NCBI GenBank assembly: GCA_934133195.1
Contig: CAKPAZ010000004.1
Coordinates: forward strand, 3,564 to 67,563
Source of the DNA: an uncultured Bacilli bacterium
GTDB taxonomy: Bacteria > Bacillota_I > Bacilli_A > ML615J-28 > CAG-313
Length of the DNA stretch: 64,000 nt
Reading direction: 5' to 3'
In this document: one piece after another, positions 1 to 64,000 of the stretch
How positions within the stretch are numbered: the stretch's first letter is position 1
Layout of the letters: each line of letters begins with the position of its first letter
Made by a program: the position numbers and the translations under genes
Notes under the pieces: generated by a model
What the model was told of the DNA's origin: nothing
What the model saw: only the letters and a program-made list of their open reading frames with translations
Databases searched by the model: none

Positions 1-1010
1 GTGTTGAATCAAATAATCCTGGTGAAGATGATAACCCAAAACCAGAAGATCCTGTAGAGGTAAAACTAGATGCTCCAACTGACTTAAAAGTTGAAGTGGT
101 AAACGATTTAGTAAAAATTACTTATAAAGTAGTAGAAAATGCATCATTCCATATGGTATTAATCAGAAATGATAAAAAAGAAGTTGTAAAACAACAAAAA
201 CTTGGAATGTTTGATTCTACTTATGTATTCTATCAAAAAGACTTAAAAGATGGAGATTACACTGTTTCAGCCTATGCAATAGGTGATGGTACTAAGTATT
301 TAGATTCAGATGAAACAGAAACTGTTTCTTTAACTATCAAAGTTGAAATTGTAAACCCTGACCCAGATCCAGATCCAGACCCTGATCCTGATCCAAATCC
401 AGTTTTAATTCCTTATTATAAGGCAGCTGAAGGTAAAAAAGGAAATGAACTTTTAAAATCTTTAAGAACTATTATAACTGATACTCATAAAAAGGTTACA
501 AGTTATGCTGATTGTAAGAAATACTTACAAAATGCTGATGAAGACCCTAAAAACTCAAATAATATGATTCTATTCTATACTGGTGAATCAATTAAGAAAA
601 CAGAAAACATGAACATCTGGAATCGTGAACACGTATGGGCTCAAAGCCTTGGATGGTTCACAACAAGTCAAGCAGGTGCTGACTTACATCACATTCGTCC
701 ATGTGATCCTAAAGTAAACAGTAGTCGTGGAAACAAAAAATTTGGTACTGCCTCATCATACTATACACCAACTGATGAATATAAAGGTGATGTTGCTCGT
801 ATTATCTTCTATCTAAAGACAAGATATTCACAATCAGATAGTTATGATTTCCCACGCATTGCACAATCTCTTAAACTTCTATTAGAATGGAATAAACTAG
901 ATCCAGTAAGTGAACTAGAAGTAAATCGTAATAACTATATCGCAAAAATCCAAGGTAATCGTAATCCATTTATTGATTATCCTGAATTTGCAGATATGAT
1001 TTGGGGATAA
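1..1010 (+). CDS. Secreted nuclease of the endonuclease I (EndA/NucM) family, 5'-truncated by the window edge. Repeat domains are joined by a (PD)n linker.
   Basis: Frame 3 is open from nt 3, so the 96 GTG given by the ORF track is not the true start. The C-terminal domain carries NREHVWAQSLGW...DLHHIRPCDPKVNSSRGNKKFG, which is typical of endonuclease I. A DPDPDPDPDPDPNP linker and upstream NPGEDDNPKPEDP imply a secreted multidomain protein. Confidence 0.6.
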   Translation, partial: VESNNPGEDDNPKPEDPVEVKLDAPTDLKVEVVNDLVKITYKVVENASFHMVLIRNDKKEVVKQQKLGMFDSTYVFYQKDLKDGDYTVSAYAIGDGTKYLDSDETETVSLTIKVEIVNPDPDPDPDPDPDPNPVLIPYYKAAEGKKGNELLKSLRTIITDTHKKVTSYADCKKYLQNADEDPKNSNNMILFYTGESIKKTENMNIWNREHVWAQSLGWFTTSQAGADLHHIRPCDPKVNSSRGNKKFGTASSYYTPTDEYKGDVARIIFYLKTRYSQSDSYDFPRIAQSLKLLLEWNKLDPVSELEVNRNNYIAKIQGNRNPFIDYPEFADMIWG

Positions 1011-1031
1011 TCCTATAAACAATGAACAAAG

Positions 1032-1060
1032 AGAATACATGTTAAAATGTATTCTTTTTT
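1032..1060 (+). terminator. Rho-independent terminator after the nuclease gene
   Basis: Hairpin agaatacat-gttaaa-atgtattct followed by TTTTTT. Confidence 0.5.
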
Positions 1061-1332
1061 AAATTTATAGAATTTATATACTTTTATTATTAAATTTAAT
1101 TAATTTAAAAACAATTAGATTCGAATAAAATTGCGCTATTATATATTTTTATTTAGAATTATGATATACTTTTATTATAATAAACTATAAATATAAGTTA
1201 GCTCTGGTGGTTGGAAAGTTGGAAAGTCACCAAAAATACATTTTCATCAACTTTAGGAAGATCTGTTGGCAGATTTATAGCAAATTATGTTCCAAATTAT
1301 ATATTTGAAAATTTATTCTAAAAAGGAGTATT

Positions 1333-1797
1333 TTGATGATAAAAATTAAATTGAATTTATTTGAATCTATAGTTGGTGCTATATTATTTCCGAATATTGG
1401 TATATTTTTTACAACAATTTTCTTGATTATTTCCTTAATAGTTAAGCAAGACCCTGTTATTTATAAAGGAATTTTAATTTCATATATTATCTTTTTTACT
1501 TTGATGATTCTTTCAATAATTATTTGTTTATTGATTAATAAAAAAAGTAGAAAAGAGTTTATCTTAAATAATAACGAAATTAAATTTCTTGATCAAAAAT
1601 ATGAAACAAATCAAGTAAGTTCCTGTGAGTACTTTGTATGTAAGTGGTATGCATTGCCAATAGCAGTAATCTATAAACAACAAGCAGCAGGATTAATAAC
1701 TTTTAAATTTAATTCTGGTAAAAAAATTCAATTTAAAATATTATATAAATATTACCTAAAATTGAAAGATAAATTTAAAAATATTATTGTTAAATAG
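1333..1797 (+). CDS. Hypothetical small membrane protein
   Basis: ORF with an RBS (aaaaggag) and two or three hydrophobic helices. No recognisable motif. Confidence 0.4.
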   Translation: MMIKIKLNLFESIVGAILFPNIGIFFTTIFLIISLIVKQDPVIYKGILISYIIFFTLMILSIIICLLINKKSRKEFILNNNEIKFLDQKYETNQVSSCEYFVCKWYALPIAVIYKQQAAGLITFKFNSGKKIQFKILYKYYLKLKDKFKNIIVK

Positions 1798-1993
1798 AAA
1801 TTACTTTAATAAGCAAAAAAACTAGGTGAGTTTACCGATTCTGTAAATTCTTGTATGCATTTATAGCAATTGGATATACTACGCTTGGTTTTTATGTGAT
1901 CTATGAATTGATATTAATTTTCTTATCTAGAGCACTAAGATTATAAAAATAAATAATTAAAGAATTGTTTTTTAGTTAGTAAGGAGAAATAAC

Positions 1994-2542
1994 ATGAAAG
2001 AGTTGAATGAAAATTTAGATTTTAAAGAATTATTGAAAAATATGGTGATTACTAAAATTAATTTTGTAAGAGGATTAGGTATAGTTGAAAATAGATTTGA
2101 GTTATTATTTTTAGGAGATAATGAAGAAATCAAAATTGAAATTGAAACTAATTTTAGGATAAGAAGTAATAATGAACTCTTATTAAGTTTTAATGATCTA
2201 TACTTGGATTTAAATCGAAAAGAAATGAGTGTAAAAAAATATCGAAGTCAAACAAATATAGAAAAATCATATTTAAGCCAACAATTAGAAGCTATTAATA
2301 CAATGTTGTTTAATACAAAACCTAAAAATATCATTATTAAACCATATGGTGATTTCTACATATCTTTTTATAAAAAAGGTATTGTAATAGAAATCCTAAA
2401 TGATACCCACTTAGAAGATGCTTGTTTATATAGATTGATTTATAAAAGTGATAAAATTAATTACGCTTTTGAATGTTGTGTTCAAAATAATAAATTAGTT
2501 ATTAGAAAGTTAAATCCTTATTATTCATCTTTTAAAAAATAA
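1994..2542 (+). CDS. Hypothetical protein
   Basis: ORF with an RBS (aaggaga). No motif recognised. Confidence 0.4.
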   Translation: MKELNENLDFKELLKNMVITKINFVRGLGIVENRFELLFLGDNEEIKIEIETNFRIRSNNELLLSFNDLYLDLNRKEMSVKKYRSQTNIEKSYLSQQLEAINTMLFNTKPKNIIIKPYGDFYISFYKKGIVIEILNDTHLEDACLYRLIYKSDKINYAFECCVQNNKLVIRKLNPYYSSFKK

Positions 2543-2612
2543 TAAGTAATAATGATTTTTTAAATTTAATGATATGCGTAATAATTTGATACATTAACAG
2601 GAGAACGTTAAA

Positions 2613-3155
2613 ATGGAAGATTTCTTTAAGTTTGATGATAAACGAATAGTTTTTAAATTATTTTTATTCATCTGCATTATTGTTTTTATTGAATTAATAT
2701 TTTCAATTAAAATAATTGAAGTATTTGTTCCATCATTGTTTGTTTTTATAATATTAATTATTGCGACAATATTTACATATAATGAAGGAATCCATTTTAA
2801 TTATAACAATGGAAAAATAGTTATAGTTAAAGGAATGATGATTAAGACTATAGAAATGAAAGAGGTAAAATACTTCAATATTGAAGAAATATATAAAACA
2901 AAGGGAAATATCATTACTCAAAAACTTGTAGATACTTATGATCAAGTTAATTTACCTTCTAAATATGTTTATAATAAAGGTAAAGTTTTTAATATAATTT
3001 TTTATATGAAGAAAGTTGGAAATATAAGTATATACTATGGTTGGCTTTATCGAACAAAATCAATTCAAAGAATTAACAGTCAATTGAAACAATTTGAAAA
3101 AATTAAAGAGAATTTTATGAGATATAAAAAACATTATACTATTAATAATTATTAA
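2613..3155 (+). CDS. Hypothetical membrane protein
   Basis: ORF with an RBS (aggaga) and two N-terminal hydrophobic segments. Confidence 0.4.
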   Translation: MEDFFKFDDKRIVFKLFLFICIIVFIELIFSIKIIEVFVPSLFVFIILIIATIFTYNEGIHFNYNNGKIVIVKGMMIKTIEMKEVKYFNIEEIYKTKGNIITQKLVDTYDQVNLPSKYVYNKGKVFNIIFYMKKVGNISIYYGWLYRTKSIQRINSQLKQFEKIKENFMRYKKHYTINNY

Positions 3156-3216
3156 TATTAAAATTTTGTAAAAGTTGATTATACAAATTTATATAATCAA
3201 TATAATAAAGATACAT

Positions 3217-3277
3217 AAAAAGGTGTCTAGTACTACATTATTATGATGTAATACTAAACACCTTTGTTTTTTATTTA
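3217..3277. terminator. Bidirectional terminator hairpin between convergent genes
   Basis: Imperfect long hairpin aaaaaggtgtctagta...tactaaacacctttgtttttt, flanked by an A-run and a T-run. Confidence 0.4.
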
Positions 3278-3280
3278 ATG

Positions 3281-5896
3281 TTATTGTTTTTTACGACTAC
3301 ATAATTTAACAATTTCCATTATGATTACTGTTAAGAAACTTAAAGCAATAGCAATTAATAAGTATTTAATGTCTAAGGCAATTAAGTTAAAGGCACTATT
3401 TAAACCTGGAATGTAACAAATTAGGATTTGTAAGGCAAGACCTAATACAAAGGCAATAATTAGATAGAAGTTGTTAAAAGTCTTTTTATTAAAGATTGAA
3501 TGATGTGATTTAATATTGAATGCATGGAATAATTGACATGTTGATAGGGTAATGAAGGCCATTGTTTGACCTAATTCATGTGAGTGGTTATTACCAATCG
3601 CATAAGATATAAGAGAAAGAAGACCTATCATGATACCTTGCCAAATAATGTCAAAGCCAAGTCCACGTGCGAAGAAGTGTTCATTCTTATCTCTAGGATT
3701 TTCTTTCATAACGTCATCTTCAGTTTTTTCCATACCTAAAGCAAAGGCAGGTAAACTATCAGTGATTAGGTTAATCCATAATAGATGAGTCGCAACAAGT
3801 GGGGTACCAAAAGATAAACTACTGATTAAAGAGATGACAGAAGCAAGGAAAATACATAAAACTTCACCAATGTTACTTGATAGAAGATATTGGACAACTT
3901 TTTGAATGTTAGCATAGATGCCACGACCTTCTTTAACGGCAGTTACAATGGTTGAAAAGTTATCATCGGTTAAAACTACATCAGCAGCTTCTTTAGCAAC
4001 ATCGGTACCAGTAATACCCATTGCACAACCAATATCAGCTTTCTTTAAGGCTGGTGAGTCATTAACTCCATCTCCAGTCATCGCAACAATCGCTCCTTTT
4101 TGTTGCCATGCTTTAACGATTCTAACTTTATCTTCGGGAGCAACTCTCGCATAAACGGAGTATTTTTCAATATTTTTAAACAATTCTTCATCACTAAGAC
4201 TTGATAACTCTTTGCTTGAGATAGCAGTAGTACCTTCTTTTAAGATACCAAGTTCTAAAGCAATGGCTTTTGCTGTTAAAACGTGGTCACCAGTAATCAT
4301 GATGGTTCTAATGCCAGCATCACTAGCTTCTTTGATCGCTTTCTTAACTTCAGGTCTTGCGGGGTCAATCATTCCGACTAAACCTAAGAAGTTTAAGTTA
4401 TTTTCAATTTCATCAATATTTAAGTTTTGAGGTAGGAAATCAATTATTTTGTAACCAACCCCAAGGACTCTTAAAGCTGATTCAGCCATTTCGTTATTCG
4501 CAAGCCCCGCTTTTTTAGTTTCATTAGTTGGAATGGAATGCCTGATAACAACATCAGGAGCACCTTTAGTAATTACAAGGTATTTTCCTGAATATGCGAA
4601 GATGGTTGTCATTAATTTTCGATCAGAGTCAAAAGGTAGGTCAGCAACTCTTTTTAAGTTACTATATGTAGGTTCTTTGACATACTTGTCTCTCGCAATA
4701 AGAAGAGCAACCTCAGTAGGGTCACCAATGGATTTAGTTACGCCATCTTTTTCTTCATATGATGCATCAGTACAAAGAGCAAAAAATTCAAGCATTTTAG
4801 CTTCTTCAAAGCTTAAATTATCAGTGATATCTTTAATGGTAGTATGATATAGTTTCATAACTGTCATTTTATTTTGGGTTAGAGTTCCGGTTTTGTCTGA
4901 ACAAATGATGTTTGCACAACCTAAAGTTTCAACGGCTGGAAGTTTTTTAACGATAGCCTTTTGTTTTGCAAGACGTTGAACACCGATTGCAAGAACAACA
5001 GTAACAACGGTGGTTAAACCCTCAGGTATCGCGGCAACTGCAAGGGCAATCGCATTCTTAAAAGCATCTAAAACGCCACCATCGGTTTTCTCAACTAACT
5101 TTAAACAAAATACGATAACACAAATAGCAATACACATAATACCAATTACTTTAGCAATTTGATTTAACTTTTGTTGAAGTGGTGTAATCTCATCATCAGT
5201 ATCAATCAAAGCTTTCGCGATCTTTCCAATTTCGGTATTCATACCAGTTTCGGTTGTAATGGCATAAGCTTTACCATAAGTAACATAAGTAGAAGAAAAT
5301 AAAGTGTTACTCATATCACCAATTCCGTGAATTTCGCCTGTGATTAAATCTTCGTTCTTATTTACGGCAGTACTTTCACCAGTTAAGGCACTTTCATCAA
5401 CCATAAGGTTAGAAGAAGAAATGATTCTCGCATCAGCAGGAATAAAGTCACCAGCTTCAACATAGAAGATATCCCCAGGAACAATATCGGCTGATTCAAT
5501 GGTTATAAGTTTACCATCACGTAAAACCTTGGAATGGGGTGTACTTAGTTTCTTTAAAGCATCAAGAGATTTTTCCGCGTTACTTTCTTGGATAGCTCCA
5601 ATGAAAGCATTGGAAATGATAACAACCACAATAATGATGGTTTCAATCCATTCTTTATCTTCTACCCAACCTTTTGTATCGATGATTACGGGTAGAACTG
5701 CGGCGATAACTAAGATAATAACTAAAAAGTCGGCGAACTGCGATAAGAATTTAACAATGAATGGTGTTTTCTTTTTGCCTTCGATGACGTTTTTTCCATA
5801 AGTTTTTAATCTTTTTTCTGCTTCACTACTTGAAAGACCAAAAGTGTCTGAACTTTCAAATTCATTTAATAATTCTTGACATGTTTTTTGTTTCAT
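3281..5896 (-). CDS. P-type cation-transporting ATPase (P2-type, Ca2+/Mn2+ exporter-like)
   Basis: DKTGTLT phosphorylation motif, TGDGVNDSPALKKADIG and ten predicted TM helices in 871 aa. RBS gggagg. Confidence 0.9.
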   Translation of the reverse strand: MKQKTCQELLNEFESSDTFGLSSSEAEKRLKTYGKNVIEGKKKTPFIVKFLSQFADFLVIILVIAAVLPVIIDTKGWVEDKEWIETIIIVVVIISNAFIGAIQESNAEKSLDALKKLSTPHSKVLRDGKLITIESADIVPGDIFYVEAGDFIPADARIISSSNLMVDESALTGESTAVNKNEDLITGEIHGIGDMSNTLFSSTYVTYGKAYAITTETGMNTEIGKIAKALIDTDDEITPLQQKLNQIAKVIGIMCIAICVIVFCLKLVEKTDGGVLDAFKNAIALAVAAIPEGLTTVVTVVLAIGVQRLAKQKAIVKKLPAVETLGCANIICSDKTGTLTQNKMTVMKLYHTTIKDITDNLSFEEAKMLEFFALCTDASYEEKDGVTKSIGDPTEVALLIARDKYVKEPTYSNLKRVADLPFDSDRKLMTTIFAYSGKYLVITKGAPDVVIRHSIPTNETKKAGLANNEMAESALRVLGVGYKIIDFLPQNLNIDEIENNLNFLGLVGMIDPARPEVKKAIKEASDAGIRTIMITGDHVLTAKAIALELGILKEGTTAISSKELSSLSDEELFKNIEKYSVYARVAPEDKVRIVKAWQQKGAIVAMTGDGVNDSPALKKADIGCAMGITGTDVAKEAADVVLTDDNFSTIVTAVKEGRGIYANIQKVVQYLLSSNIGEVLCIFLASVISLISSLSFGTPLVATHLLWINLITDSLPAFALGMEKTEDDVMKENPRDKNEHFFARGLGFDIIWQGIMIGLLSLISYAIGNNHSHELGQTMAFITLSTCQLFHAFNIKSHHSIFNKKTFNNFYLIIAFVLGLALQILICYIPGLNSAFNLIALDIKYLLIAIALSFLTVIIMEIVKLCSRKKQ

Positions 5897-5911
5897 TTTT
5901 ACCTCCCAAAA

Positions 5912-5953
5912 ACAAAAAAATAGACCCTATTCTAACTAGTAGAATAAGGTCTT
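5912..5953 (-). terminator. Intrinsic terminator (attenuator) immediately upstream of the ATPase RBS
   Basis: On the minus strand, aagaccttattcta-ctag-tagaatagggtct followed by TTTTTTTGTTTTT. It ends about 8 nt before the gggagg RBS. Confidence 0.5.
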
Positions 5954-5955
5954 GC

Positions 5956-6100
5956 ATTTCATTATGATGAATCTTAGTTCCGGATTAAAAAATCGAGATG
6001 ACGAAACTAAGTCAAGATTAAATCTTGTGCTACTCCCCTTAAGAGTACTTACCACTAGTTACTTTCATGCAATAAATAGTGGTACGAATAATAGTTTGAA
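5956..6100 (-). ncRNA. Putative yybP-ykoY (Mn2+) riboswitch aptamer in the ATPase leader
   Basis: The minus-strand leader contains cuuaaGGGGAGUAGc, the hallmark conserved loop of the yybP-ykoY family, plus a cuugacu element. It is followed by the terminator and an ATPase of the type this riboswitch commonly controls. Confidence 0.4.
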
Positions 6101-6103
6101 TAA

Positions 6104-6177
6104 TGGAGGCTCCGGCCGGATTTGAACCGGCGATCAGGGTGTTGCAGACCCACGCCTTACCGCTTGGCTACAGAGCC
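6104..6177 (-). tRNA. tRNA-Cys (anticodon GCA)
   Basis: RC reads GGCTCTGTAGCCAAGCGGTAAGGCGTGGGTCTGCAACACCCTGATCGCCGGTTCAAATCCGGCCGGAGCCTCCA. Cloverleaf with anticodon loop CTGCAAC and an encoded CCA. The ORF-track entry 6103..6294 is spurious. Confidence 0.85.
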
Positions 6178-6190
6178 ATTAGACCTAAAT

Positions 6191-6219
6191 ATTATACATT
6201 ATTTTGCACATTCAGTCAA
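6191..6219 (-). promoter_or_regulatory. Sigma-A promoter for tRNA-Cys and the ATPase leader
   Basis: Minus strand TTGACT, 17 nt, TATAAT, placing the TSS about 5 nt before the tRNA. Confidence 0.5.
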
Positions 6220-6271
6220 GTAAAATGTTATTATAATTCACAATTTACCAAAATAGAACTTCGCTATCTTC

Positions 6272-6300
6272 TTGCAAAAATATCATTTCTATGATAATAT
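6272..6300 (+). promoter_or_regulatory. Sigma-A promoter for the lipoprotein gene
   Basis: TTGCAA, 17 nt, TAATAT (with an upstream TG). Divergent from the tRNA promoter. Confidence 0.4.
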
Positions 6301-6323
6301 ATTATAAAGAAATGGAGAAAAGT

Positions 6324-8660
6324 ATGAAAAAAAGATCTTTACTAATAATTATTACTTTATTAATCACCCTATTATATTCAGGATGTAACCAAAATAAAGC
6401 AGATTTTGAAAAAATATTTCAAGAAAGTGAAAATTTAATTGAAATTCCAAGTGTTATTGATGGAAACATCACTTTACCAACAACCCTTTCAAATGGTGTA
6501 ACTATCACATGGACTTCATCTTACCCTTCCGCCCTTACTAGTGATGGTAAGGTAAGCTTTGGTAAAAATGATGTAGAAGTAACGCTTACCGCCCAACTTT
6601 CTTATAATCAAGAAATAAGAGTTAAAGAATATCAAGTTACGGTTAATTCTTTTTCCAAACACTATGAAAAACTTATAAACCAAGTACTAACTGATGCGAA
6701 TCTTCCGGAAGTAATCGATCAAAACCTAATGCTTCCAAGTAGTTTTAGTGATCTAAATATTACTTGGTACTTAAATAATGAAGAATTAAAAGATGGAATA
6801 ATTGAAATTACAAAAACCAGTGAAGATCAAACTCTTGATGTTTTAGGTATCTTTACAGATGGTGTTAATGTAATCCAAAAACATTTAACCTTTAAAGTTA
6901 AAAAACTTGAAATCTATGATTATTTAACTATTGTTAAAGAAGAAGTAAAAACAAAACTAGAAAGCTTAAAGTTTAATGAACTTCCATCTACTTTATATGA
7001 TATCATGATAACATATAGTTATACTCCAGATACTATAATTAATAGTGATGGCTCTATCAACTATCAAGATGAAGAAGTTGAACTTAATGTCATGGTTTCA
7101 TACAAATACCTTGATAAAGTTCTTTCTAATGAAGAAATTAAAGTCATAATTCCTAAAAAGACTAATGAAATGTATTTAGATGAAGCAATCAATAACTTAA
7201 CTTTACCAGCGGAAACCTCTACTAATATAACACTTCCTATGATGATAAATAATGTTTCTATTACTTGGAAGAGTAATACCCCAAGTATCATCACAAATGA
7301 AGGTATTATCACAAGAAAAGAACGTGATGGTAAATGCAAACTAACCGCGACTTTCTCATATCTTGGTACTACCAAAACTAAACAATATGAAATCAAGATT
7401 TTAAGATATACAGATAGTGAATTAATCGATTTAGCGATTAAATTATTGGAAATGCCAACTATTGTTAGTACCAATATTGAGCTTCCTGCATATATTGAAT
7501 ATGATGTCTATGTTGAATGGACATCAAGTGATGAATCAATCATGACAAATACTGGTGAAATTACTTTAAGAGATACTGATCAAACTGTAACTCTAACTGC
7601 GATTTTCACCTTAGGAGGAGCAACCAAAATGGAAAACTACATAATTAAAATTCCGGCTCGCCCTGACATTACCAAGGGTAAGCCACACCAAAGACTAATG
7701 TATGCGAAAGACTATGAAACAGAAAACATGAATAATGTAGAAGTAAAAGAAGAACGCTTAGTCTTAAAAGATGGTATGGTTGAAGGATACTATGAATCTA
7801 AAGAAATTGAAACTATCGATTTTAGTGGTCTTGTTGCATCATGGGCTGCAACTTCAAGTACTACTGCGACCGTTGAATTAATGGTAAAAGTTAAGGTAAA
7901 CAATGTATGGAGTGATTACATCACCTACCATCCTTGGGGCTTTGGCTTAAATAATGCTTGTTACGACCAAAAGAAAAGTTTAATCCGCCTTGATGAAGAT
8001 GAAGTATCAACAATCGGAGGAAATGGTAACGCTGTAATGTTTAAGGTCATCTTAAGAAGAACTGCTTCAAGTGATGCATCCCCTAAACTTACCCTTGTAT
8101 CATTTGCTTTAAAGAATGCCTCATACGCATATCCAGTTGATATTACCAACCTTCCAAAAGAGGTAATCTATGATGTTCCTCGTTTAAATCAAAACGTGGT
8201 ACCAACCATTGGTAACATCATTTGTAGTGCAACCACTTCAACCATGTTACTAAAATATAAAGGGGAAAACTTCTCACAATATGATGAGTATGAACATCGA
8301 TATATTGCGGGGAAAGTAAAAGAAAACAATACGGGAATTTACGGAAACTGGGTTTACAACACCGTTTTAATGAGTTCCTTTGGCTATACATCATATGTCG
8401 CAAGAATGTATTCAATTGAAGAATTGATGTATCATCTCGCAAACGTTGGTCCTGTAGGCTTAAGTGTTAAAGGACAAATGACATCAAGTGAAAAGAGTTA
8501 CTATACCAATGGTCACTTAATTGTTGGTATTGGTTATAAATACATTGATGGTACTTTATACATCTTATGTAATGACCCTAATGTTCCAAATGTATACTGT
8601 GAATATAGTTATACTGTAATTAAAAATACATGGCGTAACGTAAGTTATGTAATTGAATAA
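6324..8660 (+). CDS. Lipoprotein with tandem Ig-like repeats and a C-terminal papain-like (Peptidase_C39_2-like) domain
   Basis: The likely start is ATG 6324, with an RBS ggagaaaag and signal peptide plus lipobox LLYSGC. About four repeats of roughly 90 aa share an ITLP...ITWxSS...LTA pattern. The C-terminus has VPTIGNIICSATTSTMLL (Cys) ... NGHLIVGIGY (His). Confidence 0.6.
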   Translation: MKKRSLLIIITLLITLLYSGCNQNKADFEKIFQESENLIEIPSVIDGNITLPTTLSNGVTITWTSSYPSALTSDGKVSFGKNDVEVTLTAQLSYNQEIRVKEYQVTVNSFSKHYEKLINQVLTDANLPEVIDQNLMLPSSFSDLNITWYLNNEELKDGIIEITKTSEDQTLDVLGIFTDGVNVIQKHLTFKVKKLEIYDYLTIVKEEVKTKLESLKFNELPSTLYDIMITYSYTPDTIINSDGSINYQDEEVELNVMVSYKYLDKVLSNEEIKVIIPKKTNEMYLDEAINNLTLPAETSTNITLPMMINNVSITWKSNTPSIITNEGIITRKERDGKCKLTATFSYLGTTKTKQYEIKILRYTDSELIDLAIKLLEMPTIVSTNIELPAYIEYDVYVEWTSSDESIMTNTGEITLRDTDQTVTLTAIFTLGGATKMENYIIKIPARPDITKGKPHQRLMYAKDYETENMNNVEVKEERLVLKDGMVEGYYESKEIETIDFSGLVASWAATSSTTATVELMVKVKVNNVWSDYITYHPWGFGLNNACYDQKKSLIRLDEDEVSTIGGNGNAVMFKVILRRTASSDASPKLTLVSFALKNASYAYPVDITNLPKEVIYDVPRLNQNVVPTIGNIICSATTSTMLLKYKGENFSQYDEYEHRYIAGKVKENNTGIYGNWVYNTVLMSSFGYTSYVARMYSIEELMYHLANVGPVGLSVKGQMTSSEKSYYTNGHLIVGIGYKYIDGTLYILCNDPNVPNVYCEYSYTVIKNTWRNVSYVIE

Positions 8661-8668
8661 GAGTGATT

Positions 8669-8697
8669 AAAGGAGTTTTAAAAAACTCCTTTTTTTA
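8669..8697 (+). terminator. Rho-independent terminator
   Basis: aaggagtttt-aa-aaaactcctt followed by TTTTTT. Confidence 0.6.
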
Positions 8698-8850
8698 ATA
8701 AACATGAAAAAATCACTTATTTCGTTACTCTCTTTCCTTATATTATAATGTAAAACAAAACAATAAAAATACTGAGAACGTTTTAGTTAGTAAATTAACA
8801 TTAATTAATTATTTCATATGTTATAATTTAAGGGTATTTTATGAGGTGAC

Positions 8851-10080
8851 ATGATGAAAAATAAAGGAATTTGTCTAGTTGGTCAGTCAGGTGGCCCAAC
8901 AGCGGTAATTAATGCTAGTTTACTTGGATTAGTTCAAGAAGCGTTTAAATCAAATGAATATGATGGCGTTTTTGGAGCTATAAACGGGATTGAAGGAATC
9001 TTAAATGAAAACTTTTTAGATTTTTCTTTATATAAAAAAGAAGAACTAGAACTTTTAAAACATACACCATCATCAGCTTTAGGCTCAGTAAGATTTAAGA
9101 TGCCAAATGATCTAAATGATCAAGTATATGGAAAAATTAAAGAAATCTTTATTAAACATAATGTTAAAAGCTTTTTCTATATTGGTGGTAATGACTCCAT
9201 GGATACATGCAATAAACTTGCAAAATACTTCATTAAAGAAAACTTTCCATGTACCGTCATTGGCATTCCTAAAACGATTGACAATGATATGGTTTTAATC
9301 GATCATACGCCAGGGTTTGCGAGCGCCGCTCGTTTTATCGCAACTTCCCTTTCAGAAATCTACTTAGATACTTCATGTTATAGAGTTGGAAGAGTAACCT
9401 TTGTTGAAATCATGGGAAGAGACAGCGGTTGGTTGACAGCATCAGCTGCTCTTGCTTCACACATGGGGATGGGACCAGACTTAATCTATGTTCCTGAAGT
9501 CCCTTTTAACCTAGATAAATTCTTAAAAGATGTTAAAACCATCTATGACCAAAAGAAGAAAGTACTGGTTGCGGTATCAGAAGGAATCAAAGATGAAAAT
9601 GGTACTTACTTCCTTCAAAAAAGACTATACAACCAAAATGATGATTTTGGCCACTTACAACTAGGTGGAGTTGGAATGGTCCTTGCAGAAATCGTCAACA
9701 AAGAACTTAATCTTCCGGTAAGATCCGTTGAACTTAACATTTTACAACGCTCTGCTGCTCACCTCTTATCAAAAGTTGACATCGAAGAAGCTATGAAATG
9801 TGGCAGAGAAGGCATCAAAATGGCCATTCAAGGTAAAACCGGAGTTATGGTATGTATGGAAAGAACCTCCAACAATCCATATACCATTAAATACTACCCA
9901 GTGAACCTTAATGATGTAGCTAACTACATAAAAGAAGTACCTCTTAAATATATCAATGAAGACCATAACTACATCACTAAAGAATACTTAGATTACTTAC
10001 TACCTCTAATTGAAGGTGATGTCTTAATGCCAATGAAACATGGACTTCCTATATACTTTAAAATTAAACCCAATAAATAA
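8851..10080 (+). CDS. 6-phosphofructokinase (PfkA family, possibly the PPi-dependent subgroup)
   Basis: GICLVGQSGGPTAVINASL N-terminus, the IGGNDSMDT variant of the GGDGS motif, and PKTIDND. Confidence 0.8.
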   Translation: MMKNKGICLVGQSGGPTAVINASLLGLVQEAFKSNEYDGVFGAINGIEGILNENFLDFSLYKKEELELLKHTPSSALGSVRFKMPNDLNDQVYGKIKEIFIKHNVKSFFYIGGNDSMDTCNKLAKYFIKENFPCTVIGIPKTIDNDMVLIDHTPGFASAARFIATSLSEIYLDTSCYRVGRVTFVEIMGRDSGWLTASAALASHMGMGPDLIYVPEVPFNLDKFLKDVKTIYDQKKKVLVAVSEGIKDENGTYFLQKRLYNQNDDFGHLQLGGVGMVLAEIVNKELNLPVRSVELNILQRSAAHLLSKVDIEEAMKCGREGIKMAIQGKTGVMVCMERTSNNPYTIKYYPVNLNDVANYIKEVPLKYINEDHNYITKEYLDYLLPLIEGDVLMPMKHGLPIYFKIKPNK

Positions 10081-10125
10081 TAACAATATTTTAATCCAAT
10101 CAAAAACTCAAACTATGCAAACTTC

Positions 10126-10154
10126 TTGCAAAAACATGAAGTTTAGTATATAAT
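10126..10154 (+). promoter_or_regulatory. Sigma-A promoter of tRNA-Lys
   Basis: TTGCAA, 17 nt, TATAAT, ending about 15 nt before the tRNA. Confidence 0.45.
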
Positions 10155-10169
10155 ATATGAGTCTTTGAT

Positions 10170-10245
10170 GCACCCTTAGCTCAGTTGGTAGAGCAACTGA
10201 CTCTTAATCAGTGGGTCCAGGGTTCGAGTCCCTGAGGGTGTACCA
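10170..10245 (+). tRNA. tRNA-Lys (anticodon CTT)
   Basis: GCACCCTTAGCTCAGTTGGTAGAGCAACTGACTCTTAATCAGTGGGTCCAGGGTTCGAGTCCCTGAGGGTGTACCA. Canonical D and T arms, anticodon loop CTCTTAA, and encoded CCA. Confidence 0.9.
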
Positions 10246-10258
10246 TTTTTGAGATAAT

Positions 10259-10291
10259 AGGTCTGATACAAATTGTGTCAGACCTTTTTTC
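10259..10291 (+). terminator. Rho-independent terminator after tRNA-Lys
   Basis: aggtctgacac-aatt-gtgtcagacct followed by TTTTTTC. Confidence 0.7.
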
Positions 10292-10660
10292 TTTGCAGAT
10301 AGGAATTTTTATCCTTTCCGCCAGCAAGTTCCATAGTCTTGTATAAGTGTCAAACACATTTTGCAAGATTTTTTTCTATATATTACTATGTAACAAATTA
10401 TATTTTAATAAAATCTCACTTTAGTTTCGGCATTGTTCCGCAATTTATTTGTAATTTTCTAAAAAAAATGCTATAATCTTTAAAATACTTTAACAATTTG
10501 TGGTTGTGTCTACTAAATTATTATGTTTATAGATTAATTGATTCAAGAAATGTTCAAAGGCAACTTAGAAATCTTTAGAAGAAAAAATAAAAAACCTAGA
10601 CAAGGCTCAAAGAGAGAAATTAGCTAGGATGATTGATAAACTATAAAAGGCGGTGATACT

Positions 10661-11464
10661 ATGTCTGTAAATTCACATATTATTAATTCAAAATTTATAA
10701 TGAAACAATTCAAAATTAGTTCTATAGATGGTCAGGTTCATACCTTAGATATGACAAATCTTAAACTTTCTAGAAAAGGACCTGGTGAATTAGGAACGGA
10801 AGAAGGATATTATGATGACGAAACAGAAAAATACTTATCTGATTTATATGAAGGTCCTTTATCGAAGCTTTTAGAGAGCCTTATTGACAATCCAGACTAT
10901 GATCTTAGTCAGGATGATTGCAATTTAATCGGGGATTTTCTTGTTGCTTTGTATGCTAGAGATCCTGATATATTACCGAAAACATATGAAAAAACAGTTA
11001 TTGCTAAAGGACTAAATATTTCAATTAATGCATCCGAGTTAGTTAGAATTTGTAAAAGAACAAATTTAAGGAAAGAATTTTTCGATGACCATTTTCCAAT
11101 GATTCTTATCAATAATTCTTCAGTAGATTTTATTTCATCTGTTTATGGATGTTCTGTTACTATAAACAAAAATTCAGGTCAATTATGTTGGTATTTCCCT
11201 TTAACTCCAAGATTAGCTATACATTTTATTGATAATTCAGACTGGGAGAAGAATTTTAACAAAGTAACTCATGGTGAGATTAATGAAGACCAAGTAAAAT
11301 GTGTAGAGCACTTTAACGATCAAATGGCAGATTATGTTGATTTAAAAGTAAATGATGCAATAGATGATTCTCATGATATTTACTATTTGTTTTCAAATAA
11401 AGAAGATGAACTTAAAAGAATTAAAAATCGAATAAAAGCTGAAAGAAAAACTAAGGGTACATAA
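10661..11464 (+). CDS. Hypothetical protein, first gene of the accessory island
   Basis: ORF with an RBS (aaggcggtga) and an acidic middle region. No catalytic motif recognised. Confidence 0.5.
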   Translation: MSVNSHIINSKFIMKQFKISSIDGQVHTLDMTNLKLSRKGPGELGTEEGYYDDETEKYLSDLYEGPLSKLLESLIDNPDYDLSQDDCNLIGDFLVALYARDPDILPKTYEKTVIAKGLNISINASELVRICKRTNLRKEFFDDHFPMILINNSSVDFISSVYGCSVTINKNSGQLCWYFPLTPRLAIHFIDNSDWEKNFNKVTHGEINEDQVKCVEHFNDQMADYVDLKVNDAIDDSHDIYYLFSNKEDELKRIKNRIKAERKTKGT

Positions 11465-11678
11465 TTCTATCAAAATAGGTAATCTCATACATTTTAATTA
11501 TAACACACTATATGTTTATAGAACGTCTTTTTTTATACTGATATCAATTATGAGTAGTTGATCTAATAATCTACTTTTTTTGTTAGAATGCAATTAAAAA
11601 TGGTTGCAAATTAAAAATGCAACTTATTTTGGTTGCATTTTATTATTTGATATGATATAATAACCATGAGGTGATATT

Positions 11679-12506
11679 ATGAATACTAATTATGCCGCAA
11701 TAATTATGGATGTAATACAATCTAGAAAATACGATGAACAAGAAAGATTTAATATCCAAGAAAAATTATATAAAATAATTAAATTTATTAATAATTGTTA
11801 TAAAAATGAAATAGTTAAAGATTATGATTTTTCAGCAGGTGATTCTATCCAAGCCTTATTTAATAATGTAAGTGATGCTTTTAGTAGTTATTGTTTAATC
11901 AAAACTTTATTTTATCCATATAAAATTAGATGTGGTATCGGTTATGGACCCCTTAATCAAAAAATATTAGATGTAAATTATAACAACACTAACATGTTAG
12001 ATGGAGAAGCATATCACTATGCAATATCAGCTTTAAATGATTGTAAAGAAAAGAAATATAATTTTTTATTATATTCAAATAAAAATGAAAGTGATAATTT
12101 AGTTAATCAAATAATGAGTACAGTTGAAATCTTTACTTCAGAACATTCAACTAAACAAGCAGATGTTTTTGAACTATTTAACTTATTATATCCTTTAGAA
12201 AATAAAAATTCATTTAAAATAATTGATGAAAATATAGATTTTATCATTACAATGATAAAACAAAATATTCAATCTTATGAATTAGATGATTTAACACTGG
12301 TTAAACACGTATTATTAGATGATTTTAAGAATGATGCCAATACATCTAATTTTCCCACAAGAATAAATTCAATCTGTGCCCAGTTATTAAATGTAAGTAG
12401 ACAAAACATTGAAAAGATAAGAACTGTAGGCTTTTTTGATAAAATTAGAATACTAGAAAAATTAGTATTGGATTATATGAGAAATGAATATAAGGAGAGA
12501 GAATAG
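11679..12506 (+). CDS. SatD-like protein (tentative)
   Basis: N-terminal AAIIMDVIQSRKYDEQER resembles the IIGDIxxSR start of the SatD family. It is immediately followed by a DUF3307-like membrane protein, which is the usual SatD partner. Confidence 0.35.
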   Translation: MNTNYAAIIMDVIQSRKYDEQERFNIQEKLYKIIKFINNCYKNEIVKDYDFSAGDSIQALFNNVSDAFSSYCLIKTLFYPYKIRCGIGYGPLNQKILDVNYNNTNMLDGEAYHYAISALNDCKEKKYNFLLYSNKNESDNLVNQIMSTVEIFTSEHSTKQADVFELFNLLYPLENKNSFKIIDENIDFIITMIKQNIQSYELDDLTLVKHVLLDDFKNDANTSNFPTRINSICAQLLNVSRQNIEKIRTVGFFDKIRILEKLVLDYMRNEYKERE

Positions 12507-13235
12507 ATGACAGTATTTAAATTATTATTGATTGCTCACTTGTTTGGTGATTATTATTTCCAACCAACTTGCTTAGTTGAGAAAAAGAAGAATAGTATAA
12601 AAGAATTAATTATTCATGTTTTGATTTATACTTTATTTATTTTTCTAGTATTATTACTATTTGGTAATGTATGGGAGATTATAATTTGGTCAGTTATTGT
12701 GTTTGCAACACACTTTTTGATTGATTACATTAGAGTTAAATTAACAAAGAAATATAATGAATGTGTTTCATTTTGGAGTTTTATTGTTGATCAAATACTA
12801 CATATAGCTATAATCTTTATAATTTCATTAATTATTAAAGATGATTTGAATTCTATTGGAAGTGCTATTCACAATATTTCGTTTTTTAAAGATATTAATT
12901 TTAATAAAGTTATTACTTACTCTTTAGCATTTCTAATCATCTTAGCACCTGCGTCAGTATTTATCAAACATCTTTTTAATTATGTTTTCAATAAAAAAGG
13001 AATATGTGAAAATGTTGATTCCGATAATGTGGGATCACTAATTGGTTGGCTTGAAAGAGTAGTAATCTTACTACTTGGTATTCTTGGCATGTATGGCTCA
13101 ATTGCTTTAGTTTTAACTGCGAAGTCTCTCGCAAGATTTAAACAGTTGGAAAATAAAGAGTTTGCTGAGAAATATTTAGTGGGTACCTTAATAAGTTTAG
13201 TAATTGCCTTATTAACACTACTAATCATCAAATAA
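12507..13235 (+). CDS. DUF3307-like polytopic membrane protein (SatE-like partner)
   Basis: N-terminal HLFGDYYFQ (the HxxGDxxxQ signature). Multiple TM helices. Its start abuts the stop of the upstream gene. Confidence 0.4.
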   Translation: MTVFKLLLIAHLFGDYYFQPTCLVEKKKNSIKELIIHVLIYTLFIFLVLLLFGNVWEIIIWSVIVFATHFLIDYIRVKLTKKYNECVSFWSFIVDQILHIAIIFIISLIIKDDLNSIGSAIHNISFFKDINFNKVITYSLAFLIILAPASVFIKHLFNYVFNKKGICENVDSDNVGSLIGWLERVVILLLGILGMYGSIALVLTAKSLARFKQLENKEFAEKYLVGTLISLVIALLTLLIIK

Positions 13236-13746
13236 GATCTTAACATATAGATGGGAGATGAATAAATGATATAAAAGTTATATATGAAACTATAATTAAT
13301 AATTTTATTCGCGTAAGATAAAATGTTCAAATTCAATAAATCTATATATTTTCATATAAAATAATAATATTAAATGCCTGTGTTTTACCAATGATTATAA
13401 TTTTGGATATTTCCACATAATTAATTTAAATTTATAAGAAATGAAAAATACGATGAATATTTTGTTTTAATTTTATTACCAAGACAGATATGTCATTACA
13501 ACTGTTGTATTAACTTGTAGTAAAAAAGTAATTTTAAAATTGTTAAAAAATAATTATTAAACAGCTTTTTAAATAAGTAATATTATAAGTAAGTTTACAA
13601 GAAATATTTAATAATTAATAGAACATTAAGAAAAAAAGATTTGATTGAAATAATAGGATCTAATAAAATTGGTTATTGAAAAGTTAAAGACGTTAAAAAT
13701 AAACTAACACAATTAATAAAATAAGAAAAATAAGTAGGAGAAACAT

Positions 13747-15060
13747 ATGAAAAGAAATATATTAGAATTATACTACAATTATGAAGCAATAAATGAAAGC
13801 ATAAATTTCATTGCTCCATTAATTATAGAACGTAAAAATAAATTAAAAAGAAAACTAGATGATACCAAACAATTTTATGATATTGTTAAAAAAATTAGTG
13901 ATGTTATCAGGGAATTTAAGCCGACTGATGAACTTAATGAAAATGAAATTAAGGAAATTAATATAAAAATAACAAATAAATTATTAGATTTAGGATTAGC
14001 TACTATTAATGAAAATAATGAATTTACATTTAATATAAAGGAAGATATTGAACCGGTTAAAAATATAGATGAAGTAATAGATTCTTTAAGAGCAAGTAAT
14101 AGAAATAAAAGATTCTTATTTAATAATGCTGTTGTAAACTGTGTTACATCTTATGAACAATTTGTTGGATTTCTATTTAAAAGTTTTTATTTTCAAAATT
14201 CAAATTGTGTGTGTAAAAAAGCTTTAACATTTGAAGAATTGAAAGAAATTGGTTCAGTAGAAGAGGCAAAAAATTATTTAATTAATAGAGAAATTAAAGA
14301 TTTAATGTATGGTAGCATTGATGACTGGCAAAAACATTTCAAAAATAATATTAAAATTAAAATAAATCATTATGAAAACAACATAAAAGAAATTAATGAG
14401 ATATTTTTACGAAGAAATTTAATAGTGCATAATAGTTCAATCGTTAATTCCATTTATTTAAAGGAAATTGGAAATAGCGATTATAAAATAGATGACCCAA
14501 TAGAAAGTTCAACTGAATATATTAATAATGTTCAAAAGTTGTTGTTTGTAAACGCATTTTATTTAGGAATATTTTGTATTGATAAAATGGGTTACTCCAA
14601 GGATGAGAAACTAGAAATTGCAAATACTTTTTCTTTTATAGCATTTAATATGATGAAAAATGGAAAGTGGGAGCAAGCAAAAATAATATATTCAATAATC
14701 AAAGAATTTGAATTATTTTCTAAAGAAGTGAAAGAAATGCACAATATTAATTATTTATTATGCCGCGTTAATTTAAATGAAGATAATATTTATGAAGAAA
14801 TAGAAAAAATTGATTTTAGTGACAAATCAAATTTCTTAAAAATGGGATATTTTGCTCTAATGTTGAAAAAGGATGAATTAATTGAAACAATTAAATTAAT
14901 GGGAACTGAGGTCCGTACAGACATGATAAATGAGTGGCCAGTTTTTTTTAGAGTAAGAGAAGATAAGAAATATTATAATAAAGTTATAAAAGTAATTAAT
15001 CAAAAGCATGATGAAAATAAAGACTTGATAAAAATTAATTTAGGTGGTAATAAAAGCTAA
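13747..15060 (+). CDS. Hypothetical protein with a HEPN-like RNxxxH motif (Abi-like)
   Basis: 437 aa. Contains FLRRNLIVHNSS (Rx4-6H, as in AbiD/F, AbiU2 and LsoA-type HEPN RNases). RBS aggaga. Confidence 0.35.
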   Translation: MKRNILELYYNYEAINESINFIAPLIIERKNKLKRKLDDTKQFYDIVKKISDVIREFKPTDELNENEIKEINIKITNKLLDLGLATINENNEFTFNIKEDIEPVKNIDEVIDSLRASNRNKRFLFNNAVVNCVTSYEQFVGFLFKSFYFQNSNCVCKKALTFEELKEIGSVEEAKNYLINREIKDLMYGSIDDWQKHFKNNIKIKINHYENNIKEINEIFLRRNLIVHNSSIVNSIYLKEIGNSDYKIDDPIESSTEYINNVQKLLFVNAFYLGIFCIDKMGYSKDEKLEIANTFSFIAFNMMKNGKWEQAKIIYSIIKEFELFSKEVKEMHNINYLLCRVNLNEDNIYEEIEKIDFSDKSNFLKMGYFALMLKKDELIETIKLMGTEVRTDMINEWPVFFRVREDKKYYNKVIKVINQKHDENKDLIKINLGGNKS

Positions 15061-15123
15061 AAATTAGTAAAAAAGTATCTAATATATATAGCTTTGAAAA
15101 ATTAAAAACTTGGGAGAAAAAAT

Positions 15124-15684
15124 ATGATTGAAATAGAAGAATTTGAATACCTATCAAAAAAATATACACCTTATATTAATAGTTTGATTGAGAAAAATAA
15201 AAAGTTTTATAAATTGAACTCACCTATAAAATGGCAATTCGGTTTTAATGAAAAATTAGCTTTTTTTGCATGGTCAGATAAAAATACTAATTTGATTACA
15301 CTAAACATTGCATCTGTTGATTATTCAATTCAAAATAATCAAAATTTATTAGTTGAGTTGTTTTTATTACACGAAATGAGACATGTATATCAATATCAGG
15401 AAGCTGAATTATATATTAGTAATCCTTTGATATGTGAAAACATAGAAATGGCTAAAAAATGGTATTACGAATTTCAAGAATATGTTCCCGCTTCAGATAA
15501 TAATAAAAATTTTAACTATTATTTACAGGAATCGGAAAAAGATGCATTTGTTTATTCCTATGCAATAATTATGTATAAGTATGGAAAAGTAGAATACTTA
15601 AATATTCCAAAAGCATATGAAGGACCTAAAATTAAAAAAGAAATTAATAATTTAATGGTCATGTTCAAAAATAAAAAACTATAG
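15124..15684 (+). CDS. Small zincin-like metallopeptidase (HExxH)
   Basis: LLHEMRHVYQ HExxH motif, with a downstream Glu (YLQESEKDAF) as a possible third ligand. 186 aa. RBS ggagaaaa. Confidence 0.45.
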   Translation: MIEIEEFEYLSKKYTPYINSLIEKNKKFYKLNSPIKWQFGFNEKLAFFAWSDKNTNLITLNIASVDYSIQNNQNLLVELFLLHEMRHVYQYQEAELYISNPLICENIEMAKKWYYEFQEYVPASDNNKNFNYYLQESEKDAFVYSYAIIMYKYGKVEYLNIPKAYEGPKIKKEINNLMVMFKNKKL

Positions 15685-15827
15685 TGTTAATAGTTAAGAA
15701 TATGACATTACTTATAATGTTGTACAAACAATTTACTGTAATAATAAAATTTAATAAATATATTTAGTTTAATAATGAAATTTAACAATCATAAATCTAT
15801 TATTAAATTACAATATTTTAAGAAAGG

Positions 15828-17165
15828 ATGAGAAATTTGGAACATAATAATAACAATATTTATTTTATAGATAAATTATTAGAGGATAATTTTTACTCAA
15901 AAATAGTTGATAATTATATTCCTTGTATTATTGAAAAAGGAAATCTTCAGGATAATAATAGTGATTTATATATAAAAACTATTTTAGCATCTCAAACGAA
16001 GGATATAGAAAAAACATGGATGATTAACAATTTAGTACACTCTGCATCAAACGATGTATTTAATTGTATAGTTAGTTATAATTATAAATTCAATACGCTA
16101 TATGGAATTAATCCATTTCTTATGGATGATTATAGTACTGTGTTTGTAGAACAGAAAAATTTATATGTTTTGGATATGGTATATAATGATTCTGGAACAA
16201 TAAATAAACCTGCTATATTGAAAAATGAAAATAATAATATTTACATTTATTATGACGTTTTAAAAGAAAAACTTCAAAAAAATGCATTTTCTAATAACTA
16301 TAAAATGTATGCAGAAATAGAATATAGAGAATATGTAGATCAATTTTATATGAATAAACAAATCGAAAAGATTAATAATGGATATATTGACGTACAATGT
16401 TTTAAAGAAGATGATGGTAAGAACATCTTATGGATACGAGCAACCATTGAAATTGATGTTGATCGTTTACTAGATAAAATATGCACAAAAAGAAAATTCG
16501 AAAATTTAAATATTAAAGTTGTAGAGTTAGAAAGCGGTAAAATTAGAGATCTAAATACTAATAATTATGATGATGATATTAGTGCTGGACTCATTGTATT
16601 TAAGAAAGAGGCATATCAAGTATTATCAAAATATTATTATTTTTATGATATGATGTTAGTATCGAAAAACAATGAATTAGATTTATGTTTAATTGATAAT
16701 CTAGAAGATTGTTTTGTGTTTTGGGAAGGAGAATTCAATAGCAAGATACCTATTGAAATAAAAAGAGAATTAGCAAAATACAACGATAAAAATAGAAAGG
16801 TAGGAATAATTAGTAAAGGAATGTATGAATGGCAATTGAATGCTAATTGGAACTATATAGATGATGCATTACCTAATGAAAAATTAGCTAGTTACATTAG
16901 AAATAACTATTTAGCACAAGCTTTGGAAATTGGGTTAGATTTTTACCCTCCGAAAAGTAATGAAGAATATGGTGATTTTGTTAATTTAATATTTAAAATA
17001 CTTAAAATTTCATATAAAGATTTAAAAATTTCAAATGAAAAAATAGAATTATTAGAAAAAATAAGAAATAAGTCTGAAGTTTTTGCAAATCAAGATTTAT
17101 TATATAAAAACTACCAAGGTTTTTGTAATCTAATTAATAGGGTTGTTGAAAATGCAAATAACTAG
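15828..17165 (+). CDS. Hypothetical 445-aa protein, translationally coupled to the downstream OLD-like nuclease
   Basis: RBS aaaggatgag. Its 3' end overlaps the next ORF by 23 nt. No known motif. Confidence 0.5.
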   Translation: MRNLEHNNNNIYFIDKLLEDNFYSKIVDNYIPCIIEKGNLQDNNSDLYIKTILASQTKDIEKTWMINNLVHSASNDVFNCIVSYNYKFNTLYGINPFLMDDYSTVFVEQKNLYVLDMVYNDSGTINKPAILKNENNNIYIYYDVLKEKLQKNAFSNNYKMYAEIEYREYVDQFYMNKQIEKINNGYIDVQCFKEDDGKNILWIRATIEIDVDRLLDKICTKRKFENLNIKVVELESGKIRDLNTNNYDDDISAGLIVFKKEAYQVLSKYYYFYDMMLVSKNNELDLCLIDNLEDCFVFWEGEFNSKIPIEIKRELAKYNDKNRKVGIISKGMYEWQLNANWNYIDDALPNEKLASYIRNNYLAQALEIGLDFYPPKSNEEYGDFVNLIFKILKISYKDLKISNEKIELLEKIRNKSEVFANQDLLYKNYQGFCNLINRVVENANN

Positions 17166-18426
17166 AGATGAATTCTTGAATAGTATTAAAACATCTAACT
17201 CTTCGTTATTTTGTATAGTTGGCCCTAATTATTCTGGAAAAACATATTTATTAAAAAATTTTTTTGAAAACTATATCACAATTGGTGGATTACTTATAGA
17301 TGAAACAGGTAAAGTAAGAAGAAAAGTTGCTACTGACGAAATTTTTATTTCAAGTGACAATAATTATTATATTTATCAGGATAAAAAGCAAAGAGGTAAA
17401 GATCATACTGCTAATGGCTCAAAAGTTGCACTTGATGAAGCATCAAAGGAAATAATAAAGGTTGTAAAAAAATACAAAGATAGAATTATCAATTTTTTAC
17501 AAAATGGAAAGCCTGAATCTCTTGGGATATCAAAAATAATGAATATAATAAATATTTTATTATCAACTAACTTAAACAATATATCCTATGTTATTATTGA
17601 TGAACCTGAAAATTCATTAGATGATAATAATCTTAAAATAGTGATAGAATTTATAAACACATTAATTTTATTCAAAAAGAAAGTAGTAATTGTTACTCAT
17701 AGTCCAAGATTACTTGAGCTAATGAAAGTAGAAGTTGATAATATATATAAAGTTAATGATCTAATGGGAAAAATACAAAATTTAAAGTTTACAGATGTTG
17801 AAAAGATCTATATTGATTGTGGTAGTGAATTAAAAGAAGTACCTGGCTATAAAAGCCTTTATATTTCTGATATAATTCAATTCAACGCTGGCGAAATTTT
17901 TCGTAATTTATATATTAATTACGTTCTAAAATCACAAGATTTTTATAGGGTATTATTCTACAATGATGTAGTATTAATGGAAGGCAAAACTGAAGAATTT
18001 ATTATTAGAGAGACAAAATATTCAAAAAAATACTCAAAAAATGTGTATTATATGGAGGGAAAATATAAAGCTTATTTTTTAATTGAGTTGTTTAGTAATT
18101 ATTGTAATCAAGTTAATTGTTTTATGGATAGGGATAAAAAAAGCAAACTAGATGATAATAATAATTTTTCTTATCAAATGAATGATACTTTTAAAAGAAA
18201 ATACAATAATAATTTAAAAGTCAAAATTTTTTACTTCAATAATAATATTGAAGATGAACTTGGTGTTGACATAAATGAGGTAATGATAGATTTTGTGGGT
18301 GAAGAAAATAAAAATAATAAACGATGCAAAAAAAATTTAAAACCATTTATTTCATTGAGGTACTTACAAAAACATCCAGAATGCATCGAAAATCTTGATT
18401 CACTAACAAATGAATTTAATTTTTAA
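17143..18426 (+). CDS. Compact OLD-family protein: ABC-type ATPase fused to a TOPRIM nuclease
   Basis: Walker A GPNYSGKT, signature-like SLGISKIM, Walker B YVIIDEPENSLDD and H-loop VTHSP. C-terminal TOPRIM VVLMEGKTEE ... FMDRDKK (E plus DxD). Confidence 0.6.
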   Translation: MLKMQITRDEFLNSIKTSNSSLFCIVGPNYSGKTYLLKNFFENYITIGGLLIDETGKVRRKVATDEIFISSDNNYYIYQDKKQRGKDHTANGSKVALDEASKEIIKVVKKYKDRIINFLQNGKPESLGISKIMNIINILLSTNLNNISYVIIDEPENSLDDNNLKIVIEFINTLILFKKKVVIVTHSPRLLELMKVEVDNIYKVNDLMGKIQNLKFTDVEKIYIDCGSELKEVPGYKSLYISDIIQFNAGEIFRNLYINYVLKSQDFYRVLFYNDVVLMEGKTEEFIIRETKYSKKYSKNVYYMEGKYKAYFLIELFSNYCNQVNCFMDRDKKSKLDDNNNFSYQMNDTFKRKYNNNLKVKIFYFNNNIEDELGVDINEVMIDFVGEENKNNKRCKKNLKPFISLRYLQKHPECIENLDSLTNEFNF

Positions 18427-18571
18427 ATTAATTTGTAATTTTAAATGCAACAAAATTAAGGTTAATTAGTTAAATAATCTTCATAATGATTCTTAAACTC
18501 TAAAGCCTAAATGATTTTAAAGATTGTGGTTCTATGAAATATTTTGACCCCCAACAAATTTATATAATCAT

Positions 18572-18884
18572 TAATAATATAAAATATTTTGCTCTCTATT
18601 TTTCTTATTAGAATTTATAATTTTAAATCTAAAAAAATCAAAATCGGAATATCCAAATCCGATTTTTTTTATTGTTTTACAAAAATTATTCTTACCTTCG
18701 ATAGAACCGTTAGATAATCTTTTATGTGTTACTGGATCCATGATAAAAGAGTTTGTAATTTCATTAATCCATGATTTATAAGTTAATGTAGTCTTTTTAA
18801 ATTCAATTTTAATTAAAACAAGATTTTTGCCTTGAATATTTAGTAAAATTATATAAAGAATTAGATAATTAATATAGAGTTACG
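18572..18884 (-). pseudogene. C-terminal remnant of an ISL3-family transposase
   Basis: The minus-strand translation ...PVTHKRLSNGSIEGKNNFCKTIKKIGFGYSDFDFFRFKIIN matches the conserved ISL3 C-terminus (NGxIEGxNNKIKxxKRxxYGYRNFxxFRxRIL). There is no start codon or N-terminal part. Confidence 0.5.
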
Positions 18885-19189
18885 CGTTATTACTTACCAT
18901 AACTCTTTTTTTACCATAAAAGCACAAAAGCATAAAATATTTTATAGAACCATTAAACCTCATAAGTAAATAAGGTGATTCATTAAGGCTTTTTTAATAC
19001 ATCCGATAACTCATTTTATAGTGTAATTTTCCAAATATTGTAAAATTTGAAATATTAATTATTATGGCATAAGATAATTTGTTAAAAATAGCAAAATCTT
19101 GCAATAATTTATGTATTATGATAAAATTTTATATGAACATATCAAAAAATATATTCACTTTAAAAAATTTTATTATAGGAGCGAGAAAA

Positions 19190-20083
19190 ATGACAATAAA
19201 ATTTGAATCTTTTTTTAAATTTGAACATCCAGAAAAAATTAAAGTTAAATTTAATATGACATCTGGTCGTGGTGGTGATAGAGCGTGGGACAATTTACGA
19301 GATGATGATGGAAATTATCAACGTAATGATAATAAGTGGTATAATATGAATGCTCATAGAAGTGAAACAGGACAATCAAACAACAATCTTGAACATTATG
19401 AATATGTTTTATCCTTTGCACAATATTATCCATATGGCCATGAATTTTATATATTTGGTGGATTATATAAAAAAACGGGTATTAGAAGTAATGACAAATA
19501 TGAATTAGAGTTACAAGATGACTATATAGAATATAGAAACAGATTAATTATTAAGTTAGAAAAATCAATTGGAAGAAATCTTTATTTAGTAAAGTTTAAA
19601 ACTGTGTGTAACAAAATGAATGCTGTCATTTATGAGATCAGACCAGAAGGAAAACTTTCAGTTTTTCCAGGATATAATAATGTTAGATTAACGCATAAAG
19701 AACTACAAAGTATTATCAATGGTAAGGAGATGGAATGGAAAAATGCATTGTCAGTGGTAAAAGGCGTTTACTGTATAACTGATACTTCAACAGGAAAAAT
19801 CTACATAGGCTCAGCTTATGGTAATACCAATGGTATATGGCAACGATGGTCATCATATGCTAATATTAAAAATCTCACAGGTGGTAATAAATATTTTGAA
19901 TTACTAAAAAAAGAATGTGAATCATACATTATTGACAACTTTCAATATTCAATTTTAGAAATCATGGATTTTAAGACGGATAAGAATGAAATTATTCGAA
20001 GAGAAGAGTATTGGAAAAAAGTATTCAAAAGCGTAGAATATGGAATGAATGAAGCTAGAAAAAATGTTGATGAATATTTATAA
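19190..20083 (+). CDS. GIY-YIG nuclease-domain protein with an unknown N-terminal domain
   Basis: The likely start is ATG 19190, with an RBS aggagcgag. The C-terminus has GVYCITDTSTGKIYIGSAYG...WQRWSSY...NKYFELL...E...EEYW, the GIY-YIG motifs. Confidence 0.6.
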   Translation: MTIKFESFFKFEHPEKIKVKFNMTSGRGGDRAWDNLRDDDGNYQRNDNKWYNMNAHRSETGQSNNNLEHYEYVLSFAQYYPYGHEFYIFGGLYKKTGIRSNDKYELELQDDYIEYRNRLIIKLEKSIGRNLYLVKFKTVCNKMNAVIYEIRPEGKLSVFPGYNNVRLTHKELQSIINGKEMEWKNALSVVKGVYCITDTSTGKIYIGSAYGNTNGIWQRWSSYANIKNLTGGNKYFELLKKECESYIIDNFQYSILEIMDFKTDKNEIIRREEYWKKVFKSVEYGMNEARKNVDEYL

Positions 20084-20111
20084 TTATTAAAATATAAATA
20101 CTAATTATTCA

Positions 20112-20146
20112 AAAGACCTTCACAGGAAAGGCCTTTTATTTTTAAA
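20112..20146 (+). terminator. Probable terminator
   Basis: aaagaccttcacaggaaaggcctttt followed by ATTTTT. Confidence 0.4.
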
Positions 20147-20316
20147 TATTTGTAATATTTTTTAAAATAAAAACATTCGTTATATAAAAAATAAATAAAA
20201 GTATTAAAAGAAAATTGAAATTAACATAATATTAGATAGATATAATTTGAATTTTTTAAAATTATATGATAAAATCATATCATAAAAATAAAATGTATAA
20301 ATGAGGATTGAGAATT

Positions 20317-21336
20317 ATGAATGAAAAAATTATGAAAGCACTAGAAGCATGTAATAAAGTTTTAGAGGGCTTGGAAAATGAAACTCTTTCTATTTCATCT
20401 GCTTTAATGTTATGCTTGAAAATTGCTAGACTTACAAATGATGAAAATAATTTAAGTTGGTTAATGTATGAAAGTAGCGGTTATGCTAAAATTGATAATG
20501 ATAATCTTTTGCCAGAAGCTTTTGAAATCGCAAAAAAGCATGGAAGAAATTATATAATAGATGACAAAGAGTATGTGTTTACTGAATTAGTTCCAGAACT
20601 AGAATCAAAGATTGAATGTGCAAAAATGCAAACTAATAACTTTACAACTAATGGTGCATCTACCTCTGGTAATTATGCTATGGGAGCGATGCACAGATTA
20701 ACTGAATCTGTTGCTTCGGAAAATAAAAAATTGTTAACTATAATGACTAGTTCGAGAAAAAAATTAATGATATTAGCAAGCCAATTTTATGATTATGCAC
20801 TAAAAAAATCTATTGAAATAACATTTGGGAACGTTTCGCAAACGATTTTTGAATCTTATAGAGAAACTGTTAATGGATACTTAAATGATGTTTCAAAAGA
20901 TACACTAATGAAATTGCAAGCAATTGATGAAGGATTGCAAACTAACAATAAAGAAACGTATTCACAAATTTTAACTACATGCAGAAGATTATTTCAAGAA
21001 TTGGTAAAAAATTTATTCAAAAGAGTTTTGCCTGAGTTCCAAGACGATCAGTTTAAAACTAAAAGTGGTAAATTCATAGATGTAAGTGGTGAACACTACA
21101 AAAATAAACTTTCAGCAATAATTGAGACTTTGGAAGACAAAACATTAAATAAATCACTTGTTGGTACTAGCATATTATATTACATGGACTGGATTGATAA
21201 CTTAACTTCACTTCAATCCAAAGGAGTACATAATGATATTTCTCTAGAAGAAGCAAGAAGTTGTATTATTCAAACTTACATTTTTGCTGGTGAAATCATT
21301 AAGTTATATGAAAACAATTTTAAAAATATTGATTGA
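20317..21336 (+). CDS. Hypothetical protein (340 aa)
   Basis: ATG 20317 with gagg 10 nt upstream. The ORF track used TTG 20308. No motif recognised. Confidence 0.5.
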   Translation: MNEKIMKALEACNKVLEGLENETLSISSALMLCLKIARLTNDENNLSWLMYESSGYAKIDNDNLLPEAFEIAKKHGRNYIIDDKEYVFTELVPELESKIECAKMQTNNFTTNGASTSGNYAMGAMHRLTESVASENKKLLTIMTSSRKKLMILASQFYDYALKKSIEITFGNVSQTIFESYRETVNGYLNDVSKDTLMKLQAIDEGLQTNNKETYSQILTTCRRLFQELVKNLFKRVLPEFQDDQFKTKSGKFIDVSGEHYKNKLSAIIETLEDKTLNKSLVGTSILYYMDWIDNLTSLQSKGVHNDISLEEARSCIIQTYIFAGEIIKLYENNFKNID

Positions 21337-21396
21337 ATGATATATTGATTAAATAAATATTGTTTTTTATAAATTTATTACAAATAGAGGAACTAT

Positions 21397-22599
21397 ATGG
21401 ATAAACTTTTTAAATTTATTTTAGAGAACTATAACGATGGAAGCGAAAAAGTAGATAAAACTACTGAATTATATAATATTTTAATTAAAAAACTTCCAAA
21501 TAAAATAGAATATACCTTGGGCATAACAGATCTTATTGTTAAAGGATCCATGGGACAAGGAAATAAAACCCAATATCCTTGGATTGCTATAATGGATAAG
21601 AGTATTACTCAATCAACACAATATGGCTTGTACATGGTATACTTATTTAAAAGAGATATGAGCGGATTCTATTTATCTCTTAATCAAGGTATTACTTTTT
21701 TTGAAAAAGAATACGGCAAACAAAGATATACTAATGCAGCTCTTGTTGCAGATTATTTTAGAAGTCAAATTGGAGAAACATCTTTTTCAAAAAATGAAAT
21801 TGACATAACATGTGGTGATAAATCCAAGTCTTTAGGATATGGATATCAGAAAACTAATATTATTTCTAAATATTATCCCATTGATAAATTAGATGAGCAG
21901 ATGTTAGTTAAAGACTTATTTGAACTATTTCATATTTATGATGAAATACTTCAACATATTAGTACCACATCATACGATAGCATTATTAAGGACATATTGA
22001 TAGAAGAAGAAAAGTCTTTTGTAGATGTAGATACCGCAGTGTATGAAATAAAAAAAGTATTAGATCAATATGATAATTTACCTGCAGGGTTACATAGAAC
22101 ATTAATAGAAGAAGAACCAACAGTTAAGCTATCAAAGAAATATGAAAGAATTACAAAGCCAAAAACAACTAAGATTGATTATATAAATAAAGCCAGAAAA
22201 GATGCAGAAGTTGGACTTTTGGGTGAAGAATTAGTTATTAGTTATGAAAAACAAAGATTAATAGATCTAAATTTAAATGATTACGCTGAAAAAATTAAAT
22301 GGATATCTAAAGAATCTGATTTGTATGGATATGATATTGAATCATTCGATATGGATGAAAATGGTAATATTTTTTCTATTAAGATAGAAGTAAAAACAAC
22401 TGCTTCTAGAGCAGATACTGAATTTTTTGTTTCCAAAAATGAACTTGAAGTATCGAAAGAATATCAAAAAAAATACTTTATATATAGAGTATATGATGCT
22501 AAAGGATTAATGCCTAAGTTTTATAGAGTTGCAGGATGTATATCAGATAATTTTATTTTAGATCCTGTTACCTTTATGGCAAGGTATAAATATAGATAA
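21397..22599 (+). CDS. Putative modification-dependent (type IV-like) restriction enzyme: MrcB-N-like DNA-binding domain plus C-terminal PD-(D/E)xK (DUF3883-like) nuclease
   Basis: N-terminal LIVKGSMGQGNKTQYPWIAIMD resembles the MrcB_N (DUF3578) core. C-terminal YDIESFD...IKIEVKTT...FFVSKNELE...YFIYRV fits D...(D/E)xK. Confidence 0.45.
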   Translation: MDKLFKFILENYNDGSEKVDKTTELYNILIKKLPNKIEYTLGITDLIVKGSMGQGNKTQYPWIAIMDKSITQSTQYGLYMVYLFKRDMSGFYLSLNQGITFFEKEYGKQRYTNAALVADYFRSQIGETSFSKNEIDITCGDKSKSLGYGYQKTNIISKYYPIDKLDEQMLVKDLFELFHIYDEILQHISTTSYDSIIKDILIEEEKSFVDVDTAVYEIKKVLDQYDNLPAGLHRTLIEEEPTVKLSKKYERITKPKTTKIDYINKARKDAEVGLLGEELVISYEKQRLIDLNLNDYAEKIKWISKESDLYGYDIESFDMDENGNIFSIKIEVKTTASRADTEFFVSKNELEVSKEYQKKYFIYRVYDAKGLMPKFYRVAGCISDNFILDPVTFMARYKYR

Positions 22600-22865
22600 A
22601 AAATTTAAAATAAACTAGTAGAATATGTTTGTAAAAAAATGAATAAGCGATAAAACAGAAATTTAAAAATATGACGATATTATAGAGATTACTTACATTG
22701 ATTATTTGCTAAATAATCATTTTAAATTTTTAAAAATTCAAGCGTTTAACACCATTGAAATTATCATATGATTTTAACATTCACAGCTACGACAAATATG
22801 GAAAAATAAACAATAACAAAGCGAACAGTATAAAAGTATGAATAAAAATAATTAAGGAGTAGAAT

Positions 22866-25178
22866 ATGACAGAAGAAGAAGTAAAACTAAATTATATAAC
22901 ACCCGCGATTGAACATGCAGGATGGAAAAAAAGCCAAATTAGAATGGAATATTCAATAAATGATGGGAAAATAATTATTAGAGAAAATGTCACAAAAAGG
23001 TTGCCAAAGAAAAAAGCTGATTATGTTTTATTCTATAAAACAGATTTACCACTAGCAATAGTAGAAGCAAAAGATGATAAACATGTAGTTGGTGATGGAA
23101 TGTTACAAGCTCAAGAGTATGCAAAAAAATTAGATGTTAGATTTGTTTTTACATCTAATGGTAATGGATTTTTATTTTATGATATGAAAACTGGAGAACA
23201 AAAGATATATAACTTAGATGATTTTCCTTCCCCTGAAACTTTGTATAAAATTCAGTTTGAAGAAGAGTTTAAAAAGAATAAAAATTTAGAAAAAATCATT
23301 GATACACCATATTATTATGGAGTTGAATCACTTACACCCAGATATTATCAGCGTATTGCAATAAATAGAACTGTTGAGGCAATTGCAAAAGGTAGCGAGA
23401 GAATTTTACTTGTTATGGCTACTGGGACAGGAAAAACATACATGGCTTTTCAGATTATTTGGAGGCTTTGGAAATCTGGCCTTAAAAAGAAAATTTTATA
23501 TCTTGCAGATAGAAATATTTTAATAGATCAGACAATAATCGGTGATTTTAAACCATTTAAAAATTTTATGACTAAAATTTTTCATAAAAAGATGGATACA
23601 TCATATGAAATATATTTGTCACTTTACCAACAACTTTCTGAAAATGAGACGGATGATACATTAGCTTTATTAAAAGAAAATTTTAATTCGGATTTTTTTG
23701 ATTTAATAATAGTCGATGAATGTCATAGAGGTAGTGCTAGAGAAGACTCAAATTGGAGAAAAATATTAGATTATTTTGATAAAGCAAGTAAAATCGGTAT
23801 GACAGCAACCCCTAAAGAAACTAGAGAAATATCAAATATTGATTATTTTGGTGAACCAATTTATACATACTCTTTAAAAGATGGTATTGAAGATGGATTT
23901 CTTGCCCCTTATAGGGTAATCAGATACGCCCTAGATACTGATATATATGGGTATAGACCTGAAAAAGGTAAACTTGATATTGATGGAAATATTGTTGATG
24001 ATAGAGAGTATAATATAAATGATTTTGATAAAAATCTTATAATTGACGAAAGAACTCAATTAGTTGCCAAAAAAATTACGGAATTTCTTAAAAGCACCGA
24101 TCGATTTGCAAAAACAATTGTATTTTGCGTGGATGTAGACCATGCTGAAAGAATGAGACAAGCACTAGTTGAACTTAATTCAGATCTTTGTGCTGAAGAT
24201 CATAGATATATAGTTCGTATCACTGGTGATAATGAAGAAGGAAAAAAACAACTTGATTATTTTATTGATAATGATAGTATTTATCCAACTATAGTTACAA
24301 CCAGTAAATTATTAACGACTGGAGTAAATTGCCAAACATGTAAAATTATTGTTTTAGATAACATATTTGGTGAAAATGGAATGACGGAATTTAAACAAAT
24401 TATTGGTAGAGGTACAAGAATCAAAGAAGATTATGGTAAATTATATTTTACAATTTTAGACTTTAGAAATGCTACAAGATTATTTGCTGATCCAACTTTT
24501 AATGGTCCAGAAGAACAAGTAGAAGATTATGATCCAAATAGATTAAAAAAAATTAAAAATAAAAATATAATAGAATCTGATGAAGAAGAAAATAATGAGA
24601 TAAATAATAATACAAATGTAAAAAAAATTAGAGTTAACAATGTTGATGTAATGCTTATTGCAGAAAGAGTTCAATATTATGATTGTGATGGTAAACTAAT
24701 AACAGAAAACTTAAAAGATTACACGAGAAAAAATATTTTACACGATTATGCATCTTTGAGTGATTTCTTAAATTTATGGAATAGTGAAAAAAAGCGAGAA
24801 GTCATTATAGAAGAACTTAATACTAAAGGTATTTTTATAGAAGAACTTAGAAAATTTTATCCGACTGATGTAGATGATTTCGATTTAATATGTGATATAG
24901 CATATGGATTAAAACCACTGACAAGAAAAGATAGAATTAAACGTTCTAAGGTTGTAGATATATTAAATAGATATTCTGAGGAATGCAAAAAAGTTCTTGA
25001 GATTATTCTTGAAAAATATTCAAATGATGAAATTGATGAATTAACGGATTCAAAAATTTTAAAATTACCTGACTTTAACGATTATGGTAATCCCATGAAA
25101 ATTGCAAATTTATTTGGAGGGCGTAATAATTATTTAAATGCAGTTCGTCAAATACAAAATGCACTATATGTAGCGTAA
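22866..25178 (+). CDS. hsdR: Type I restriction enzyme R subunit
   Basis: HsdR_N start MTEEEVKLNYITPAIEHAGW, Walker A MATGTGKT, DEAH box IVDECHRGSA, and a helicase C-terminal domain. Confidence 0.9.
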   Translation: MTEEEVKLNYITPAIEHAGWKKSQIRMEYSINDGKIIIRENVTKRLPKKKADYVLFYKTDLPLAIVEAKDDKHVVGDGMLQAQEYAKKLDVRFVFTSNGNGFLFYDMKTGEQKIYNLDDFPSPETLYKIQFEEEFKKNKNLEKIIDTPYYYGVESLTPRYYQRIAINRTVEAIAKGSERILLVMATGTGKTYMAFQIIWRLWKSGLKKKILYLADRNILIDQTIIGDFKPFKNFMTKIFHKKMDTSYEIYLSLYQQLSENETDDTLALLKENFNSDFFDLIIVDECHRGSAREDSNWRKILDYFDKASKIGMTATPKETREISNIDYFGEPIYTYSLKDGIEDGFLAPYRVIRYALDTDIYGYRPEKGKLDIDGNIVDDREYNINDFDKNLIIDERTQLVAKKITEFLKSTDRFAKTIVFCVDVDHAERMRQALVELNSDLCAEDHRYIVRITGDNEEGKKQLDYFIDNDSIYPTIVTTSKLLTTGVNCQTCKIIVLDNIFGENGMTEFKQIIGRGTRIKEDYGKLYFTILDFRNATRLFADPTFNGPEEQVEDYDPNRLKKIKNKNIIESDEEENNEINNNTNVKKIRVNNVDVMLIAERVQYYDCDGKLITENLKDYTRKNILHDYASLSDFLNLWNSEKKREVIIEELNTKGIFIEELRKFYPTDVDDFDLICDIAYGLKPLTRKDRIKRSKVVDILNRYSEECKKVLEIILEKYSNDEIDELTDSKILKLPDFNDYGNPMKIANLFGGRNNYLNAVRQIQNALYVA

Positions 25179-25193
25179 AGGAGGATTAAAATT

Positions 25194-26663
25194 ATGGCAG
25201 TTACAAATTTAGTAAAAAGAATACAAGATATTATGAGAAATGACGCTGGCGTTGATGGTGATGCACAACGAATTAGTCAAATGACGTGGATGTTTTTCTT
25301 AAAAGTTTATGATGCTAAGGAAGAAGAATGGGAATTTTATGATGAAAATTATCAAAGTTTAATTCCTAATGAGCTAAAATGGAGAAATTGGGCAATAGAT
25401 GACCATAGTAATAATGTAATTACCGGTGAAAAACTATTAGATTTAGTTAATAATAAACTATTTCCTACTTTAAAAAATCTTGAGATAACCCCAGAAACAC
25501 CGCTAAAGCAACGCATTGCAAAATATGTTTTCGAAGATGCACAAAATTATATGAAAGATGGTGTTTTACTTAGACAGGTAATTAATGTAATAAATGAAGT
25601 TGATTTTTCTGAATATAAAGAAAGACATGAATTTGGTGCAATTTATGAAACAATTTTAAAAAGCTTACAAAGTGCTGGAAATGCTGGTGAATTTTATACG
25701 CCGCGTGCTGTTACAGATTTTATGGTTCAGATGATAAAGCCAAAACTTGGTGAGTCTGTCGCAGATTTTGCATGTGGTACAGGTGGATTTTTAACTTCAA
25801 CTTTAAAATATCTTGAGCCACAAAAAAAATCTACAGAGGATGTTGACAAATATAACAACACAATTTATGGAATTGAAAAAAAGCCAATGCCTTATTTACT
25901 TTGTATAACAAATATGTTAATACATGATGTTGATGAACCTAAAATTTATCACATGAATTCCTTAGAAAAAAATGTAAGAGATTACAAAGAAGAAGATAAA
26001 TTTGATATTATTTTAATGAATCCACCTTACGGAGGATCAGAAAAAGAAGCTGTTAAGAATAATTTTCCTGCAGATTTAAGAAGTAGTGAAACAGCAGATT
26101 TATTCATGAATGTTATCATGTATCGTTTAAAGAAAAATGGTCGTTGTGCTGTAATTATTCCAGATGGCTTTCTATTTGGAGAAGATAACGCAAAAGTTGC
26201 TATTAAGAAGAAACTATTAAATGAATTTAATTTACACACAATCATAAGAATGCCACATAGTGTTTTTGCTCCGTATACTTCCATAACGACTAATATATTA
26301 TTTTTTGATAATACTAAATCAACTGATGAAACATGGATATATCGTATGGACATGCCTGAGGGATATAAAAATTTTTCAAAAAATAAACCTATAATGCTAG
26401 AACATTTTGCTCCTGCTATTGAATGGTGGAATAATAGAAAAGAATTAATAATTGACGAATTTCCTAAAGCAAAGAAATATACAAAAGAAGATATTATAAA
26501 ATTAAATTATAATTTAGATTTATGTGGTTATCCACATATTGAAGAAGAAATTTTAGAACCAAAAGATTTAATCCATCAATTTAAAGAGCGAAGAGATTCT
26601 TATAACGCGGAGATTGAGAGAACACTGGCAAAAATATTGGAGATTTTAGATGAAGACAATTAA
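25194..26663 (+). CDS. hsdM: Type I R-M N6-adenine DNA methyltransferase M subunit
   Basis: HsdM_N (RISQMTWMFFLKV), SAM-binding DFACGTGGFL, and catalytic NPPYGG. Confidence 0.9.
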   Translation: MAVTNLVKRIQDIMRNDAGVDGDAQRISQMTWMFFLKVYDAKEEEWEFYDENYQSLIPNELKWRNWAIDDHSNNVITGEKLLDLVNNKLFPTLKNLEITPETPLKQRIAKYVFEDAQNYMKDGVLLRQVINVINEVDFSEYKERHEFGAIYETILKSLQSAGNAGEFYTPRAVTDFMVQMIKPKLGESVADFACGTGGFLTSTLKYLEPQKKSTEDVDKYNNTIYGIEKKPMPYLLCITNMLIHDVDEPKIYHMNSLEKNVRDYKEEDKFDIILMNPPYGGSEKEAVKNNFPADLRSSETADLFMNVIMYRLKKNGRCAVIIPDGFLFGEDNAKVAIKKKLLNEFNLHTIIRMPHSVFAPYTSITTNILFFDNTKSTDETWIYRMDMPEGYKNFSKNKPIMLEHFAPAIEWWNNRKELIIDEFPKAKKYTKEDIIKLNYNLDLCGYPHIEEEILEPKDLIHQFKERRDSYNAEIERTLAKILEILDEDN

Positions 26664-28221
26664 AAATTTAACTGCAAATGAATTAAGAAAATCAATTCTT
26701 CAATTAGCTATTCAAGGGAAACTTGTAAAACAAGATCCAAATGATGAGCCGGCCAGTGAGCTTGTCAAAAAAATTTATGAAGAAAAAAAGAAATTAATTG
26801 AAGAAGGTAAAATAAAAAAAGACAAAACAGAATCAATTATTTTTAAAGGTGATGATAATTGTTATTATGAGAAGATAGGTAATAATGATCCTATAAAACT
26901 TGAGGATTTACCTTTTGATATTCCTGATAATTGGATGTGGATACGACTTAAGAATTCTTCAATATTAAATGGTGGTTATGCATTCAAAAGTGATAAATTT
27001 TCTAAAGAAGGAGTTAGAGTGATCCGTATATCTGATTTCAATGAAAATGGAATTCTTAATAAGGATATTAAACGCTATCCATATTCAATAGAATTAGAAC
27101 AATATAAAATTTTAGAGAAAGATATTTTATTATGTATGACTGGTGGTACAGTTGGAAAATCTGTATATATTAATTCACTTAATGAAGATTCATATATAAA
27201 TCAACGTGTTGCATTAATACGTATATTTAAAATATTATCTAAATATTTTTATGTATATTTAGTGTCACCGAATACTGCCGATATAATTAATAAAAATAAA
27301 AATAGTACAAATGATAATATCTCCATGAAATTAATTGAAGACTTTCTAATTCCACTACCACCATTAGAAGAACAACAACGTATTGTAGATAAGATTAATT
27401 CATTTGAACCATTATTAGAAAAATATGAAAAAATAGAAAAAGAATTATCAAAACTAGAAAAAGAGTTTCCTGAAAAACTTAAAAAATCCATTTTACAATA
27501 TGCTATTGAAGGGAAACTAGTTAAGCAAGATCCTAACGATGAACCTGCTTCAGTCTTACTTGAACGAATAAAACAAGAGAAAGAAAGACTAATTAAAGAA
27601 GGTAAAATTAAGCGTGACAAGTATGAATCATACATCTATCAAGGTGATGATAAAAATTATTATGAGAAGATCTGTAATACGGTTAATAATATTGAAATTC
27701 CATTTGAAATTCCAAACAAATGGATATGGATTAAATCACATCAGATAATGAAACCAGTTCAATACGGATATAATGGCCCAGGTTTATCAAACGGGAAATT
27801 TAAATTATTAAGAATAAGTGATATTCAAAATGGTAATGTCAATTGGAAAACACTACCATATTGCAATATTTCTGAACAACAAGTAAATATTTATCAGATT
27901 CAAAAAAATGATATTTATATTGCAAGAACTGGTGGAACAATAGGTAAATCATTTAGACTAGCTGTAGATATGCCTAATGTTGTTTTTGCGGGATATTTAA
28001 TTAGATTTTCTTTTATCGAACAAAGAATAAGTAAATATATTAATTTGTTTCTAAATACACCTTTATATTGGAATCAGGTTGCAGATAAATCTGCAGGTAC
28101 TGGTCAACCTAATATTAACGGTGTATCATTAAGTAACTTATTAGTTCCGATACCTTCTTATAATGAACAAGAACGTATTCTAAATAAAATCAATTATTTA
28201 TTTCAAAAAATAGATTGTTAA
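26650..28221 (+). CDS. hsdS: Type I R-M specificity subunit, the expressed copy
   Basis: Two TRDs separated by a conserved central coiled-coil region (LKKSILQYAIEGKLVKQDPNDEPASVLLERIKQEKERLIKEGKIK) that duplicates the N-terminal conserved region. It overlaps the hsdM stop. Confidence 0.85.
   Translation: MKTIKNLTANELRKSILQLAIQGKLVKQDPNDEPASELVKKIYEEKKKLIEEGKIKKDKTESIIFKGDDNCYYEKIGNNDPIKLEDLPFDIPDNWMWIRLKNSSILNGGYAFKSDKFSKEGVRVIRISDFNENGILNKDIKRYPYSIELEQYKILEKDILLCMTGGTVGKSVYINSLNEDSYINQRVALIRIFKILSKYFYVYLVSPNTADIINKNKNSTNDNISMKLIEDFLIPLPPLEEQQRIVDKINSFEPLLEKYEKIEKELSKLEKEFPEKLKKSILQYAIEGKLVKQDPNDEPASVLLERIKQEKERLIKEGKIKRDKYESYIYQGDDKNYYEKICNTVNNIEIPFEIPNKWIWIKSHQIMKPVQYGYNGPGLSNGKFKLLRISDIQNGNVNWKTLPYCNISEQQVNIYQIQKNDIYIARTGGTIGKSFRLAVDMPNVVFAGYLIRFSFIEQRISKYINLFLNTPLYWNQVADKSAGTGQPNINGVSLSNLLVPIPSYNEQERILNKINYLFQKIDC
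26860..26892. repeat. IR-A, left copy (33 nt perfect), in the 5' conserved region of hsdS
   Basis: tgttattatgagaagataggtaataatgatcct. Its exact reverse complement occurs at 31439..31471, with extended similarity to about 26960 and 31370. Confidence 0.8.
27541..27617. repeat. IR-B, left copy (77 nt perfect), in the central conserved region of hsdS
   Basis: gaacctgcttcagtcttacttgaacgaataaaacaagagaaagaaagactaattaaagaaggtaaaattaagcgtga. Its exact reverse complement occurs at 30699..30775, with about 90% identity over about 160 nt. Confidence 0.85.
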
Positions 28222-28794
28222 CCTTTTTAACAATTTTATGTTGTTCTGATAAAGGAGGAATTGGTATCGCATAGTTCATTATAACTTTAGGATATAATTC
28301 TATTTGATTTGTACTACCTTCATACCTTTCTTCAACATAATCAAAAATTATAGGTGATCTTAAATATAAGTATACATATTCTGGATTAATTTCTTTTTGA
28401 ATTAATCGAATTGTTGTTATATGTGAATCATAAACAATAATATTGTGATTGGAAAAAGACTTTATTTTAAGATATTAACTCTTCCAACAGTTCCTGTACC
28501 AGTTGAATTGATTATAATATCATTTATGTTAGAAATTTGCTGTGCATTATAACTAATAAATGATAATCCATCTATATATAAAGCTTTATTTAATGATAAT
28601 ATTCCGTCTTTTTGATTGCATTTTTGTGCAATTACGGGAATTGTTTTATTAACAGAATATTTAGGAGATTTTCCTCGCTTGATAAATTCTGAAATATTAA
28701 TTAATTTTGTGATTTTCCATCCAATTGGAATTGAATAATCTTTTAATTTAGATAGAAACATCTTATAATAATTTATATATAAAAAAGACTTCAA
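28190..28794 (-). pseudogene. Silent, disrupted hsdS cassette (alternative TRD) convergent on the hsdS 3' end
   Basis: The minus-strand translation gives a TRD (…GKSPKYSVNKT…STGTGTVGRVNILK), an in-frame stop near 28462, then in another frame …EINPEYVYLYLRSPII…IPIPPLSEQHKIVKK. The 3' end overlaps the hsdS 3' end. There is no start or promoter. Confidence 0.5.
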
Positions 28795-28822
28795 TGAATT
28801 TAAGTGTTCATTGAAGTCTTTT
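28782..28822. terminator. Hairpin terminator downstream of the recombinase gene
   Basis: aaaagacttcaatgaa-ttta-agtgttcattgaagtcttttt. Confidence 0.5.
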
Positions 28823-28825
28823 TGA

Positions 28826-29629
28826 TTACCAAGTTACTATTTCATCAACTAATTTTTGTTGTTCACTTGCAGTTTTTCTAAGATATATTCGTGTTGTTTC
28901 AATAGATTCATGTCCCATTAAATCTGCTAATAAAGATATATCATTATATTTCTCTAAAAAATTCTTTGCAAATCTATGTCTAAACGAATGGGGATATACA
29001 ACTTTAGGATCTATACCATATTTAATTGCATAGTTCTTTAATTGTTGAGAAATTCCTCTAGTTGTAATTCTTTCTCCAAATCTATTAAGAAAGATATATC
29101 CAGATTCAATCTCTAAATCATTTTCTATCCATTTAATTGTTTCTTTTCTTAAAGCAAGTGGAATATAAATTCTTCTAACCTTTCCACCTTTAGAATAGAT
29201 ATCTATATAACCAACTTTTACATGTTCAACTTTTATTTTAATTAATTCGCTAATTCTAGCACCAGTTGCACATAAGAATCTAACTATGAAATACCATTCG
29301 ATATTAGGTTCTTTTTTTAATTTTTTCTTAAAAAAAACGTAATCAGCATCACTAATTACGTTTTCAAGGAACATTTTTTGTTGCACCTTTATAGATTTGA
29401 GCCTTAAATTATCTTTTCCGATAAATTCCAAATACTTATTCATAGCTTGAATTTTAAGATTAACAGATTTAGCCTTAAAATTTTCTATTAAATAAGTTTT
29501 CCATAGAAGTAAATATTTCTTATTTACTTCATCAAATAATTCTTTGTATCCCTGTATAGCAATTAAATAAGCGGATACTGTGTTCTTAGCAAGATTTTTT
29601 GCTAATAAAAACTGTTTAAATTTTTCCAT
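28826..29629 (-). CDS. Tyrosine site-specific recombinase (XerC/D-like), probably the shufflon invertase
   Basis: ATGARISE (Arg), HSFRHRFA (HxxR), and GHESIETTRIYL (catalytic Tyr). Embedded between hsdS cassettes. Confidence 0.85.
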   Translation of the reverse strand: MEKFKQFLLAKNLAKNTVSAYLIAIQGYKELFDEVNKKYLLLWKTYLIENFKAKSVNLKIQAMNKYLEFIGKDNLRLKSIKVQQKMFLENVISDADYVFFKKKLKKEPNIEWYFIVRFLCATGARISELIKIKVEHVKVGYIDIYSKGGKVRRIYIPLALRKETIKWIENDLEIESGYIFLNRFGERITTRGISQQLKNYAIKYGIDPKVVYPHSFRHRFAKNFLEKYNDISLLADLMGHESIETTRIYLRKTASEQQKLVDEIVTW

Positions 29630-29696
29630 TAATTTTACCTCCTTATGGACGATAAAATTATATCATTTAATTATTAATTTTCTTTTTATGAACACA

Positions 29697-30195
29697 ATAT
29701 AAAAATTATTATGAGAATTTACCAATCGGCTGGGTCAAATGTTGTTTATCAAATGTAGCTAAAATTATTATGGGACAATCTCCTAATGGTAATACTTATG
29801 GTAATATTGGAACTGAATTCCATCAAGGTAAAATGTTTTTTACTGATAGAATAATTGGAATTTCTAATGTCAAAACTTCAACTCCAATCAAAGTCACCTC
29901 AAAATATTCGCTAGTTATGTCAGTTAGAGCTCCTGTTGGAGATGTAAATTATTGTAATAGAGAAATATGCATAGGTCGTGGATTGTGTTCAATTGAATGT
30001 TTTGTACCAGAACTAACTGATTATCTTTATATTATATTGAAAGCAAATAGTAAGTTTTTTAAGGATAAATCGACTGGGACAACATTTAAAGCGATAAATA
30101 TGGATGTTATAGCATCATTACCAATATTACTTCCTCCATTGAATGAACAAAAAAGTATAGCAAGTAAAATTAATAAAATAAATATGTATTTATAG
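29697..30195 (+). pseudogene. Silent hsdS fragment (alternative C-terminal TRD) in direct orientation
   Basis: It begins with aaaaattattatgaga (the DKNYYE junction repeat). It encodes a TRD ending LLPPLNEQKSIASKINKINMYL, resembling the hsdS C-terminus. It lacks an upstream conserved region and start context. Confidence 0.5.
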
Positions 30196-30698
30196 AATCT
30201 ATTCTCTCACATATTCTTTTCTGTTCTTCTATAGGTGGTAAAAAAATAATTCGAGCCAAAATTTCTTTTCTATCTATTCCGGGTATTAAACTCTTTGCAT
30301 TAGCATTAAGTGAGGAGACAATTGTATTAAGATAGAGTATTAGAAATGAATTTAAAATATATGACTTAATAGACATAAATTGTCTAGCAATATGAATATC
30401 TCCAATACTATTTATAGCTATTTTTCCTATAGTTCCTTTGCATGAAAGCAATATTTCGTTTTTTCGTGAGTTTACATGTTTACAACTTGTATATCTATTT
30501 ATTATTATTTTGTTGTTTTCATCAATATTACTTGCACCAGTAATATATGGAATACCTATATTTTTATTCGAGTAATCATTTTGACTTAAATCTGTTCCTG
30601 ACGTTAGCGTAATTATTTGATGCATATAACACCTAATCCACCCCATATTCTCATAATAATTTTTATCATCACCTTGATAGATGTATGATTCATGCTTC

Positions 30699-30775
30699 TC
30701 ACGCTTAATTTTACCTTCTTTAATTAGTCTTTCTTTCTCTTGTTTTATTCGTTCAAGTAAGACTGAAGCAGGTTC
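30699..30775. repeat. IR-B, right (inverted) copy
   Basis: Exact reverse complement of 27541..27617. Confidence 0.85.
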
Positions 30776-31438
30776 GTCATTAGGATCTTGTTTTACTAAT
30801 TTTCCTTCAATTGCGTATTGAAGAATAGATTTCTTTAGTTTATCTGGAAATTCTGATTCAAGAATAGATAATTTATTTTCAATATTATCATAATGTTGAA
30901 TTAAAGGTTCAAACAAATTAATTTTTTTGACAATTCTTTTTTGTTCATTTAGTGGTGGAAGTGGAAATAAATAATCTCCAACTGTAGATAGACTTAAGAA
31001 AATTTGATTTGTTGTTCCGTTTGCTGATTTCTCTATATTAGTTCGATTCAAAAATAAAAATTTATATAACATAACTGAAGTAATTTCGTCAAATAAACGA
31101 AATACAAACAAATGTCCATCGGTTAAAACATCTGTTCTGTCTAATTGATATAAACCGCATCTACCCAATGTCCCATGACCTAAGGTATTTAATAAAACAT
31201 CATATTTTCTTAAATAATAATATTCTGGCATATTTATCACAAATTCATCAGTGCAATATTTAGCAAGTTTAAAATCTATTTCAATTCCACTATTTGCTGC
31301 TTGTCCAATAGCTATATTATTTGTAATCTCTTTTGAGTATTTTGGAGATTTTCCGCTATAAATCAATTTACATAAATTTTTTAACCTAATCCAAACCCAA
31401 TTATTTGGAATATCAAAAGGTAAATCTTCTAACTTTAC

Positions 31439-31471
31439 AGGATCATTATTACCTATCTTCTCATAATAACA
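31439..31471. repeat. IR-A, right (inverted) copy
   Basis: Exact reverse complement of 26860..26892. Confidence 0.8.
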
Positions 31472-31663
31472 ATTATAAAATCATATAGAAATGAAGGTAT
31501 ATAATCTAATATGTTAAAAATTAAATCTAATTAAAACGTATAAAATTAAAATAATATACATATACTATTATATACAATTTTTTTAAGCGTAACAAAATGT
31601 TACGATTTCAAGTTTTTTTCTTGACTTAAACAGTAAATTTTGATATAATGAGGTGAAAAAATA

Positions 31664-33043
31664 ATGAAAAGGGAAAAAATTATGAAAAATTTAATAATTA
31701 AATTAGAAAGCATTAGAATGGTTAATTTTAAAAATATTGCTAAGAGTGAAATATCTTTTTCAGATAAAGGCAAAATATTAAATACTATAGGTATATATGG
31801 ACAAAATGGGAGTGGCAAGACATCTGTTGTTGAATCTATAAATATTTTAAAATCGTTATTAATGGACATACCATTTCAAAAAGATTTATATTATTATATT
31901 AATATAGGATCCAATGAGTTAGCATTAGATTATAAATTTATACTTATTAAAGAAAAAGAAAAATATACCGTTAAATATTCTGTAAAATTTGAAAAAAAAA
32001 TAAAAATTGATACTGAAAAAAATATTGATGAGAAAAAAACGGTTCTATCAAAGGAAAAAATCGAAATATTCGATACAACTGAAAATTTATTAGCATATAT
32101 AGAGTTTAAAAATGAGGAAAAAAAAATTTCATGTAATTATGCAGATCATAATTTTGAAAACTATGACGGTATTATAACAAAAGATATTGCTATTGCAACT
32201 TCGCATGTTTCCAAACAATTATCAAAAACAATGATTTTTCAGCAAATGTTTAGGGATAATATAAGAAAAAGTGTACTTTTAAAATCCGTTTTAAACGCAA
32301 TGCATTTTTATGCTACTACTAATTTGTTTGTGATAGGAATGAAGGAAACTAGTTTGATCTCTGCAATTGATAATTTACCATTAAATATTCGTACATCTGG
32401 TAATGAAGATTTGATTACCTCTGGAACTATACCTTTGAATTTATTTGGCCCATCTATTATCCCTGGCGTTATTTTGAATACTATTACGCCTGAACTTGAC
32501 CAAATCAATATAGTAATGGGGCAATTAATTCCTGGAATAAAAATTGGTTACAAAAAAATTAGTGAAGGATTAGACAAAAATGGTAATATAATAGTAACGA
32601 TTCAATTAGTTTCAATTATAGGAGATTTGCAAATTCCTTTAAAGTACGAATCAGAAGGTGTAAAAAAATTAATAGCCCTATGTAGTGTTTTAATTGGAAT
32701 GTACAATAATGAGTCTGTATGTCTAGTAGTTGATGAATTAGATTCTGGAATTTTTGAATATTTGTTAGGTGAACTAGTTAAAATTATCCATGAAGATGCT
32801 AAGGGACAGTTAATCTTTACATCACATAATTTGAGATTACTTGAAGTTTTACCTAAGCAGTGCATCATATTCTCTACCACTAATCCAAAAAAACGATTTA
32901 TTAAAATGGCTAATGTAAAACCAAACCATAATTTAAGAGATTTTTATTATAGAACTATTCTTTTAGGAGGACAAAAAGAAGAATTATATGATGAAACAGA
33001 CGAATTAGAAATAGAAAGAGCATTAAGGAAATGTCAAATTTAA
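31664..33043 (+). CDS. AbiLi/RloA-like AAA ATPase (AAA_21/ABC-type)
   Basis: Walker A GIYGQNGSGKTS, Walker B LVVDELDSGI, and H-loop FTSHN. RBS gaggtg. 13-nt overlap with the next gene. Confidence 0.7.
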   Translation: MKREKIMKNLIIKLESIRMVNFKNIAKSEISFSDKGKILNTIGIYGQNGSGKTSVVESINILKSLLMDIPFQKDLYYYINIGSNELALDYKFILIKEKEKYTVKYSVKFEKKIKIDTEKNIDEKKTVLSKEKIEIFDTTENLLAYIEFKNEEKKISCNYADHNFENYDGIITKDIAIATSHVSKQLSKTMIFQQMFRDNIRKSVLLKSVLNAMHFYATTNLFVIGMKETSLISAIDNLPLNIRTSGNEDLITSGTIPLNLFGPSIIPGVILNTITPELDQINIVMGQLIPGIKIGYKKISEGLDKNGNIIVTIQLVSIIGDLQIPLKYESEGVKKLIALCSVLIGMYNNESVCLVVDELDSGIFEYLLGELVKIIHEDAKGQLIFTSHNLRLLEVLPKQCIIFSTTNPKKRFIKMANVKPNHNLRDFYYRTILLGGQKEELYDETDELEIERALRKCQI

Positions 33044-33759
33044 ATAGGAAAAGTTTAATTCTGTTTATAGTTGAAGGCAAAAGTGATAAAGTATATTTAT
33101 CTCCTATCAAAAAAATGGTAGAGCGTCGATCCAATAGTAAAATTAAATTTAAGGTTATGTATGGTGATATATTAACAAATTTCGATACTGATCCTAATTA
33201 TATTGAAAACGAAGTTGCAATGGTAATACAAGAATATTTGGAATTGTTTGGACTTGAACTTGAAGACATTAAACAAGTTGTTCATATAGTTGACTTAGAT
33301 GGTTGTTTTGTTAATTCAAAAAAAATTATAAATGATAAATCTTTAGAAAAAGGTCATACAATTTATTATAGAGATAAAATTGCAAATTTTAATAGACAAA
33401 ATATTATAAAAAGAAATCAAAAAAAGGTTAGTTGTTTAGAAGTTTTACATAAATTAAATAAAATTAATTATGGAACTAAGGGAATGATTCCATACAGGAT
33501 ATATTATTTTTCAACAAACATAGATGATTATTTTTTTAACAATCAAAACTGCTCTAATGAGCAAAAAATAAATAATTCCGACTTAATACATGATAAATAT
33601 ATTGACAATCCTGAAGAATATAGACATATGATTGAAAGTAATTCTTGCGTGCCTGGCTCCTATGATGAAACATGGGAGTATATAAAAATAGAAAATAATT
33701 CATTAAGTAGATGCACAAATTTTAACAAATTTTTTATTGAGATTATTGATAAAATTTAA
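33031..33759 (+). CDS. AbiLii/RloB-like protein (OLD-type TOPRIM-like)
   Basis: N-terminal LILFIVEGKSDKVYL matches the RloB-family motif (iIvcEGekTEpnYf). About 240 aa. Coupled to the upstream ATPase. Confidence 0.6.
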   Translation: MSNLNRKSLILFIVEGKSDKVYLSPIKKMVERRSNSKIKFKVMYGDILTNFDTDPNYIENEVAMVIQEYLELFGLELEDIKQVVHIVDLDGCFVNSKKIINDKSLEKGHTIYYRDKIANFNRQNIIKRNQKKVSCLEVLHKLNKINYGTKGMIPYRIYYFSTNIDDYFFNNQNCSNEQKINNSDLIHDKYIDNPEEYRHMIESNSCVPGSYDETWEYIKIENNSLSRCTNFNKFFIEIIDKI

Positions 33760-33834
33760 AACTTTTAAAAATTAATACGTAAAAGTTTTAAATAAATTTA
33801 GCATTTTTTTGAATATGGTATAAAGTTATATATT

Positions 33835-34482
33835 ATGGGGAAATATTATAAAAGTTTAAAAAAAGTTAATTCTGAAATAATGAAATTAAGGATTAACAAT
33901 CTTTCAAAAGAAGAACATAAAAAGTATAAAATAAATAAATTTTTTAATATTCTTGCTGGAAGTATGTTTTTGGTAGAATGGTGTTTAATTCCATTCCTTA
34001 TGTTATTTCTACCAAAAGCATGTAAAGAACAAGTAGGATTAACGAAGTTTTTATATATTATTTTTATAATACTTGCTTTTGCATTGTTAATTTTTAATCT
34101 TATGTTAATTGACCGTTTTATTCCTTGTCCTAACATTACTAAACTTGATCCATCAATGTTTTCTGAGGTCAATAGAAGAAGATTTAAGAAATACGGAATA
34201 ACTGATAATTACATTATTACTAAATGCTATGATTCAACTAATCCAAAACTTATCAATAAGGATGTAATTATTTGCATTAATGAAAATAAACTAAAAATAA
34301 TCAACAATCTCTATCGTTCAATTTATGATTTTGGTTGTTATGAATTTGACTTAGATGAGATTAAATATGAAAATATAAAAGATGAAGGTTTAGTAAAAAC
34401 TAAAATTATAACTGATAAGATAACTTTTGTTTTAGGTCATAGAGCTAAAACATTCATCAAGAAGAATCAAAAATCAGATTAG
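33835..34482 (+). CDS. Hypothetical membrane protein
   Basis: ORF with two TM helices. No motif. Confidence 0.35.
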   Translation: MGKYYKSLKKVNSEIMKLRINNLSKEEHKKYKINKFFNILAGSMFLVEWCLIPFLMLFLPKACKEQVGLTKFLYIIFIILAFALLIFNLMLIDRFIPCPNITKLDPSMFSEVNRRRFKKYGITDNYIITKCYDSTNPKLINKDVIICINENKLKIINNLYRSIYDFGCYEFDLDEIKYENIKDEGLVKTKIITDKITFVLGHRAKTFIKKNQKSD

Positions 34483-34529
34483 AGTTAATCTGATTTTTTG
34501 TCATGCCTTAATAATAAAAAGCATAAACA

Positions 34530-34559
34530 TTGACAACCGACCGTTCGGTAGGTATAATA
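34530..34559 (+). promoter_or_regulatory. Sigma-A promoter with an embedded palindromic operator (probable TetR autoregulation site)
   Basis: TTGACA, then ACCGA-CCGT-TCGGT inverted repeat in the spacer, then TATAAT. About 27 nt upstream of the TetR gene. Confidence 0.5.
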
Positions 34560-34586
34560 TTATGGACTTAATTTTGGAGGAAGTTT

Positions 34587-35204
34587 ATGAAAAAAGGAAA
34601 CACCAAACAAGAAATACTACTAGCAGCCCTTGATTTGTTTTCTGTAAAAGGATATGAAGGAACATCAATTTCCGAAATTGCTCAGAAAGTTGGAATTAAG
34701 AAAGCTACCATGTATAGTCATTTTACAAGCAAACAAGAAATCTTAGATGAACTTGTTAGAACAGTATTTGAAGAGTATAACAAACACACTATCTTTAAGA
34801 ATACTAATTTTGAAAAGATGTTTGTTCTAGATTCAACTGATGTAATTGATGTGAATATTGTTATTGAAAAAGTCTTAAAGCATGTAAGCTACATTATACA
34901 TAGTAGTGTGATTAGTAAATCACGTAAAATGCTTTTGATTGAACAGTTTCAAAATGAAACTTTAAGTGAACTACAAACTAAACAAAACTATACTGATGTT
35001 TTGAATTATTTTACCTCACTTTTTGAGTATTTAATATCTAAAGATAAACTTAAAGATTATGACCCTGAAATCATGGCCGCAAGTTTTGCTTTTCCAATTT
35101 CGGTGTGGATTAACTTAGTTGATAGATGCCCAGAAAAAGAAGAGGAAGTAAAATCATTAATAACTCGTCATATTACTCAATTTTTCAAGGTATATTCAAA
35201 ATAA
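34587..35204 (+). CDS. TetR/AcrR family transcriptional regulator
   Basis: N-terminal HTH QEILLAALDLFSVKGYEGTSISEIAQKVGIKKATMYSHF. Confidence 0.8.
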   Translation: MKKGNTKQEILLAALDLFSVKGYEGTSISEIAQKVGIKKATMYSHFTSKQEILDELVRTVFEEYNKHTIFKNTNFEKMFVLDSTDVIDVNIVIEKVLKHVSYIIHSSVISKSRKMLLIEQFQNETLSELQTKQNYTDVLNYFTSLFEYLISKDKLKDYDPEIMAASFAFPISVWINLVDRCPEKEEEVKSLITRHITQFFKVYSK

Positions 35205-35216
35205 GGAATAAACTAA

Positions 35217-35855
35217 ATGGAAAATAATAAATTATTTGAAAGAGTTAAAATTATCATTGTCTTAATTATAAGTCTAATCTTAATGGCAGTCCTTGTTAGT
35301 TTTGTGATTTACCTTTTATCACAGACTCCTCCTAAATCAAGGGATTTAATCAATAATAATGAATTAGAATCATATCTTATTGAAAAGAACAATAACTATT
35401 TTGATTATCAAGAAAATAACGATTGTGCATCTTTCGCAACTTCTTACCTTCTTAGACATTTTGGTGAAAATCTTCAAGCAAGTGATATAAGAAAGAAGAT
35501 CAAAAGAACCTTTGGTTATGTTTTTCCTTCAGCTATCACTAATTTCTTTAAGGAAAAAGGTTATGAGGCAACTTCCTACTCTGGTAATCTTCATACCTTA
35601 AAGCATGAACTAACTAAAGGAAATCCAGTAATTGTTTTAATCAACATTGAAAATGACACCCACTACGCGGTGGTAGTAGGATATGATCAAAAAAGCATCT
35701 ACTTAGTTGATTCTCTAAAAGAAAATGTTAATGTTGATAATCCTAACTATAACCGGATGCTAACGGAAGAAGAATTTAAGGAAGTTTGGGATACCAACAT
35801 GCTTTTATCAAGTAATATTTATATCGTTATTAAAGATAGAAAGGAACAAAAATAA
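35217..35855 (+). CDS. Membrane-anchored papain-like cysteine peptidase domain protein (Peptidase_C39_2-like)
   Basis: N-terminal TM anchor. NDCASFATSYLL (Cys) ... GNPVIVLINIENDTHYAVVVGYD (His). Confidence 0.5.
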   Translation: MENNKLFERVKIIIVLIISLILMAVLVSFVIYLLSQTPPKSRDLINNNELESYLIEKNNNYFDYQENNDCASFATSYLLRHFGENLQASDIRKKIKRTFGYVFPSAITNFFKEKGYEATSYSGNLHTLKHELTKGNPVIVLINIENDTHYAVVVGYDQKSIYLVDSLKENVNVDNPNYNRMLTEEEFKEVWDTNMLLSSNIYIVIKDRKEQK

Positions 35856-36424
35856 TGAAATCATTAGAAAAAATTCAAAAAATATTTAAGGCTATTTTAA
35901 AAATTGTTGAAGTCTTTACCATCTTATCAATAATAGGAGCTGCGATTTATGGACTTTTCGCATTCATTGCTTTAAGTGAACAATATGGTGGAAAAGTATT
36001 TTCCATCTTTGGTGAGGAAATTATCATCTTTAAAGATGAACCTAACCTCATCGTAAAGTTTAATGAATTAATGTCTTCATCACTTATCTTAATTGGTGAC
36101 ATCATTCTTTTAGTATTTGCTTCAAGATATTTAAAAACAGAACTAGAAGAAGGTACGCCATTTGGGGAAAATGGACCAGAAAAATTAAAAAAATTAGGAA
36201 TTCGCTGTATCTATATTCCAATTATTGCATTTACGATTGCTGAAATAATTGTGTTAATTACTTTAGGGGAAGATAATAATTTTATGATTGAAAGTTCATT
36301 TAGTGTAATTACTGGTATTGTCTTAATCATTGTTTCCTTTATTTTTAAATATGGAAAAGAACTAGAAACAAAAGTTAAAAAAGTAGAAACTCCTGATTCT
36401 ATAGATTCAAATGAGGAAAAATAA
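35855..36424 (+). CDS. Hypothetical polytopic membrane protein
   Basis: Four hydrophobic helices. The start overlaps the upstream stop (ATGA). Confidence 0.4.
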   Translation: MKSLEKIQKIFKAILKIVEVFTILSIIGAAIYGLFAFIALSEQYGGKVFSIFGEEIIIFKDEPNLIVKFNELMSSSLILIGDIILLVFASRYLKTELEEGTPFGENGPEKLKKLGIRCIYIPIIAFTIAEIIVLITLGEDNNFMIESSFSVITGIVLIIVSFIFKYGKELETKVKKVETPDSIDSNEEK

Positions 36425-36925
36425 ATGAATGTCAAGTTTAAACATCAAGGTATGATGGTCTTTATTGGATATTCTACCTCTATAAATAAAGATGAAGGAA
36501 CCATAAAATGTCCTATCATCTGGGAAGAATTTAACCAAAGATTTAAAGATATCTTAAATCATCAACCGCCAAAGAATGAATTAGAACAAGCTGTTTTTGA
36601 TTATGGGATTGGCACCTATGGCATTTGTATTGATTCTAGTGATCACTTTGACTACTGGATTTGTGGGAGGTATGAAGGAGGAAGTATTCCTCAAGGATTA
36701 AAGTTAATCACTTTTTTAGAAAGTGATTGGGCTATCTTTGAAACTAAAGGTAAACTTCCTGATTCTATTCAAAGTTTAACCAGTCAAATCCTTAATGATT
36801 GGTTTAAAAATGAAGGGAAAAATCATTTACCAAAAAAGATTGCAATGATAGAAGTATATCCATCACTTGATATGGATAGTGATGAGTATGAATCTAAAAT
36901 TTTAGTTCCTATTATAAATAAATAA
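36425..36925 (+). CDS. GyrI-like/AraC effector-binding-domain-like small protein (tentative)
   Basis: About 166 aa with a GyrI-like size and pattern (MMVFIGYS...WEEF...DYWICGRYEGG...WAIFE). Weak. Confidence 0.3.
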   Translation: MNVKFKHQGMMVFIGYSTSINKDEGTIKCPIIWEEFNQRFKDILNHQPPKNELEQAVFDYGIGTYGICIDSSDHFDYWICGRYEGGSIPQGLKLITFLESDWAIFETKGKLPDSIQSLTSQILNDWFKNEGKNHLPKKIAMIEVYPSLDMDSDEYESKILVPIINK

Positions 36926-37088
36926 CACTTATATATAATAAGGAAAGAAGATATTTCTTTGATAAATGGTTACTAAAAAATAAAACTCTTCGTTTGCTTT
37001 TTTCTTCAAAATTTGGTAAAATAAATAAGAAGATAAAAGATAGGCCAATTGTATTTTTAATACATTAGATATAATCAATGAGCAACTA

Positions 37089-37127
37089 AAAGTGTAAGTC
37101 CAATTGAAATGGGCTTACACTTTTTTT
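37089..37127 (+). terminator. Rho-independent terminator
   Basis: aaagtgtaagtcc-aattgaaat-gggcttacacttt followed by TTTTT. Confidence 0.6.
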
Positions 37128-37146
37128 GTCTTGGAAAGGAATAAAC

Positions 37147-38520
37147 ATGAATGAAACTAAAACAAACAAACTAGAAACCGTTAAAATTAAAAAACTAATG
37201 TGGCAAATCGGCCTTCCCATGATTGTATCAATGGTCTTACAAGCCTTATACAACGTTGTTGACAGCGTTTTTGTAACCAATATGAAAGATACTGGTGTTC
37301 TCGCAAACGAAGCCTTAACCTATGCTTTTCCGGTTCAGATTTTAATTATTGCGATTGGCGTAGGGACCGGGATTGGTTTAAATGCCTTACTATCTAAAAA
37401 CTTAGGAGAGAAAAATCAAGAGGCAGTAAATAAGGTTGCGGGAAACGGGATTTTCTTAAGTATCATTATTTACTTGATCTTTCTTATTTTTGGCCTTTTT
37501 GGTTCTCGCCCTTTCATTTCGCTTTTTACCAAAAATGAAGAAGTACTAGAAATGGGAACAAGCTATCTTATGATTTGTACGACCCTTTCTTTTGGTGCCA
37601 TAGGCTTTTCCATCTATGAAAGACTCCTTCAAGCAACCGGTAAATCCATGTATTCAACGATTGCACAAATTGTTGGTGCCTTAACTAACATTATCTTTGA
37701 CTATGTCTTTATTTTCCCTTTAAAGATGGGAGTAAAAGGAGCAGCGCTTGCGACGGTCTTAGGTCAAGTGGTATCACTTATTCTTGCGATGATTTTTCAC
37801 TACCTTCAAAATAAAGAAATAAATGGTAACATTATTCATATCAAACCCGATTTAAAGATCATTAAAGCTATCTATAAAATTGGTCTTTCCGCAACCCTCA
37901 TGCAAGGAATGTTATCCTTGATGATGGCCGGAATGAATAAAATCTTAAGCCTTGCGGGAGTAGATTCTAGTATTTTAGTTGGTGCCTTTGGCATCTACTA
38001 TAAAATTCAACAAGTAGCCTTATTTTCTTGCTTTGGTTTATCTAATACCATTATTACGATTTTATCCTTTAACTATGGAATGAAAGAAAAAAATAGATCA
38101 ATGGAAACCATTAAATATGGTATTATTGATACCTTAATTGTATCTTTGATTATCACAATTATTTTTGAACTTACCTCAAAATACTTAGTATTACTCTTTT
38201 CTCTTGGTAATACCAATACAGAATTAATCAAAGTATGTGAAAATGCTATTCACATTGCTTCGCTTTCTTACATCTTTATGGGCTTTAATGTTGCCATTCA
38301 AGGTGTCTTTCAAGCTTTAAGGTATGCTTTAAGACCGCTTTTTACCGCGTTCCTTCGCTTAATTTTCTTTACATTTATCTTTGCTTTGGTTTTTGTGAAG
38401 ACAGGTAATGTTACAACTAATGTTTGGTGGACTTTCTTAATTAGTGAAGTTCTAACCTCCATTGTATCTTTCTTTTATTTAAAAAATACGATTAAAACGA
38501 AAATTAGTCCTCTAGAATAG
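37147..38520 (+). CDS. MATE family efflux transporter
   Basis: ATG 37147 after aaggaataaac. Twelve TM helices. Typical MATE N-terminus (LPMIVSMVLQALYNVVDSVFV). Confidence 0.8.
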   Translation: MNETKTNKLETVKIKKLMWQIGLPMIVSMVLQALYNVVDSVFVTNMKDTGVLANEALTYAFPVQILIIAIGVGTGIGLNALLSKNLGEKNQEAVNKVAGNGIFLSIIIYLIFLIFGLFGSRPFISLFTKNEEVLEMGTSYLMICTTLSFGAIGFSIYERLLQATGKSMYSTIAQIVGALTNIIFDYVFIFPLKMGVKGAALATVLGQVVSLILAMIFHYLQNKEINGNIIHIKPDLKIIKAIYKIGLSATLMQGMLSLMMAGMNKILSLAGVDSSILVGAFGIYYKIQQVALFSCFGLSNTIITILSFNYGMKEKNRSMETIKYGIIDTLIVSLIITIIFELTSKYLVLLFSLGNTNTELIKVCENAIHIASLSYIFMGFNVAIQGVFQALRYALRPLFTAFLRLIFFTFIFALVFVKTGNVTTNVWWTFLISEVLTSIVSFFYLKNTIKTKISPLE

Positions 38521-38601
38521 TTATTTTTCAAGCAAACTTAAATTCAAAATTTCAATTTTTTGGTATAATGTTCTAAACTATTTGGTTAGAAAGGAATAAC
38601 T

Positions 38602-48653: not shown

Positions 48654-49727
48654 ATGTTGAATATTGTCAAAAATTTTAAGATTGAAGGTACTCTAAAAGA
48701 TGTAAAACCTTATAAAAATGGATTAGTTAATAAGACATATTTAGTTACAACCTCAACTAAAAAATACTTATTACAAAGAATTAATAAGTATGTCTTTAAG
48801 AATCCTCGGGTTGTGATGGATAATATTGTGAATGTAACCAAAAAGTTAAAATCTCTTAATAAAAGAACCCTTAATATTATTATGACCATTGATGATGATG
48901 AGCTTTACTTTGATTCCTCAAGTAATGAGTATTTCCGGATGTATGATTTTTTAGATGATTTAGAGACCATTGAATTAACTTTCCAGGATAGTTTATTTTT
49001 TGAAGTAGGTAAGGTTATAGGTGATTTTCAAGTCTCTTTTACTTCGTTTAATCCAAGTTTACTAAAAGAAACCATTCCCAACTTCCATAATACCCCTTAT
49101 CGTTTAAGGCATCTTGAAGAAGTAATAGAAGGAAGAGAAAAGAATGAACAAAGATATGAGAAATGTCAGTCAATATGTAGTTATTTACTAAAGAATAAAG
49201 AAAGAATAAGTCGTATTCAATATGCTTTAGATATAGGAAAAATTCCTTTAAGAATAACTCACAATGATACGAAATTAAACAACGTAATGTTTGAAAAACT
49301 TACACACAAAGGTTCATGTCTGATTGATCTTGATACGGTTATGCCGGGGACGATGATTTTTGATTTTAGTGACGCAGTAAGAACATCATGTTCAACCACT
49401 AAAGAAGATGATCCCCATATTGATTTAGTTGATTTAGATGATCAAAAGTTTACCTATTTACTTATTGGTTATCTTTCAAAAGTTAAAGATATTATCACAA
49501 AAGAGGAACTTGAACTTTTAACGGAGGGAATCGGGACCATCATCTTTGAGTGTGCGGTAAGGTTTATTACCGATTATTTAGAAAACGATGTATACTTTAA
49601 AACTGATTATCCGGAAAATAATTTAGTTAGAGCCTATAATCAATGTAAACTATATAATGTTTTCTTAAAAAAAGAAAAAAAGTATCAACAAATTGTTAAA
49701 GAAGTCTATAATCGTTTAACTTTTTAA
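48654..49727 (+). CDS. Phosphotransferase-family kinase (APH/ChoK/CotS-like fold)
   Basis: Brenner motif HNDTKLNNVMF and DFG-like IFDFSD. Confidence 0.6.
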   Translation: MLNIVKNFKIEGTLKDVKPYKNGLVNKTYLVTTSTKKYLLQRINKYVFKNPRVVMDNIVNVTKKLKSLNKRTLNIIMTIDDDELYFDSSSNEYFRMYDFLDDLETIELTFQDSLFFEVGKVIGDFQVSFTSFNPSLLKETIPNFHNTPYRLRHLEEVIEGREKNEQRYEKCQSICSYLLKNKERISRIQYALDIGKIPLRITHNDTKLNNVMFEKLTHKGSCLIDLDTVMPGTMIFDFSDAVRTSCSTTKEDDPHIDLVDLDDQKFTYLLIGYLSKVKDIITKEELELLTEGIGTIIFECAVRFITDYLENDVYFKTDYPENNLVRAYNQCKLYNVFLKKEKKYQQIVKEVYNRLTF

Positions 49728-49817
49728 GGCTATTAAACAAATAAAAAAGACACTTGGTTGAAAAAAAAACAAAAGTATGGTAAAATAAGCATAAGAAAAT
49801 TATTATGAGGTGAGAAC

Positions 49818-51311
49818 ATGAAAAAATGGATATCCTTAATGATGGCTTCCTTATGCTTTTTACTTTTAACAGCTTGTGTGACAACTGATAATCCGAAACC
49901 AGCTGGAAAAAGACCAACGGAAGATTTTATAATAACTGATTACTTAAAAGATAATGTAGTCTTAGAAGAAAAAGATACTTGTGTAATTTCTGGTACTTCT
50001 CAAGATGGTGTTATCATTAAATTTGAATTATTAAATAAGAGTGGTAAGTCAGTACTTAAAAAACAAACAACCACTGATTCCACTACTTTAAAATGGTCAA
50101 TTTCCTTTACTGCTCCAAAAGGTAGTTATGACTCTTATAAAATAAAGCTAAGTGATTCATATAATACTTACACACATACTTTTGTGAATGTACGCTTTGG
50201 TCATGTATACCTTTTAATGGGTGATAGTATTAATGATGAAACAATAAATGACCAAACTAATTTAGAAGAAGATGATTTTAGTGACCTTTCTTTTTTCTAT
50301 GTTGATGAAAAGAATCCTCACTTTTTAGATTTACCAAGTGAAATTGATTTATTAGATAAGTTTACCCTTGATTTTGGTACATCAATAAAGAAGGCTGACA
50401 ATATGCCAATTGGTATTGTCGTTTTACCATTTTACAAGACTAAACTATATGAATGGTTACCACTTGAAAAGGTTAATACCATCAGTCCGATTAAATCATA
50501 TCTTGAATCAAAACATGAATATGTTGAAAATCCAACTAAACTTGGTGATATGAGTTATCTTGATATGATATTAAAGGCTCACCTTGAAAATTTAAGTATT
50601 AGCAGTATGATTTTAAACCTTGGAATGAATGATTTAGACGACTTAAATGAAGTTAAATCAGCAAATGTATACTTCCAAATGTTTTATACTTTAATTGATA
50701 GTTTACATGATAACTTTGGTGATTTTGATTTAATGCTTCTTCAAGCACCATCAAAAGAAGTGATGAATGTCGAAAAACTACGTCATATCCAATCATCGAT
50801 TGCTAACTACTATAGTTTTGTTGACATTGTTCCAACTTATGACTTAAAAGTTAGTGAAAATGGTAGTCTTGATGAATTAAAGCTTGTAACCAGATTAAAA
50901 GATTTAATCAAGAAAAACAAGTATGTATCAAATTATAATAACATCATTTTAGAAGTAGATGAAGAACTAGAAGTTGTAACTTCAATTAAAATTGAATTTT
51001 CTAATACTGATAAACTACTAGTTGAATTACTATCAGAAGAAACAGTTATTAACTATTTCCATGTTTACTATAATGATGATGAGGAAGTAAAAGAACTAAA
51101 TATTACTCCAAAAATCGAGAAAAACTACATCATTATTGATTTAACCTACGAAGAAGAAGAAATAAATAATGGCGAAACAATTACCATTAAAAAAGTATAT
51201 GACAAATCAAAGATTAACATCGTTTATGGATGGCTTAATGATTTATCAGATGTTAACTTATTTAATGATGATGGTATTCCTGTCCTTCCATTTAATATAA
51301 AAATTGACTAA
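49818..51311 (+). CDS. Hypothetical lipoprotein
   Basis: Signal peptide with lipobox LLTAC. No catalytic motif. Confidence 0.5.
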   Translation: MKKWISLMMASLCFLLLTACVTTDNPKPAGKRPTEDFIITDYLKDNVVLEEKDTCVISGTSQDGVIIKFELLNKSGKSVLKKQTTTDSTTLKWSISFTAPKGSYDSYKIKLSDSYNTYTHTFVNVRFGHVYLLMGDSINDETINDQTNLEEDDFSDLSFFYVDEKNPHFLDLPSEIDLLDKFTLDFGTSIKKADNMPIGIVVLPFYKTKLYEWLPLEKVNTISPIKSYLESKHEYVENPTKLGDMSYLDMILKAHLENLSISSMILNLGMNDLDDLNEVKSANVYFQMFYTLIDSLHDNFGDFDLMLLQAPSKEVMNVEKLRHIQSSIANYYSFVDIVPTYDLKVSENGSLDELKLVTRLKDLIKKNKYVSNYNNIILEVDEELEVVTSIKIEFSNTDKLLVELLSEETVINYFHVYYNDDEEVKELNITPKIEKNYIIIDLTYEEEEINNGETITIKKVYDKSKINIVYGWLNDLSDVNLFNDDGIPVLPFNIKID

Positions 51312-51324
51312 TAAAGAGGTTTGT

Positions 51325-51771
51325 ATGAAAAGACATAACGCAAGAATCTTATCAGTTATGGTTGTCTTTAATCTAGATATGAATAAAGCATTTACTGAAG
51401 TTGTAAGTGATGAATTATTAGAAGAAACCATAAATGATGTAAATAACCTAATCTTAGATGATGAATATAAAGTTGAAATTGATGAGGCCTACAGCCGTAA
51501 GATCTTAGACTTTGTGATTAAAAACTATCAATTAATTATTGACACGATTTCTAGCTCTTTAGTAGGATGGACTATTGACCGTCTATCTTATGTTGACCGT
51601 GCTATTATGATTTGTGCTTGTGCAGAACTTATGTTAAAAGATGCTCCAAAAGAAGTAATTATTAACGAATACTTAGAAATAACTAAAGAATATTCAAGTG
51701 TAGAAGATACTAAACAAGTAAAATTCAATAATCGTGTTTTAGATAGCTTAGGTAAAAAAATATATGAATAA
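51325..51771 (+). CDS. nusB: Transcription antitermination factor NusB
   Basis: ATG 51325 with RBS aagagg. MKRHNARIL...DRLSYVDRAIMICACAELM. Confidence 0.8.
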   Translation: MKRHNARILSVMVVFNLDMNKAFTEVVSDELLEETINDVNNLILDDEYKVEIDEAYSRKILDFVIKNYQLIIDTISSSLVGWTIDRLSYVDRAIMICACAELMLKDAPKEVIINEYLEITKEYSSVEDTKQVKFNNRVLDSLGKKIYE

Positions 51772-53122
51772 TAATAACGAAAAAAAATACATTTCCGTTA
51801 CCGCCTTAAATAGATATATTTCTTATAAATTTGATATGGACACTAATTTAAAAGAAATCTATCTAAAAGGTGAACTTTCAAATTTTAAGTATTCTGGAAA
51901 GCATTGTTATTTTTCGTTAAAAGATCAAACATCCGAAATTCAAGGGATGTTTTTCTATCCGTCTAACCTCTCTTTAAAGTTTAAACCTCAAGATGGAATG
52001 AGTGTTCTTGTTACAGGTTATGTCCAAGTGTACCAAAAGAAGGGTACCTACGCCATCATCGTAAGTAAGATGGAACAAGAAGGACTTGGTCTAATTTATC
52101 AACAATTCTTAGAACTAAAAGATAAACTTTCTAAAGAAGGTTTGTTTGATGAATCAAGAAAACTACCCATTCCGGAATACCCAGAAAGAGTAGCGATTGT
52201 TACGGCTTTAACAGGAGAAGCTATTAATGATATTGTTTCAACCTTTAATAGACGTTTTCCACTTGCGAGATTAAAACTATATCCAGCTCTTGTTCAAGGG
52301 CTTGATGCTCCAAGAGACTTAATTAGAGCAGTAAATGAAGTTTTTAACGATAACTGGGCTGAAGTCTTAATCATTGGTCGTGGTGGTGGAAGCTATGAAG
52401 ACTTATCATGCTTTAATGATGAGGCTCTCGCAAGACTCCTTGCTTCTAGTAAGATTCCGGTTGTTTCGGCAGTAGGTCATGAGGGTGACTTTACCATCTG
52501 TGATTTTGTGGCTTCATACCGTGCCCCTACCCCTACAGGTGCCGCAATGCGACTAACGAAAGAAAAAAGTGAAGTTATTAAAGGCTTAATGGATAAGGTC
52601 GCAAGACTAAATCATGGAATTAAAGCCGTTTTAAGTAACAAATATTACTTATACGATAATTTAACAAAATCTTATCCCCTCCTTCATTTTGATGAATTTT
52701 TAAATCATCAGTTCCTTAATCCTTTAACCGTAACTACCGAAAAACTTAAAGGTTTAAATCCGGAATTTGTGATTGATACCAATATTCAAAAACTAAAGGA
52801 ACTAGATAAAAGATTATATCTTGGCATGAACAATGATATAAAACATAAGATGGAAGGCTATAATACCCTTAAATCACGTCTCGTTCCTAGTCTTGTTTTA
52901 AATAAAATTGAACTTTATAACTCAGAATTAATCAAATTGATGGAAAAGAATGTTTTGTTAAATCCTTTCAACGTGATGTTAAAAGGTTATACAATTGCTT
53001 ACCAAGATGACAAAATTATCAAGTCTGTCACTAATGTAGAAATGGAAAAACCATTAATGGTTAAATTTCATGATGGTTACGTTATGACAAATATTTATGA
53101 TAAAAAGATAACAAAGGAGTAA
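51764..53122 (+). CDS. xseA: Exodeoxyribonuclease VII large subunit
   Basis: OB-fold N-terminus plus a catalytic core (GRGGGSYEDL). Followed by xseB. Confidence 0.9.
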   Translation: MNNNNEKKYISVTALNRYISYKFDMDTNLKEIYLKGELSNFKYSGKHCYFSLKDQTSEIQGMFFYPSNLSLKFKPQDGMSVLVTGYVQVYQKKGTYAIIVSKMEQEGLGLIYQQFLELKDKLSKEGLFDESRKLPIPEYPERVAIVTALTGEAINDIVSTFNRRFPLARLKLYPALVQGLDAPRDLIRAVNEVFNDNWAEVLIIGRGGGSYEDLSCFNDEALARLLASSKIPVVSAVGHEGDFTICDFVASYRAPTPTGAAMRLTKEKSEVIKGLMDKVARLNHGIKAVLSNKYYLYDNLTKSYPLLHFDEFLNHQFLNPLTVTTEKLKGLNPEFVIDTNIQKLKELDKRLYLGMNNDIKHKMEGYNTLKSRLVPSLVLNKIELYNSELIKLMEKNVLLNPFNVMLKGYTIAYQDDKIIKSVTNVEMEKPLMVKFHDGYVMTNIYDKKITKE

Positions 53123-53124
53123 AA

Positions 53125-53328
53125 ATGGAAAATAAATCATTTGAAGAATTATTAAAAGAATTACAAGATGTTGTGGCTTTACTTGAAAGTGGAAAACTAA
53201 GTCTTGAAGATTCCGTTTCTACCTATCAAAAAGGAATGGAACTAAGCCTTGAATGTAAAAAAAGACTAGAAGAAGCTAAAAAAGTCATTGTAACTAAAGT
53301 TACAAACCAAACGGAAGAAGAAATTTAA
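53125..53328 (+). CDS. xseB: Exodeoxyribonuclease VII small subunit
   Basis: 67 aa. FEELLKELQDVVALLESGKLSLEDSVSTYQKGMEL. Confidence 0.85.
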   Translation: MENKSFEELLKELQDVVALLESGKLSLEDSVSTYQKGMELSLECKKRLEEAKKVIVTKVTNQTEEEI

Positions 53329-53374
53329 CTAAAAACTAAAAGTAATGCGTATAATTAAATAAAGGAGGTGAACT

Positions 53375-55171
53375 ATGCCACATTCAATTGAAAATCTAAA
53401 GAAAATGAATCTCAAAGACCTTGAGAATGAATGTCAAGCTATCAGAGATGATTTAATTGAAAATATCCAAGAAACTGGCGGTCACCTTGCTTCCAACCTT
53501 GGGATGGTGGAGCTTACGGTTGCTCTTCATTATGTCTTTGACAGTCCTAAGGATGTCATCTTTTTTGATGTCTCTCATCAATGTTATACTCATAAGATGT
53601 TGACATCAAGAGCGGATGAATTTAAGCATTTACGAAAATATCAAGGCTTAAGTGGATTTTCATCTCCAAGTGAGAGTATCCATGATCCATATGAGGCAGG
53701 ACATAGTTCAACTAGTATCTCTTATGCCTTAGGATTTTTAGAAGCCAAAGAAAAAGATCCTAACCTTTATGGTAATATTATCAGTGTAATCGGTGATGCT
53801 TCGATTGTTAATGGCTTAGCGATGGAAGCTCTAAATTACCTAGGATCAAAACCAAACCAAAAGATGATTATTATCTTAAATGATAATGAAATGGGAATCT
53901 CTAAAAATACTGGTGGACTCGCTAGAACCTTTAATAACATAAGAGCGAAAGGACGCTTTAAAATCCTAAGAAAGATTACTCCTCGCTTTATTAAAAATGC
54001 ATTAAAGAGTGTTGCTTATAAAAACAATATCTTTACGGGATTTGGTCTTAAATACTTAGGAATTATTGATGGCCATAACTTAAAAGATTTAATAAAATAC
54101 TTAGAGTATGCGAAAAAAAGCCCAACCTCGATTGTTCTTCATGTTAAAACCACTAAAGGTAAAGGTTTTAAGTTCGCAGAAGAAGATAAAACCGGAATTT
54201 GGCATTCCGTACCACCCTTTAATCCGGTAACTGGTGATTTTTTAGAAGAACCAAAAGAAGAATATAATTTTGGTATTTCGTTAAGCAAAAAGTTAATTGA
54301 AAAAATAAAAAATGATGATACGATCAAAGTCATAACTCCAGGAATGGCCTATGGAAGTGGAATTGATGAAATCTTAAGTTTATACCCAAAGAATTTTATC
54401 GATGTCGGGATTGCTGAAGAAAATGCGATTACTCTTGCGGCATCCCTTGCGACTAATAACTTAAAACCTGTCGTTTTTCTTTATTCAACTTTCTTAAGTA
54501 GAGCATATGATGAACTACTTATCGATGTCGCAAGACTAAAGAAGCATGTCGTAATCTGTTTAGACCGTAGTGGCATTGTCAGTGGTGATGGTCCTACACA
54601 TCAAGGAATCTTTGATGTTGCATATCTTTCTAGTATTCCTTATTTATCAATTATGGCTCCAAGAAATACTATGGAGGCCACTAAACTACTAGAGTTTGCT
54701 TTAGAAAGTGAAGGAACTTTTGTTATCCGCTATCCTAAAGATGCTGTTACAACAGAGTCATCATTGGAAGTTGAAAAGGGAAAATGGGAAATTTTAAAGA
54801 ATAGTAATAACCAAAAATACATTATTTCCTATGGCCCTAATCTTGATTTACTAGGAGAAAAACTTAAAAATAGTGATATTGGTTTAATTAATGCATGTTT
54901 TATTAAACCATTTGATCAAGAGTTAATCTTAAAACTTGTAAAAGGAGAAAACACCTTATACTTTTATGAAGAAGTCATAGCGAATAACTCTTTAGGTAGT
55001 CAAGTTTTAACCTTCTTAAATAATGCTTATATAAATAAGGAAATACCAATGTATAAACTACATATTAAGACTTTACCTAATTCATACTTAGAAATTGGCT
55101 CTAAGAATGAACTTGTTAAAGCTTATAACTTAGAAATAGATGAATTTATCAAAAAAGTAGAGGAGGATTAA
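53375..55171 (+). CDS. dxs: 1-deoxy-D-xylulose-5-phosphate synthase
   Basis: GGHLASNLGMVELTVALHYVF and the TPP-binding GDASIVNGLAMEALN. Confidence 0.85.
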   Translation: MPHSIENLKKMNLKDLENECQAIRDDLIENIQETGGHLASNLGMVELTVALHYVFDSPKDVIFFDVSHQCYTHKMLTSRADEFKHLRKYQGLSGFSSPSESIHDPYEAGHSSTSISYALGFLEAKEKDPNLYGNIISVIGDASIVNGLAMEALNYLGSKPNQKMIIILNDNEMGISKNTGGLARTFNNIRAKGRFKILRKITPRFIKNALKSVAYKNNIFTGFGLKYLGIIDGHNLKDLIKYLEYAKKSPTSIVLHVKTTKGKGFKFAEEDKTGIWHSVPPFNPVTGDFLEEPKEEYNFGISLSKKLIEKIKNDDTIKVITPGMAYGSGIDEILSLYPKNFIDVGIAEENAITLAASLATNNLKPVVFLYSTFLSRAYDELLIDVARLKKHVVICLDRSGIVSGDGPTHQGIFDVAYLSSIPYLSIMAPRNTMEATKLLEFALESEGTFVIRYPKDAVTTESSLEVEKGKWEILKNSNNQKYIISYGPNLDLLGEKLKNSDIGLINACFIKPFDQELILKLVKGENTLYFYEEVIANNSLGSQVLTFLNNAYINKEIPMYKLHIKTLPNSYLEIGSKNELVKAYNLEIDEFIKKVEED

Positions 55172-55172
55172 G

Positions 55173-56867
55173 ATGATCTCCGAATTAAAAGTACAAAATT
55201 TTGCGATTATAGATAACTTAAATGTGGAATTTAAAAAAGGCTTTACTGCTTTAACCGGTGAAACGGGAGCTGGAAAATCCTTAATCATTGATGCCATTGG
55301 TCTTTTACTTGGTAACCGATCCCAAACATCGATGATTAGAAATGGGGAAACCAAAGCCGTTGTTGAAGGAGTCTTTGAAGAAGTAAGTGACTATACTAAA
55401 CAAGTATTAGATGAACTTCAAATTGAATTACTCGATGGTGATGTTGTTGTTATCAAAAGAGAACTATCTCAAAGTGGTAAGAACCTAATCAGGGTAAATG
55501 GAGAAATCATAACTTTAAACCAACTTGAGCTTCTCGCAAGTACTCTTGGTGATATCCATACCCAAAATGAAACTCATAAGTTATTTAATCCCCATAATTA
55601 TTTAACTTTCATTAATAATGAAAAAATTACAACTATTTTAGCTGATTACCAAGAACTAAGGGGTAAATATTTAGAAGCTTTAAAGGCATACAATGAGATA
55701 ATTAACTTATCAAAGACTGATGCGACTAACCTTGAGTATTGGGAATTCCAGTACAAGGAATTAGAAAAAGCCTCATTAAGTGTTAATGAGGAAAATGCTT
55801 TAGAAGAAGAACTTAGTTTTTTAAATAATTATGAAAATATTTTCAAATATTTAACACAAATAAATGATGACTTTCAAGAGAATAATATCTTAGAAAACTT
55901 ATATGACACCATTTTTAATGTTCAAAAATTAGGTGAACTTCAACCTGAATTTAAAAATGATAGTGAGATGTTAAATGATGCTTATTATTCCCTTGAAGAT
56001 TTCTTTAAAAAAGTTAAAACCAAAATTCAAAATCTTGATTATGATGAAAATCGCTTAAATGAAATCAATGAAAGATTAAGTTTCTTAAATACTTTAAAAC
56101 ATAAGTATCATAAATCAATTGGCGAACTTATCAATTATAAGAATGAACTAAAACAAAAAATCGATAGTTTTGAACAAATTGATGATGCGATAAATGATGC
56201 TAAAAGTAAAGTCATTAAATGTTTTGAAGAATTAAAAGCCTGTGGAATCAAACTAACGAAAGAACGAAAAGCTTCCGCGAAAATTCTTGAAAAGAATGTC
56301 CTTCAAACCTTACTTGACTTAATGCTTCCAAAAGTAGATTTAGAAATGGAATTTAACAAATATGATTTACTTGATCCATTTAATCCAATTATCTTCAAAA
56401 ATGATGGCTTAGATGATGTTGATATTAAGATATCCTTTAATGTCGGTGAACCTAAGAAGTCGTTATCGAAGGTTGCATCAGGTGGTGAAATGTCAAGAAT
56501 CATGCTTGCTTTAAAAGTTCATACCCTTAAGACTTTAAAACTATCAACAGTTATTTTTGATGAAATTGATAGTGGTGTATCGGGAAGTGTCGCTGGTAAA
56601 GTTGGGGAAAAACTAAAAGAAATTAGTAAAGACATTCAAGTCTTAACAATCACGCATTTACCAATTGTGGCATCAATGGCGGATAATCAATATAATATCT
56701 ATAAAGTATTTAGTGAGAATTCAACATCAACTAAGATTGAATTATTAGATGTTGAAAATCGTGTCAAAATGCTTGCGGGAATGATTACACCAGGAAATAA
56801 TAATGAAAAAGCGATTGATCTTGCAAAAGCAATGTTAAAATCAAATAATCCAAATATTGAAATATAA
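55173..56867 (+). CDS. recN: DNA repair protein RecN
   Basis: MISELKVQNFAIID, Walker A GETGAGKS, an SMC-like coiled coil, and a C-terminal signature with Walker B. Confidence 0.9.
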   Translation: MISELKVQNFAIIDNLNVEFKKGFTALTGETGAGKSLIIDAIGLLLGNRSQTSMIRNGETKAVVEGVFEEVSDYTKQVLDELQIELLDGDVVVIKRELSQSGKNLIRVNGEIITLNQLELLASTLGDIHTQNETHKLFNPHNYLTFINNEKITTILADYQELRGKYLEALKAYNEIINLSKTDATNLEYWEFQYKELEKASLSVNEENALEEELSFLNNYENIFKYLTQINDDFQENNILENLYDTIFNVQKLGELQPEFKNDSEMLNDAYYSLEDFFKKVKTKIQNLDYDENRLNEINERLSFLNTLKHKYHKSIGELINYKNELKQKIDSFEQIDDAINDAKSKVIKCFEELKACGIKLTKERKASAKILEKNVLQTLLDLMLPKVDLEMEFNKYDLLDPFNPIIFKNDGLDDVDIKISFNVGEPKKSLSKVASGGEMSRIMLALKVHTLKTLKLSTVIFDEIDSGVSGSVAGKVGEKLKEISKDIQVLTITHLPIVASMADNQYNIYKVFSENSTSTKIELLDVENRVKMLAGMITPGNNNEKAIDLAKAMLKSNNPNIEI

Positions 56868-56953
56868 ACAAAAAAGTGGTAGATAAATTGACATTTATCT
56901 ACGCTTTTTATTTTGTTTTTTCTGCAAATAATATAATGAAAGGAGGTGTAATT

Positions 56954-57967
56954 TTGAAAAAAATATCAAAAATATTAATATTTTTAATCCTATTTAGTAC
57001 CATCTTTCTATCATTATCCATTAATCCAAAGGCAACAAGCGACAAAAGTAAAAAAGTTTTACTTGGTGGTGACACCATTGGTTTAAAACTTAATACAGGA
57101 GTTTATGTAGTTGGCAAATATCTGGTTTCTACATCCGTTCGTAAAGAAAGTCCATGGCGAAACAGTGATATTGAAGAAGGCGATAAAATCATAGCTTATG
57201 ATGGCCAATTAATTAATACCAATAAAGACTTACAAACAATGTTAAAAAATGAAACCAAAGATGAAATAACCTTAAAGTTAGAACGTGATAAAAAAGAGAT
57301 AAACACTAAAATTAATGTTGTGACCACCAAAACAAACGATAAATCCTTAGGATTATATATTAAAGATAAGCTAATTGGGATTGGTACACTTACATTCATT
57401 GATACCGAAAAAAATGCTTTCGCAACCCTCGGTCATGGAATTTACGATGAATATGTAAAAATGGGAAAAGTAAATGGAACCTTAAGTCATTCGGTTATTA
57501 ATAGCATTAAAAAATCAACTGTCGGGGTAGCTGGGGAAAAAAGAGCATCCCTTGTTGATGATAATTTAGGAATCATTGCTCAAAACAAAAGTAGTGGTGT
57601 TTATGGAAAACTAACTACTAGAAGCTTCACCAATAAAAGATCAATCTCTACCGCGACCCAACAAGAAGTAAAAATTGGACCAGCTGAGATTTATACGGTT
57701 GTAAGTGGAAACAAAATTGAAAAATTTAGTATCAACATTACCGAAATCCACCTACAAAACTCAAGTAATGTCAAAGGCTTAAAATATGAAATCACCGACT
57801 CAAAGCTTCTTGACAAAACCGGAGGGATTGTTCAAGGTATGAGTGGAAGCCCAATCGTTCAAAATGATAAGTTAGTTGGAGCAGTATCTCATGTTATTAT
57901 TGATAATCCTAAATGTGGTTATGGGGTTCATATTGAATGGATGATTAATGATATTAATACCTTATAA
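56954..57967 (+). CDS. spoIVB: Stage IV sporulation protein B (SpoIVB peptidase, S55)
   Basis: Probable TTG start 56954, 6 nt after aaaggaggtg. The ORF track begins at 56876. Signal anchor, PDZ domain, and catalytic GMSGSPI. Confidence 0.75.
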   Translation: MKKISKILIFLILFSTIFLSLSINPKATSDKSKKVLLGGDTIGLKLNTGVYVVGKYLVSTSVRKESPWRNSDIEEGDKIIAYDGQLINTNKDLQTMLKNETKDEITLKLERDKKEINTKINVVTTKTNDKSLGLYIKDKLIGIGTLTFIDTEKNAFATLGHGIYDEYVKMGKVNGTLSHSVINSIKKSTVGVAGEKRASLVDDNLGIIAQNKSSGVYGKLTTRSFTNKRSISTATQQEVKIGPAEIYTVVSGNKIEKFSINITEIHLQNSSNVKGLKYEITDSKLLDKTGGIVQGMSGSPIVQNDKLVGAVSHVIIDNPKCGYGVHIEWMINDINTL

Positions 57968-58006
57968 TCTTATTATTATCAATGATTAACATTTTATTCC
58001 TATTAT

Positions 58007-58013
58007 TCGACAA
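58007..58013 (+). promoter_or_regulatory. Candidate Spo0A box (TTCGACA) upstream of spo0A
   Basis: Exact reverse complement of the TGTCGAA 0A-box consensus, about 160 nt before the spo0A start. Confidence 0.35.
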
Positions 58014-58111
58014 ATATGAGAGTAAAAACGTTATTTTTAAGCAATTTCATCAAAAAAACCATCAAAAAGTGTTAAACCCTTCAACATCTTTCCCAATATT
58101 CAGCGTATAAA

Positions 58112-58140
58112 TTGCAAGAGCGAGTATTTTTTGATAAAAT
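58112..58140 (+). promoter_or_regulatory. Sigma-A-type promoter of spo0A
   Basis: TTGCAA, 17 nt, TAAAAT. About 27 nt upstream of ATG 58167. Confidence 0.4.
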
Positions 58141-58166
58141 ATTATTGCGAAGGGGGATATTTATAC

Positions 58167-58967
58167 ATGCGCAAAATTAAATTATTAATTGCTGAAGACT
58201 CTGGTGAAAAGGAGGATGGCTTAGCCAGTTACTTTGAAAAGTCACCTGAGGCGAACGTAGTGGGGATTTGTTCGTCATCAGCAACTTTATTCAATGTCTT
58301 AAAAGTTACCGACATTGATGTCTTGTTAATTGATTTATTTACACAAAATTTTGATGGTCTAAAATTTCTAGAAGAACTAAGAGAAAATCCGGAGGCGTAT
58401 CACCAACCAAGAAGAATTATCGCTGTAACTCAATTTATGAGTGGATTCGTTAATTCTAAGATGAACAGCCTTTCGGTTGATTATGTTGTTTTAAAACCGG
58501 TTAATTATGATAATTTACTTCAAATAATCATTGGGATGTTAGATGATGATGGGGAAAGACGAAGAAAAGATGATAATGAAACCGATGATAATCCAGATTT
58601 AGATAGTGAAATTACCGAAATCTTACATGAAGTTGGAGTTCCAGCTCATATTAAAGGATATCTATATTTAAGAGAAGCCATTATTATGGTTTACAATAAT
58701 GTTGATATTCTAGGTAATATCACAAAAATATTATATCCAGAGATCGCTGAACTTTATTGTACTACCTCATCAAGAGTTGAAAGAGCAATCAGACATGCAA
58801 TTGAAATTGCTTGGGTAAGAGGCAATGTCGATGCTATCAGTGATATCTTTAGTTACACTATTAGCTACAACAAATCAAAACCAACTAATTCGGAATTTAT
58901 TGCGATGATATCTGATAAACTAAGATTACAACATCGTCGTATGAAGAAATTAAAGTATGTAGCTTAA
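58167..58967 (+). CDS. spo0A: Sporulation master regulator Spo0A (response regulator)
   Basis: ATG 58167 after aagggggat. Receiver domain ([11 protein letters not shown]). The Spo0A-specific C-terminus [21 protein letters not shown]. Confidence 0.9.
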
Positions 58968-59030
58968 AACCATGTTCATAGTTTTCTAAAACAAACATTA
59001 ACTTAATTTGAAAGAACATGTTAAAAAAAT

Positions 59031-59057
59031 AAAAAAGGCTAAACAGCCTTTTTTTTG
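59031..59057. terminator. Bidirectional terminator between spo0A and a convergent small gene
   Basis: aaaaaaggct-aaac-agcctttttttt. Confidence 0.6.
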
Positions 59058-59092
59058 CAAAAATATTTAAAAAACGTTATAATATGAAAGTA

Positions 59093-59296
59093 TTATGCAG
59101 CTTCAATTAAAACAGCGATTAAACTTGCTATTACAGCAGCGATCATCGCAAATGCTAATACTGCAATAATAATTTTACCAAATACAGTTTTTGAAGGAGC
59201 TTTTGTAATAACTACTTCAGTCATTCCATCTGCACGTTCATTAAATGTAATTGTTTTTTGTTTCTTCTTTGGTTGATTTTGATTATTTTTAGCCAT
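59093..59296 (-). CDS. Small tail-anchored membrane protein (67 aa)
   Basis: RBS aaggagtagg. Basic N-terminus and a single C-terminal TM helix. Confidence 0.4.
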   Translation of the reverse strand: MAKNNQNQPKKKQKTITFNERADGMTEVVITKAPSKTVFGKIIIAVLAFAMIAAVIASLIAVLIEAA

Positions 59297-59408
59297 ATTC
59301 CTACTCCTTAAGATTATTATTTTATTAACTTGGCTATATTATAACATATTTTTTAAAAAAAAGGGGCGTGTAAGCATTAAAAAAAATAGAATTATTTTCC
59401 ATATTGAT

Positions 59409-64000: not shown

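Follow-up and report, generated by a model that had tools for sequence, protein, structure and literature searches.

A strain-variable anti-phage defence island between tRNA-Lys and a TetR-regulated operon in an uncultured Bacilli bacterium

We found that a ~24-kb region (10.3/10.5 to 34.4/34.5 kb) of the 64,000-nucleotide stretch of Bacilli DNA analyzed here (hereafter, the window) is a real, strain-variable anti-phage defence island lying between tRNA-Lys and a TetR-regulated operon, an ordinary kind of feature in which a few gene pairs are uncharacterised defence candidates. Most probably, the region is a chromosomal defence hotspot, i.e., a fixed slot between two landmarks in which anti-phage systems are swapped from strain to strain. 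Defence hotspots are already known as a kind, and this one is a further example. Of the 41 defence hotspots of E. coli, 18 coincide with tRNA loci that mobile elements use (Hochhauser et al. 2023, PMC10121019). Comparable cases include E. coli hotspot #37 and other tRNA-linked hotspots of that species (PMC10121019), as well as the core hotspots of P. aeruginosa (Johnson et al. 2023, PMC10250203). As in those species, the slot is bounded by core genes, has a tRNA gene on one side, and holds several adjacent systems, the defence cargo differing between close strains. Here, in contrast, the host lineage consists of uncultured, low-GC gut Bacilli for which metagenomes are the only source, the island in the window has no recognisable carrier element, and the breakpoints lie outside the tRNA, on its downstream side.

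Boundaries, composition, and strain-to-strain replacement

The left landmark consists of pfk (8851-10080, + strand; Pfam PFK, 3.3e-58), a conserved core gene for 6-phosphofructokinase whose product is 97% identical at the amino acid level in relatives, and tRNA-Lys(CTT) (10170-10245, +; ARAGORN; Rfam tRNA, 72 bits). A promoter/terminator scan placed the tRNA promoter at 10126-10154 and its terminator at 10259-10285. The tRNA is followed by a conserved segment (10246-10500, +) that contains this terminator and an extended -10 promoter (10449-10477) directed into the island. The right flank (34529-36925, +) comprises a TetR promoter/operator, the TetR gene (34587-35204), a C39 peptidase, a 189-aa protein, and a GyrI-like protein, and it is ~91% conserved in relatives with the exception of the GyrI-like gene. 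Comparison with relatives set the left boundary at 10295-10500 and the right one at 33840-34508, in agreement with a preliminary description of this DNA that had drawn the island from the tRNA-Lys terminator to the TetR promoter.

The island also deviates from its surroundings in composition. In 2-kb windows, its GC content is 0.251 +/- 0.019 versus 0.319 +/- 0.022 outside; GC3 is 0.13-0.20 as compared with 0.21-0.32 in the flanks, and the tetranucleotide correlation to the flanks is lower inside the island.

Had close relatives carried the same genes at this locus, the region would have to be regarded as core; instead, their cargos differ. The 6-kb left flanks of five contigs from conspecific relatives (L001, L082, L084, L086, and L087) share 97-98% identity with one another and ~91% with the window, and on the pfk side they are collinear with it up to 10295-10500, after which they diverge. 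Five different cargos follow the same pfk/tRNA-Lys pair: a type I restriction-modification (R-M) system of a different family plus SoFic (L001); LRR_5, Mrr_cat, IS3, a resolvase, and a 923-aa methyltransferase (L082); AbiEii, SatD, RNase III, and HATPase_c_3 (L084); an EcoRI-type R-M system, ThsB_TIR, a caspase-like protein, and a resolvase (L086); and a hydrolase with Fic (L087). L086 and L087 remain 99.9% identical up to a point 437 bp beyond the tRNA, from which they diverge. In three further contigs, the same TetR operon is preceded by other cargo, namely AAA_5+RE_LlaJI and AAA_13 (L093), an RnlA toxin (L094), and a resolvase (L099). The right flank is conserved from 34395 or 34508 onward; in L094, it starts at the TetR promoter, whereas its start lies 110 bp farther upstream in L093, L098, and L099. 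The comparison covers about eight configurations and is a sample rather than a pangenome; within the two close lineages, the slot was filled in every contig recovered, and an empty site was not encountered.

In addition, single modules recur in other islands with sharp homology edges, including SatD (93.5% nucleotide identity), the ISL3 remnant (90%, in L001), the 215-aa gene at the right end (92.6%), and a 94-nt leader at 10555-10648 (93.6%). Collectively, these comparisons support an accessory island acquired piecemeal between pfk/tRNA-Lys and the TetR operon, as the preliminary description had proposed. That description had also advised checking whether the landmarks are contiguous elsewhere. 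In the relative L003, pfk, tRNA-Lys, 5'-nucleotidase, DegV, and U32 follow one another with nothing between, and this 5'-nucleotidase is the gene found at 41 kb in the window; however, L003 is a genus-level relative only, and its tRNA is inverted.

Predicted defence modules of the island

Between 10.5 and 34.5 kb, Pfam and PADLOC revealed no housekeeping gene, all genes of assignable family are of defence type, and recognised anti-phage systems cluster without intervening housekeeping genes. The lack of housekeeping genes had been remarked on previously, and nearly all of the items then listed (SatD/DUF3307, HEPN, the OLD-like pair, GIY-YIG, the type IV-like enzyme, the shufflon, and AbiL) were recovered by Pfam and PADLOC. 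Genes for a DUF4238 protein and an AbiTii-domain protein were absent from that list. The slot holds ~10 independent modules, nearly all co-directional with the flanks and separated by spacers of 200-650 nt. Matches were strong for type I R-M, UzuA, AbiLi, and DUF4238, and of candidate level for the PDC-S36-like, AbiTii, HEPN, and OLD-like proteins; several assignments (AbiTii, AbiLii, HEPN, OLD TOPRIM, and PDC-S36) rest on borderline or candidate matches. Each module would probably act alone, by restriction of foreign DNA, by nuclease or RNase attack, or by abortive infection.

The first island gene (10661-11464, +) encodes the DUF4238 protein (Pfam, 1e-12; 48.5 bits, cut-off 27), for which no PADLOC model matched. 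A DUF4238 gene was shown to protect E. coli against T7 (Rousset et al., bioRxiv 10.1101/2021.01.21.427644), and the window protein, with this domain and its place in a defence hotspot, is a candidate single-gene defence of that type. After the SatD/DUF3307 genes, which are treated below, comes a putative pair formed by a HEPN protein of the RiboL-PSP type (13747-15060, +; Pfam, 3.3e-07; 30.8 bits, cut-off 28.4; RRNLIVH motif) and a 186-aa zincin-like HExxH protein (15124-15684, +; HEMRH motif) with a weak SprT-like match (0.15); neither PADLOC nor NCBIfam matched the pair.

Downstream of the OLD-like pair lies the C-terminal remnant of an ISL3-family transposase (about 18590-18830, -; PF01610 DDE_Tnp_ISL3, 1e-10; profile positions 185-240 of 240), which had also been recognised in the preliminary description. 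It is followed by UzuA (19079-20083, +; PADLOC UzuA, 1.3e-47), a GIY-YIG protein that covers positions 47-277 of the 278 in the UzuA profile and is accordingly assigned to Uzume; its Pfam GIY-YIG match (residues 228-318) is weak, and its translation probably starts downstream of 19079. The AbiTii-domain protein (20308-21336, +) gave a borderline Pfam match (3.2e-06; 27.9 bits, cut-off 27.6) and a PADLOC AbiTii match of 1.6e-09. Next is a protein with MrcB_N and NOV_C domains (21397-22599, +; Pfam, 8e-43 and 7.7e-18) that matched PDC-S36 (1.2e-38) and PD-T4-1 (7e-20) in PADLOC and is a candidate modification-dependent (type IV-like) nuclease.

The type I R-M operon (22866-28221, +; PADLOC and Pfam) consists of hsdR (22866-25178, +; REase_I, 3.5e-303), hsdM (25194-26663, +; MTase_I, 4e-180), and the expressed hsdS (26650-28221, +; Specificity_I, 2.8e-112; 523 aa). 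Beyond it, the region 28462-31492 contains an hsdS fragment (28462-28794, -), an intact tyrosine recombinase gene (28826-29629, -), a second hsdS fragment (29770-30195, +), and a silent hsdS' (30170-31366, -). Two inverted repeats are shared with the expressed hsdS, one of 337 nt (27335-27671/30645-30981; 84% identity) and one of 118 nt (26839-26956/31375-31492; 81% identity). The presence of hsdR/M/S, inverted hsdS segments sharing repeats, and a site-specific recombinase identifies the region as a predicted shufflon. Given its position between inverted hsdS copies, the recombinase is read as the shufflon invertase and not as an island integrase; by inverting hsdS segments, it would diversify the specificity of the R-M system. 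The S. pneumoniae SpnD39III/ivr locus and the Mycoplasma pulmonis hsd loci are the model phase-variable type I shufflons. Like known shufflons, the present one combines hsdRMS with partial hsdS copies that are inverted and share repeats of 100-337 nt, and a short tyrosine recombinase is encoded between these copies; unlike the models, it has a long HsdS (523 aa) and a recombinase flanked by two extra short hsdS fragments. The sole other assemblies of the window's strain are identical to the window.

AbiLi, an ATPase (31664-33043, +; PADLOC AbiLi, 1.3e-31), is overlapped by the gene for an AbiLii/RloB-like protein (33031-33759, +) with a weak PADLOC AbiLii match (0.003) and a TOPRIM-like VEGKSDK motif. 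The semi-conserved right-end gene (33835-34482, +) encodes a 215-aa predicted membrane protein. It is intact in L094, and only its last 88 bp are left in L093, L098, and L099, with a common breakpoint at 34395.

Origin and turnover of the cargo

A different account of the island would be the decay of a single integrative element (IME, ICE, or satellite) that used an attB overlapping the tRNA-Lys 3' end and terminator and has lost its integrase and distal att. It accords with the tRNA adjacency, the low GC, the ISL3 remnant, and the E. coli tRNA hotspots mentioned above. Relatives add to this: small serine recombinase genes (~190-220 aa) occur in L082, L086, and L099, and a second copy of the post-tRNA segment lies about 8 kb into the islands of L086 and L082. 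In L086, the copy is 7.8 kb downstream, begins at the tRNA CCA end, and includes the terminator. Given these copies and recombinases, DNA is probably inserted site-specifically next to the tRNA in this lineage. The window itself, however, has no integrase, excisionase, conjugation, replication, or phage gene in Pfam or PADLOC searches, the gene next to the tRNA being that for DUF4238. A search for repeats of the tRNA 3' end or the post-tRNA segment returned none in the whole window, right boundary included, at E below 0.01. Moreover, the left breakpoints of different relatives fall at four positions (10295, 10323, 10397, and 10500) scattered 50-255 bp beyond the tRNA, the cargo forms a mosaic whose modules are found separately elsewhere, and plasmid and phage collections contain no near-identical DNA. 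We therefore consider decay of one element unlikely.

The earlier proposal that tRNA-Lys served as the integration anchor accordingly receives support from the relatives but not from the window, with its missing integrase and att and the scattered breakpoints. The same description had reported neither an att duplication nor an intact integrase; the former stands, and the latter holds at the tRNA, although one intact tyrosine recombinase, the putative shufflon invertase, is present. Classification as a tRNA-integrating genomic island was rejected, as no integrase lies at either end of the island and no direct repeat of the tRNA 3' end marks its far boundary. The likeness to such islands lies in the position downstream of a tRNA, the atypical composition, and, in relatives, the duplicated tRNA-distal segment; unlike them, the window lacks a tRNA-adjacent integrase or att repeat, and the recombinases of the relatives are small serine resolvases, not tyrosine integrases.

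Under the hotspot reading, anti-phage systems would accumulate and be exchanged between strains in the slot that begins after pfk/tRNA-Lys(CTT) and its terminator and ends before the TetR-regulated operon. Turnover may proceed by two routes: homologous recombination in the conserved flanks and in short shared segments between modules, after DNA uptake, and occasional site-specific or transpositional insertion by the tRNA, via small serine recombinases and IS elements such as those of the relatives. The island of this genome lacks a working mobility function.

An assembly artefact, in which core flanks were joined to low-GC DNA of another organism or element, is highly improbable. The window does lie within a MEGAHIT-style metagenome contig (ERZ27287428 k141_959209), many contigs of related strains break just after pfk/tRNA-Lys (L081, L083, L085, and L088-L090), the exact PFK protein has no record elsewhere, and the search yielded no further assembly of this strain across the left junction. 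However, a separate Logan assembly (L092) spans AbiL, TetR, and the radical SAM gene at 100% identity, which supports the right junction; foreign low-GC cargo occupies this slot in every related long contig; homology to L001 reaches the promoter region of the island, 255 bp beyond the tRNA; and the leader, SatD, the ISL3 remnant, and the 215-aa gene recur in the islands of relatives at the same locus. Least probable of all is a general dump for accessory genes with incidental defence functions: the slot is not exclusive to defence, since surface proteins (LRR_5 and Flg_new), a GNAT acetyltransferase, an alpha/beta hydrolase, and IS elements are found there in relatives, but every family-assignable gene of the window is of defence type, and seven of eight relatives' cargos include R-M, toxin, or Abi-type genes (R-M, AbiE, ThsB-TIR, SoFic/Fic, LlaJI, and RnlA), L099 showing only a resolvase gene before its contig ends.

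Candidates for undescribed defence systems

We tentatively propose, at somewhat less than even odds, that at least one defence system in the slot is of an undescribed kind, the best candidate being a 445-aa protein with its OLD-like partner and the second SatD/DUF3307. SatD (11679-12506, +; Pfam, 7.5e-18) is encoded directly before DUF3307, a multi-pass membrane protein (12507-13235, +; Pfam, 4.8e-22). The pair recurs in another defence island, L096, with 58% and 51% identity. SatD alone (90% amino acid identity) is found in the L084 island of the same hotspot, where its downstream partner differs; SatD thus occurs twice at the hotspot (window and L084) and once in another island (L096). In S. 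pyogenes, satD is an accessory gene and yet 'essential', which is the signature of an antitoxin. SatD/DUF3307 is ranked second, as an uncharacterised pair that is possibly toxin-antitoxin-like or abortive-infection-like.

The 445-aa protein of unknown family (15828-17165, +) and the OLD-like protein (17143-18426, +) form the most interesting by-product of the island analysis. Their genes overlap, and the pair is kept in this form in L095, L096, and L097, each time among defence genes. The second gene encodes a 427-aa ABC-ATPase (Walker A, GPNYSGKT) with an OLD-type TOPRIM domain whose match (20.5 bits) is under the Pfam cut-off of 23.2; matches to the GajA, PtuA, AriA, and Old models are weak (E 1e-5 to 1e-9) and involve the ATPase part only. 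The 445-aa protein had no match in Pfam, PADLOC, NCBIfam, PDB, or BFVD, and its confident AF2 model (pLDDT 86.9) had no Foldseek match among solved or viral structures. Its family is rare, with 16 clusters in one search and 99 representatives in another (~100 among 1.84 billion).

The pair was compared with the OLD classes, i.e., class 1 (standalone), class 2 (with UvrD), the retron-associated class, and Gabija GajA/GajB. Classes 1-4 were rejected, as the class-defining neighbour (none, UvrD, reverse transcriptase, or GajB, respectively) does not correspond to the conserved partner, the unrelated 445-aa protein. With OLD-family nucleases, Gabija GajA/GajB, and PARIS AriA/AriB, the pair shares a Walker A ABC-type ATPase fused to an OLD-type TOPRIM and a two-gene operon setting in defence islands. 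Unlike these systems, the window protein is compact (~420 aa) with weak model matches, and its partner is neither a helicase nor a reverse transcriptase, nor is it AriB-like. If the pair is indeed a defence system of its own, the 445-aa protein would represent a new partner class for OLD nucleases, perhaps acting as a sensor.

Gene content of the tRNA-Lys/TetR interval

The tRNA-Lys(CTT) gene (10170-10245) is preceded by a promoter-like site (10126-10154) and followed by a strong terminator (10259-10285). Between it and the TetR gene (34587-35204), Pfam and PADLOC assigned a DUF4238 gene (10661-11464), SatD (11679-12506), DUF3307 (12507-13235), a HEPN protein of the RiboL-PSP type with an Rx4H motif (13747-15060), a 186-aa protein with the HExxH motif HEMRH (15124-15684), a 445-aa protein of no family (15828-17165), an ABC-ATPase/OLD-TOPRIM protein with a Walker A motif (17143-18426), the C-terminal remnant of an ISL3 transposase on the minus strand (about 18590-18830), UzuA (19079-20083; PADLOC, 1.3e-47), an AbiTii-domain protein (20308-21336, a borderline match), and an MrcB_N + NOV_C protein (21397-22599; PADLOC PDC-S36, 1.2e-38). 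These are followed by hsdR, hsdM, and hsdS (22866-28221), a shufflon (28462-31492) of hsdS fragments, a tyrosine recombinase gene (28826-29629), and inverted silent hsdS', then AbiLi (31664-33043), an AbiLii-like gene (33031-33759), and a 215-aa membrane protein (33835-34482). The preliminary description had proposed defence-like content devoid of housekeeping genes, and the annotation bears this out: neither Pfam nor PADLOC identified a housekeeping gene in the island, and the listed genes and motifs were recovered, although the DUF4238 and AbiTii-like genes had been missed. In addition, Rfam and TRF searches over the island were negative for CRISPR arrays, retrons, ToxI-like repeat arrays, and other RNAs. 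The window is low-GC DNA overall, and the compositional deviation that had been suggested as a check is indeed present, with a GC content of 0.251 within the island versus 0.319 outside it and likewise shifted GC3 and tetranucleotide usage. A 92.5-kb human-gut metagenome contig (ENA ERZ27287428 k141_959209) is 100% identical to the window over 24587-45204.

The shufflon contains inverted repeats of 337 nt (84% identity), as well as of 118, 100, and 79 nt. Its tyrosine recombinase is intact, so the earlier statement that there is no intact integrase has to be qualified; nevertheless, we ruled out this protein as the island integrase because it is short and flanked by inverted hsdS copies, and it belongs to the shufflon. 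Based on established family knowledge together with the Pfam and PADLOC matches, the type I R-M system is predicted to restrict unmethylated DNA, inversion by the tyrosine recombinase would alter HsdS specificity, the MrcB_N-NOV_C protein would cleave modified DNA, and the HEPN protein would probably act as an RNase that the neighbouring zincin may control. Uzume and lactococcal AbiL are validated defence systems, and, to our knowledge, the mechanisms of DUF4238, Uzume, and AbiL are poorly known. A DUF4238 protein of a prophage hotspot protects E. coli against T7 (bioRxiv 10.1101/2021.01.21.427644).

Two regulatory-like sequences were also observed. A 94-nt stretch just 5' of the DUF4238 start (10555-10648) is 93.6% identical to positions 13958-14051 of L082, a related contig with the same left flank, where it precedes an unrelated 150-aa ORF; judged from the sequences, it looks like a common leader/promoter with differing downstream genes. 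The spacer of the TetR promoter (34529-34557; TTGACA-17-TATAAT) holds an inverted repeat, ACCG-TT-CGGT, that is kept in all relatives and is probably the TetR operator.

Cargo at the locus in related genomes

No other record of the exact PFK protein was found, and a scan of JGI metagenomes with the TetR query returned a single 1.5-kb contig. A PFK scan with one genome per species yielded L001, a Hadza MAG whose PFK shares 97% aa identity, and members of the same 90% PFK cluster provided further contigs with the left flank (L082, L084, L086, and L087). L001 is collinear with window positions 3217-10500 (about 91% nt identity) and diverges thereafter into an XRE gene, a type I R-M system of a different family (HsdM just 25% identical), and SoFic. 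The cargo of the remaining contigs comprises LRR_5, Mrr_cat, Flg_new, IS3, a resolvase, and a 923-aa methyltransferase (L082); AbiEii, a Flg_new protein, SatD, an RNase III-like protein, and HATPase_c_3 (L084); an HTH protein, an EcoRI-type R-M system, ThsB_TIR, a caspase-like protein, a resolvase, and Eco57I/Tsp45I-like genes (L086); and a hydrolase with Fic/RhuM (L087). Across the 6 kb up to the tRNA, these five contigs are 97-98% identical to one another and about 90.7% identical to the window; they are therefore probably conspecific, with the window representing a sister lineage by the same sequence comparison. L086 and L087 show 99.9% identity up to 437 bp past the tRNA and differ beyond it. 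Many short related contigs stop just past pfk, as would be expected of a strain-variable site.

On the right side, contigs retrieved through TetR homologues with 92-95% identity (L093, L094, and L099) keep the TetR operon, the radical SAM gene, the 5'-nucleotidase, DegV, and U32 at about 91%. The DNA preceding TetR encodes AAA_5+RE_LlaJI, AAA_13, and a 1262-aa protein in L093; in L094 it encodes CSD, an RnlA toxin, and LRR_5, and in L099 a resolvase. The island had been proposed to be accessory, a view that would have failed had close relatives shared its content; clearly they do not.

Contiguity of the flanks was assessed in L003, a genus-level relative (PFK, 66% aa identity) with the order P-type ATPase, tRNA-Cys, C39-domain protein, pfk, and tRNA-Lys. 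Past tRNA-Lys, this genome proceeds directly to the 5'-nucleotidase, DegV, and U32, whose window equivalents lie from 41.1 kb onward. Relative to L003, the entire 10.3-41.0 kb of the window is extra, whereas only 10.3-34.5 kb is hypervariable in close lineages. Extending the island to 41 kb was rejected, because the TetR-to-radical-SAM block is about 91% conserved in the sister lineage and therefore falls outside the hypervariable slot.

Smaller differences were noted elsewhere. In L003, tRNA-Lys (11323-11398) and its promoter are inverted relative to pfk, with the surrounding gene order kept. In L093, L094, and L099, the GyrI-like gene (36426-36888) is missing, as is a 0.7-kb internal part of the first MatE gene (37485-38195); this MatE gene, intact in the window, is truncated or split in these contigs (103-220 aa). 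Upstream of the P-type ATPase gene there is a second small variable region (1201-1798 and 2508-3217) of very low GC (0.20-0.21); its three small ORFs (1333-1797, 1994-2542, and 2613-3155) have no Pfam match and are only partly shared with relatives, which hold other small ORFs there.

Boundaries and module turnover

The left breakpoints fall at window positions 10295 (L084), 10323 (L086 and L087), 10397 (L082), and 10500 (L001), all beyond the terminator and none within the tRNA. On the right, L093, L098, and L099 break at 34395, inside the 215-aa gene and 88 bp short of its stop codon, and L094 breaks at 34508, with the complete 215-aa gene retained 2.4 kb farther upstream. We also observed that the 34395 breakpoint (L093, 9807; L099, about 697) is identical despite the different upstream cargo of L093/L098 and L099, which points to a favoured site of recombination or, alternatively, to a common ancestral truncation.

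A classical tRNA-integrated island possesses an integrase and an att repeat, and the window has neither. Searches of the window by blastn-short, blastn, and repeat detection did not reveal a second occurrence of the tRNA 3' end or the post-tRNA segment, in agreement with the earlier impression that no att duplication exists, and neither edge carries an integrase. The classical model was therefore rejected for this genome. Megablast of the whole island against plasmids and phages gave no matches, and hence no known carrier element. The proposal that tRNA-Lys served as the integration anchor stands only in part: the window offers no integrase or att site in its favour, but extra copies of the post-tRNA segment exist in two relatives. 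L086 contains a second copy 7.8 kb downstream, starting from the CCA end and including the terminator and about 190 bp, and L082 contains a similar extra copy along with partial ones.

In addition to the terminator, the post-tRNA segment itself (10246-10500, roughly 250 bp) holds a CGGAAC...GTTCCG inverted repeat, which is degenerate in the window, together with an extended -10 promoter (TTGTAA-17-TGcTATAAT); the segment is conserved in L001. Extra copies map to L086 19170-19460, L082 19845-19989 and 14828-14894, and L087 12407-12445. At module boundaries, the segment may act as a cassette for recombination or regulation.

Small serine recombinase genes (resolvase type, 188-217 aa) occur in L082 (19979-20632), L086 (16158-16772), and L099 (20-586), with 91% identity over 718 nt between those of L082 and L086; the window has none. 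IS3 and ISL3 sequences also occur in the hotspot. Single modules are shared with sharp edges, namely, the SatD module (11584-12510; 93.5% nt identity with L084), the ISL3 remnant (90% with L001), the 215-aa gene, and the 94-nt stretch 5' of DUF4238 (93.6% with L082). Our reading is that the locus is a chromosomal hotspot in which cargo is exchanged module by module. We infer that the main route of transfer would probably be homologous recombination in the flanks and shared spacers, with occasional insertion adjoining the tRNA via a recombinase or IS. The window's own island is now immobile.

Candidate systems and relation to known hotspots

The 445-aa protein had no match in Pfam, PADLOC, NCBIfam, or PDB sequences. 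It belongs to a rare family, for which 16 clusters exist in a set of 5.8 billion proteins and 99 representatives in another of 1.84 billion; some of the 99 cover the C-terminal half only. Some proteins of about 220 aa were observed to match just profile positions 226-441, the half with the invariant VFWEGEFN motif. In three divergent contexts, 445-aa homologues (64%, 42%, and 40% identity) are followed by an overlapping ~420-aa AAA_21/OLD-TOPRIM gene that co-varies with them (63%, 33%, and 34%). The pair spans 15828-18426 in the window, 8001-10584 in both L095 and L096, and 8001-10626 in L097; these three contigs are defence islands, with R-M, DndB, AbiJ, SatD+DUF3307, a KAP NTPase, an SLFN-type helicase, or UzuA nearby. 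A PDB sequence search with the OLD-like protein returned generic ABC ATPases only. An AlphaFold model of the 445-aa protein built from 16 sequences was confident (pLDDT, 86.9), and Foldseek found no significant match for it in PDB or BFVD. We consider the pair a candidate unclassified two-gene OLD-family system.

The SatD+DUF3307 pair (window, 11584-13235) recurs in L096 (11662-13388). In L084, at the same hotspot, a 51-aa ORF and an RNase III-like gene take the place of DUF3307 behind SatD (18865-19789), and the SatD stop codon is the exact point at which homology to the window ceases. The satD gene of S. pyogenes is reported to be the sole accessory gene scoring essential in all Tn-seq data sets (PMC11323703). 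In our view, an antitoxin would be expected to show such a pattern. One idea is that SatD is cyclase-like, so that SatD/DUF3307 would resemble a cyclase with a membrane effector. A single-sequence model of SatD was unusable (pLDDT, 38.6), PDB sequence searches with SatD or HEPN gave nothing useful, and NCBIfam supplied names for none of the uncharacterised proteins.

Collectively, the locus displays those defining features of defence hotspots that the analysis covered: its systems lie in a cluster, its flanks are conserved around changing cargo, and its base composition is atypical. It behaves like the E. coli defence hotspots and the P. aeruginosa core defence hotspots (PMC10121019, PMC10250203). 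In E. coli, tRNA loci account for 18 of the 41 hotspots, and hotspot #37, for which 31 system types are listed, is filled in 97% of genomes (PMC10121019). A hotspot is a known phenomenon, expected rather than surprising; what is new is its occurrence in an uncultured gut lineage, here documented for human-gut Bacilli without isolates. With pfk/tRNA-Lys on one side and the TetR promoter on the other, it has precisely defined flanks through which further cargo can be retrieved from gut metagenomes, and three uncharacterised modules (445-aa/OLD-like, SatD/DUF3307, and HEPN/zincin) are nominated as candidates. Defence hotspots account for differences in phage sensitivity among close strains and are where new immune systems are mainly sought.

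Follow-up and report, generated by a model that had tools for sequence, protein, structure and literature searches.

HEPN domains of the RiboL-PSP family retain the catalytic Rx4-6H motif and are distant relatives of AbiD/F, and both HEPN–TPR fusions and solo HEPN proteins of the Abi type are recurrent (Anantharaman et al. 2013, PMC3710099). AbiD and AbiF of Lactococcus (Abi_2) are single polypeptides, in which an RNxxxH-type HEPN domain is combined with an extra domain; they are located in defence islands and have no antitoxin gene. HEPN–MNT and other HEPN toxin–antitoxin pairs are represented by a HEPN RNase and a small neighbour gene on the same strand, encoding a nucleotidyltransferase or an RnlB-type antitoxin.

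Among metallopeptidases, zincins combine a mixed sheet, an active-site helix and a lower helical subdomain, and in gluzincins a Glu on a downstream helix is the third zinc ligand. Minigluzincins (selecase and projannalysin of Methanocaldococcus) and SprT/Wss1-type proteins are small soluble zincins, in which an N-terminal helix and a sheet of three strands precede the HExxH helix. In ImmA/IrrE/CapP (M78, COG2856), the HExxH motif is followed by E-x-[ED]-A-x-x-F; these proteins occur in defence islands and beside recombinases, and pair with Xre-type repressors. Lit (peptidase U49) is a stand-alone HExxH protease found among defence genes. Zincin domains also occur in polyvalent proteins that phages and conjugative elements encode (PMC5512222).

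The locus described here contains a gene for a HEPN protein of 437 aa and, directly after it, a gene for a zincin of 186 aa (Table 1), both on the forward strand of the window, i.e., the whole analysed stretch of DNA of 64,000 nucleotides. The two ORFs had been proposed in the preliminary description of this DNA, and both are real; the ribosome-binding sites are AGGAGA/GGGAGA. Purifying selection acts on both genes: dN/dS against sister strain L003 is 0.08 (HEPN) and 0.40 (zincin). No terminator-like hairpin was found in the 63-nt spacer, and promoter-like matches in it are no more frequent than in shuffled sequence; expression of the two genes as one transcript is possible. The island genes run from position 10661 onwards, after the tRNA gene, and the island around the pair is dense in defence genes, namely, SatD/DUF3307, OLD-like ATPase, UzuA, AbiTii, MrcB_N/NOV_C and type I restriction-modification. 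In the 510 nt upstream of the HEPN gene, neither a small ORF for an HTH protein nor an Rfam match was detected, and no stable fold is predicted (z-score 0.5); the AT-rich tandem repeats present there are weak. This region therefore bears no sign of an RNA antitoxin.

Table 1. Features of the HEPN–zincin locus (positions in the window)
Feature	Position	Strand	Basis
tRNA gene, left edge of the defence island	10170..10242	+	Rfam tRNA, 72 bits
Gene of the 437-aa HEPN protein	13747..15060	+	ORF with ribosome-binding site; N-terminal helical region, HEPN domain, C-terminal helical-repeat domain
HEPN domain, residues 107–241	14065..14469	+	Stretch covered by the PF18735 profile, positions 10–171 of 191
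RRNLIVH, Rx4-6H catalytic motif, residues 222–228	14410..14430	+	Invariance in homologues
Probable C-terminal helical-repeat (TPR-like) domain, residues ~255–432	14509..15042	+	pLDDT 70–90, Foldseek, conserved residues
Spacer of 63 nt between the HEPN and zincin genes	15061..15123	+	Sequence between the ORFs
Gene of the 186-aa stand-alone zincin (minimal gluzincin-like metallopeptidase)	15124..15684	+	ORF with ribosome-binding site
HEMRH, zinc-binding and catalytic motif, residues 83–87	15370..15384	+	Family conservation
QESEKDA motif, residues 135–141	15526..15546	+	E138, putative third zinc ligand

The HEPN protein matches the Pfam family PF18735 (HEPN_RiboL-PSP) with 30.8 bits (E 3.3e-7), above the curated gathering cut-off of 28.4 bits, and precomputed matches to the same family are present in proteins P0001 and P0002. 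The RRNLIVH motif is enclosed in FLRRNLIVHNSS, residues 220–231 (nt 14404–14439). RRNLxVH is invariant across six homologues, down to 20% identity: R222, R223, N224, L225, V227 and H228, as well as E218, are retained in all six, including the Nostoc proteins (20–21% identity). The loose Rx4-6H pattern occurs about 0.6 times per 437 aa in the window ORFs, which is not above chance; among the 18,501 residues of these ORFs, however, RNxxxH is present a single time, and so is HExxH. The motifs of the two proteins are thus validated by evidence beyond the pattern, that is, the PF18735 match and the invariance of RRNLxVH for the HEPN protein and the conservation of HExxH and E138 for the zincin. The claim of a HEPN protein with an RNxxxH-type motif, for which conservation in homologues had been named beforehand as a test, accordingly stands. 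Judged by sequence, the 437-aa protein is assigned as a true HEPN of the AbiD/F-related RiboL-PSP family.

The HEPN protein was modelled with AlphaFold from four input sequences only; pLDDT is below 50 across residues 99–283, a region that is helical by DSSP, and model confidence is too low there for comparison with the HEPN fold, an up-and-down bundle of four alpha helices. Values of 70–90 are reached only in the C-terminal part, residues ~255–432. The top Foldseek PDB matches of the model are all TPR proteins and are weak (E 0.2–1); residues N335, D356, S358, W397, P398 and R404 of the C-terminal domain are kept out to the Nostoc homologues, and no Pfam family was matched by this domain. A TPR-like C-terminal domain is probable, and it is presumed to be sensory or regulatory. 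The PDB sequence search with the HEPN profile returned noise only, and searches of PADLOC, NCBIfam and PHROGs gave nothing meaningful for either the HEPN protein or the zincin.

Like RiboL-PSP-HEPN proteins, the window protein combines a profile match above the cut-off, an RN-type Rx4-6H motif and a predicted all-alpha composition with a context of defence or restriction-modification. It differs in the N-terminal helical region and the C-terminal TPR-like domain, and neither an endoRNase L-PSP domain in the protein nor ParB among its neighbours, which are typical of the family context and not required, was found. The single polypeptide with an extra domain, the position in a defence island and the lack of an antitoxin gene are shared with AbiD/AbiF, and the HEPN protein likely works as these single-gene abortive-infection proteins do, by analogy. 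However, neither the Abi_2 Pfam model nor the PADLOC Abi models matched it at E up to 1, and the kinship is drawn through the literature on RiboL-PSP-HEPN. HEPN–MNT pairs resemble the locus in having a small same-strand gene next to the HEPN RNase, but here this neighbour encodes a zincin, the pairing is not conserved, and no MNT domain was found beside the HEPN gene.

The HEPN subfamily is extremely rare: it comprises four clusters among 5.8 billion proteins and two Nostoc plasmid genes, so that a very rare branch of the AbiD/F-related RiboL-PSP family is represented. The profile search of 185,579 species genomes, JGI metagenome contigs and IMG/VR detected no relatives, although its degenerate-pattern prefilter may miss some, since P0003 and P0005, two homologues from JGI, escaped it. 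The sample beyond near-identical sequences is small, five sequences, and no zincin was found in any of these five loci (among them those of the homologues with 72%, 28% and 21% identity). The locus of the 72% homologue (L001) carries an FRG-domain gene upstream of the HEPN gene and no zincin start in the 129 nt downstream, at which point its sequence stops. The DNA shared with the window is limited to positions 13717–15016, i.e., the HEPN gene, which argues that the gene is transferred as a separate cassette. A 36-aa ORF comes after the HEPN gene in L002 and L009, and on the Nostoc plasmids the HEPN gene lies within the operon TaqI-like methylase – 183 aa – HEPN – helicase. The combination of HEPN and helical repeats is conserved and common to gut Firmicutes and Nostoc plasmids, and the protein is a reasonable candidate for a single-gene abortive-infection system.

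The 186-aa protein had been taken for a minimal gluzincin with HEMRH and a downstream Glu, and this call appears right, both HExxH and E138 of QESEKDA being conserved in the family. HExxH is kept in 44 of the 48 aligned members; H83, E84, R86, H87 and E138 are at least 90% conserved, Q90 and A141 are invariant, and D140, invariant among the nine closest sequences, is the majority residue in the 48. E138 is located on helix 136–153 of a confident AlphaFold model (pLDDT 96.2), which consists of a helix, three strands and then the HExxH helix, and would serve as the third zinc ligand. The zincin is also stand-alone in the window, as proposed: no HTH gene or small ORF was found beside it. The family, with members of ~190 aa, comprises 89 clusters at 50% identity; it is unnamed and fairly widespread among Clostridia and Bacilli of the gut.

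The top PDB and viral fold matches of the zincin are almost all zincins, yet weak (E ≥0.04). The family profile matched selecase in PDB at E 0.007, and the PDB search with the single zincin sequence gave noise only. The closest known relatives, all weakly matched, are minigluzincins, SprT and IrrE. Minigluzincins and SprT/Wss1-type proteins, the best PDB matches by both profile and fold, share with the modelled zincin the small size and the order of helix, three strands and HExxH helix; however, similarity is weak throughout (Foldseek E ≥0.16). The window protein exceeds them by ~80 residues, and it has C-terminal helices of its own with ExDA and the family signature HExRHxxQ. None of the Pfam cut-offs was reached by the window zincin; the SprT-like match (E 0.15, 12.4 bits) is below the threshold of 25.6 bits. 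Among the 48 relatives, DUF6782 was touched by six (best E 1.6e-7), BSP by five and Peptidase_M78 by one (E 0.035). The family appears from these profile matches to be related to DUF6782, BSP and SprT-like proteins and to be a member of none of them.

The order of motifs, the presence in defence islands and beside recombinases, and IrrE-like proteins among the weak fold matches are shared with ImmA/IrrE/CapP. Unlike the latter, the window zincin has no adjacent HTH repressor, the M78 model is touched by a single family member, and the gene is convergent with the recombinase instead of following the order immR–immA–int. Lit offers a model for defence by a lone zincin, by analogy only, as no sequence or profile similarity between the two was found.

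Broad alignments of the zincin family were too divergent for the locus search, and a narrower alignment was used; 77 loci were surveyed, in 32 species genomes and 45 metagenome contigs. Zincins that are ~80–99% identical to one another at the protein level follow GajA-GajB, HamA-HamB, LmuA-x-LmuB, a type II restriction enzyme, HipA and an esterase-like gene. The order HamA-HamB-zincin was found in five species genomes and seven metagenome contigs, GajA-GajB-zincin in one species genome and four metagenome contigs, and zincin-PDC-S41 in four species. Other zincin genes lie 5' of PDC-S41 or adjoin serine recombinase and Rep genes or a VirB4-like gene. The zincin overlaps its neighbour by 4 nt in two loci (GajB in L015 and PDC-S41 in L022), and overlaps or gaps of 12–80 nt occur elsewhere. 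DNA homology between the species loci covers only the zincin gene and ~30–40 nt on each side. The view of the zincin as the anchor gene of one chromosomal hotspot was dropped, since neither flank is constant from species to species.

The gene is thus a sharply bounded one-gene cassette, repeatedly found directly behind well-known defence systems, an arrangement that PADLOC v2 does not include and that the literature search did not bring up. In many species the zincin is co-oriented with the system that it adjoins, either lying at the 3' end of a complete one or immediately preceding PDC-S41. This recurrent placement, together with overlaps or short gaps that could mean cooperation with the neighbour and the order HTH-zincin-PDC-S41 in L020, would be consistent with a promiscuous accessory of whichever effector adjoins (HEPN, Gabija, Hachiman, Lamassu or PDC-S41), acting as a proteolytic regulator, a trigger sensor or a guard against phage inhibitors; in role it would be similar to proteases of the CapP or ImmA/IrrE type, though with no HTH partner. 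We consider this rather unlikely. Gabija, Hachiman and Lamassu are known to be functional without a zincin gene, the homology is limited to the zincin gene itself, and the weak Pfam matches of the family are to DUF6782, BSP and SprT-like proteins and not to M78. Moreover, the zincin is also found beside non-defence genes, namely, the esterase-like gene, FtsH, an LRR surface protein, a VirB4-like ATPase and a convergent serine recombinase. It is possible, though only tentatively so, that the ~190-aa family represents an undescribed self-mobile gene of defence islands, which either acts against phage as a new protease on its own or is added, as a proteolytic plug-in, 3' of many different effectors; if the plug-in reading were true, the HEPN–zincin pair would exemplify a general principle of protease add-ons. 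The recurrent 3' position at defence systems is a more interesting lead than the pairing with HEPN, and makes the zincin a candidate that can be put to a concrete test as a new gene for defence, counter-defence or an accessory role.

A part of the zincin loci is associated with mobile elements. In L033, L034 and L041, as well as L010 and L031, the gene is located at the edge of elements with a large serine recombinase and a Rep-like gene, the distance between recombinase and zincin at element-edge loci being 4–5 nt; in L064–L066 it lies behind the VirB4-like ATPase. Together with the viral fold matches, which include SprT-like, IrrE-like and polyvalent-protein peptidases and are weak, this could point to cargo of mobile elements that acts against host defences or aids establishment, like the metallopeptidase domains of ArdC/polyvalent proteins, with no role in host defence. 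Such a function seems very improbable for the family: searches of IMG/VR viral contigs, phages in GenBank and plasmids in PLSDB gave no relatives, and in the window and many other loci the gene is located within chromosomal defence islands and is co-oriented with defence genes.

The HEPN and zincin genes had been proposed as a possible protease-gated abortive-infection module. In a dedicated two-gene system of this kind, cleavage by the zincin would switch the HEPN RNase on or off, or the zincin would serve as its antitoxin. If true, the pair would be a new kind of protease-gated RNase defence; the evidence speaks against it. In its favour, the two genes adjoin each other in one orientation across a 63-nt spacer that lacks terminator-like sites, they stay together in all ~28 contigs analysed from the window lineage (24 + 4), and no other partner, MNT or HTH, is present. 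The window zincin subfamily (≥92% identity) is known from this one lineage only, where it invariably comes next after the HEPN gene, co-oriented and at the same distance. However, none of the 77 zincin loci outside the window lineage contains a homologue of the window HEPN protein (BLASTP and hmmsearch with the HEPN profile), and none of the five loci of HEPN homologues has a zincin; the neighbourhood survey suggested in the preliminary description thus did not show the pairing beyond one lineage. The breakpoints of DNA homology mark each gene as a separate cassette: in the comparison of the window with sister strains, homology ends exactly at the zincin stop, position 15683. In addition, highly similar zincins follow unrelated systems. 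The genes are not co-inherited elsewhere, the outcome that the preliminary description itself had named as counting against the module, and we regard the latter as improbable. A lineage-specific functional coupling may exist, because the adjacency is constant in the lineage, with the 63-nt spacer and no terminator. Adjacency, a common strand and a short spacer in a defence island are not in themselves evidence of a system, and the HEPN and zincin genes look like neighbours, not a two-part system.

Possible HEPN relatives at other loci were considered and rejected: the HEPN profile was negative for the 320-aa gene that precedes a zincin in L013, as it was for an RNxxxH protein of 136 aa encoded downstream of the zincins in L028 and L030, and an AbiD/F-like protein in L040 gave no alignment.

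The locus is probably represented by two independent single-gene cassettes, a solo Abi-type HEPN RNase and an autonomous small metallopeptidase, placed side by side in a tRNA-linked defence island. In the host, an uncultured, low-G+C gut bacterium, the zincin would follow the HEPN gene through cassette packing and not partnership. The HEPN protein would be a solo effector of the abortive-infection type, with a RiboL-PSP-family HEPN RNase domain fused to the C-terminal TPR-like domain; the helical repeats may keep the enzyme inactive or sense a phage cue. On a trigger, HEPN domains would pair, so that their Rx4H motifs form the RNase site, and the paired domains would cut RNA, halting growth or phage production; the RNase activity expected of the family is metal-independent and depends on the R and H of the motif. 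The zincin would be an autonomous minimal zincin with HExxH and a downstream Glu, carried on a cassette of ~0.6 kb that, in Firmicutes of the gut, moves among variable regions, defence islands and elements of the integrative or conjugative kind. It may be an active metallopeptidase with its own target, a phage or host protein as with Lit, or else a defence protein, if it is a counter-defence gene.

A direct repeat (positions 13488 and 15700 of the window), which seemingly flanks the pair, was considered as a cassette boundary and rejected, because the second copy is absent from sister strains keeping the pair. The slot past the zincin stop is occupied in the window and the sister strains by at least three different cassettes.

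Two adjacent ORFs in the window, both with good ribosome-binding sites, encode a 437-aa HEPN protein and a 186-aa zincin carrying the motifs claimed in the preliminary description, RRNLIVH in the former and HEMRH with the downstream glutamate E138 in the latter. The 63-nt spacer between the genes contains no terminator-like hairpin, and promoter-like matches within it are at the background level for AT-rich DNA. The loose pattern Rx4-6H is by itself uninformative, because window ORFs contain about 0.6 such matches per 437 residues; RNxxxH was found once in 18,501 residues of these ORFs, and HExxH likewise once. Purifying selection acts on both genes: relative to a sister strain, dN/dS is 0.08 (HEPN) and 0.40 (zincin).

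Features of the HEPN–zincin region and the surrounding island (window positions unless residues are indicated)
Feature	Position	Strand	Remarks
tRNA gene	10170-10242		precedes dense island
DUF4238 gene			island
SatD-family gene and DUF3307 membrane-protein gene	11679-13235		abutting
HEPN gene	13747-15060	+	437 aa
RRNLIVH	HEPN protein residues 222-228		
zincin gene	15124-15684	+	186 aa
HEMRH	zincin residues 83-87		downstream Glu, E138
445-aa and 427-aa (ATPase) genes	15828-18426		23-nt overlap
island remainder	19079-33043		UzuA (PADLOC E 1e-47), AbiTii-domain protein, MrcB_N/NOV_C, type I restriction-modification (hsdR, hsdM, hsdS) with integrase
tyrosine recombinase	28826-29629	minus	
second hsdS	30170-31366	opposite to first hsdS	inverted
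further AAA_21 ATPase gene			island

Residues 107–241 of the HEPN protein match the Pfam family HEPN_RiboL-PSP (PF18735) with 30.8 bits against a cut-off of 28.4 bits (E 3.3e-7); neither this protein nor the zincin has a useful match in PADLOC, NCBIfam or PHROGs. A search of 5.8 billion proteins yielded only a copy with 99% identity, a homologue with 72% and two with 28%, and tblastn of plasmids added two Nostoc genes with 21–22% identity. No relatives were detected in 185,579 species genomes, IMG/VR or phage records, in locus searches whose degenerate-pattern prefilter may miss some. The branch is extremely rare. Residues E218, R222, R223, N224, L225, V227 and H228, as well as the C-terminal N335, D356, S358, W397, P398 and R404, are invariant in all six sequences; the RNxxxH motif is thus retained throughout, the loss of motif that would have spoken against the HEPN reading is not seen, and the original assignment was correct.

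The AlphaFold model of this protein, built from 4 input sequences only, has a pLDDT of 56, falling below 50 across the HEPN domain, and is acceptable for residues 285–430 only. Fold matches of this segment are all TPR proteins; since the model is poor and the matches are uniform but weak, a C-terminal TPR-like domain is considered probable. According to PMC3710099, the RiboL-PSP-HEPN family keeps Rx4-6H and is a distant relative of AbiD/F, and HEPN-TPR fusions and solo Abi HEPN proteins are recurrent. The window protein is a new and rare representative of an established kind. Most likely, it would act like single-gene abortive-infection proteins of the AbiD/AbiF type: the helical-repeat domain would detect a phage signal or keep the enzyme off, after which HEPN dimerisation would build the Rx4H RNase site and growth would be halted by cleavage of RNA.

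The two genes had been proposed to form a protease-gated abortive-infection module. In favour of a dedicated pair, the SatD–DUF3307–HEPN–zincin block is conserved in all sister-strain contigs (human gut metagenomes), and the subfamily to which the window zincin belongs (at least 92% identity) has been seen in this lineage only, always adjoining the HEPN gene. DNA homology with the sister strains covers window positions 11587–15683, ending at the zincin stop codon, after which the slot is filled by one of at least three different cassettes. The locus of the 72% homologue (L001) shares only positions 13717–15016, the HEPN gene alone; an FRG-domain protein is encoded upstream, SatD–DUF3307 is absent, and no zincin start occurs in the 129 nt before the contig ends, the zincin of the window beginning 64 nt past the HEPN stop. 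Downstream of the 28% homologues (L002 and L009) come a conserved 36-aa ORF and, beyond it, an integrase or other gene on the opposite strand, and the Nostoc homologues belong to an operon with the order TaqI-like methylase, 183-aa protein, HEPN, helicase. Within this small homologue sample, the genes are not co-inherited outside the window lineage; a two-gene system is not supported, and a dedicated pair appears improbable.

The 36-aa ORF (L002:1657-1767, L009:7398-7508; MNTI[EK]KDKNKELE...KILNLIN) starts 11 nt after the HEPN homologue and has no counterpart in the window; it may encode a small partner or antitoxin for the 28% branch. The Nostoc plasmid genes (L094:4722-5984, L095:4728-5984) retain the whole architecture and lie in a run of overlapping genes, flanked on one side by those for a TaqI-like methylase/specificity protein and the 183-aa protein and on the other by that for a helicase-related protein of 1,100 aa, which looks like a restriction-modification-linked HEPN operon.

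The window zincin has a sub-threshold Pfam match to SprT-like (E 0.15). Exhaustive HMMER searches of 1.84 billion representative proteins yielded 89 family clusters, mostly stand-alone proteins of 175–195 aa with the signatures hEhFhLHEhRHxaQ and YYxQxxExDAxAF. In an alignment of 48 members, HExxH is retained in 44 and at least 90% keep E138, while no member departs from N61, Q90 or A141. Some single members have hits to DUF6782 (best E 1.6e-7), BSP or SprT-like; the family is separate from all curated models. The structure predicted by AlphaFold is of high confidence (pLDDT 96.2, pTM 0.92), and its Foldseek neighbours are weak and nearly all zincins: in the PDB, the minigluzincins selecase and projannalysin, then IrrE, Wss1 and MATCAP; in BFVD, IrrE-like and SprT-like phage proteins. 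The family profile also matches selecase (E 0.007) over the N-terminal subdomain and HExxH helix. Given these neighbours, 'minimal gluzincin' is a fair description.

For the 32 species genomes and 45 metagenome contigs that carry family members, all 2,565 ORFs were searched by BLASTP and by hmmsearch using the HEPN profile, and HEPN turned up nowhere outside the window lineage, L001, L002 and L009. Zincin neighbours include GajA-GajB (4-nt overlap), HamA-HamB, LmuA-x-LmuB, a type II restriction enzyme, HipA_C, an esterase-like protein, FtsH, an LRR surface protein and a VirB4-like ATPase, and PDC-S41 lies directly downstream in four species. Such positions would suit a promiscuous accessory of neighbouring systems, a reading that we consider unlikely; zincins about 80–99% identical to one another come after different systems, and cross-species DNA homology is confined to the zincin gene and about 30–40 nt on each side. 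A counter-defence or mobile-element role, as for ArdC and polyvalent-protein peptidases, is less likely still, although a large serine recombinase is convergent with the zincin, 4–5 nt away, in small Rep-carrying elements; Lit exemplifies a role in cell defence. With heterogeneous neighbours and gene-bounded homology, HEPN and zincin therefore each behave as their own cassette, and we moderately favour their independence. The zincin is most likely a predicted active metallopeptidase with its own target. The recurrent position of the family behind Gabija, Hachiman, Lamassu and further defence genes is a lead worth following.

One-gene cassettes of these zincins with about 80–99% protein identity occur in many gut Clostridia species (L015-L026, L047-L069; mostly ~5001-5567 or ~6001-6567), immediately behind a complete Gabija, Hachiman or Lamassu operon or immediately ahead of PDC-S41. 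The stop codon in this set is followed by the conserved flank AGTGYAGCTATTTCGTAT, with an inverted copy 18 nt further on in L026. At their C-termini, a few members bear a SEC-C zinc-binding motif and one a fused GNAT acetyltransferase (P0011, P0077, P0086); GNAT genes are also recurrent neighbours. In two species, a 136-aa protein with KRNYWCHECY (RNxxxH) is encoded 15–23 nt downstream of the zincin (L028:6562-6972, L030:1671-2081); it was negative in Pfam, hhalign against the HEPN profile and PDB searches, and may be a mini-HEPN in a second, reversed adjacency.

Elsewhere in the island, the 445-aa protein has no family match and the 427-aa protein combines AAA_21 ATPase and OLD-like TOPRIM domains, with weak matches to PtuA, AriA and GajA; together they possibly form a two-gene system. 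Sister strains have in their place genes for an AAA_21 protein of 832 aa, a reverse transcriptase and a PRTase-CE protein, in that order. The arrangement of the tyrosine recombinase and two opposed hsdS genes resembles a shufflon for phase-variable specificity. Upstream of the HEPN gene, a 510-nt region that shows neither a stable RNA fold nor an Rfam match contains a weak AT-rich tandem repeat (13521-13585; 23–26 nt unit, 2.6 copies, 77% matches). The sequence ATATGWCATTAC-N(2-8)-TGTTGTA occurs at only two sites in the 64 kb, upstream of the HEPN gene (13488-13509) and of the 445-aa gene (15700-15724); sister strains with a different downstream cassette lack the second copy, and the sites may represent a promoter or operator common to the two genes, or sequence from a cassette junction.

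Follow-up and report, generated by a model that had tools for sequence, protein, structure and literature searches.

Does a small nuclease of the OLD family form an anti-phage system together with the protein encoded directly upstream of it, and what does this partner contribute? The question is raised by two overlapping genes, ORF1 and ORF2, in the window, i.e., the whole analyzed stretch of 64,000 nucleotides. The features of the gene pair are as follows:

15828..17165, forward strand: ORF1, the 445-aa partner protein (ORF list and translation)
17152..18426, forward strand: ORF2, the 424-aa small OLD-family ABC-ATPase/TOPRIM protein
17152..17165, forward strand: overlap of ORF2 with ORF1, 14 nt, from the ATG at 17152 to the ORF1 stop codon TAG at 17163-17165
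17139-17142: AGGG, a Shine-Dalgarno-like element inside ORF1

Gene structure and genomic setting of the pair

A first-pass annotation had recognized both ORFs, and their positions were confirmed. All of the motifs that it had quoted (GPNYSGKT, IIDEPENSLDD, VTHSP, LMEGKTEE, and FMDRD) are present in the translation. Because homologues of ORF1 and ORF2 exist at 19-65% identity, sequence comparison identifies both as genuine conserved genes, and neither as a chance ORF. The homologue alignment backs the ATG at 15828 as the start of ORF1, and an in-frame TTG at 15837 may serve as an alternative. The start of ORF2 had to be revised. The annotation had proposed a protein of 427 aa and an overlap of 23 nt, a reading that starts with the TTG at 17143, directly 3' of the AGGG element. 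The ATG at 17152 is located 9 nt downstream of this element and lines up with the start methionine of all ORF2 homologues. In addition, the 424-aa sequence is present exactly in the public gene calls, and the 427-aa version is absent from that collection. The Shine-Dalgarno spacing, the alignment, and the gene calls thus make the ATG at 17152 the most likely start of a 424-aa protein, and the overlap therefore comprises 14 nt instead of 23 nt. Around the pair, a search for terminator-like sites had no result, and shuffled sequence contained promoter-like sites at least as often.

Upstream of the pair, a tRNA-Lys gene and genes for a DUF4238 protein, a SatD/DUF3307 protein, and a HEPN RiboL-PSP protein are located. 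UzuA, AbiTii, an MrcB_N/NOV_C protein (PDC-S36), a Type I R-M system, and AbiL follow downstream, with an ISL3 remnant and UzuA occupying the space 3' of the pair. The GC content of the island is 22-28%, compared with 30-35% in the flanks. The Abi, R-M, and HEPN neighbors and the low GC content bear out the earlier view that the pair resides in a defence island. The islands that harbor the pair are low in GC and also contain R-M, Abi, HEPN, and Dnd genes, and from this association we infer a role in defence.

ORF2 is an OLD-family ABC-ATPase/TOPRIM protein

The motifs of ORF2 comprise a complete ATPase followed by a TOPRIM domain:

17221..17244, forward strand: Walker A / P-loop GPNYSGKT, residues 24-31 (G24, P25, N26, G29, and K30 invariant)
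17518..17622, forward strand: ABC signature-like S123-L-G125, then Walker B and D-loop IIDEPENSLDD (D150, E151 ... D157, D158), all invariant
17695..17709, forward strand: H-loop T182-H183-S-P-R186, invariant
17953..18423, forward strand: TOPRIM domain and C-terminal helices, residues 268-424 (conservation, secondary structure, and PF20469 over 268-328)

The invariance of GPNYSGKT, IIDEPENSLDD, and THSPR was judged over 10-12 homologues. In the TOPRIM domain, the invariant residues are E277 and E281 (ExxxE), G303-K304 after the second strand, D326-x-D328, E367, and K397. This pattern parallels that of BpOLD, in which E400/E404/D455/D457/E508/K562 form a two-metal TOPRIM site plus a lysine. Compared by order only, the invariant E281 (E+4), E367, and K397 follow one another as do the second-metal ligands and catalytic lysine E404, E508, and K562 of BpOLD, of which they are the putative counterparts.

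Profile and structure searches led to the same assignment. ORF2 matched Pfam AAA_21 with an E-value of 1.3e-7 (32.4 bits, over the 27-bit cut-off). Its score for the OLD-like TOPRIM family PF20469 (8.4e-4, 20.3 bits) is just under the gathering threshold of 23.2 bits, and five of its homologues score 23.8-35.1 bits. In the AF2 model (pLDDT 84.8, pTM 0.83), the TOPRIM domain contains four strands alternating with helices. In a Foldseek search of the PDB, the top match was 6p74, the class 1 OLD protein of T. scotoductus (TsOLD), with an E-value of 8.4e-9, and the next matches were 9lpa_B (the OLD protein of retron-Eco8) and 8jq9/8sm3/8u7i (GajA). Together, these proteins took ranks 1-6 and 10 (E 8e-9 to 3.4e-4), and most transporter nucleotide-binding domains ranked below them. 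The TM-scores to these OLD structures are only 0.32-0.40, owing to the missing insert described below and a different domain arrangement. ORF2 is therefore an OLD-family protein and not a member of a non-nuclease ABC transporter family, as OLD structures rank first and homologues pass the PF20469 threshold. Of the architectures with which it had initially been equated, those of OLD and GajA, the top structural matches, remain valid. AriB is a TOPRIM-only protein and not a fused ATPase-TOPRIM, and the same is true for RloB.

ORF2 had also been described as miniaturized and devoid of a long insert. This holds, and the deficit can be assigned to one region. ORF2 is about 100 aa shorter than TsOLD, which carries a four-helix dimerization domain inserted in the ATPase between the Walker A lysine and the H-loop. 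The distance from this lysine to the H-loop histidine is 153 residues in ORF2 (K30-H183) and 276 in TsOLD (K34-H310), so that the ATPase span of ORF2 is 123 residues shorter, whereas the TOPRIM region comprises about 155 aa in both proteins. In the model, a single 22-residue helix (96-117) precedes the signature motif. Judged from the motif spacing, ORF2 thus appears to lack the helical dimerization insert, and the whole length deficit would lie within the ATPase span.

ORF1 is an obligate partner of ORF2

Homologues of ORF1 and ORF2 are adjacent in 18 of 18 loci, whichever of the two genes served to find the locus. The co-conservation of the partner, on which the initial proposal depended, was therefore observed throughout, which makes ORF1 an obligate partner. 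Measured in 11 loci, the overlap of the two genes was always 8-23 nt; in Bacillus mycoides they abut without a gap. The pairwise-identity matrices of the two proteins are correlated with r = 0.97, down to 23-30% identity, while the flanking genes vary between loci. The pair occurs, among others, in Clostridia, Bacilli, Mycoplasmatota, a methanogen MAG, and a conjugative plasmid of Bacillus mycoides, and a Firmicutes MAG and the archaeal (methanogen) MAG share 75% identity. The family is rare, with 16 clusters of ORF1 relatives and 9 of ORF2 relatives among 5.8e9 proteins; a profile search with ORF1 retrieved 99 representatives among 1.84e9 proteins. As to a possible phage origin, the pair had no match in 50,697 phage genomes, and IMG/VR yielded one short contig only.

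The cultured example is encoded on the conjugative plasmid of B. mycoides JAS391, beside IS elements (WP_235713539.1 and WP_002191940.1; NZ_CP036104.1, positions 94579-97143). RefSeq annotates the two proteins as 'hypothetical protein' and 'TOPRIM ... domain-containing protein'. This cultured host makes the proposal directly testable.

The C-terminal half of ORF1 also accompanies Cap4-STAND NTPases

The 445-aa protein had been reported to contain no recognizable domain, and searches of Pfam, PADLOC, NCBIfam, PHROGs, and PDB sequences likewise returned no family match; the Pfam search revealed no membrane-protein family either. The AF2 model (pLDDT 86.9) contains mixed strand/helix domains, and two halves can be distinguished:

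15828..16502, forward strand: N-terminal half, residues 1-225, beta-rich
16503..17162, forward strand: C-terminal half, residues 226-445, a separable module (profile search, alignment)

The N-terminal half was seen only in the long form, i.e., the form that is paired with the small OLD protein. In this half, K50 and N79 are invariant, and W64, N68, and E165 are nearly so. In the C-terminal half of the long form, D290, E300, N304, S329, and Q336 are nearly invariant, and the eight-residue motif VFWEGEFN is unchanged in all of the closer long forms.

Proteins of about 220 aa matched the ORF1 profile only over positions 226-441. In these short forms, D290 is invariant, and E300, S329, and P375 are nearly invariant. 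The short forms are encoded directly upstream of Avs-like STAND NTPases of 1250-1500 aa, with the genes either abutting or overlapping by 1-14 nt. The STAND proteins possess an N-terminal Cap4 nuclease with an invariant D..QxK; their NTPase part matched PADLOC Avs1b with 3.5e-14, and the giant protein had no match among PDB sequences. What is new here is that a short protein beside Cap4-STAND NTPases corresponds to the C-terminal half of ORF1. As the partner module also occurs beside Avs-like STAND receptors, it may be an accessory part reused by two immune machineries that are commonly considered apart from each other. Such a shared module would give access to the accessory proteins of bacterial NLRs, which are poorly understood.

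Several possible relationships of ORF1 were rejected. An origin of the two halves by internal duplication received no significant support (hhalign E 0.18, probability 0.3%). Comparison of the C-terminal half with the Cap4 domains of the neighboring STAND proteins gave a probability of 0.1%, which argues against a Cap4 / PD-(D/E)xK nuclease, and nucleases were absent from the fold-search lists. A profile match to CE-clan (Ulp1/ChlaDUB) proteases in the 'ID...fEG.YN' stretch was not significant (E 0.35), and the ORF1 family has neither a conserved His nor a conserved Cys. The 'effector-associated domain' EAD11 was matched with E 0.051 in one of 37 members and was not found again in the short forms. 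The STAND partners contain no copy of the C-terminal module; because of these two results, a homotypic adaptor is not supported. A 446-aa gene upstream of some short forms had no profile match that would make it a counterpart of the N-terminal half. Also, the 242-aa gene at 33031-33759, which follows the other ABC ATPase of the window, showed no BLASTP similarity to ORF1; the pair to which it belongs is AbiL.

Comparison with known systems

The first-pass annotation had counted three OLD classes (stand-alone, paired with UvrD, or retron-linked). Five are now known, including the split PARIS and the archaeal Cran1. The pair was compared with each of them and fits none, in accordance with the claim that no known OLD class has this partner.

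The class 1 proteins (P2 Old, TsOLD 6P74) are similar insofar as TsOLD is the best structural match and the residues E / ExxxE / DxD / distal E / Lys follow in the same order in both. However, class 1 genes stand alone, whereas ORF2 has an upstream ORF1 homologue in every locus. Furthermore, TsOLD has 525 aa and the four-helix insert, in contrast to the shorter ORF2 with one helix before the signature motif, and the ABC signature is degenerate in class 1, while ORF2 keeps the invariant signature-like SLG. Gabija (class 2; GajA with the UvrD-like helicase GajB) also consists of two genes that encode a fused ATPase-TOPRIM and an obligate partner, which regulates GajA. GajA is among the top structural matches of ORF2 and is weakly matched in PADLOC, but that match spans only about 70 residues around Walker B, GajA is about 150 aa longer, and ORF1 is encoded upstream and lacks a helicase, a P-loop, or any domain known to Pfam, PADLOC, NCBIfam, or PHROGs. 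Retron OLD systems (class 3) differ in that no RT domain was found in the ten flanking proteins scanned. In addition, the region 13000-21000 contained no Rfam match, to msr/msd or any other ncRNA, at E-values up to 1. PARIS (class 4; the ABC ATPase AriA with the TOPRIM/DUF4435 protein AriB) consists of two genes as well, and this defence module is released when a phage trigger is sensed. It shares the combination of ABC ATPase and TOPRIM chemistry, and PADLOC AriA weakly matched ORF2 (4.6e-9). In PARIS, however, ATPase and nuclease are separate, whereas here they are fused in the 424 aa of ORF2 and the second gene is unrelated. Cran1 (class 5), the OLD class that is not defensive, is a vertically inherited Sulfolobales gene with a membrane-protein neighbor, in contrast to the patchy, mostly bacterial pair with its ORF1 that matches no membrane-protein family.

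Two systems outside these classes were also considered. In the KpAvs2 operon, Avap2 (DUF6375) is a small protein that is encoded beside an Avs-type STAND NTPase, binds this NTPase, and is essential for defence, and the short forms beside Cap4-STAND proteins are arranged similarly. Yet neither short nor long forms match PF19902 or another Pfam family, and PF19902 was absent from 37 long-form and 28 short-form members even at E-values up to 10. Moreover, the STAND partners are Cap4-nuclease proteins with an Avs3/Avs7-like layout, not Avs2, and the long form is associated with an OLD protein instead. HEC-04 / IbfA (518 aa) resembles ORF2 as a compact fused ABC-TOPRIM defence protein found on plasmids, but it is a single-gene system, and ORF2 is about 95 aa shorter. 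PADLOC HEC-04 did not match ORF2; HEC-01A, HEC-02A, and HEC-02B matched the ATPase segment only.

The PADLOC matches of ORF2 were partial, covering about 50-110 residues around Walker B (PtuA, AriA, GajA, AbiLi, HEC-01A, PDC-M56A, and others). ORF1 had 0 matches in PADLOC-DB v2.0.0, so that no system matches both proteins. A text search of the literature retrieved no paper on an OLD class beyond class 5. Together with the generic RefSeq names, these results are in line with the earlier suggestion of an undescribed pair with a presumed defence function. The two genes thus seem to represent a hitherto undescribed version of a known defence family.

Possible functions of the gene pair

We consider it somewhat probable that the two genes encode a two-subunit anti-phage (conflict) system that is built on an OLD-family nuclease, with ORF1 sensing the trigger and/or scaffolding the nuclease. 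In such a system, ORF2 would be the ATP-gated effector. Its ABC-type nucleotide-binding domain would probably dimerize head to head around ATP and would control the two-metal TOPRIM nuclease. Upon activation, the nuclease would cut a nucleic acid, possibly DNA (the substrate in Gabija and retron-Eco8) or tRNA (the substrate in PARIS and P2 Old), and would end the infection abortively. In other OLD proteins, the helical dimerization insert holds auto-inhibited dimers or tetramers. ORF1, presumably made stoichiometrically by translational coupling, could supply the functions that are missing with the insert: its C-terminal module would serve as a docking part and scaffold for the NTPase-nuclease, and the beta-rich N-terminal half, specific for the long form, would recognize the infection signal. 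Regulatory partners are known for other OLD effectors (GajB, AriA, and the RT/msDNA of retrons), as is Avap2 for KpAvs2. Within this scheme, four parts are inferred: a physical complex of the two proteins, a sensor role for ORF1, the nature of the substrate, and a phenotype in defence. With a natural OLD protein that has lost the insert and relies on a separate, strictly co-evolving protein, catalysis could be studied cleanly apart from scaffolding and sensing, which would help to address how the ATPase of OLD proteins licenses the nuclease.

A module that accompanies two unrelated NTPases need not bind either of them directly, which counts against scaffolding by ORF1. ORF1 might instead be an enzyme, e.g., a metal-dependent hydrolase, a nuclease, or a nucleotide-modifying enzyme, and thus a second effector or a protein that makes or destroys a signal. 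We regard this as unlikely overall, although the conserved residues point in its direction. Long and short forms together have an invariant D290 and nearly invariant E300, N304, S329, and Q336. In the model, D290 belongs to a strand of a beta-hairpin, the following strand ends at E300, and a helix with K312 comes next, a geometry that recalls PD-(D/E)xK sites. The invariant VFWEGEFN of the closer members also speaks for an enzyme, and the near-invariant polar set as a whole would favor an enzymatic over a purely adaptor role of ORF1. It seems distinctly unlikely that the pair is mainly a toxin-antitoxin or addiction module of mobile elements. In such a module, ORF1 would be an antitoxin-like inhibitor that silences the OLD nuclease, and toxicity would follow from its loss or degradation. 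This reading would be consistent with the gene order, partner first and nuclease second with a coding overlap, and with the presence of the pair in mobile islands and, next to IS elements, on a conjugative plasmid; both P2 Old and PARIS become toxic once they are released from inhibition. The inhibitor reading overlaps with that of a sensing subunit, because an inhibitor can also be a sensor.

A function outside immunity is very improbable, be it in DNA repair, replication, or chromosome maintenance as for Cran1, or with ORF2 acting alone like a class 1 protein and ORF1 as an unrelated neighbor. Cran1, with its conserved non-defence neighbor, exemplifies that OLD proteins can have housekeeping roles. 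However, a housekeeping role is difficult to reconcile with the patchy and rare distribution (16 and 9 clusters), with the spread over the hosts listed above, including a plasmid and the 75% identity between a Firmicutes MAG and the archaeal MAG, and with the islands of low GC content that also contain R-M, Abi, HEPN, and Dnd genes. The synteny in 18 of 18 loci, the coding overlap, and the co-divergence with r = 0.97 contradict the idea that the two genes are independent.

Gene structure and conservation of the pair

Two overlapping ORFs and a set of protein motifs had been proposed in the first-pass annotation. Both ORFs were found in the ORF list, and the translations contained every one of the motifs.

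ORF1 and readings of ORF2
15828-17165, + strand: ORF1, 445 aa, ATG start (ORF list and translation)
17143-18426, + strand: ORF2, longest reading, 427 aa, TTG start
17152-18426, + strand: ORF2, corrected, 424 aa, ATG start

The two genes are encoded on the same strand, but the proposed overlap of 23 nt could not be upheld. An AGGG element is located immediately 5' of TTG 17143 and 9 nt upstream of ATG 17152, this ATG is aligned with the initiator Met in all homologues, and public gene calls contain the 424-aa product and not the 427-aa form. Therefore, ATG 17152 was assigned as the start of ORF2, and the overlap with ORF1, which ends with TAG at 17163-17165, is 14 nt. Among 5.8 billion clusters, homologues were found in 16 clusters for ORF1 (33-64% identity) and in 9 clusters for ORF2 (34-64%), and 99 relatives of ORF1 were recovered by profile from 1.84 billion representatives. 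Judged by these searches, the conservation of both proteins far exceeds chance.

The two genes were adjacent and in identical order in 18 of 18 loci, retrieved via ORF1 (the window, L001-3, L010-16, and L023) or via ORF2 (L024-L029). The overlap was 8-23 nt in all 11 loci measured, and in these 11 loci the ORF2 start was usually preceded by a GGAGG- or AGG-type element; in Bacillus mycoides the two genes abut. Pairwise identities of ORF1 and ORF2 across loci were correlated with r = 0.97, down to 23-30%, and the other flanking genes were unrelated between loci. Co-conservation of the partner, on which the proposal of a two-gene module depended, was thus confirmed. One of the 18 loci, the metagenomic L025, has an interrupted ORF1: the homologue is split into two ORFs of 68 aa and 387 aa (1651-3011), and the OLD gene is intact. 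The split reflects either an error in the assembly or a decayed gene; a genuine split would make this locus naturally ORF1-null.

In one subclade, the pair lies within Type I R-M operons together with a third conserved gene of about 120-140 aa (49-62% identity), which overlaps the stop codon of the OLD gene and has no Pfam match. This gene is absent from the window.

Third gene of the subclade
L012, 10545-10937
L013, 10545-10937
L015, 10549-10908
L016, 9265-9636
L011, 6320-6742

Hosts of the pair include Clostridia, Bacilli, Mycoplasmatota MAGs, and one Methanobacteriaceae MAG from the gut. Both proteins of the latter (L016) are about 75% identical to those of a Firmicutes CAG:321 MAG (L012), pointing either to a recent transfer between the two domains or to faulty binning. 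The pair is also present on a conjugative plasmid of the cultured strain B. mycoides JAS391, where RefSeq lists a 'hypothetical protein' and a 'TOPRIM nucleotidyl transferase/hydrolase domain-containing protein'. No match to the pair was found in 50,697 phage genomes.

ORF2 is an OLD-family protein that lacks the ATPase insert

In Pfam searches, ORF2 matched AAA_21 above threshold (1.3e-7), and residues 268-328 scored 20.3 bits against OLD-like_TOPRIM (PF20469), slightly below the cut-off of 23.2 bits, which was exceeded by five homologues from other loci (23.8-35.1 bits). In the family alignment, the Walker A motif (G24-P-N..G29-K30), a signature-like motif (S123-L-G125), the Walker B motif and D-loop (D150-E-P-E-N-x-L-D-D158), and the H-loop (T182-H-S-P-R186) were invariant, as were E277, E281, G303-K304, D326-x-D328, E367, and K397 of the TOPRIM domain. 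By alignment, the latter set appears to comprise the Toprim Glu/Gly/DxD triad, the Glu at +4, the distal Glu, and the Lys, as in the two-metal site of the B. pseudomallei OLD protein BpOLD (E400, E404, D455, D457, E508, and K562). The AlphaFold model was good (pLDDT 84.8, pTM 0.83) and contained an ABC-type domain and, C-terminal to it, four strands with helices in alternation, resembling a TOPRIM fold. In a Foldseek search of the PDB, it retrieved the class 1 OLD of T. scotoductus (TsOLD; 6p74, E 8.4e-9) at rank 1, followed by the retron-Eco8 OLD protein and several GajA structures, and generic transporter NBDs occupied most other ranks. Because the OLD proteins rank ahead, the original assignment to OLD/TOPRIM proteins rather than to a non-nuclease ABC transporter family stands, and both its fold and its catalytic motifs place ORF2 in the OLD superfamily. 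With the catalytic residues of both domains strictly conserved, it is very probable that ORF2 is active as an ATP-regulated nuclease.

TsOLD has 525 aa, with an ATPase region of residues 1-369, in which a four-helix dimerisation domain is inserted between beta8 and beta9, and a Toprim region of 156 aa. The Toprim region of ORF2 (about residues 268-424) is equal in size, whereas the stretch between the Walker A Lys and the H-loop His measures 153 residues compared to 276 in TsOLD (K34 to H310), and the model has a single 22-residue helix (96-117) ahead of the signature motif. Therefore, the whole length deficit is located in the span that houses the dimerisation insert, which specifies the earlier description of a 'miniaturised' nuclease. 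This loss is important, because TsOLD, GajA, and P2 Old assemble into auto-inhibited dimers and tetramers by means of this insert.

ORF1 contains a module shared with Cap4-STAND systems

No match to ORF1 was found in Pfam, PADLOC, NCBIfam, PHROGs, or PDB sequences, either with the single sequence or with a profile, and scanning 37 divergent members one by one at E up to 10 revealed no recurrent family. The protein, previously described as devoid of recognisable domains, thus constitutes a new family at the sequence level. Its model was confident (pLDDT 86.9; pTM 0.59, multi-domain) and consists of a beta-rich N-terminal half (1-225), an alpha/beta region, and a helical C-terminal region. The profile search retrieved about 35 full-length relatives and a set of short forms of about 218-222 aa, which aligned to profile positions 226-441 only. 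In all loci of sufficient length (L004, L006-9, and L017-21), the short form is located directly 5' of a gene for a 1250-1500-aa protein, abutting or overlapping it by 1-14 nt. In these large proteins, a Cap4-type nuclease, in which D..QxK is invariant, occupies the N-terminus and is combined with a STAND NTPase (PADLOC Avs1b, 3.5e-14; Pfam Cap4_nuclease, NPHP3_N, and AAA_22). In a further large-database search, run with the short-form profile, essentially all matches had one of two architectures, of about 220 or about 445 aa; the exceptions were truncated fragments and two proteins whose annotation includes an additional Pfam domain. The equivalent of D290 is invariant in long and short forms, and those of E300, S329, and P375 are nearly so; for N304 and Q336, near-invariance was observed in the long form. 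By these alignments, the C-terminal half of ORF1 is a module common to accessory proteins of Cap4-STAND (Avs-like) systems, a finding that goes beyond the first-pass annotation.

The gene 5' of the short-form/STAND pair varies: it encodes SIR2_2 in L004 (258-1613), an unknown 446-aa protein in L017-19 (L017 5624-6964), and Metallophos in L020 (5704-6956). Such genes could either serve in defence on their own or encode exchangeable third components. Within ORF1, residues 88-167 ('NPxLxDD ... EIEYR') resemble 236-304 ('LNxxNYDDD ... EGEFN'); an internal duplication was not supported by hhalign (E 0.18, probability 0.3%).

Comparison with known systems and possible mechanism

Class 1 OLD proteins are stand-alone, whereas ORF2 comes with ORF1. 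The defining features of class 2 (a UvrD-like partner), class 3 (RT and non-coding RNA), class 4 (split subunits), and class 5 (Sulfolobales Cran1 with a membrane-protein neighbour) are absent from the pair, and, in contrast to solved OLD proteins, ORF2 has no ATPase dimerisation insert. HEC-04/IbfA is also different, as it is a single 518-aa gene, and the short-form/STAND pairing is conceptually similar to KpAvs2-Avap2, with no resemblance at the sequence level. No paper on a sixth OLD class was retrieved by text search; a recent OLD phylogeny contains 11 uncharacterised clades, and ORF2 may belong to one of these. Together, the comparisons support the proposal of an undescribed OLD-associated pair, apparently a partner-dependent, insert-less variant.

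In characterised OLD systems, the ABC domain governs the TOPRIM domain via oligomeric state or conformation, and infection is sensed by a partner or by the ATPase itself; the sensors include GajB (Gabija), RT/msDNA (retron-Eco8), AriA (PARIS), and DNA structures (P2 Old). By analogy, the pair would function like an OLD system. ORF2 has gained an obligate, co-evolving partner, which is probably co-translated. Given this partner and the missing built-in dimerisation element, the most parsimonious model would have ORF1 supply scaffolding, licensing, and trigger recognition. Its C-terminal module would be the part acting with the NTPase-nuclease, because that part recurs in the Avs-like context, and the N-terminal half, specific to the long form, would be a specificity domain. 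We infer complex formation, sensing, substrate, and phenotype of the pair; the substrate could be either DNA or tRNA, both of which are on record for OLD-type TOPRIM domains.

The main rival to the scaffolding and licensing model is that ORF1 is an enzyme, with the conserved polar cluster of the module as its active site. An inhibitor or antitoxin role of ORF1 would be a variant of the scaffolding and licensing model. A non-defence role is unlikely, as the pair is rare, has spread horizontally, and lies in a defence-island context.

Defence-island setting

The pair was described as lying in a defence island between Abi-like genes and R-M systems, which is correct by gene content and by the low GC content (22-28%, compared to 30-35% in the flanks). 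The island starts after a tRNA gene. Upstream of the pair it encodes DUF4238, SatD/DUF3307, and a HEPN RiboL-PSP protein, and downstream UzuA, AbiTii, and an MrcB_N/NOV_C protein (PDC-S36); it also holds an AbiL pair and a Type I R-M system, the latter accompanied by an integrase gene and surplus hsdS genes.

Island features
10170-10245: tRNA-Lys(CTT)
13747-15060, + strand: HEPN (RiboL-PSP) protein, 437 aa
15124-15684, + strand: protein downstream of HEPN, 186 aa, no family match
18571-18741, - strand: ISL3-family transposase C-terminal remnant, 56-aa ORF (PF01610, 7.7e-8)
22866-25178: hsdR, Type I R-M
25194-26663: hsdM, Type I R-M
26650-28221: hsdS, Type I R-M
28826-29629, - strand: tyrosine recombinase, 3' of hsdS
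29770-30195: extra hsdS fragment
30170-31366, - strand: extra hsdS fragment
31664-33043, + strand: AbiL module, first gene, 459 aa (PADLOC AbiLi, 1.3e-31)
33031-33759, + strand: AbiL module, second gene, 242 aa, overlapping the first (weak AbiLii match, 2.9e-3)

The gene layout of the Type I R-M region (22866-31366) is that of a phase-variable specificity shufflon. The known AbiL system (31664-33759) is a second two-gene module with an ABC ATPase in the island; its 242-aa protein was ruled out as an ORF1 relative, as BLASTP revealed no similarity. The ISL3 remnant, in the 650-nt gap downstream of ORF2, marks a former insertion and its decay between the OLD pair and UzuA. The HEPN and 186-aa genes directly 5' of the pair may form a separate two-gene module; their position beside the pair is not conserved across other loci. 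A SatD/DUF3307 gene pair is located near the OLD pair in the window (11679-13235) and in L002 (9662-11388), with 58% and 51% identity, on opposite sides of the OLD pair; it is either a frequent island neighbour or reflects common island ancestry.

Follow-up and report, generated by a model that had tools for sequence, protein, structure and literature searches.

Type I R-M loci that rebuild their specificity gene by inversion are known from several bacteria. By the definition of an epigenetic inverton, a type I locus holds two or more hsdS genes, has inverted repeats (IRs) within their coding regions, includes a co-located homologue of an invertase and keeps the reading frame on inversion (PMC7672463). 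In the SpnD39III/cod (ivr) locus of Streptococcus pneumoniae, hsdR, hsdM and hsdSA are co-transcribed, hsdSB is a single 3' TRD and hsdSC bears the partners of two long repeats (PMC4190663, PMC4948785, PMC7096588). The pneumococcal invertase sits within the inverton (PMC7672463), and PsrA requires an IR1-like core within the longer repeats (PMC7096588). Bacteroides fragilis carries several silent hsdS pieces that give up to eight specificities through inversion (PMC7641763, PMC7672463). In Mycoplasma pulmonis the gene for the recombinase HvsR lies away from the hsd loci, and the enzyme inverts the vsa surface-antigen locus as well (PMC7672463). The locus described here lies in a 64-kb stretch of DNA (the window) and is very probably a type IB R-M system with a site-specific inversion switch in its specificity gene, that is, an 'epigenetic inverton' or hsdS shufflon.

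The hsd operon and its cassettes

The window comes from an uncultured gut Bacilli MAG with genetic code 11. As judged from domain and family matches, hsdR, hsdM and hsdS are a type I R-M operon of the EcoAI family (type IB). HsdR has the Pfam domains ResIII, HSDR_N_2 and EcoEI_R_C, is labelled REase_I by PADLOC and scored 1076 bits against NCBIfam NF046051 (cutoff 550), covering model positions 1-768 of 768. In keeping with the type I family, HsdM carries N6_Mtase, HsdS has two TRDs with conserved regions between, and the genes form a single operon in which the hsdM and hsdS ORFs overlap by 14 nt. The expressed HsdS was matched by Pfam Methylase_S in two stretches and by the HsdS family HMM over its full length (positions 1-526). 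Downstream of the operon lie, in order, the fossil cassette c1, a tyrosine recombinase, the usable cassette c3 and a 5'-truncated (ΔN), two-TRD hsdS', which together with the full hsdS give the locus at least two hsdS genes or fragments (Table 1).

Table 1 Features of the hsd locus, in positions of the window.
Feature	Position	Strand	Description
hsdR	22866-25178	+	770 aa restriction subunit, EcoAI/FtnUII (type IB) family
hsdM	25194-26663	+	489 aa N6-adenine methyltransferase subunit; Pfam HsdM_N and N6_Mtase (230 bits)
Expressed hsdS	26650-28221	+	523 aa; N-terminal conserved region (codons 1-69), TRD1, central conserved region (CCR), TRD2
IR-A left arm (site a)	26855-26892	+	38 nt perfect; core at 26862-26873; TRD1 5' border
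Central IR left arm	27541-27668	+	IR-B, 77 nt (27541-27617), and 46-nt perfect block (27623-27668); core 27657-27668 is site b, TRD2 5' border
Cassette c1	28193-28794	-	TRD2-position cassette, tail-to-tail with hsdS; probable fossil; from six-frame translation and HMM
Degenerate site c	28752-28781	-	c1 5' border; AAATTATTATAAGATG, 2 mismatches in the 12-nt core
Tyrosine recombinase (putative invertase)	28826-29629	-	267 aa, within the invertible segment; Pfam Phage_integrase, 99 bits
Cassette c3	29692-30195	+	Intact single TRD for the TRD2 position, tail-to-tail with hsdS'; Pfam Methylase_S 1.5e-16
Site d	29699-29718	+	c3 5' border; core at 29706-29717
hsdS' (TRD1'-CCR'-TRD2'), presumed silent	31476-30170	-	HMM positions 70-524; without the N-terminal conserved region
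Central IR right arm	30648-30775	-	46-nt block 30648-30693 (site e, core 30648-30659) and IR-B 30699-30775
IR-A right arm (site f)	31439-31476	-	38 nt perfect; core at 31458-31469

These gene calls (hsdR, hsdM, hsdS, recombinase and silent cassettes) had been made in an earlier note on the same DNA and are borne out by Pfam and NCBIfam; the defence-island setting given there is likewise supported. The near-complete inverted copy of hsdS that it described was also found, although the missing part is codons 1-69 and not roughly 75 codons, because a stop codon stands immediately upstream of the homology, which starts at the left edge of IR-A. We take hsdS' to be silent. A promoter-like site does occur upstream of it (31595 to 31567, minus strand), and such matches are no commoner in this AT-rich DNA than in shuffles. 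The TRDs had been thought to differ completely, which does not apply to TRD1 and TRD1' (37% amino acid identity, and near identity over the first ~20 residues); TRD2 has no significant similarity to TRD2' or to c3.

Cassette c1 carries a -1 frameshift and ends early in a TAA (28464-28462) adjoining an A4 run (28468-28465), and it was matched by the HsdS HMM in two fragments (positions 355-441 and 445-526). An intact, in-frame homologue occupies the TRD2 position of the HsdS protein P0019. Site c is absent from the core matches with at most one mismatch. A partial cassette is indeed present near 28190-28794, as first noted, but it is on the minus strand and frameshifted, and it is probably a decayed relic that takes no part in switching. 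With c1 and its site both decayed, maintenance of the switch has lapsed at least in part. The same decay would fit a former shufflon without a meaningful switching rate here, the silent copies being leftovers beside a type I R-M system of fixed specificity, a reading that we consider unlikely in view of the state of the remaining parts.

Recombinase, inverted repeats and a common core

The recombinase is Xer-like, yet it falls under every NCBIfam equivalog cutoff. Its ORF is intact and its catalytic set is complete when aligned on XerD (1a0p), with R-K-H-R-H-Y represented by R, K, H-x-x-R, H and Y, which argues against a loss of switching. Homologues of 65-81% identity adjoin hsdS copies in most related loci of sufficient extent, and close homologues span Firmicutes, Bacteroidetes, Melainabacteria and others. 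Phyletic distribution and gene layout suggest that the enzyme belongs with clade 1 (PsrA/CreX), and the clade 1 trait of a short core repeat recurring within longer repeats was found here.

The inverted repeats (38, 77+46 and 20 nt) fall inside the hsdS coding sequence at TRD borders. IR-A, first recorded as 33/33, is indeed perfect and extends to 38/38. The 77/77 match of IR-B was reproduced and proved to be part of a longer repeat: after mismatches at 27618 and 27622 a perfect 46-nt block continues up to the TRD2 border, so that the whole repeat measures 128 nt and has 2 mismatches. A third IR, perfect over 20 nt and absent from the earlier note, pairs site d with 30647-30666 and couples cassette c3 to the silent copy.

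On the sequences compared, the identity of these repeats is neither chance nor protein-level constraint, because the 42 codons of the 27541-27668 block differ between the expressed and silent copies by 0 synonymous and 2 non-synonymous changes, whereas in the 61 CCR codons just upstream of IR-B 45/183 nt differ (22 synonymous and 14 non-synonymous codon changes); the probability of 77 consecutive matches at 78% identity is ~5e-9. The repeats thus appear homogenised at the DNA level. That all three IR pairs are still perfect, with no synonymous drift against 25% divergence of neighbouring codons, is also not what leftovers of a halted switch would be expected to show.

A 12-nt core, TTATTATGAGAA, is common to IR-A, the 46-nt block adjoining IR-B and the 20-nt IR. 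Five exact copies occur in the 64-kb window, each at a TRD 5' border, and none was found in the window away from the hsd locus. Among 82 related loci from Bacilli, Clostridia and Bacteroidales, TATTATGAGAA accounts for 122/155 codon-degenerate YYE(K/N) matches, and the core is therefore conserved as DNA, beyond the peptide that it encodes.

Predicted inversions and isoforms in relatives

The sole expressed copy would be the hsdS fused to hsdM, which has the N-terminal conserved region. The locus-encoded recombinase, the presumed catalyst, would pair inverted copies of the core nested in the 38-, 128- and 20-nt repeats at the 5' border of every TRD. Pairing of a with f would flip 26893-31438 and exchange the TRD1-CCR-TRD2 body whole for that of the silent copy, and inversion at the central repeat (IR-B, sites b and e) would exchange TRD2 for TRD2'. 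The earlier proposal that IR-A and IR-B swap TRD1 and TRD2 independently is consequently retained for IR-B and TRD2; IR-A would move the entire body, so that a TRD1-only exchange would require both inversions. Pairing of d with e would put c3 into the silent copy, from which a second inversion would move it on to the expressed gene. Two TRD1s by three TRD2s would yield six in-frame HsdS variants, and thus six predicted methylation and restriction specificities, each variant presumably having its own target motif, to which the dissimilarity of the TRDs lends indirect support. The at least four specificities first expected, with more from the partial cassettes, would accordingly rise to six through c3 and gain nothing from c1. 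In silico, inversion at each IR preserves the reading frame, and all six products are open (498-528 aa), including those bearing c3 (498/503 aa). With hsdS' and c3 themselves open, this too speaks against a fixed specificity. The shufflon proposal of the earlier note is supported by the R-M operon, the intact recombinase, the inverted silent hsdS, the perfect IRs at module borders and the preserved frame.

Public assemblies of this exact lineage hold a single arrangement and no alternative isoform is on record in them. Similarly, no chimeric protein was found at 100% identity, and the expressed HsdS and the silent ORF each occur on the same 3 contigs. One arrangement across all assemblies of the lineage is what a locked locus would give, but consensus assembly reports the majority isoform only, so one isoform per assembly is expected whether the locus switches or not. 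The window itself derives from a metagenome assembly (ENA ERZ27287428, k141 contig), and assemblers are known to stumble at inverted repeats; the inverted copies and perfect repeats might then be products of a mis-assembled mixed metagenome. We regard this as extremely improbable. Every repeat is shorter than k=141, both 27639-30677 and the hsdM-hsdS junction were reproduced at 100% identity in an independent Logan assembly of another run, and the architecture is shared with the closest independent genomes, in which the layout of full hsdS, cassette, recombinase, cassette and ΔN hsdS recurs.

Inversion isoforms are present in two related lineages at 99.7-100% DNA identity. In a sister lineage (recombinase 96.6% identical), L084 and L083 are 99.7-99.9% identical with the segment between the central IRs inverted, although an assembler mis-join is possible for this pair because the 321-nt repeat there probably exceeds short reads. 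In another lineage (recombinase 80.5% identical), L087 and L088 are 100% identical over 1834 nt, and the hsdS body that they share adjoins hsdM and the N-terminal conserved region in one of them and an unrelated flank in its counterpart; at the second breakpoint the recombinase segment is flipped. Both L087/L088 junctions fall within ...TTATTATGAGAA..., and the repeat at the second is 18 nt, far below the assembly k-mer (k141/k119). Such recent inversions in close relatives count against a locked locus here, and we infer that this particular locus switches as well. Across related loci the recombinase-bearing segment can point either way with respect to the full-length hsdS (6 versus 8 loci). 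In the protein database, P0016, P0019 and P0036 have near-identical backbones with different TRD2s, and the same HsdS body occurs in full-length and ΔN forms. P0043 (791 aa) and P0088 (703 aa) are candidate three-TRD HsdS proteins.

The same breakpoints bear on whether the recombinase is needed. General or recombinase-independent recombination across the long repeats (77/128 and 38 nt) could be the main driver of switching, with the recombinase dispensable or acting at the short site only. In S. pneumoniae PsrA is strictly needed only for the 15-bp IR1, and the 298-bp and 85-bp repeats still invert in its absence (PMC4948785); according to one study, spnIII recombination is independent of all known site-specific recombinases (PMC6620402). 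We nevertheless find this route improbable here, since the d and e repeat is just 20 nt and one L087/L088 breakpoint repeat 18 nt, too short for efficient homologous recombination, while the conserved core lies in both L087/L088 breakpoints and its DNA is conserved across phyla alongside the recombinase. Inversion by the locus-encoded recombinase at the core remains the reading that we prefer.

Comparison with known systems

With such a presumed recombinase-driven switch, the locus is a well-formed, ordinary case within the well-surveyed phase-variable type I R-M systems, and it leaves the knowledge of how they work unchanged. It adds a cleanly annotated, apparently functional example to an uncultured gut Bacilli lineage, and reads or methylomes can be searched for its junctions, which are predicted exactly, and for the six predicted variants of HsdS. 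The core, within which breakpoints were seen in related metagenome contigs, offers a practical marker for finding and phasing such switches in metagenomes and may help to recognise inversion isoforms that pass for assembly breaks or 'mis-assemblies'. The core and a 65-81% identical recombinase co-occur across Bacilli, Clostridia, Bacteroidales, Melainabacteria and Cloacimonadota. Because one core stands at both TRD1 and TRD2 borders and is conserved as DNA with this recombinase, the recombinase, sites and cassettes might form one horizontally transferable plug-in module, whose common core may permit cross-position recombination (for example b with f) between TRD positions 1 and 2, or three-TRD HsdS; we hold this to be doubtful. 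If true, the specificities open to such a system would be more numerous and differently organised than with the separate pools of TRD1 and TRD2 described for SpnD39III.

The definition of epigenetic invertons in host-associated bacteria (Huang et al. 2020, PMC7672463) fits this locus in its hsdS copies, IRs, invertase homologue, preserved frame and gut source, and the phyletic spread of the recombinase homologues resembles that of clade 1 in Table 2 of PMC7672463. Duplicated inverted hsdS loci in REBASE have been surveyed as well (Atack et al. 2020, PMC7394358). Neither the locus nor the organism was found in the main text of these two surveys. The phase-variable type I R-M systems of B. fragilis (Ben-Assa 2020, PMC7641763; BfiA, PMC7672463) likewise have a gut host, silent hsdS pieces and inversion. 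Their invertase lies outside the invertons, whereas the recombinase here is inside the invertible segment; in the retrieved Bacteroidales homologue loci the hsdS copies are all on one side of the recombinase.

The earlier analogy to hsd1/hsd2 of M. pulmonis holds in that hsdS is rebuilt by site-specific inversion at short sites in the coding sequence. It is a looser one, because the HvsR gene stands apart from the hsd loci there (PMC7672463), whereas the recombinase here is dedicated and inside the locus, and the genetic code is 11 rather than 4. An HvsR-type arrangement, with a shared invertase outside the hsd locus, was rejected on the position of the recombinase gene and the confinement of the core to this locus within the 64 kb.

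The other analogy that had been drawn, to SpnD39III of S. pneumoniae with PsrA/CreX, is close in layout as far as the cited text gives gene order. There are three IR classes in both, widely unequal in length (15, 85 and 298 bp in SpnD39III; 20, 38 and 77+46 nt here), the short repeat recurs inside the long ones in both, and hsdSA and the hsdS described here are both ~1.57 kb. In contrast to SpnD39III, the host here is an uncultured gut Bacilli MAG. The locus also has the extra usable cassette c3 beyond the recombinase, and c1, the equivalent of hsdSB, is decayed; the two-by-three set of variants would therefore be reached by a path other than that of SpnD39III.

Locus organisation and the inverted repeats

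The window has a GC content of 29% and reads well in genetic code 11. Genetic code 4 was considered for this low-GC, Mollicutes-like window, left the ORFs almost unchanged relative to table 11, and code 11 was retained. Genes of the restriction-modification (R-M) locus were assigned with Pfam and NCBIfam.

Features of the R-M locus and adjoining genes (window coordinates)
Feature	Position	Strand	Remarks
DUF4238; SatD/DUF3307; RiboL-PSP HEPN protein	after tRNA-Lys
AAA_21 ATPase	17143-18426
ISL3 transposase fragment	about 18571-18741
UzuA-like protein	19079-20083
AbiTii-like protein	20308-21336
MrcB_N+NOV_C	21397-22599
hsdR	22866-25178		EcoAI/FtnUII family; NF046051 1076 bits, cutoff 550
hsdM	25194-26663
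hsdS (expressed)	26650-28221		523 aa; 14-nt overlap with hsdM
c1 (cassette)	28794→28193	minus	between hsdS and recombinase, tail-to-tail with hsdS
Tyrosine recombinase	28826-29629	minus	267 aa
c3 (cassette)	29692-30195	plus	single TRD
hsdS' (presumed silent copy)	31476→30170	minus	TRD1'-CCR'-TRD2'; no N-terminal conserved region; stop codon directly upstream
AbiLi-like ATPase and 242-aa partner	after R-M locus
IR-A	26855-26892; 31439-31476		38/38 identical
IR-B	27541-27617; 30699-30775		77/77 identical
46-nt block	27623-27668; 30648-30693		perfect
20-nt repeat	29699-29718; 30647-30666		perfect, inverted
Core 12-mer	26862, 27657 (hsdS); 29706 (c3); 30648, 31458 (hsdS')

Alignment of the recombinase to the XerA and XerD structures showed that all six catalytic residues are retained. 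Rfam and tRNA scans gave no match inside the locus. Between 22.4 and 31.9 kb, a terminator scan found none and a promoter scan returned 65 promoter-like sites where shuffled sequence would give 73, a yield that does not discriminate between an expressed hsdS' and the presumed silent one.

The earlier note had proposed a shufflon in which hsdS and hsdS' share two perfect inverted repeats. Both repeats are present and perfect; IR-B has the length it gave, and IR-A is longer than stated, its outer edge being the exact start of homology between the expressed and silent genes. Beyond IR-B, mismatches at 27618 and 27622 are followed by the 46-nt block, which terminates at the TRD2 border, and the additional 20-nt repeat joins c3 to the TRD2' border of hsdS'. 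Directly upstream of IR-B, 61 codons of the central conserved region (CCR) differ between the copies at 45 of 183 nt (22 synonymous and 14 non-synonymous codons), and the 42-codon block at 27541-27668 carries no synonymous and two non-synonymous changes. Because the block has no synonymous change against 22 in the adjoining 61 codons, protein conservation does not account for the repeats; the pattern is the mark of sequence held identical as DNA.

A shared core and the predicted inversions

Five copies of the 12-mer TTATTATGAGAA are present in the 64-kb window, all of them (5/5) at TRD 5' borders, and the 12-mer is contained in IR-A, the 46-nt block and the 20-nt repeat. It encodes the peptide YYE(K/N). 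Across 82 related loci, from Bacilli, Clostridia and Bacteroidales alike, one exact DNA string, TATTATGAGAA, makes up 122 of the 155 codon-degenerate matches, and conservation therefore appears to act on the core DNA itself. A literature search with the core sequence gave unrelated primer matches only. The N-terminal conserved region of hsdS (26681-26884) is a direct repeat of the distal half of the CCR (27476-27679; 75-78% identical, spacing 795 nt), which explains the same core motif at both TRD borders.

Inversions were simulated on the window sequence between core sites a and b (the IR-A and TRD2 copies in hsdS), d (c3), e and f (the TRD2' and IR-A copies in hsdS'). Inversion a x f would flip 26893-31438 and exchange the entire hsdS body (503-aa product), inversion between the central repeats would replace TRD2 with TRD2' (498 aa), and the two combined would give TRD1'+TRD2 (528 aa). 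Inversion d x e would place c3 into the silent copy, from which a further inversion, central or a x f, would carry it to the expressed hsdS (498 and 503 aa). All six simulated HsdS products were open and full length.

A -1 frameshift beside an A4 run splits cassette c1 and leads to a premature TAA at 28464-28462, and the core position of c1 (site c) is degenerate (AAATTATTATAAGATG). One added A would give c1 a complete TRD again, and in the related HsdS protein P0019 the TRD2 position is occupied, in frame, by an intact homologue. On account of its frameshift and degenerate site, c1 is rejected as an active cassette; it is a fossil and is not expected to participate in inversion. The note's count of at least four specificities, with more if two partial cassettes took part, becomes six predicted variants, c3 contributing in-frame products in the simulation.

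In a third lineage, contig L089 (82-1029) carries a recombinase gene with 97% DNA identity to window 28768-29714. The homology ends where sites c and d lie, and the sequences further out are unrelated, indicating that the recombinase unit is bounded by core sites.

Arrangements in the window lineage and its relatives

Exact look-ups of the recombinase and hsdM of the window lineage returned the reference arrangement only. Likewise, querying 5.8 billion proteins with the HsdS predicted from a x f inversion yielded only the reference arrangement and no chimera matching at 100% identity. Proteins of this lineage occur in NCBI, ENA and Logan sources only, and the same three contigs carry the expressed HsdS as well as the silent ORF. 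Two Logan contigs (L002 and L086) terminate inside the 46-nt and 38-nt repeats; this is uninformative as an inversion signal, since ends in repeats are expected at k=31.

Related lineages do show rearranged loci. In a sister lineage, with 89% HsdS and 96.6% recombinase identity to the window, contigs L083 and L084 from different samples are 99.7-99.9% identical, yet run in opposite directions between the central repeats. This difference could instead be an assembler mis-join, as the central repeat there is 321 nt. L087 and L088, from a lineage further removed (recombinase 80.5% identical), have 1834 nt in common at 100% identity, beginning exactly at ATAATTGCTATTATGAGAAG; this body is preceded by hsdM and the N-terminal conserved region in L088 and by an unrelated flank with stop codons in L087. 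At their second junction the recombinase segment is flipped, with the breakpoint within AAATTATTATGAGAACTT, and the repeat is 18 nt, far below the assembly k (141 and 119). Here the recombinase segment alone is flipped between the core sites in the cassettes on either side (L087 2225-2290 against L088 3218-3283 and 4152-4217). This flip leaves every hsdS product unchanged, and the equivalent site c in the window is degenerate.

The layout full hsdS, cassette, recombinase, cassette, 5'-truncated (deltaN) hsdS recurs in the closest relatives, and across species the recombinase-bearing segment stands in both orientations relative to full-length hsdS (6 vs 8 loci). At the protein level, identical HsdS bodies are found in full-length and deltaN forms, and three related proteins (P0016, P0019 and P0036) combine almost identical backbones with different TRD2s. 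The second cassette of the L083 locus is of the TRD1-position type and c3 of the TRD2-position type. Two further HsdS homologues, P0043 (791 aa) and P0088 (703 aa), each contain three TRDs plus an additional conserved region; this could be the expected product of recombination between a TRD2-border and a TRD1-border core, or they could be assembly chimeras.

Taken together, these data confirm the note's observation and support the shufflon interpretation, refined by a longer IR-A, the 46-nt block, the 20-nt repeat, a core shared by every TRD border, six predicted variants and the fossil c1. Switching of the window locus in its host and variant-specific methylation are predictions from the DNA.

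Genomic neighbourhood and known systems

As the earlier note had recognised, the locus is embedded in a defence island: it is part of a defence-type gene run (10170-22599 and 31664-33759) following tRNA-Lys (10170-10245). The 242-aa partner of the AbiLi-like ATPase had no family match. The sister locus L083 (1-17572) lies amid different defence genes (UvrD-like helicase, GmrSD, DUF2971, SRA-HNH, NUDIX and SIR2_2), which suggests that the R-M/shufflon unit moves between islands. Further downstream, 34587-39972 encodes a TetR regulator, a peptidase C39-like protein, a GyrI-like/Cass2 protein, a MATE transporter, a radical SAM/SPASM enzyme and a 189-aa protein without a match; these genes may form a small cluster for peptide modification or export. 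Between tRNA-Cys (6104-6177, minus) and tRNA-Lys lies a large protein (6291-8660) that has atrophied bacterial Ig domains (aBig_2) and, at its C-terminus, a peptidase C39-like domain.

In organisation the locus agrees with an epigenetic inverton as that term is defined in the literature (PMC7672463). That survey counts 827 REBASE loci with putative invertons and, in NCBI, 1140 invertases; >90% of the species are host-associated, and the invertases fall into six clades (PMC7672463). In phyletic spread, homologues of the window recombinase resemble clade 1, to which it may belong. Of the two analogies drawn in the earlier note, Mycoplasma pulmonis is the weaker, since the HvsR gene lies away from the hsd loci, whereas the window recombinase lies inside its locus. 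The comparison with pneumococcal cod/SpnD39III holds, the layouts agreeing as far as the papers describe them (PMC4948785, PMC7096588). Repeats in that system measure 15, 85 and 298 bp, and where inversion depends on PsrA it needs an IR1-like core within the long repeats (PMC4948785, PMC7096588). The window locus is a new member of a familiar and well-surveyed kind.
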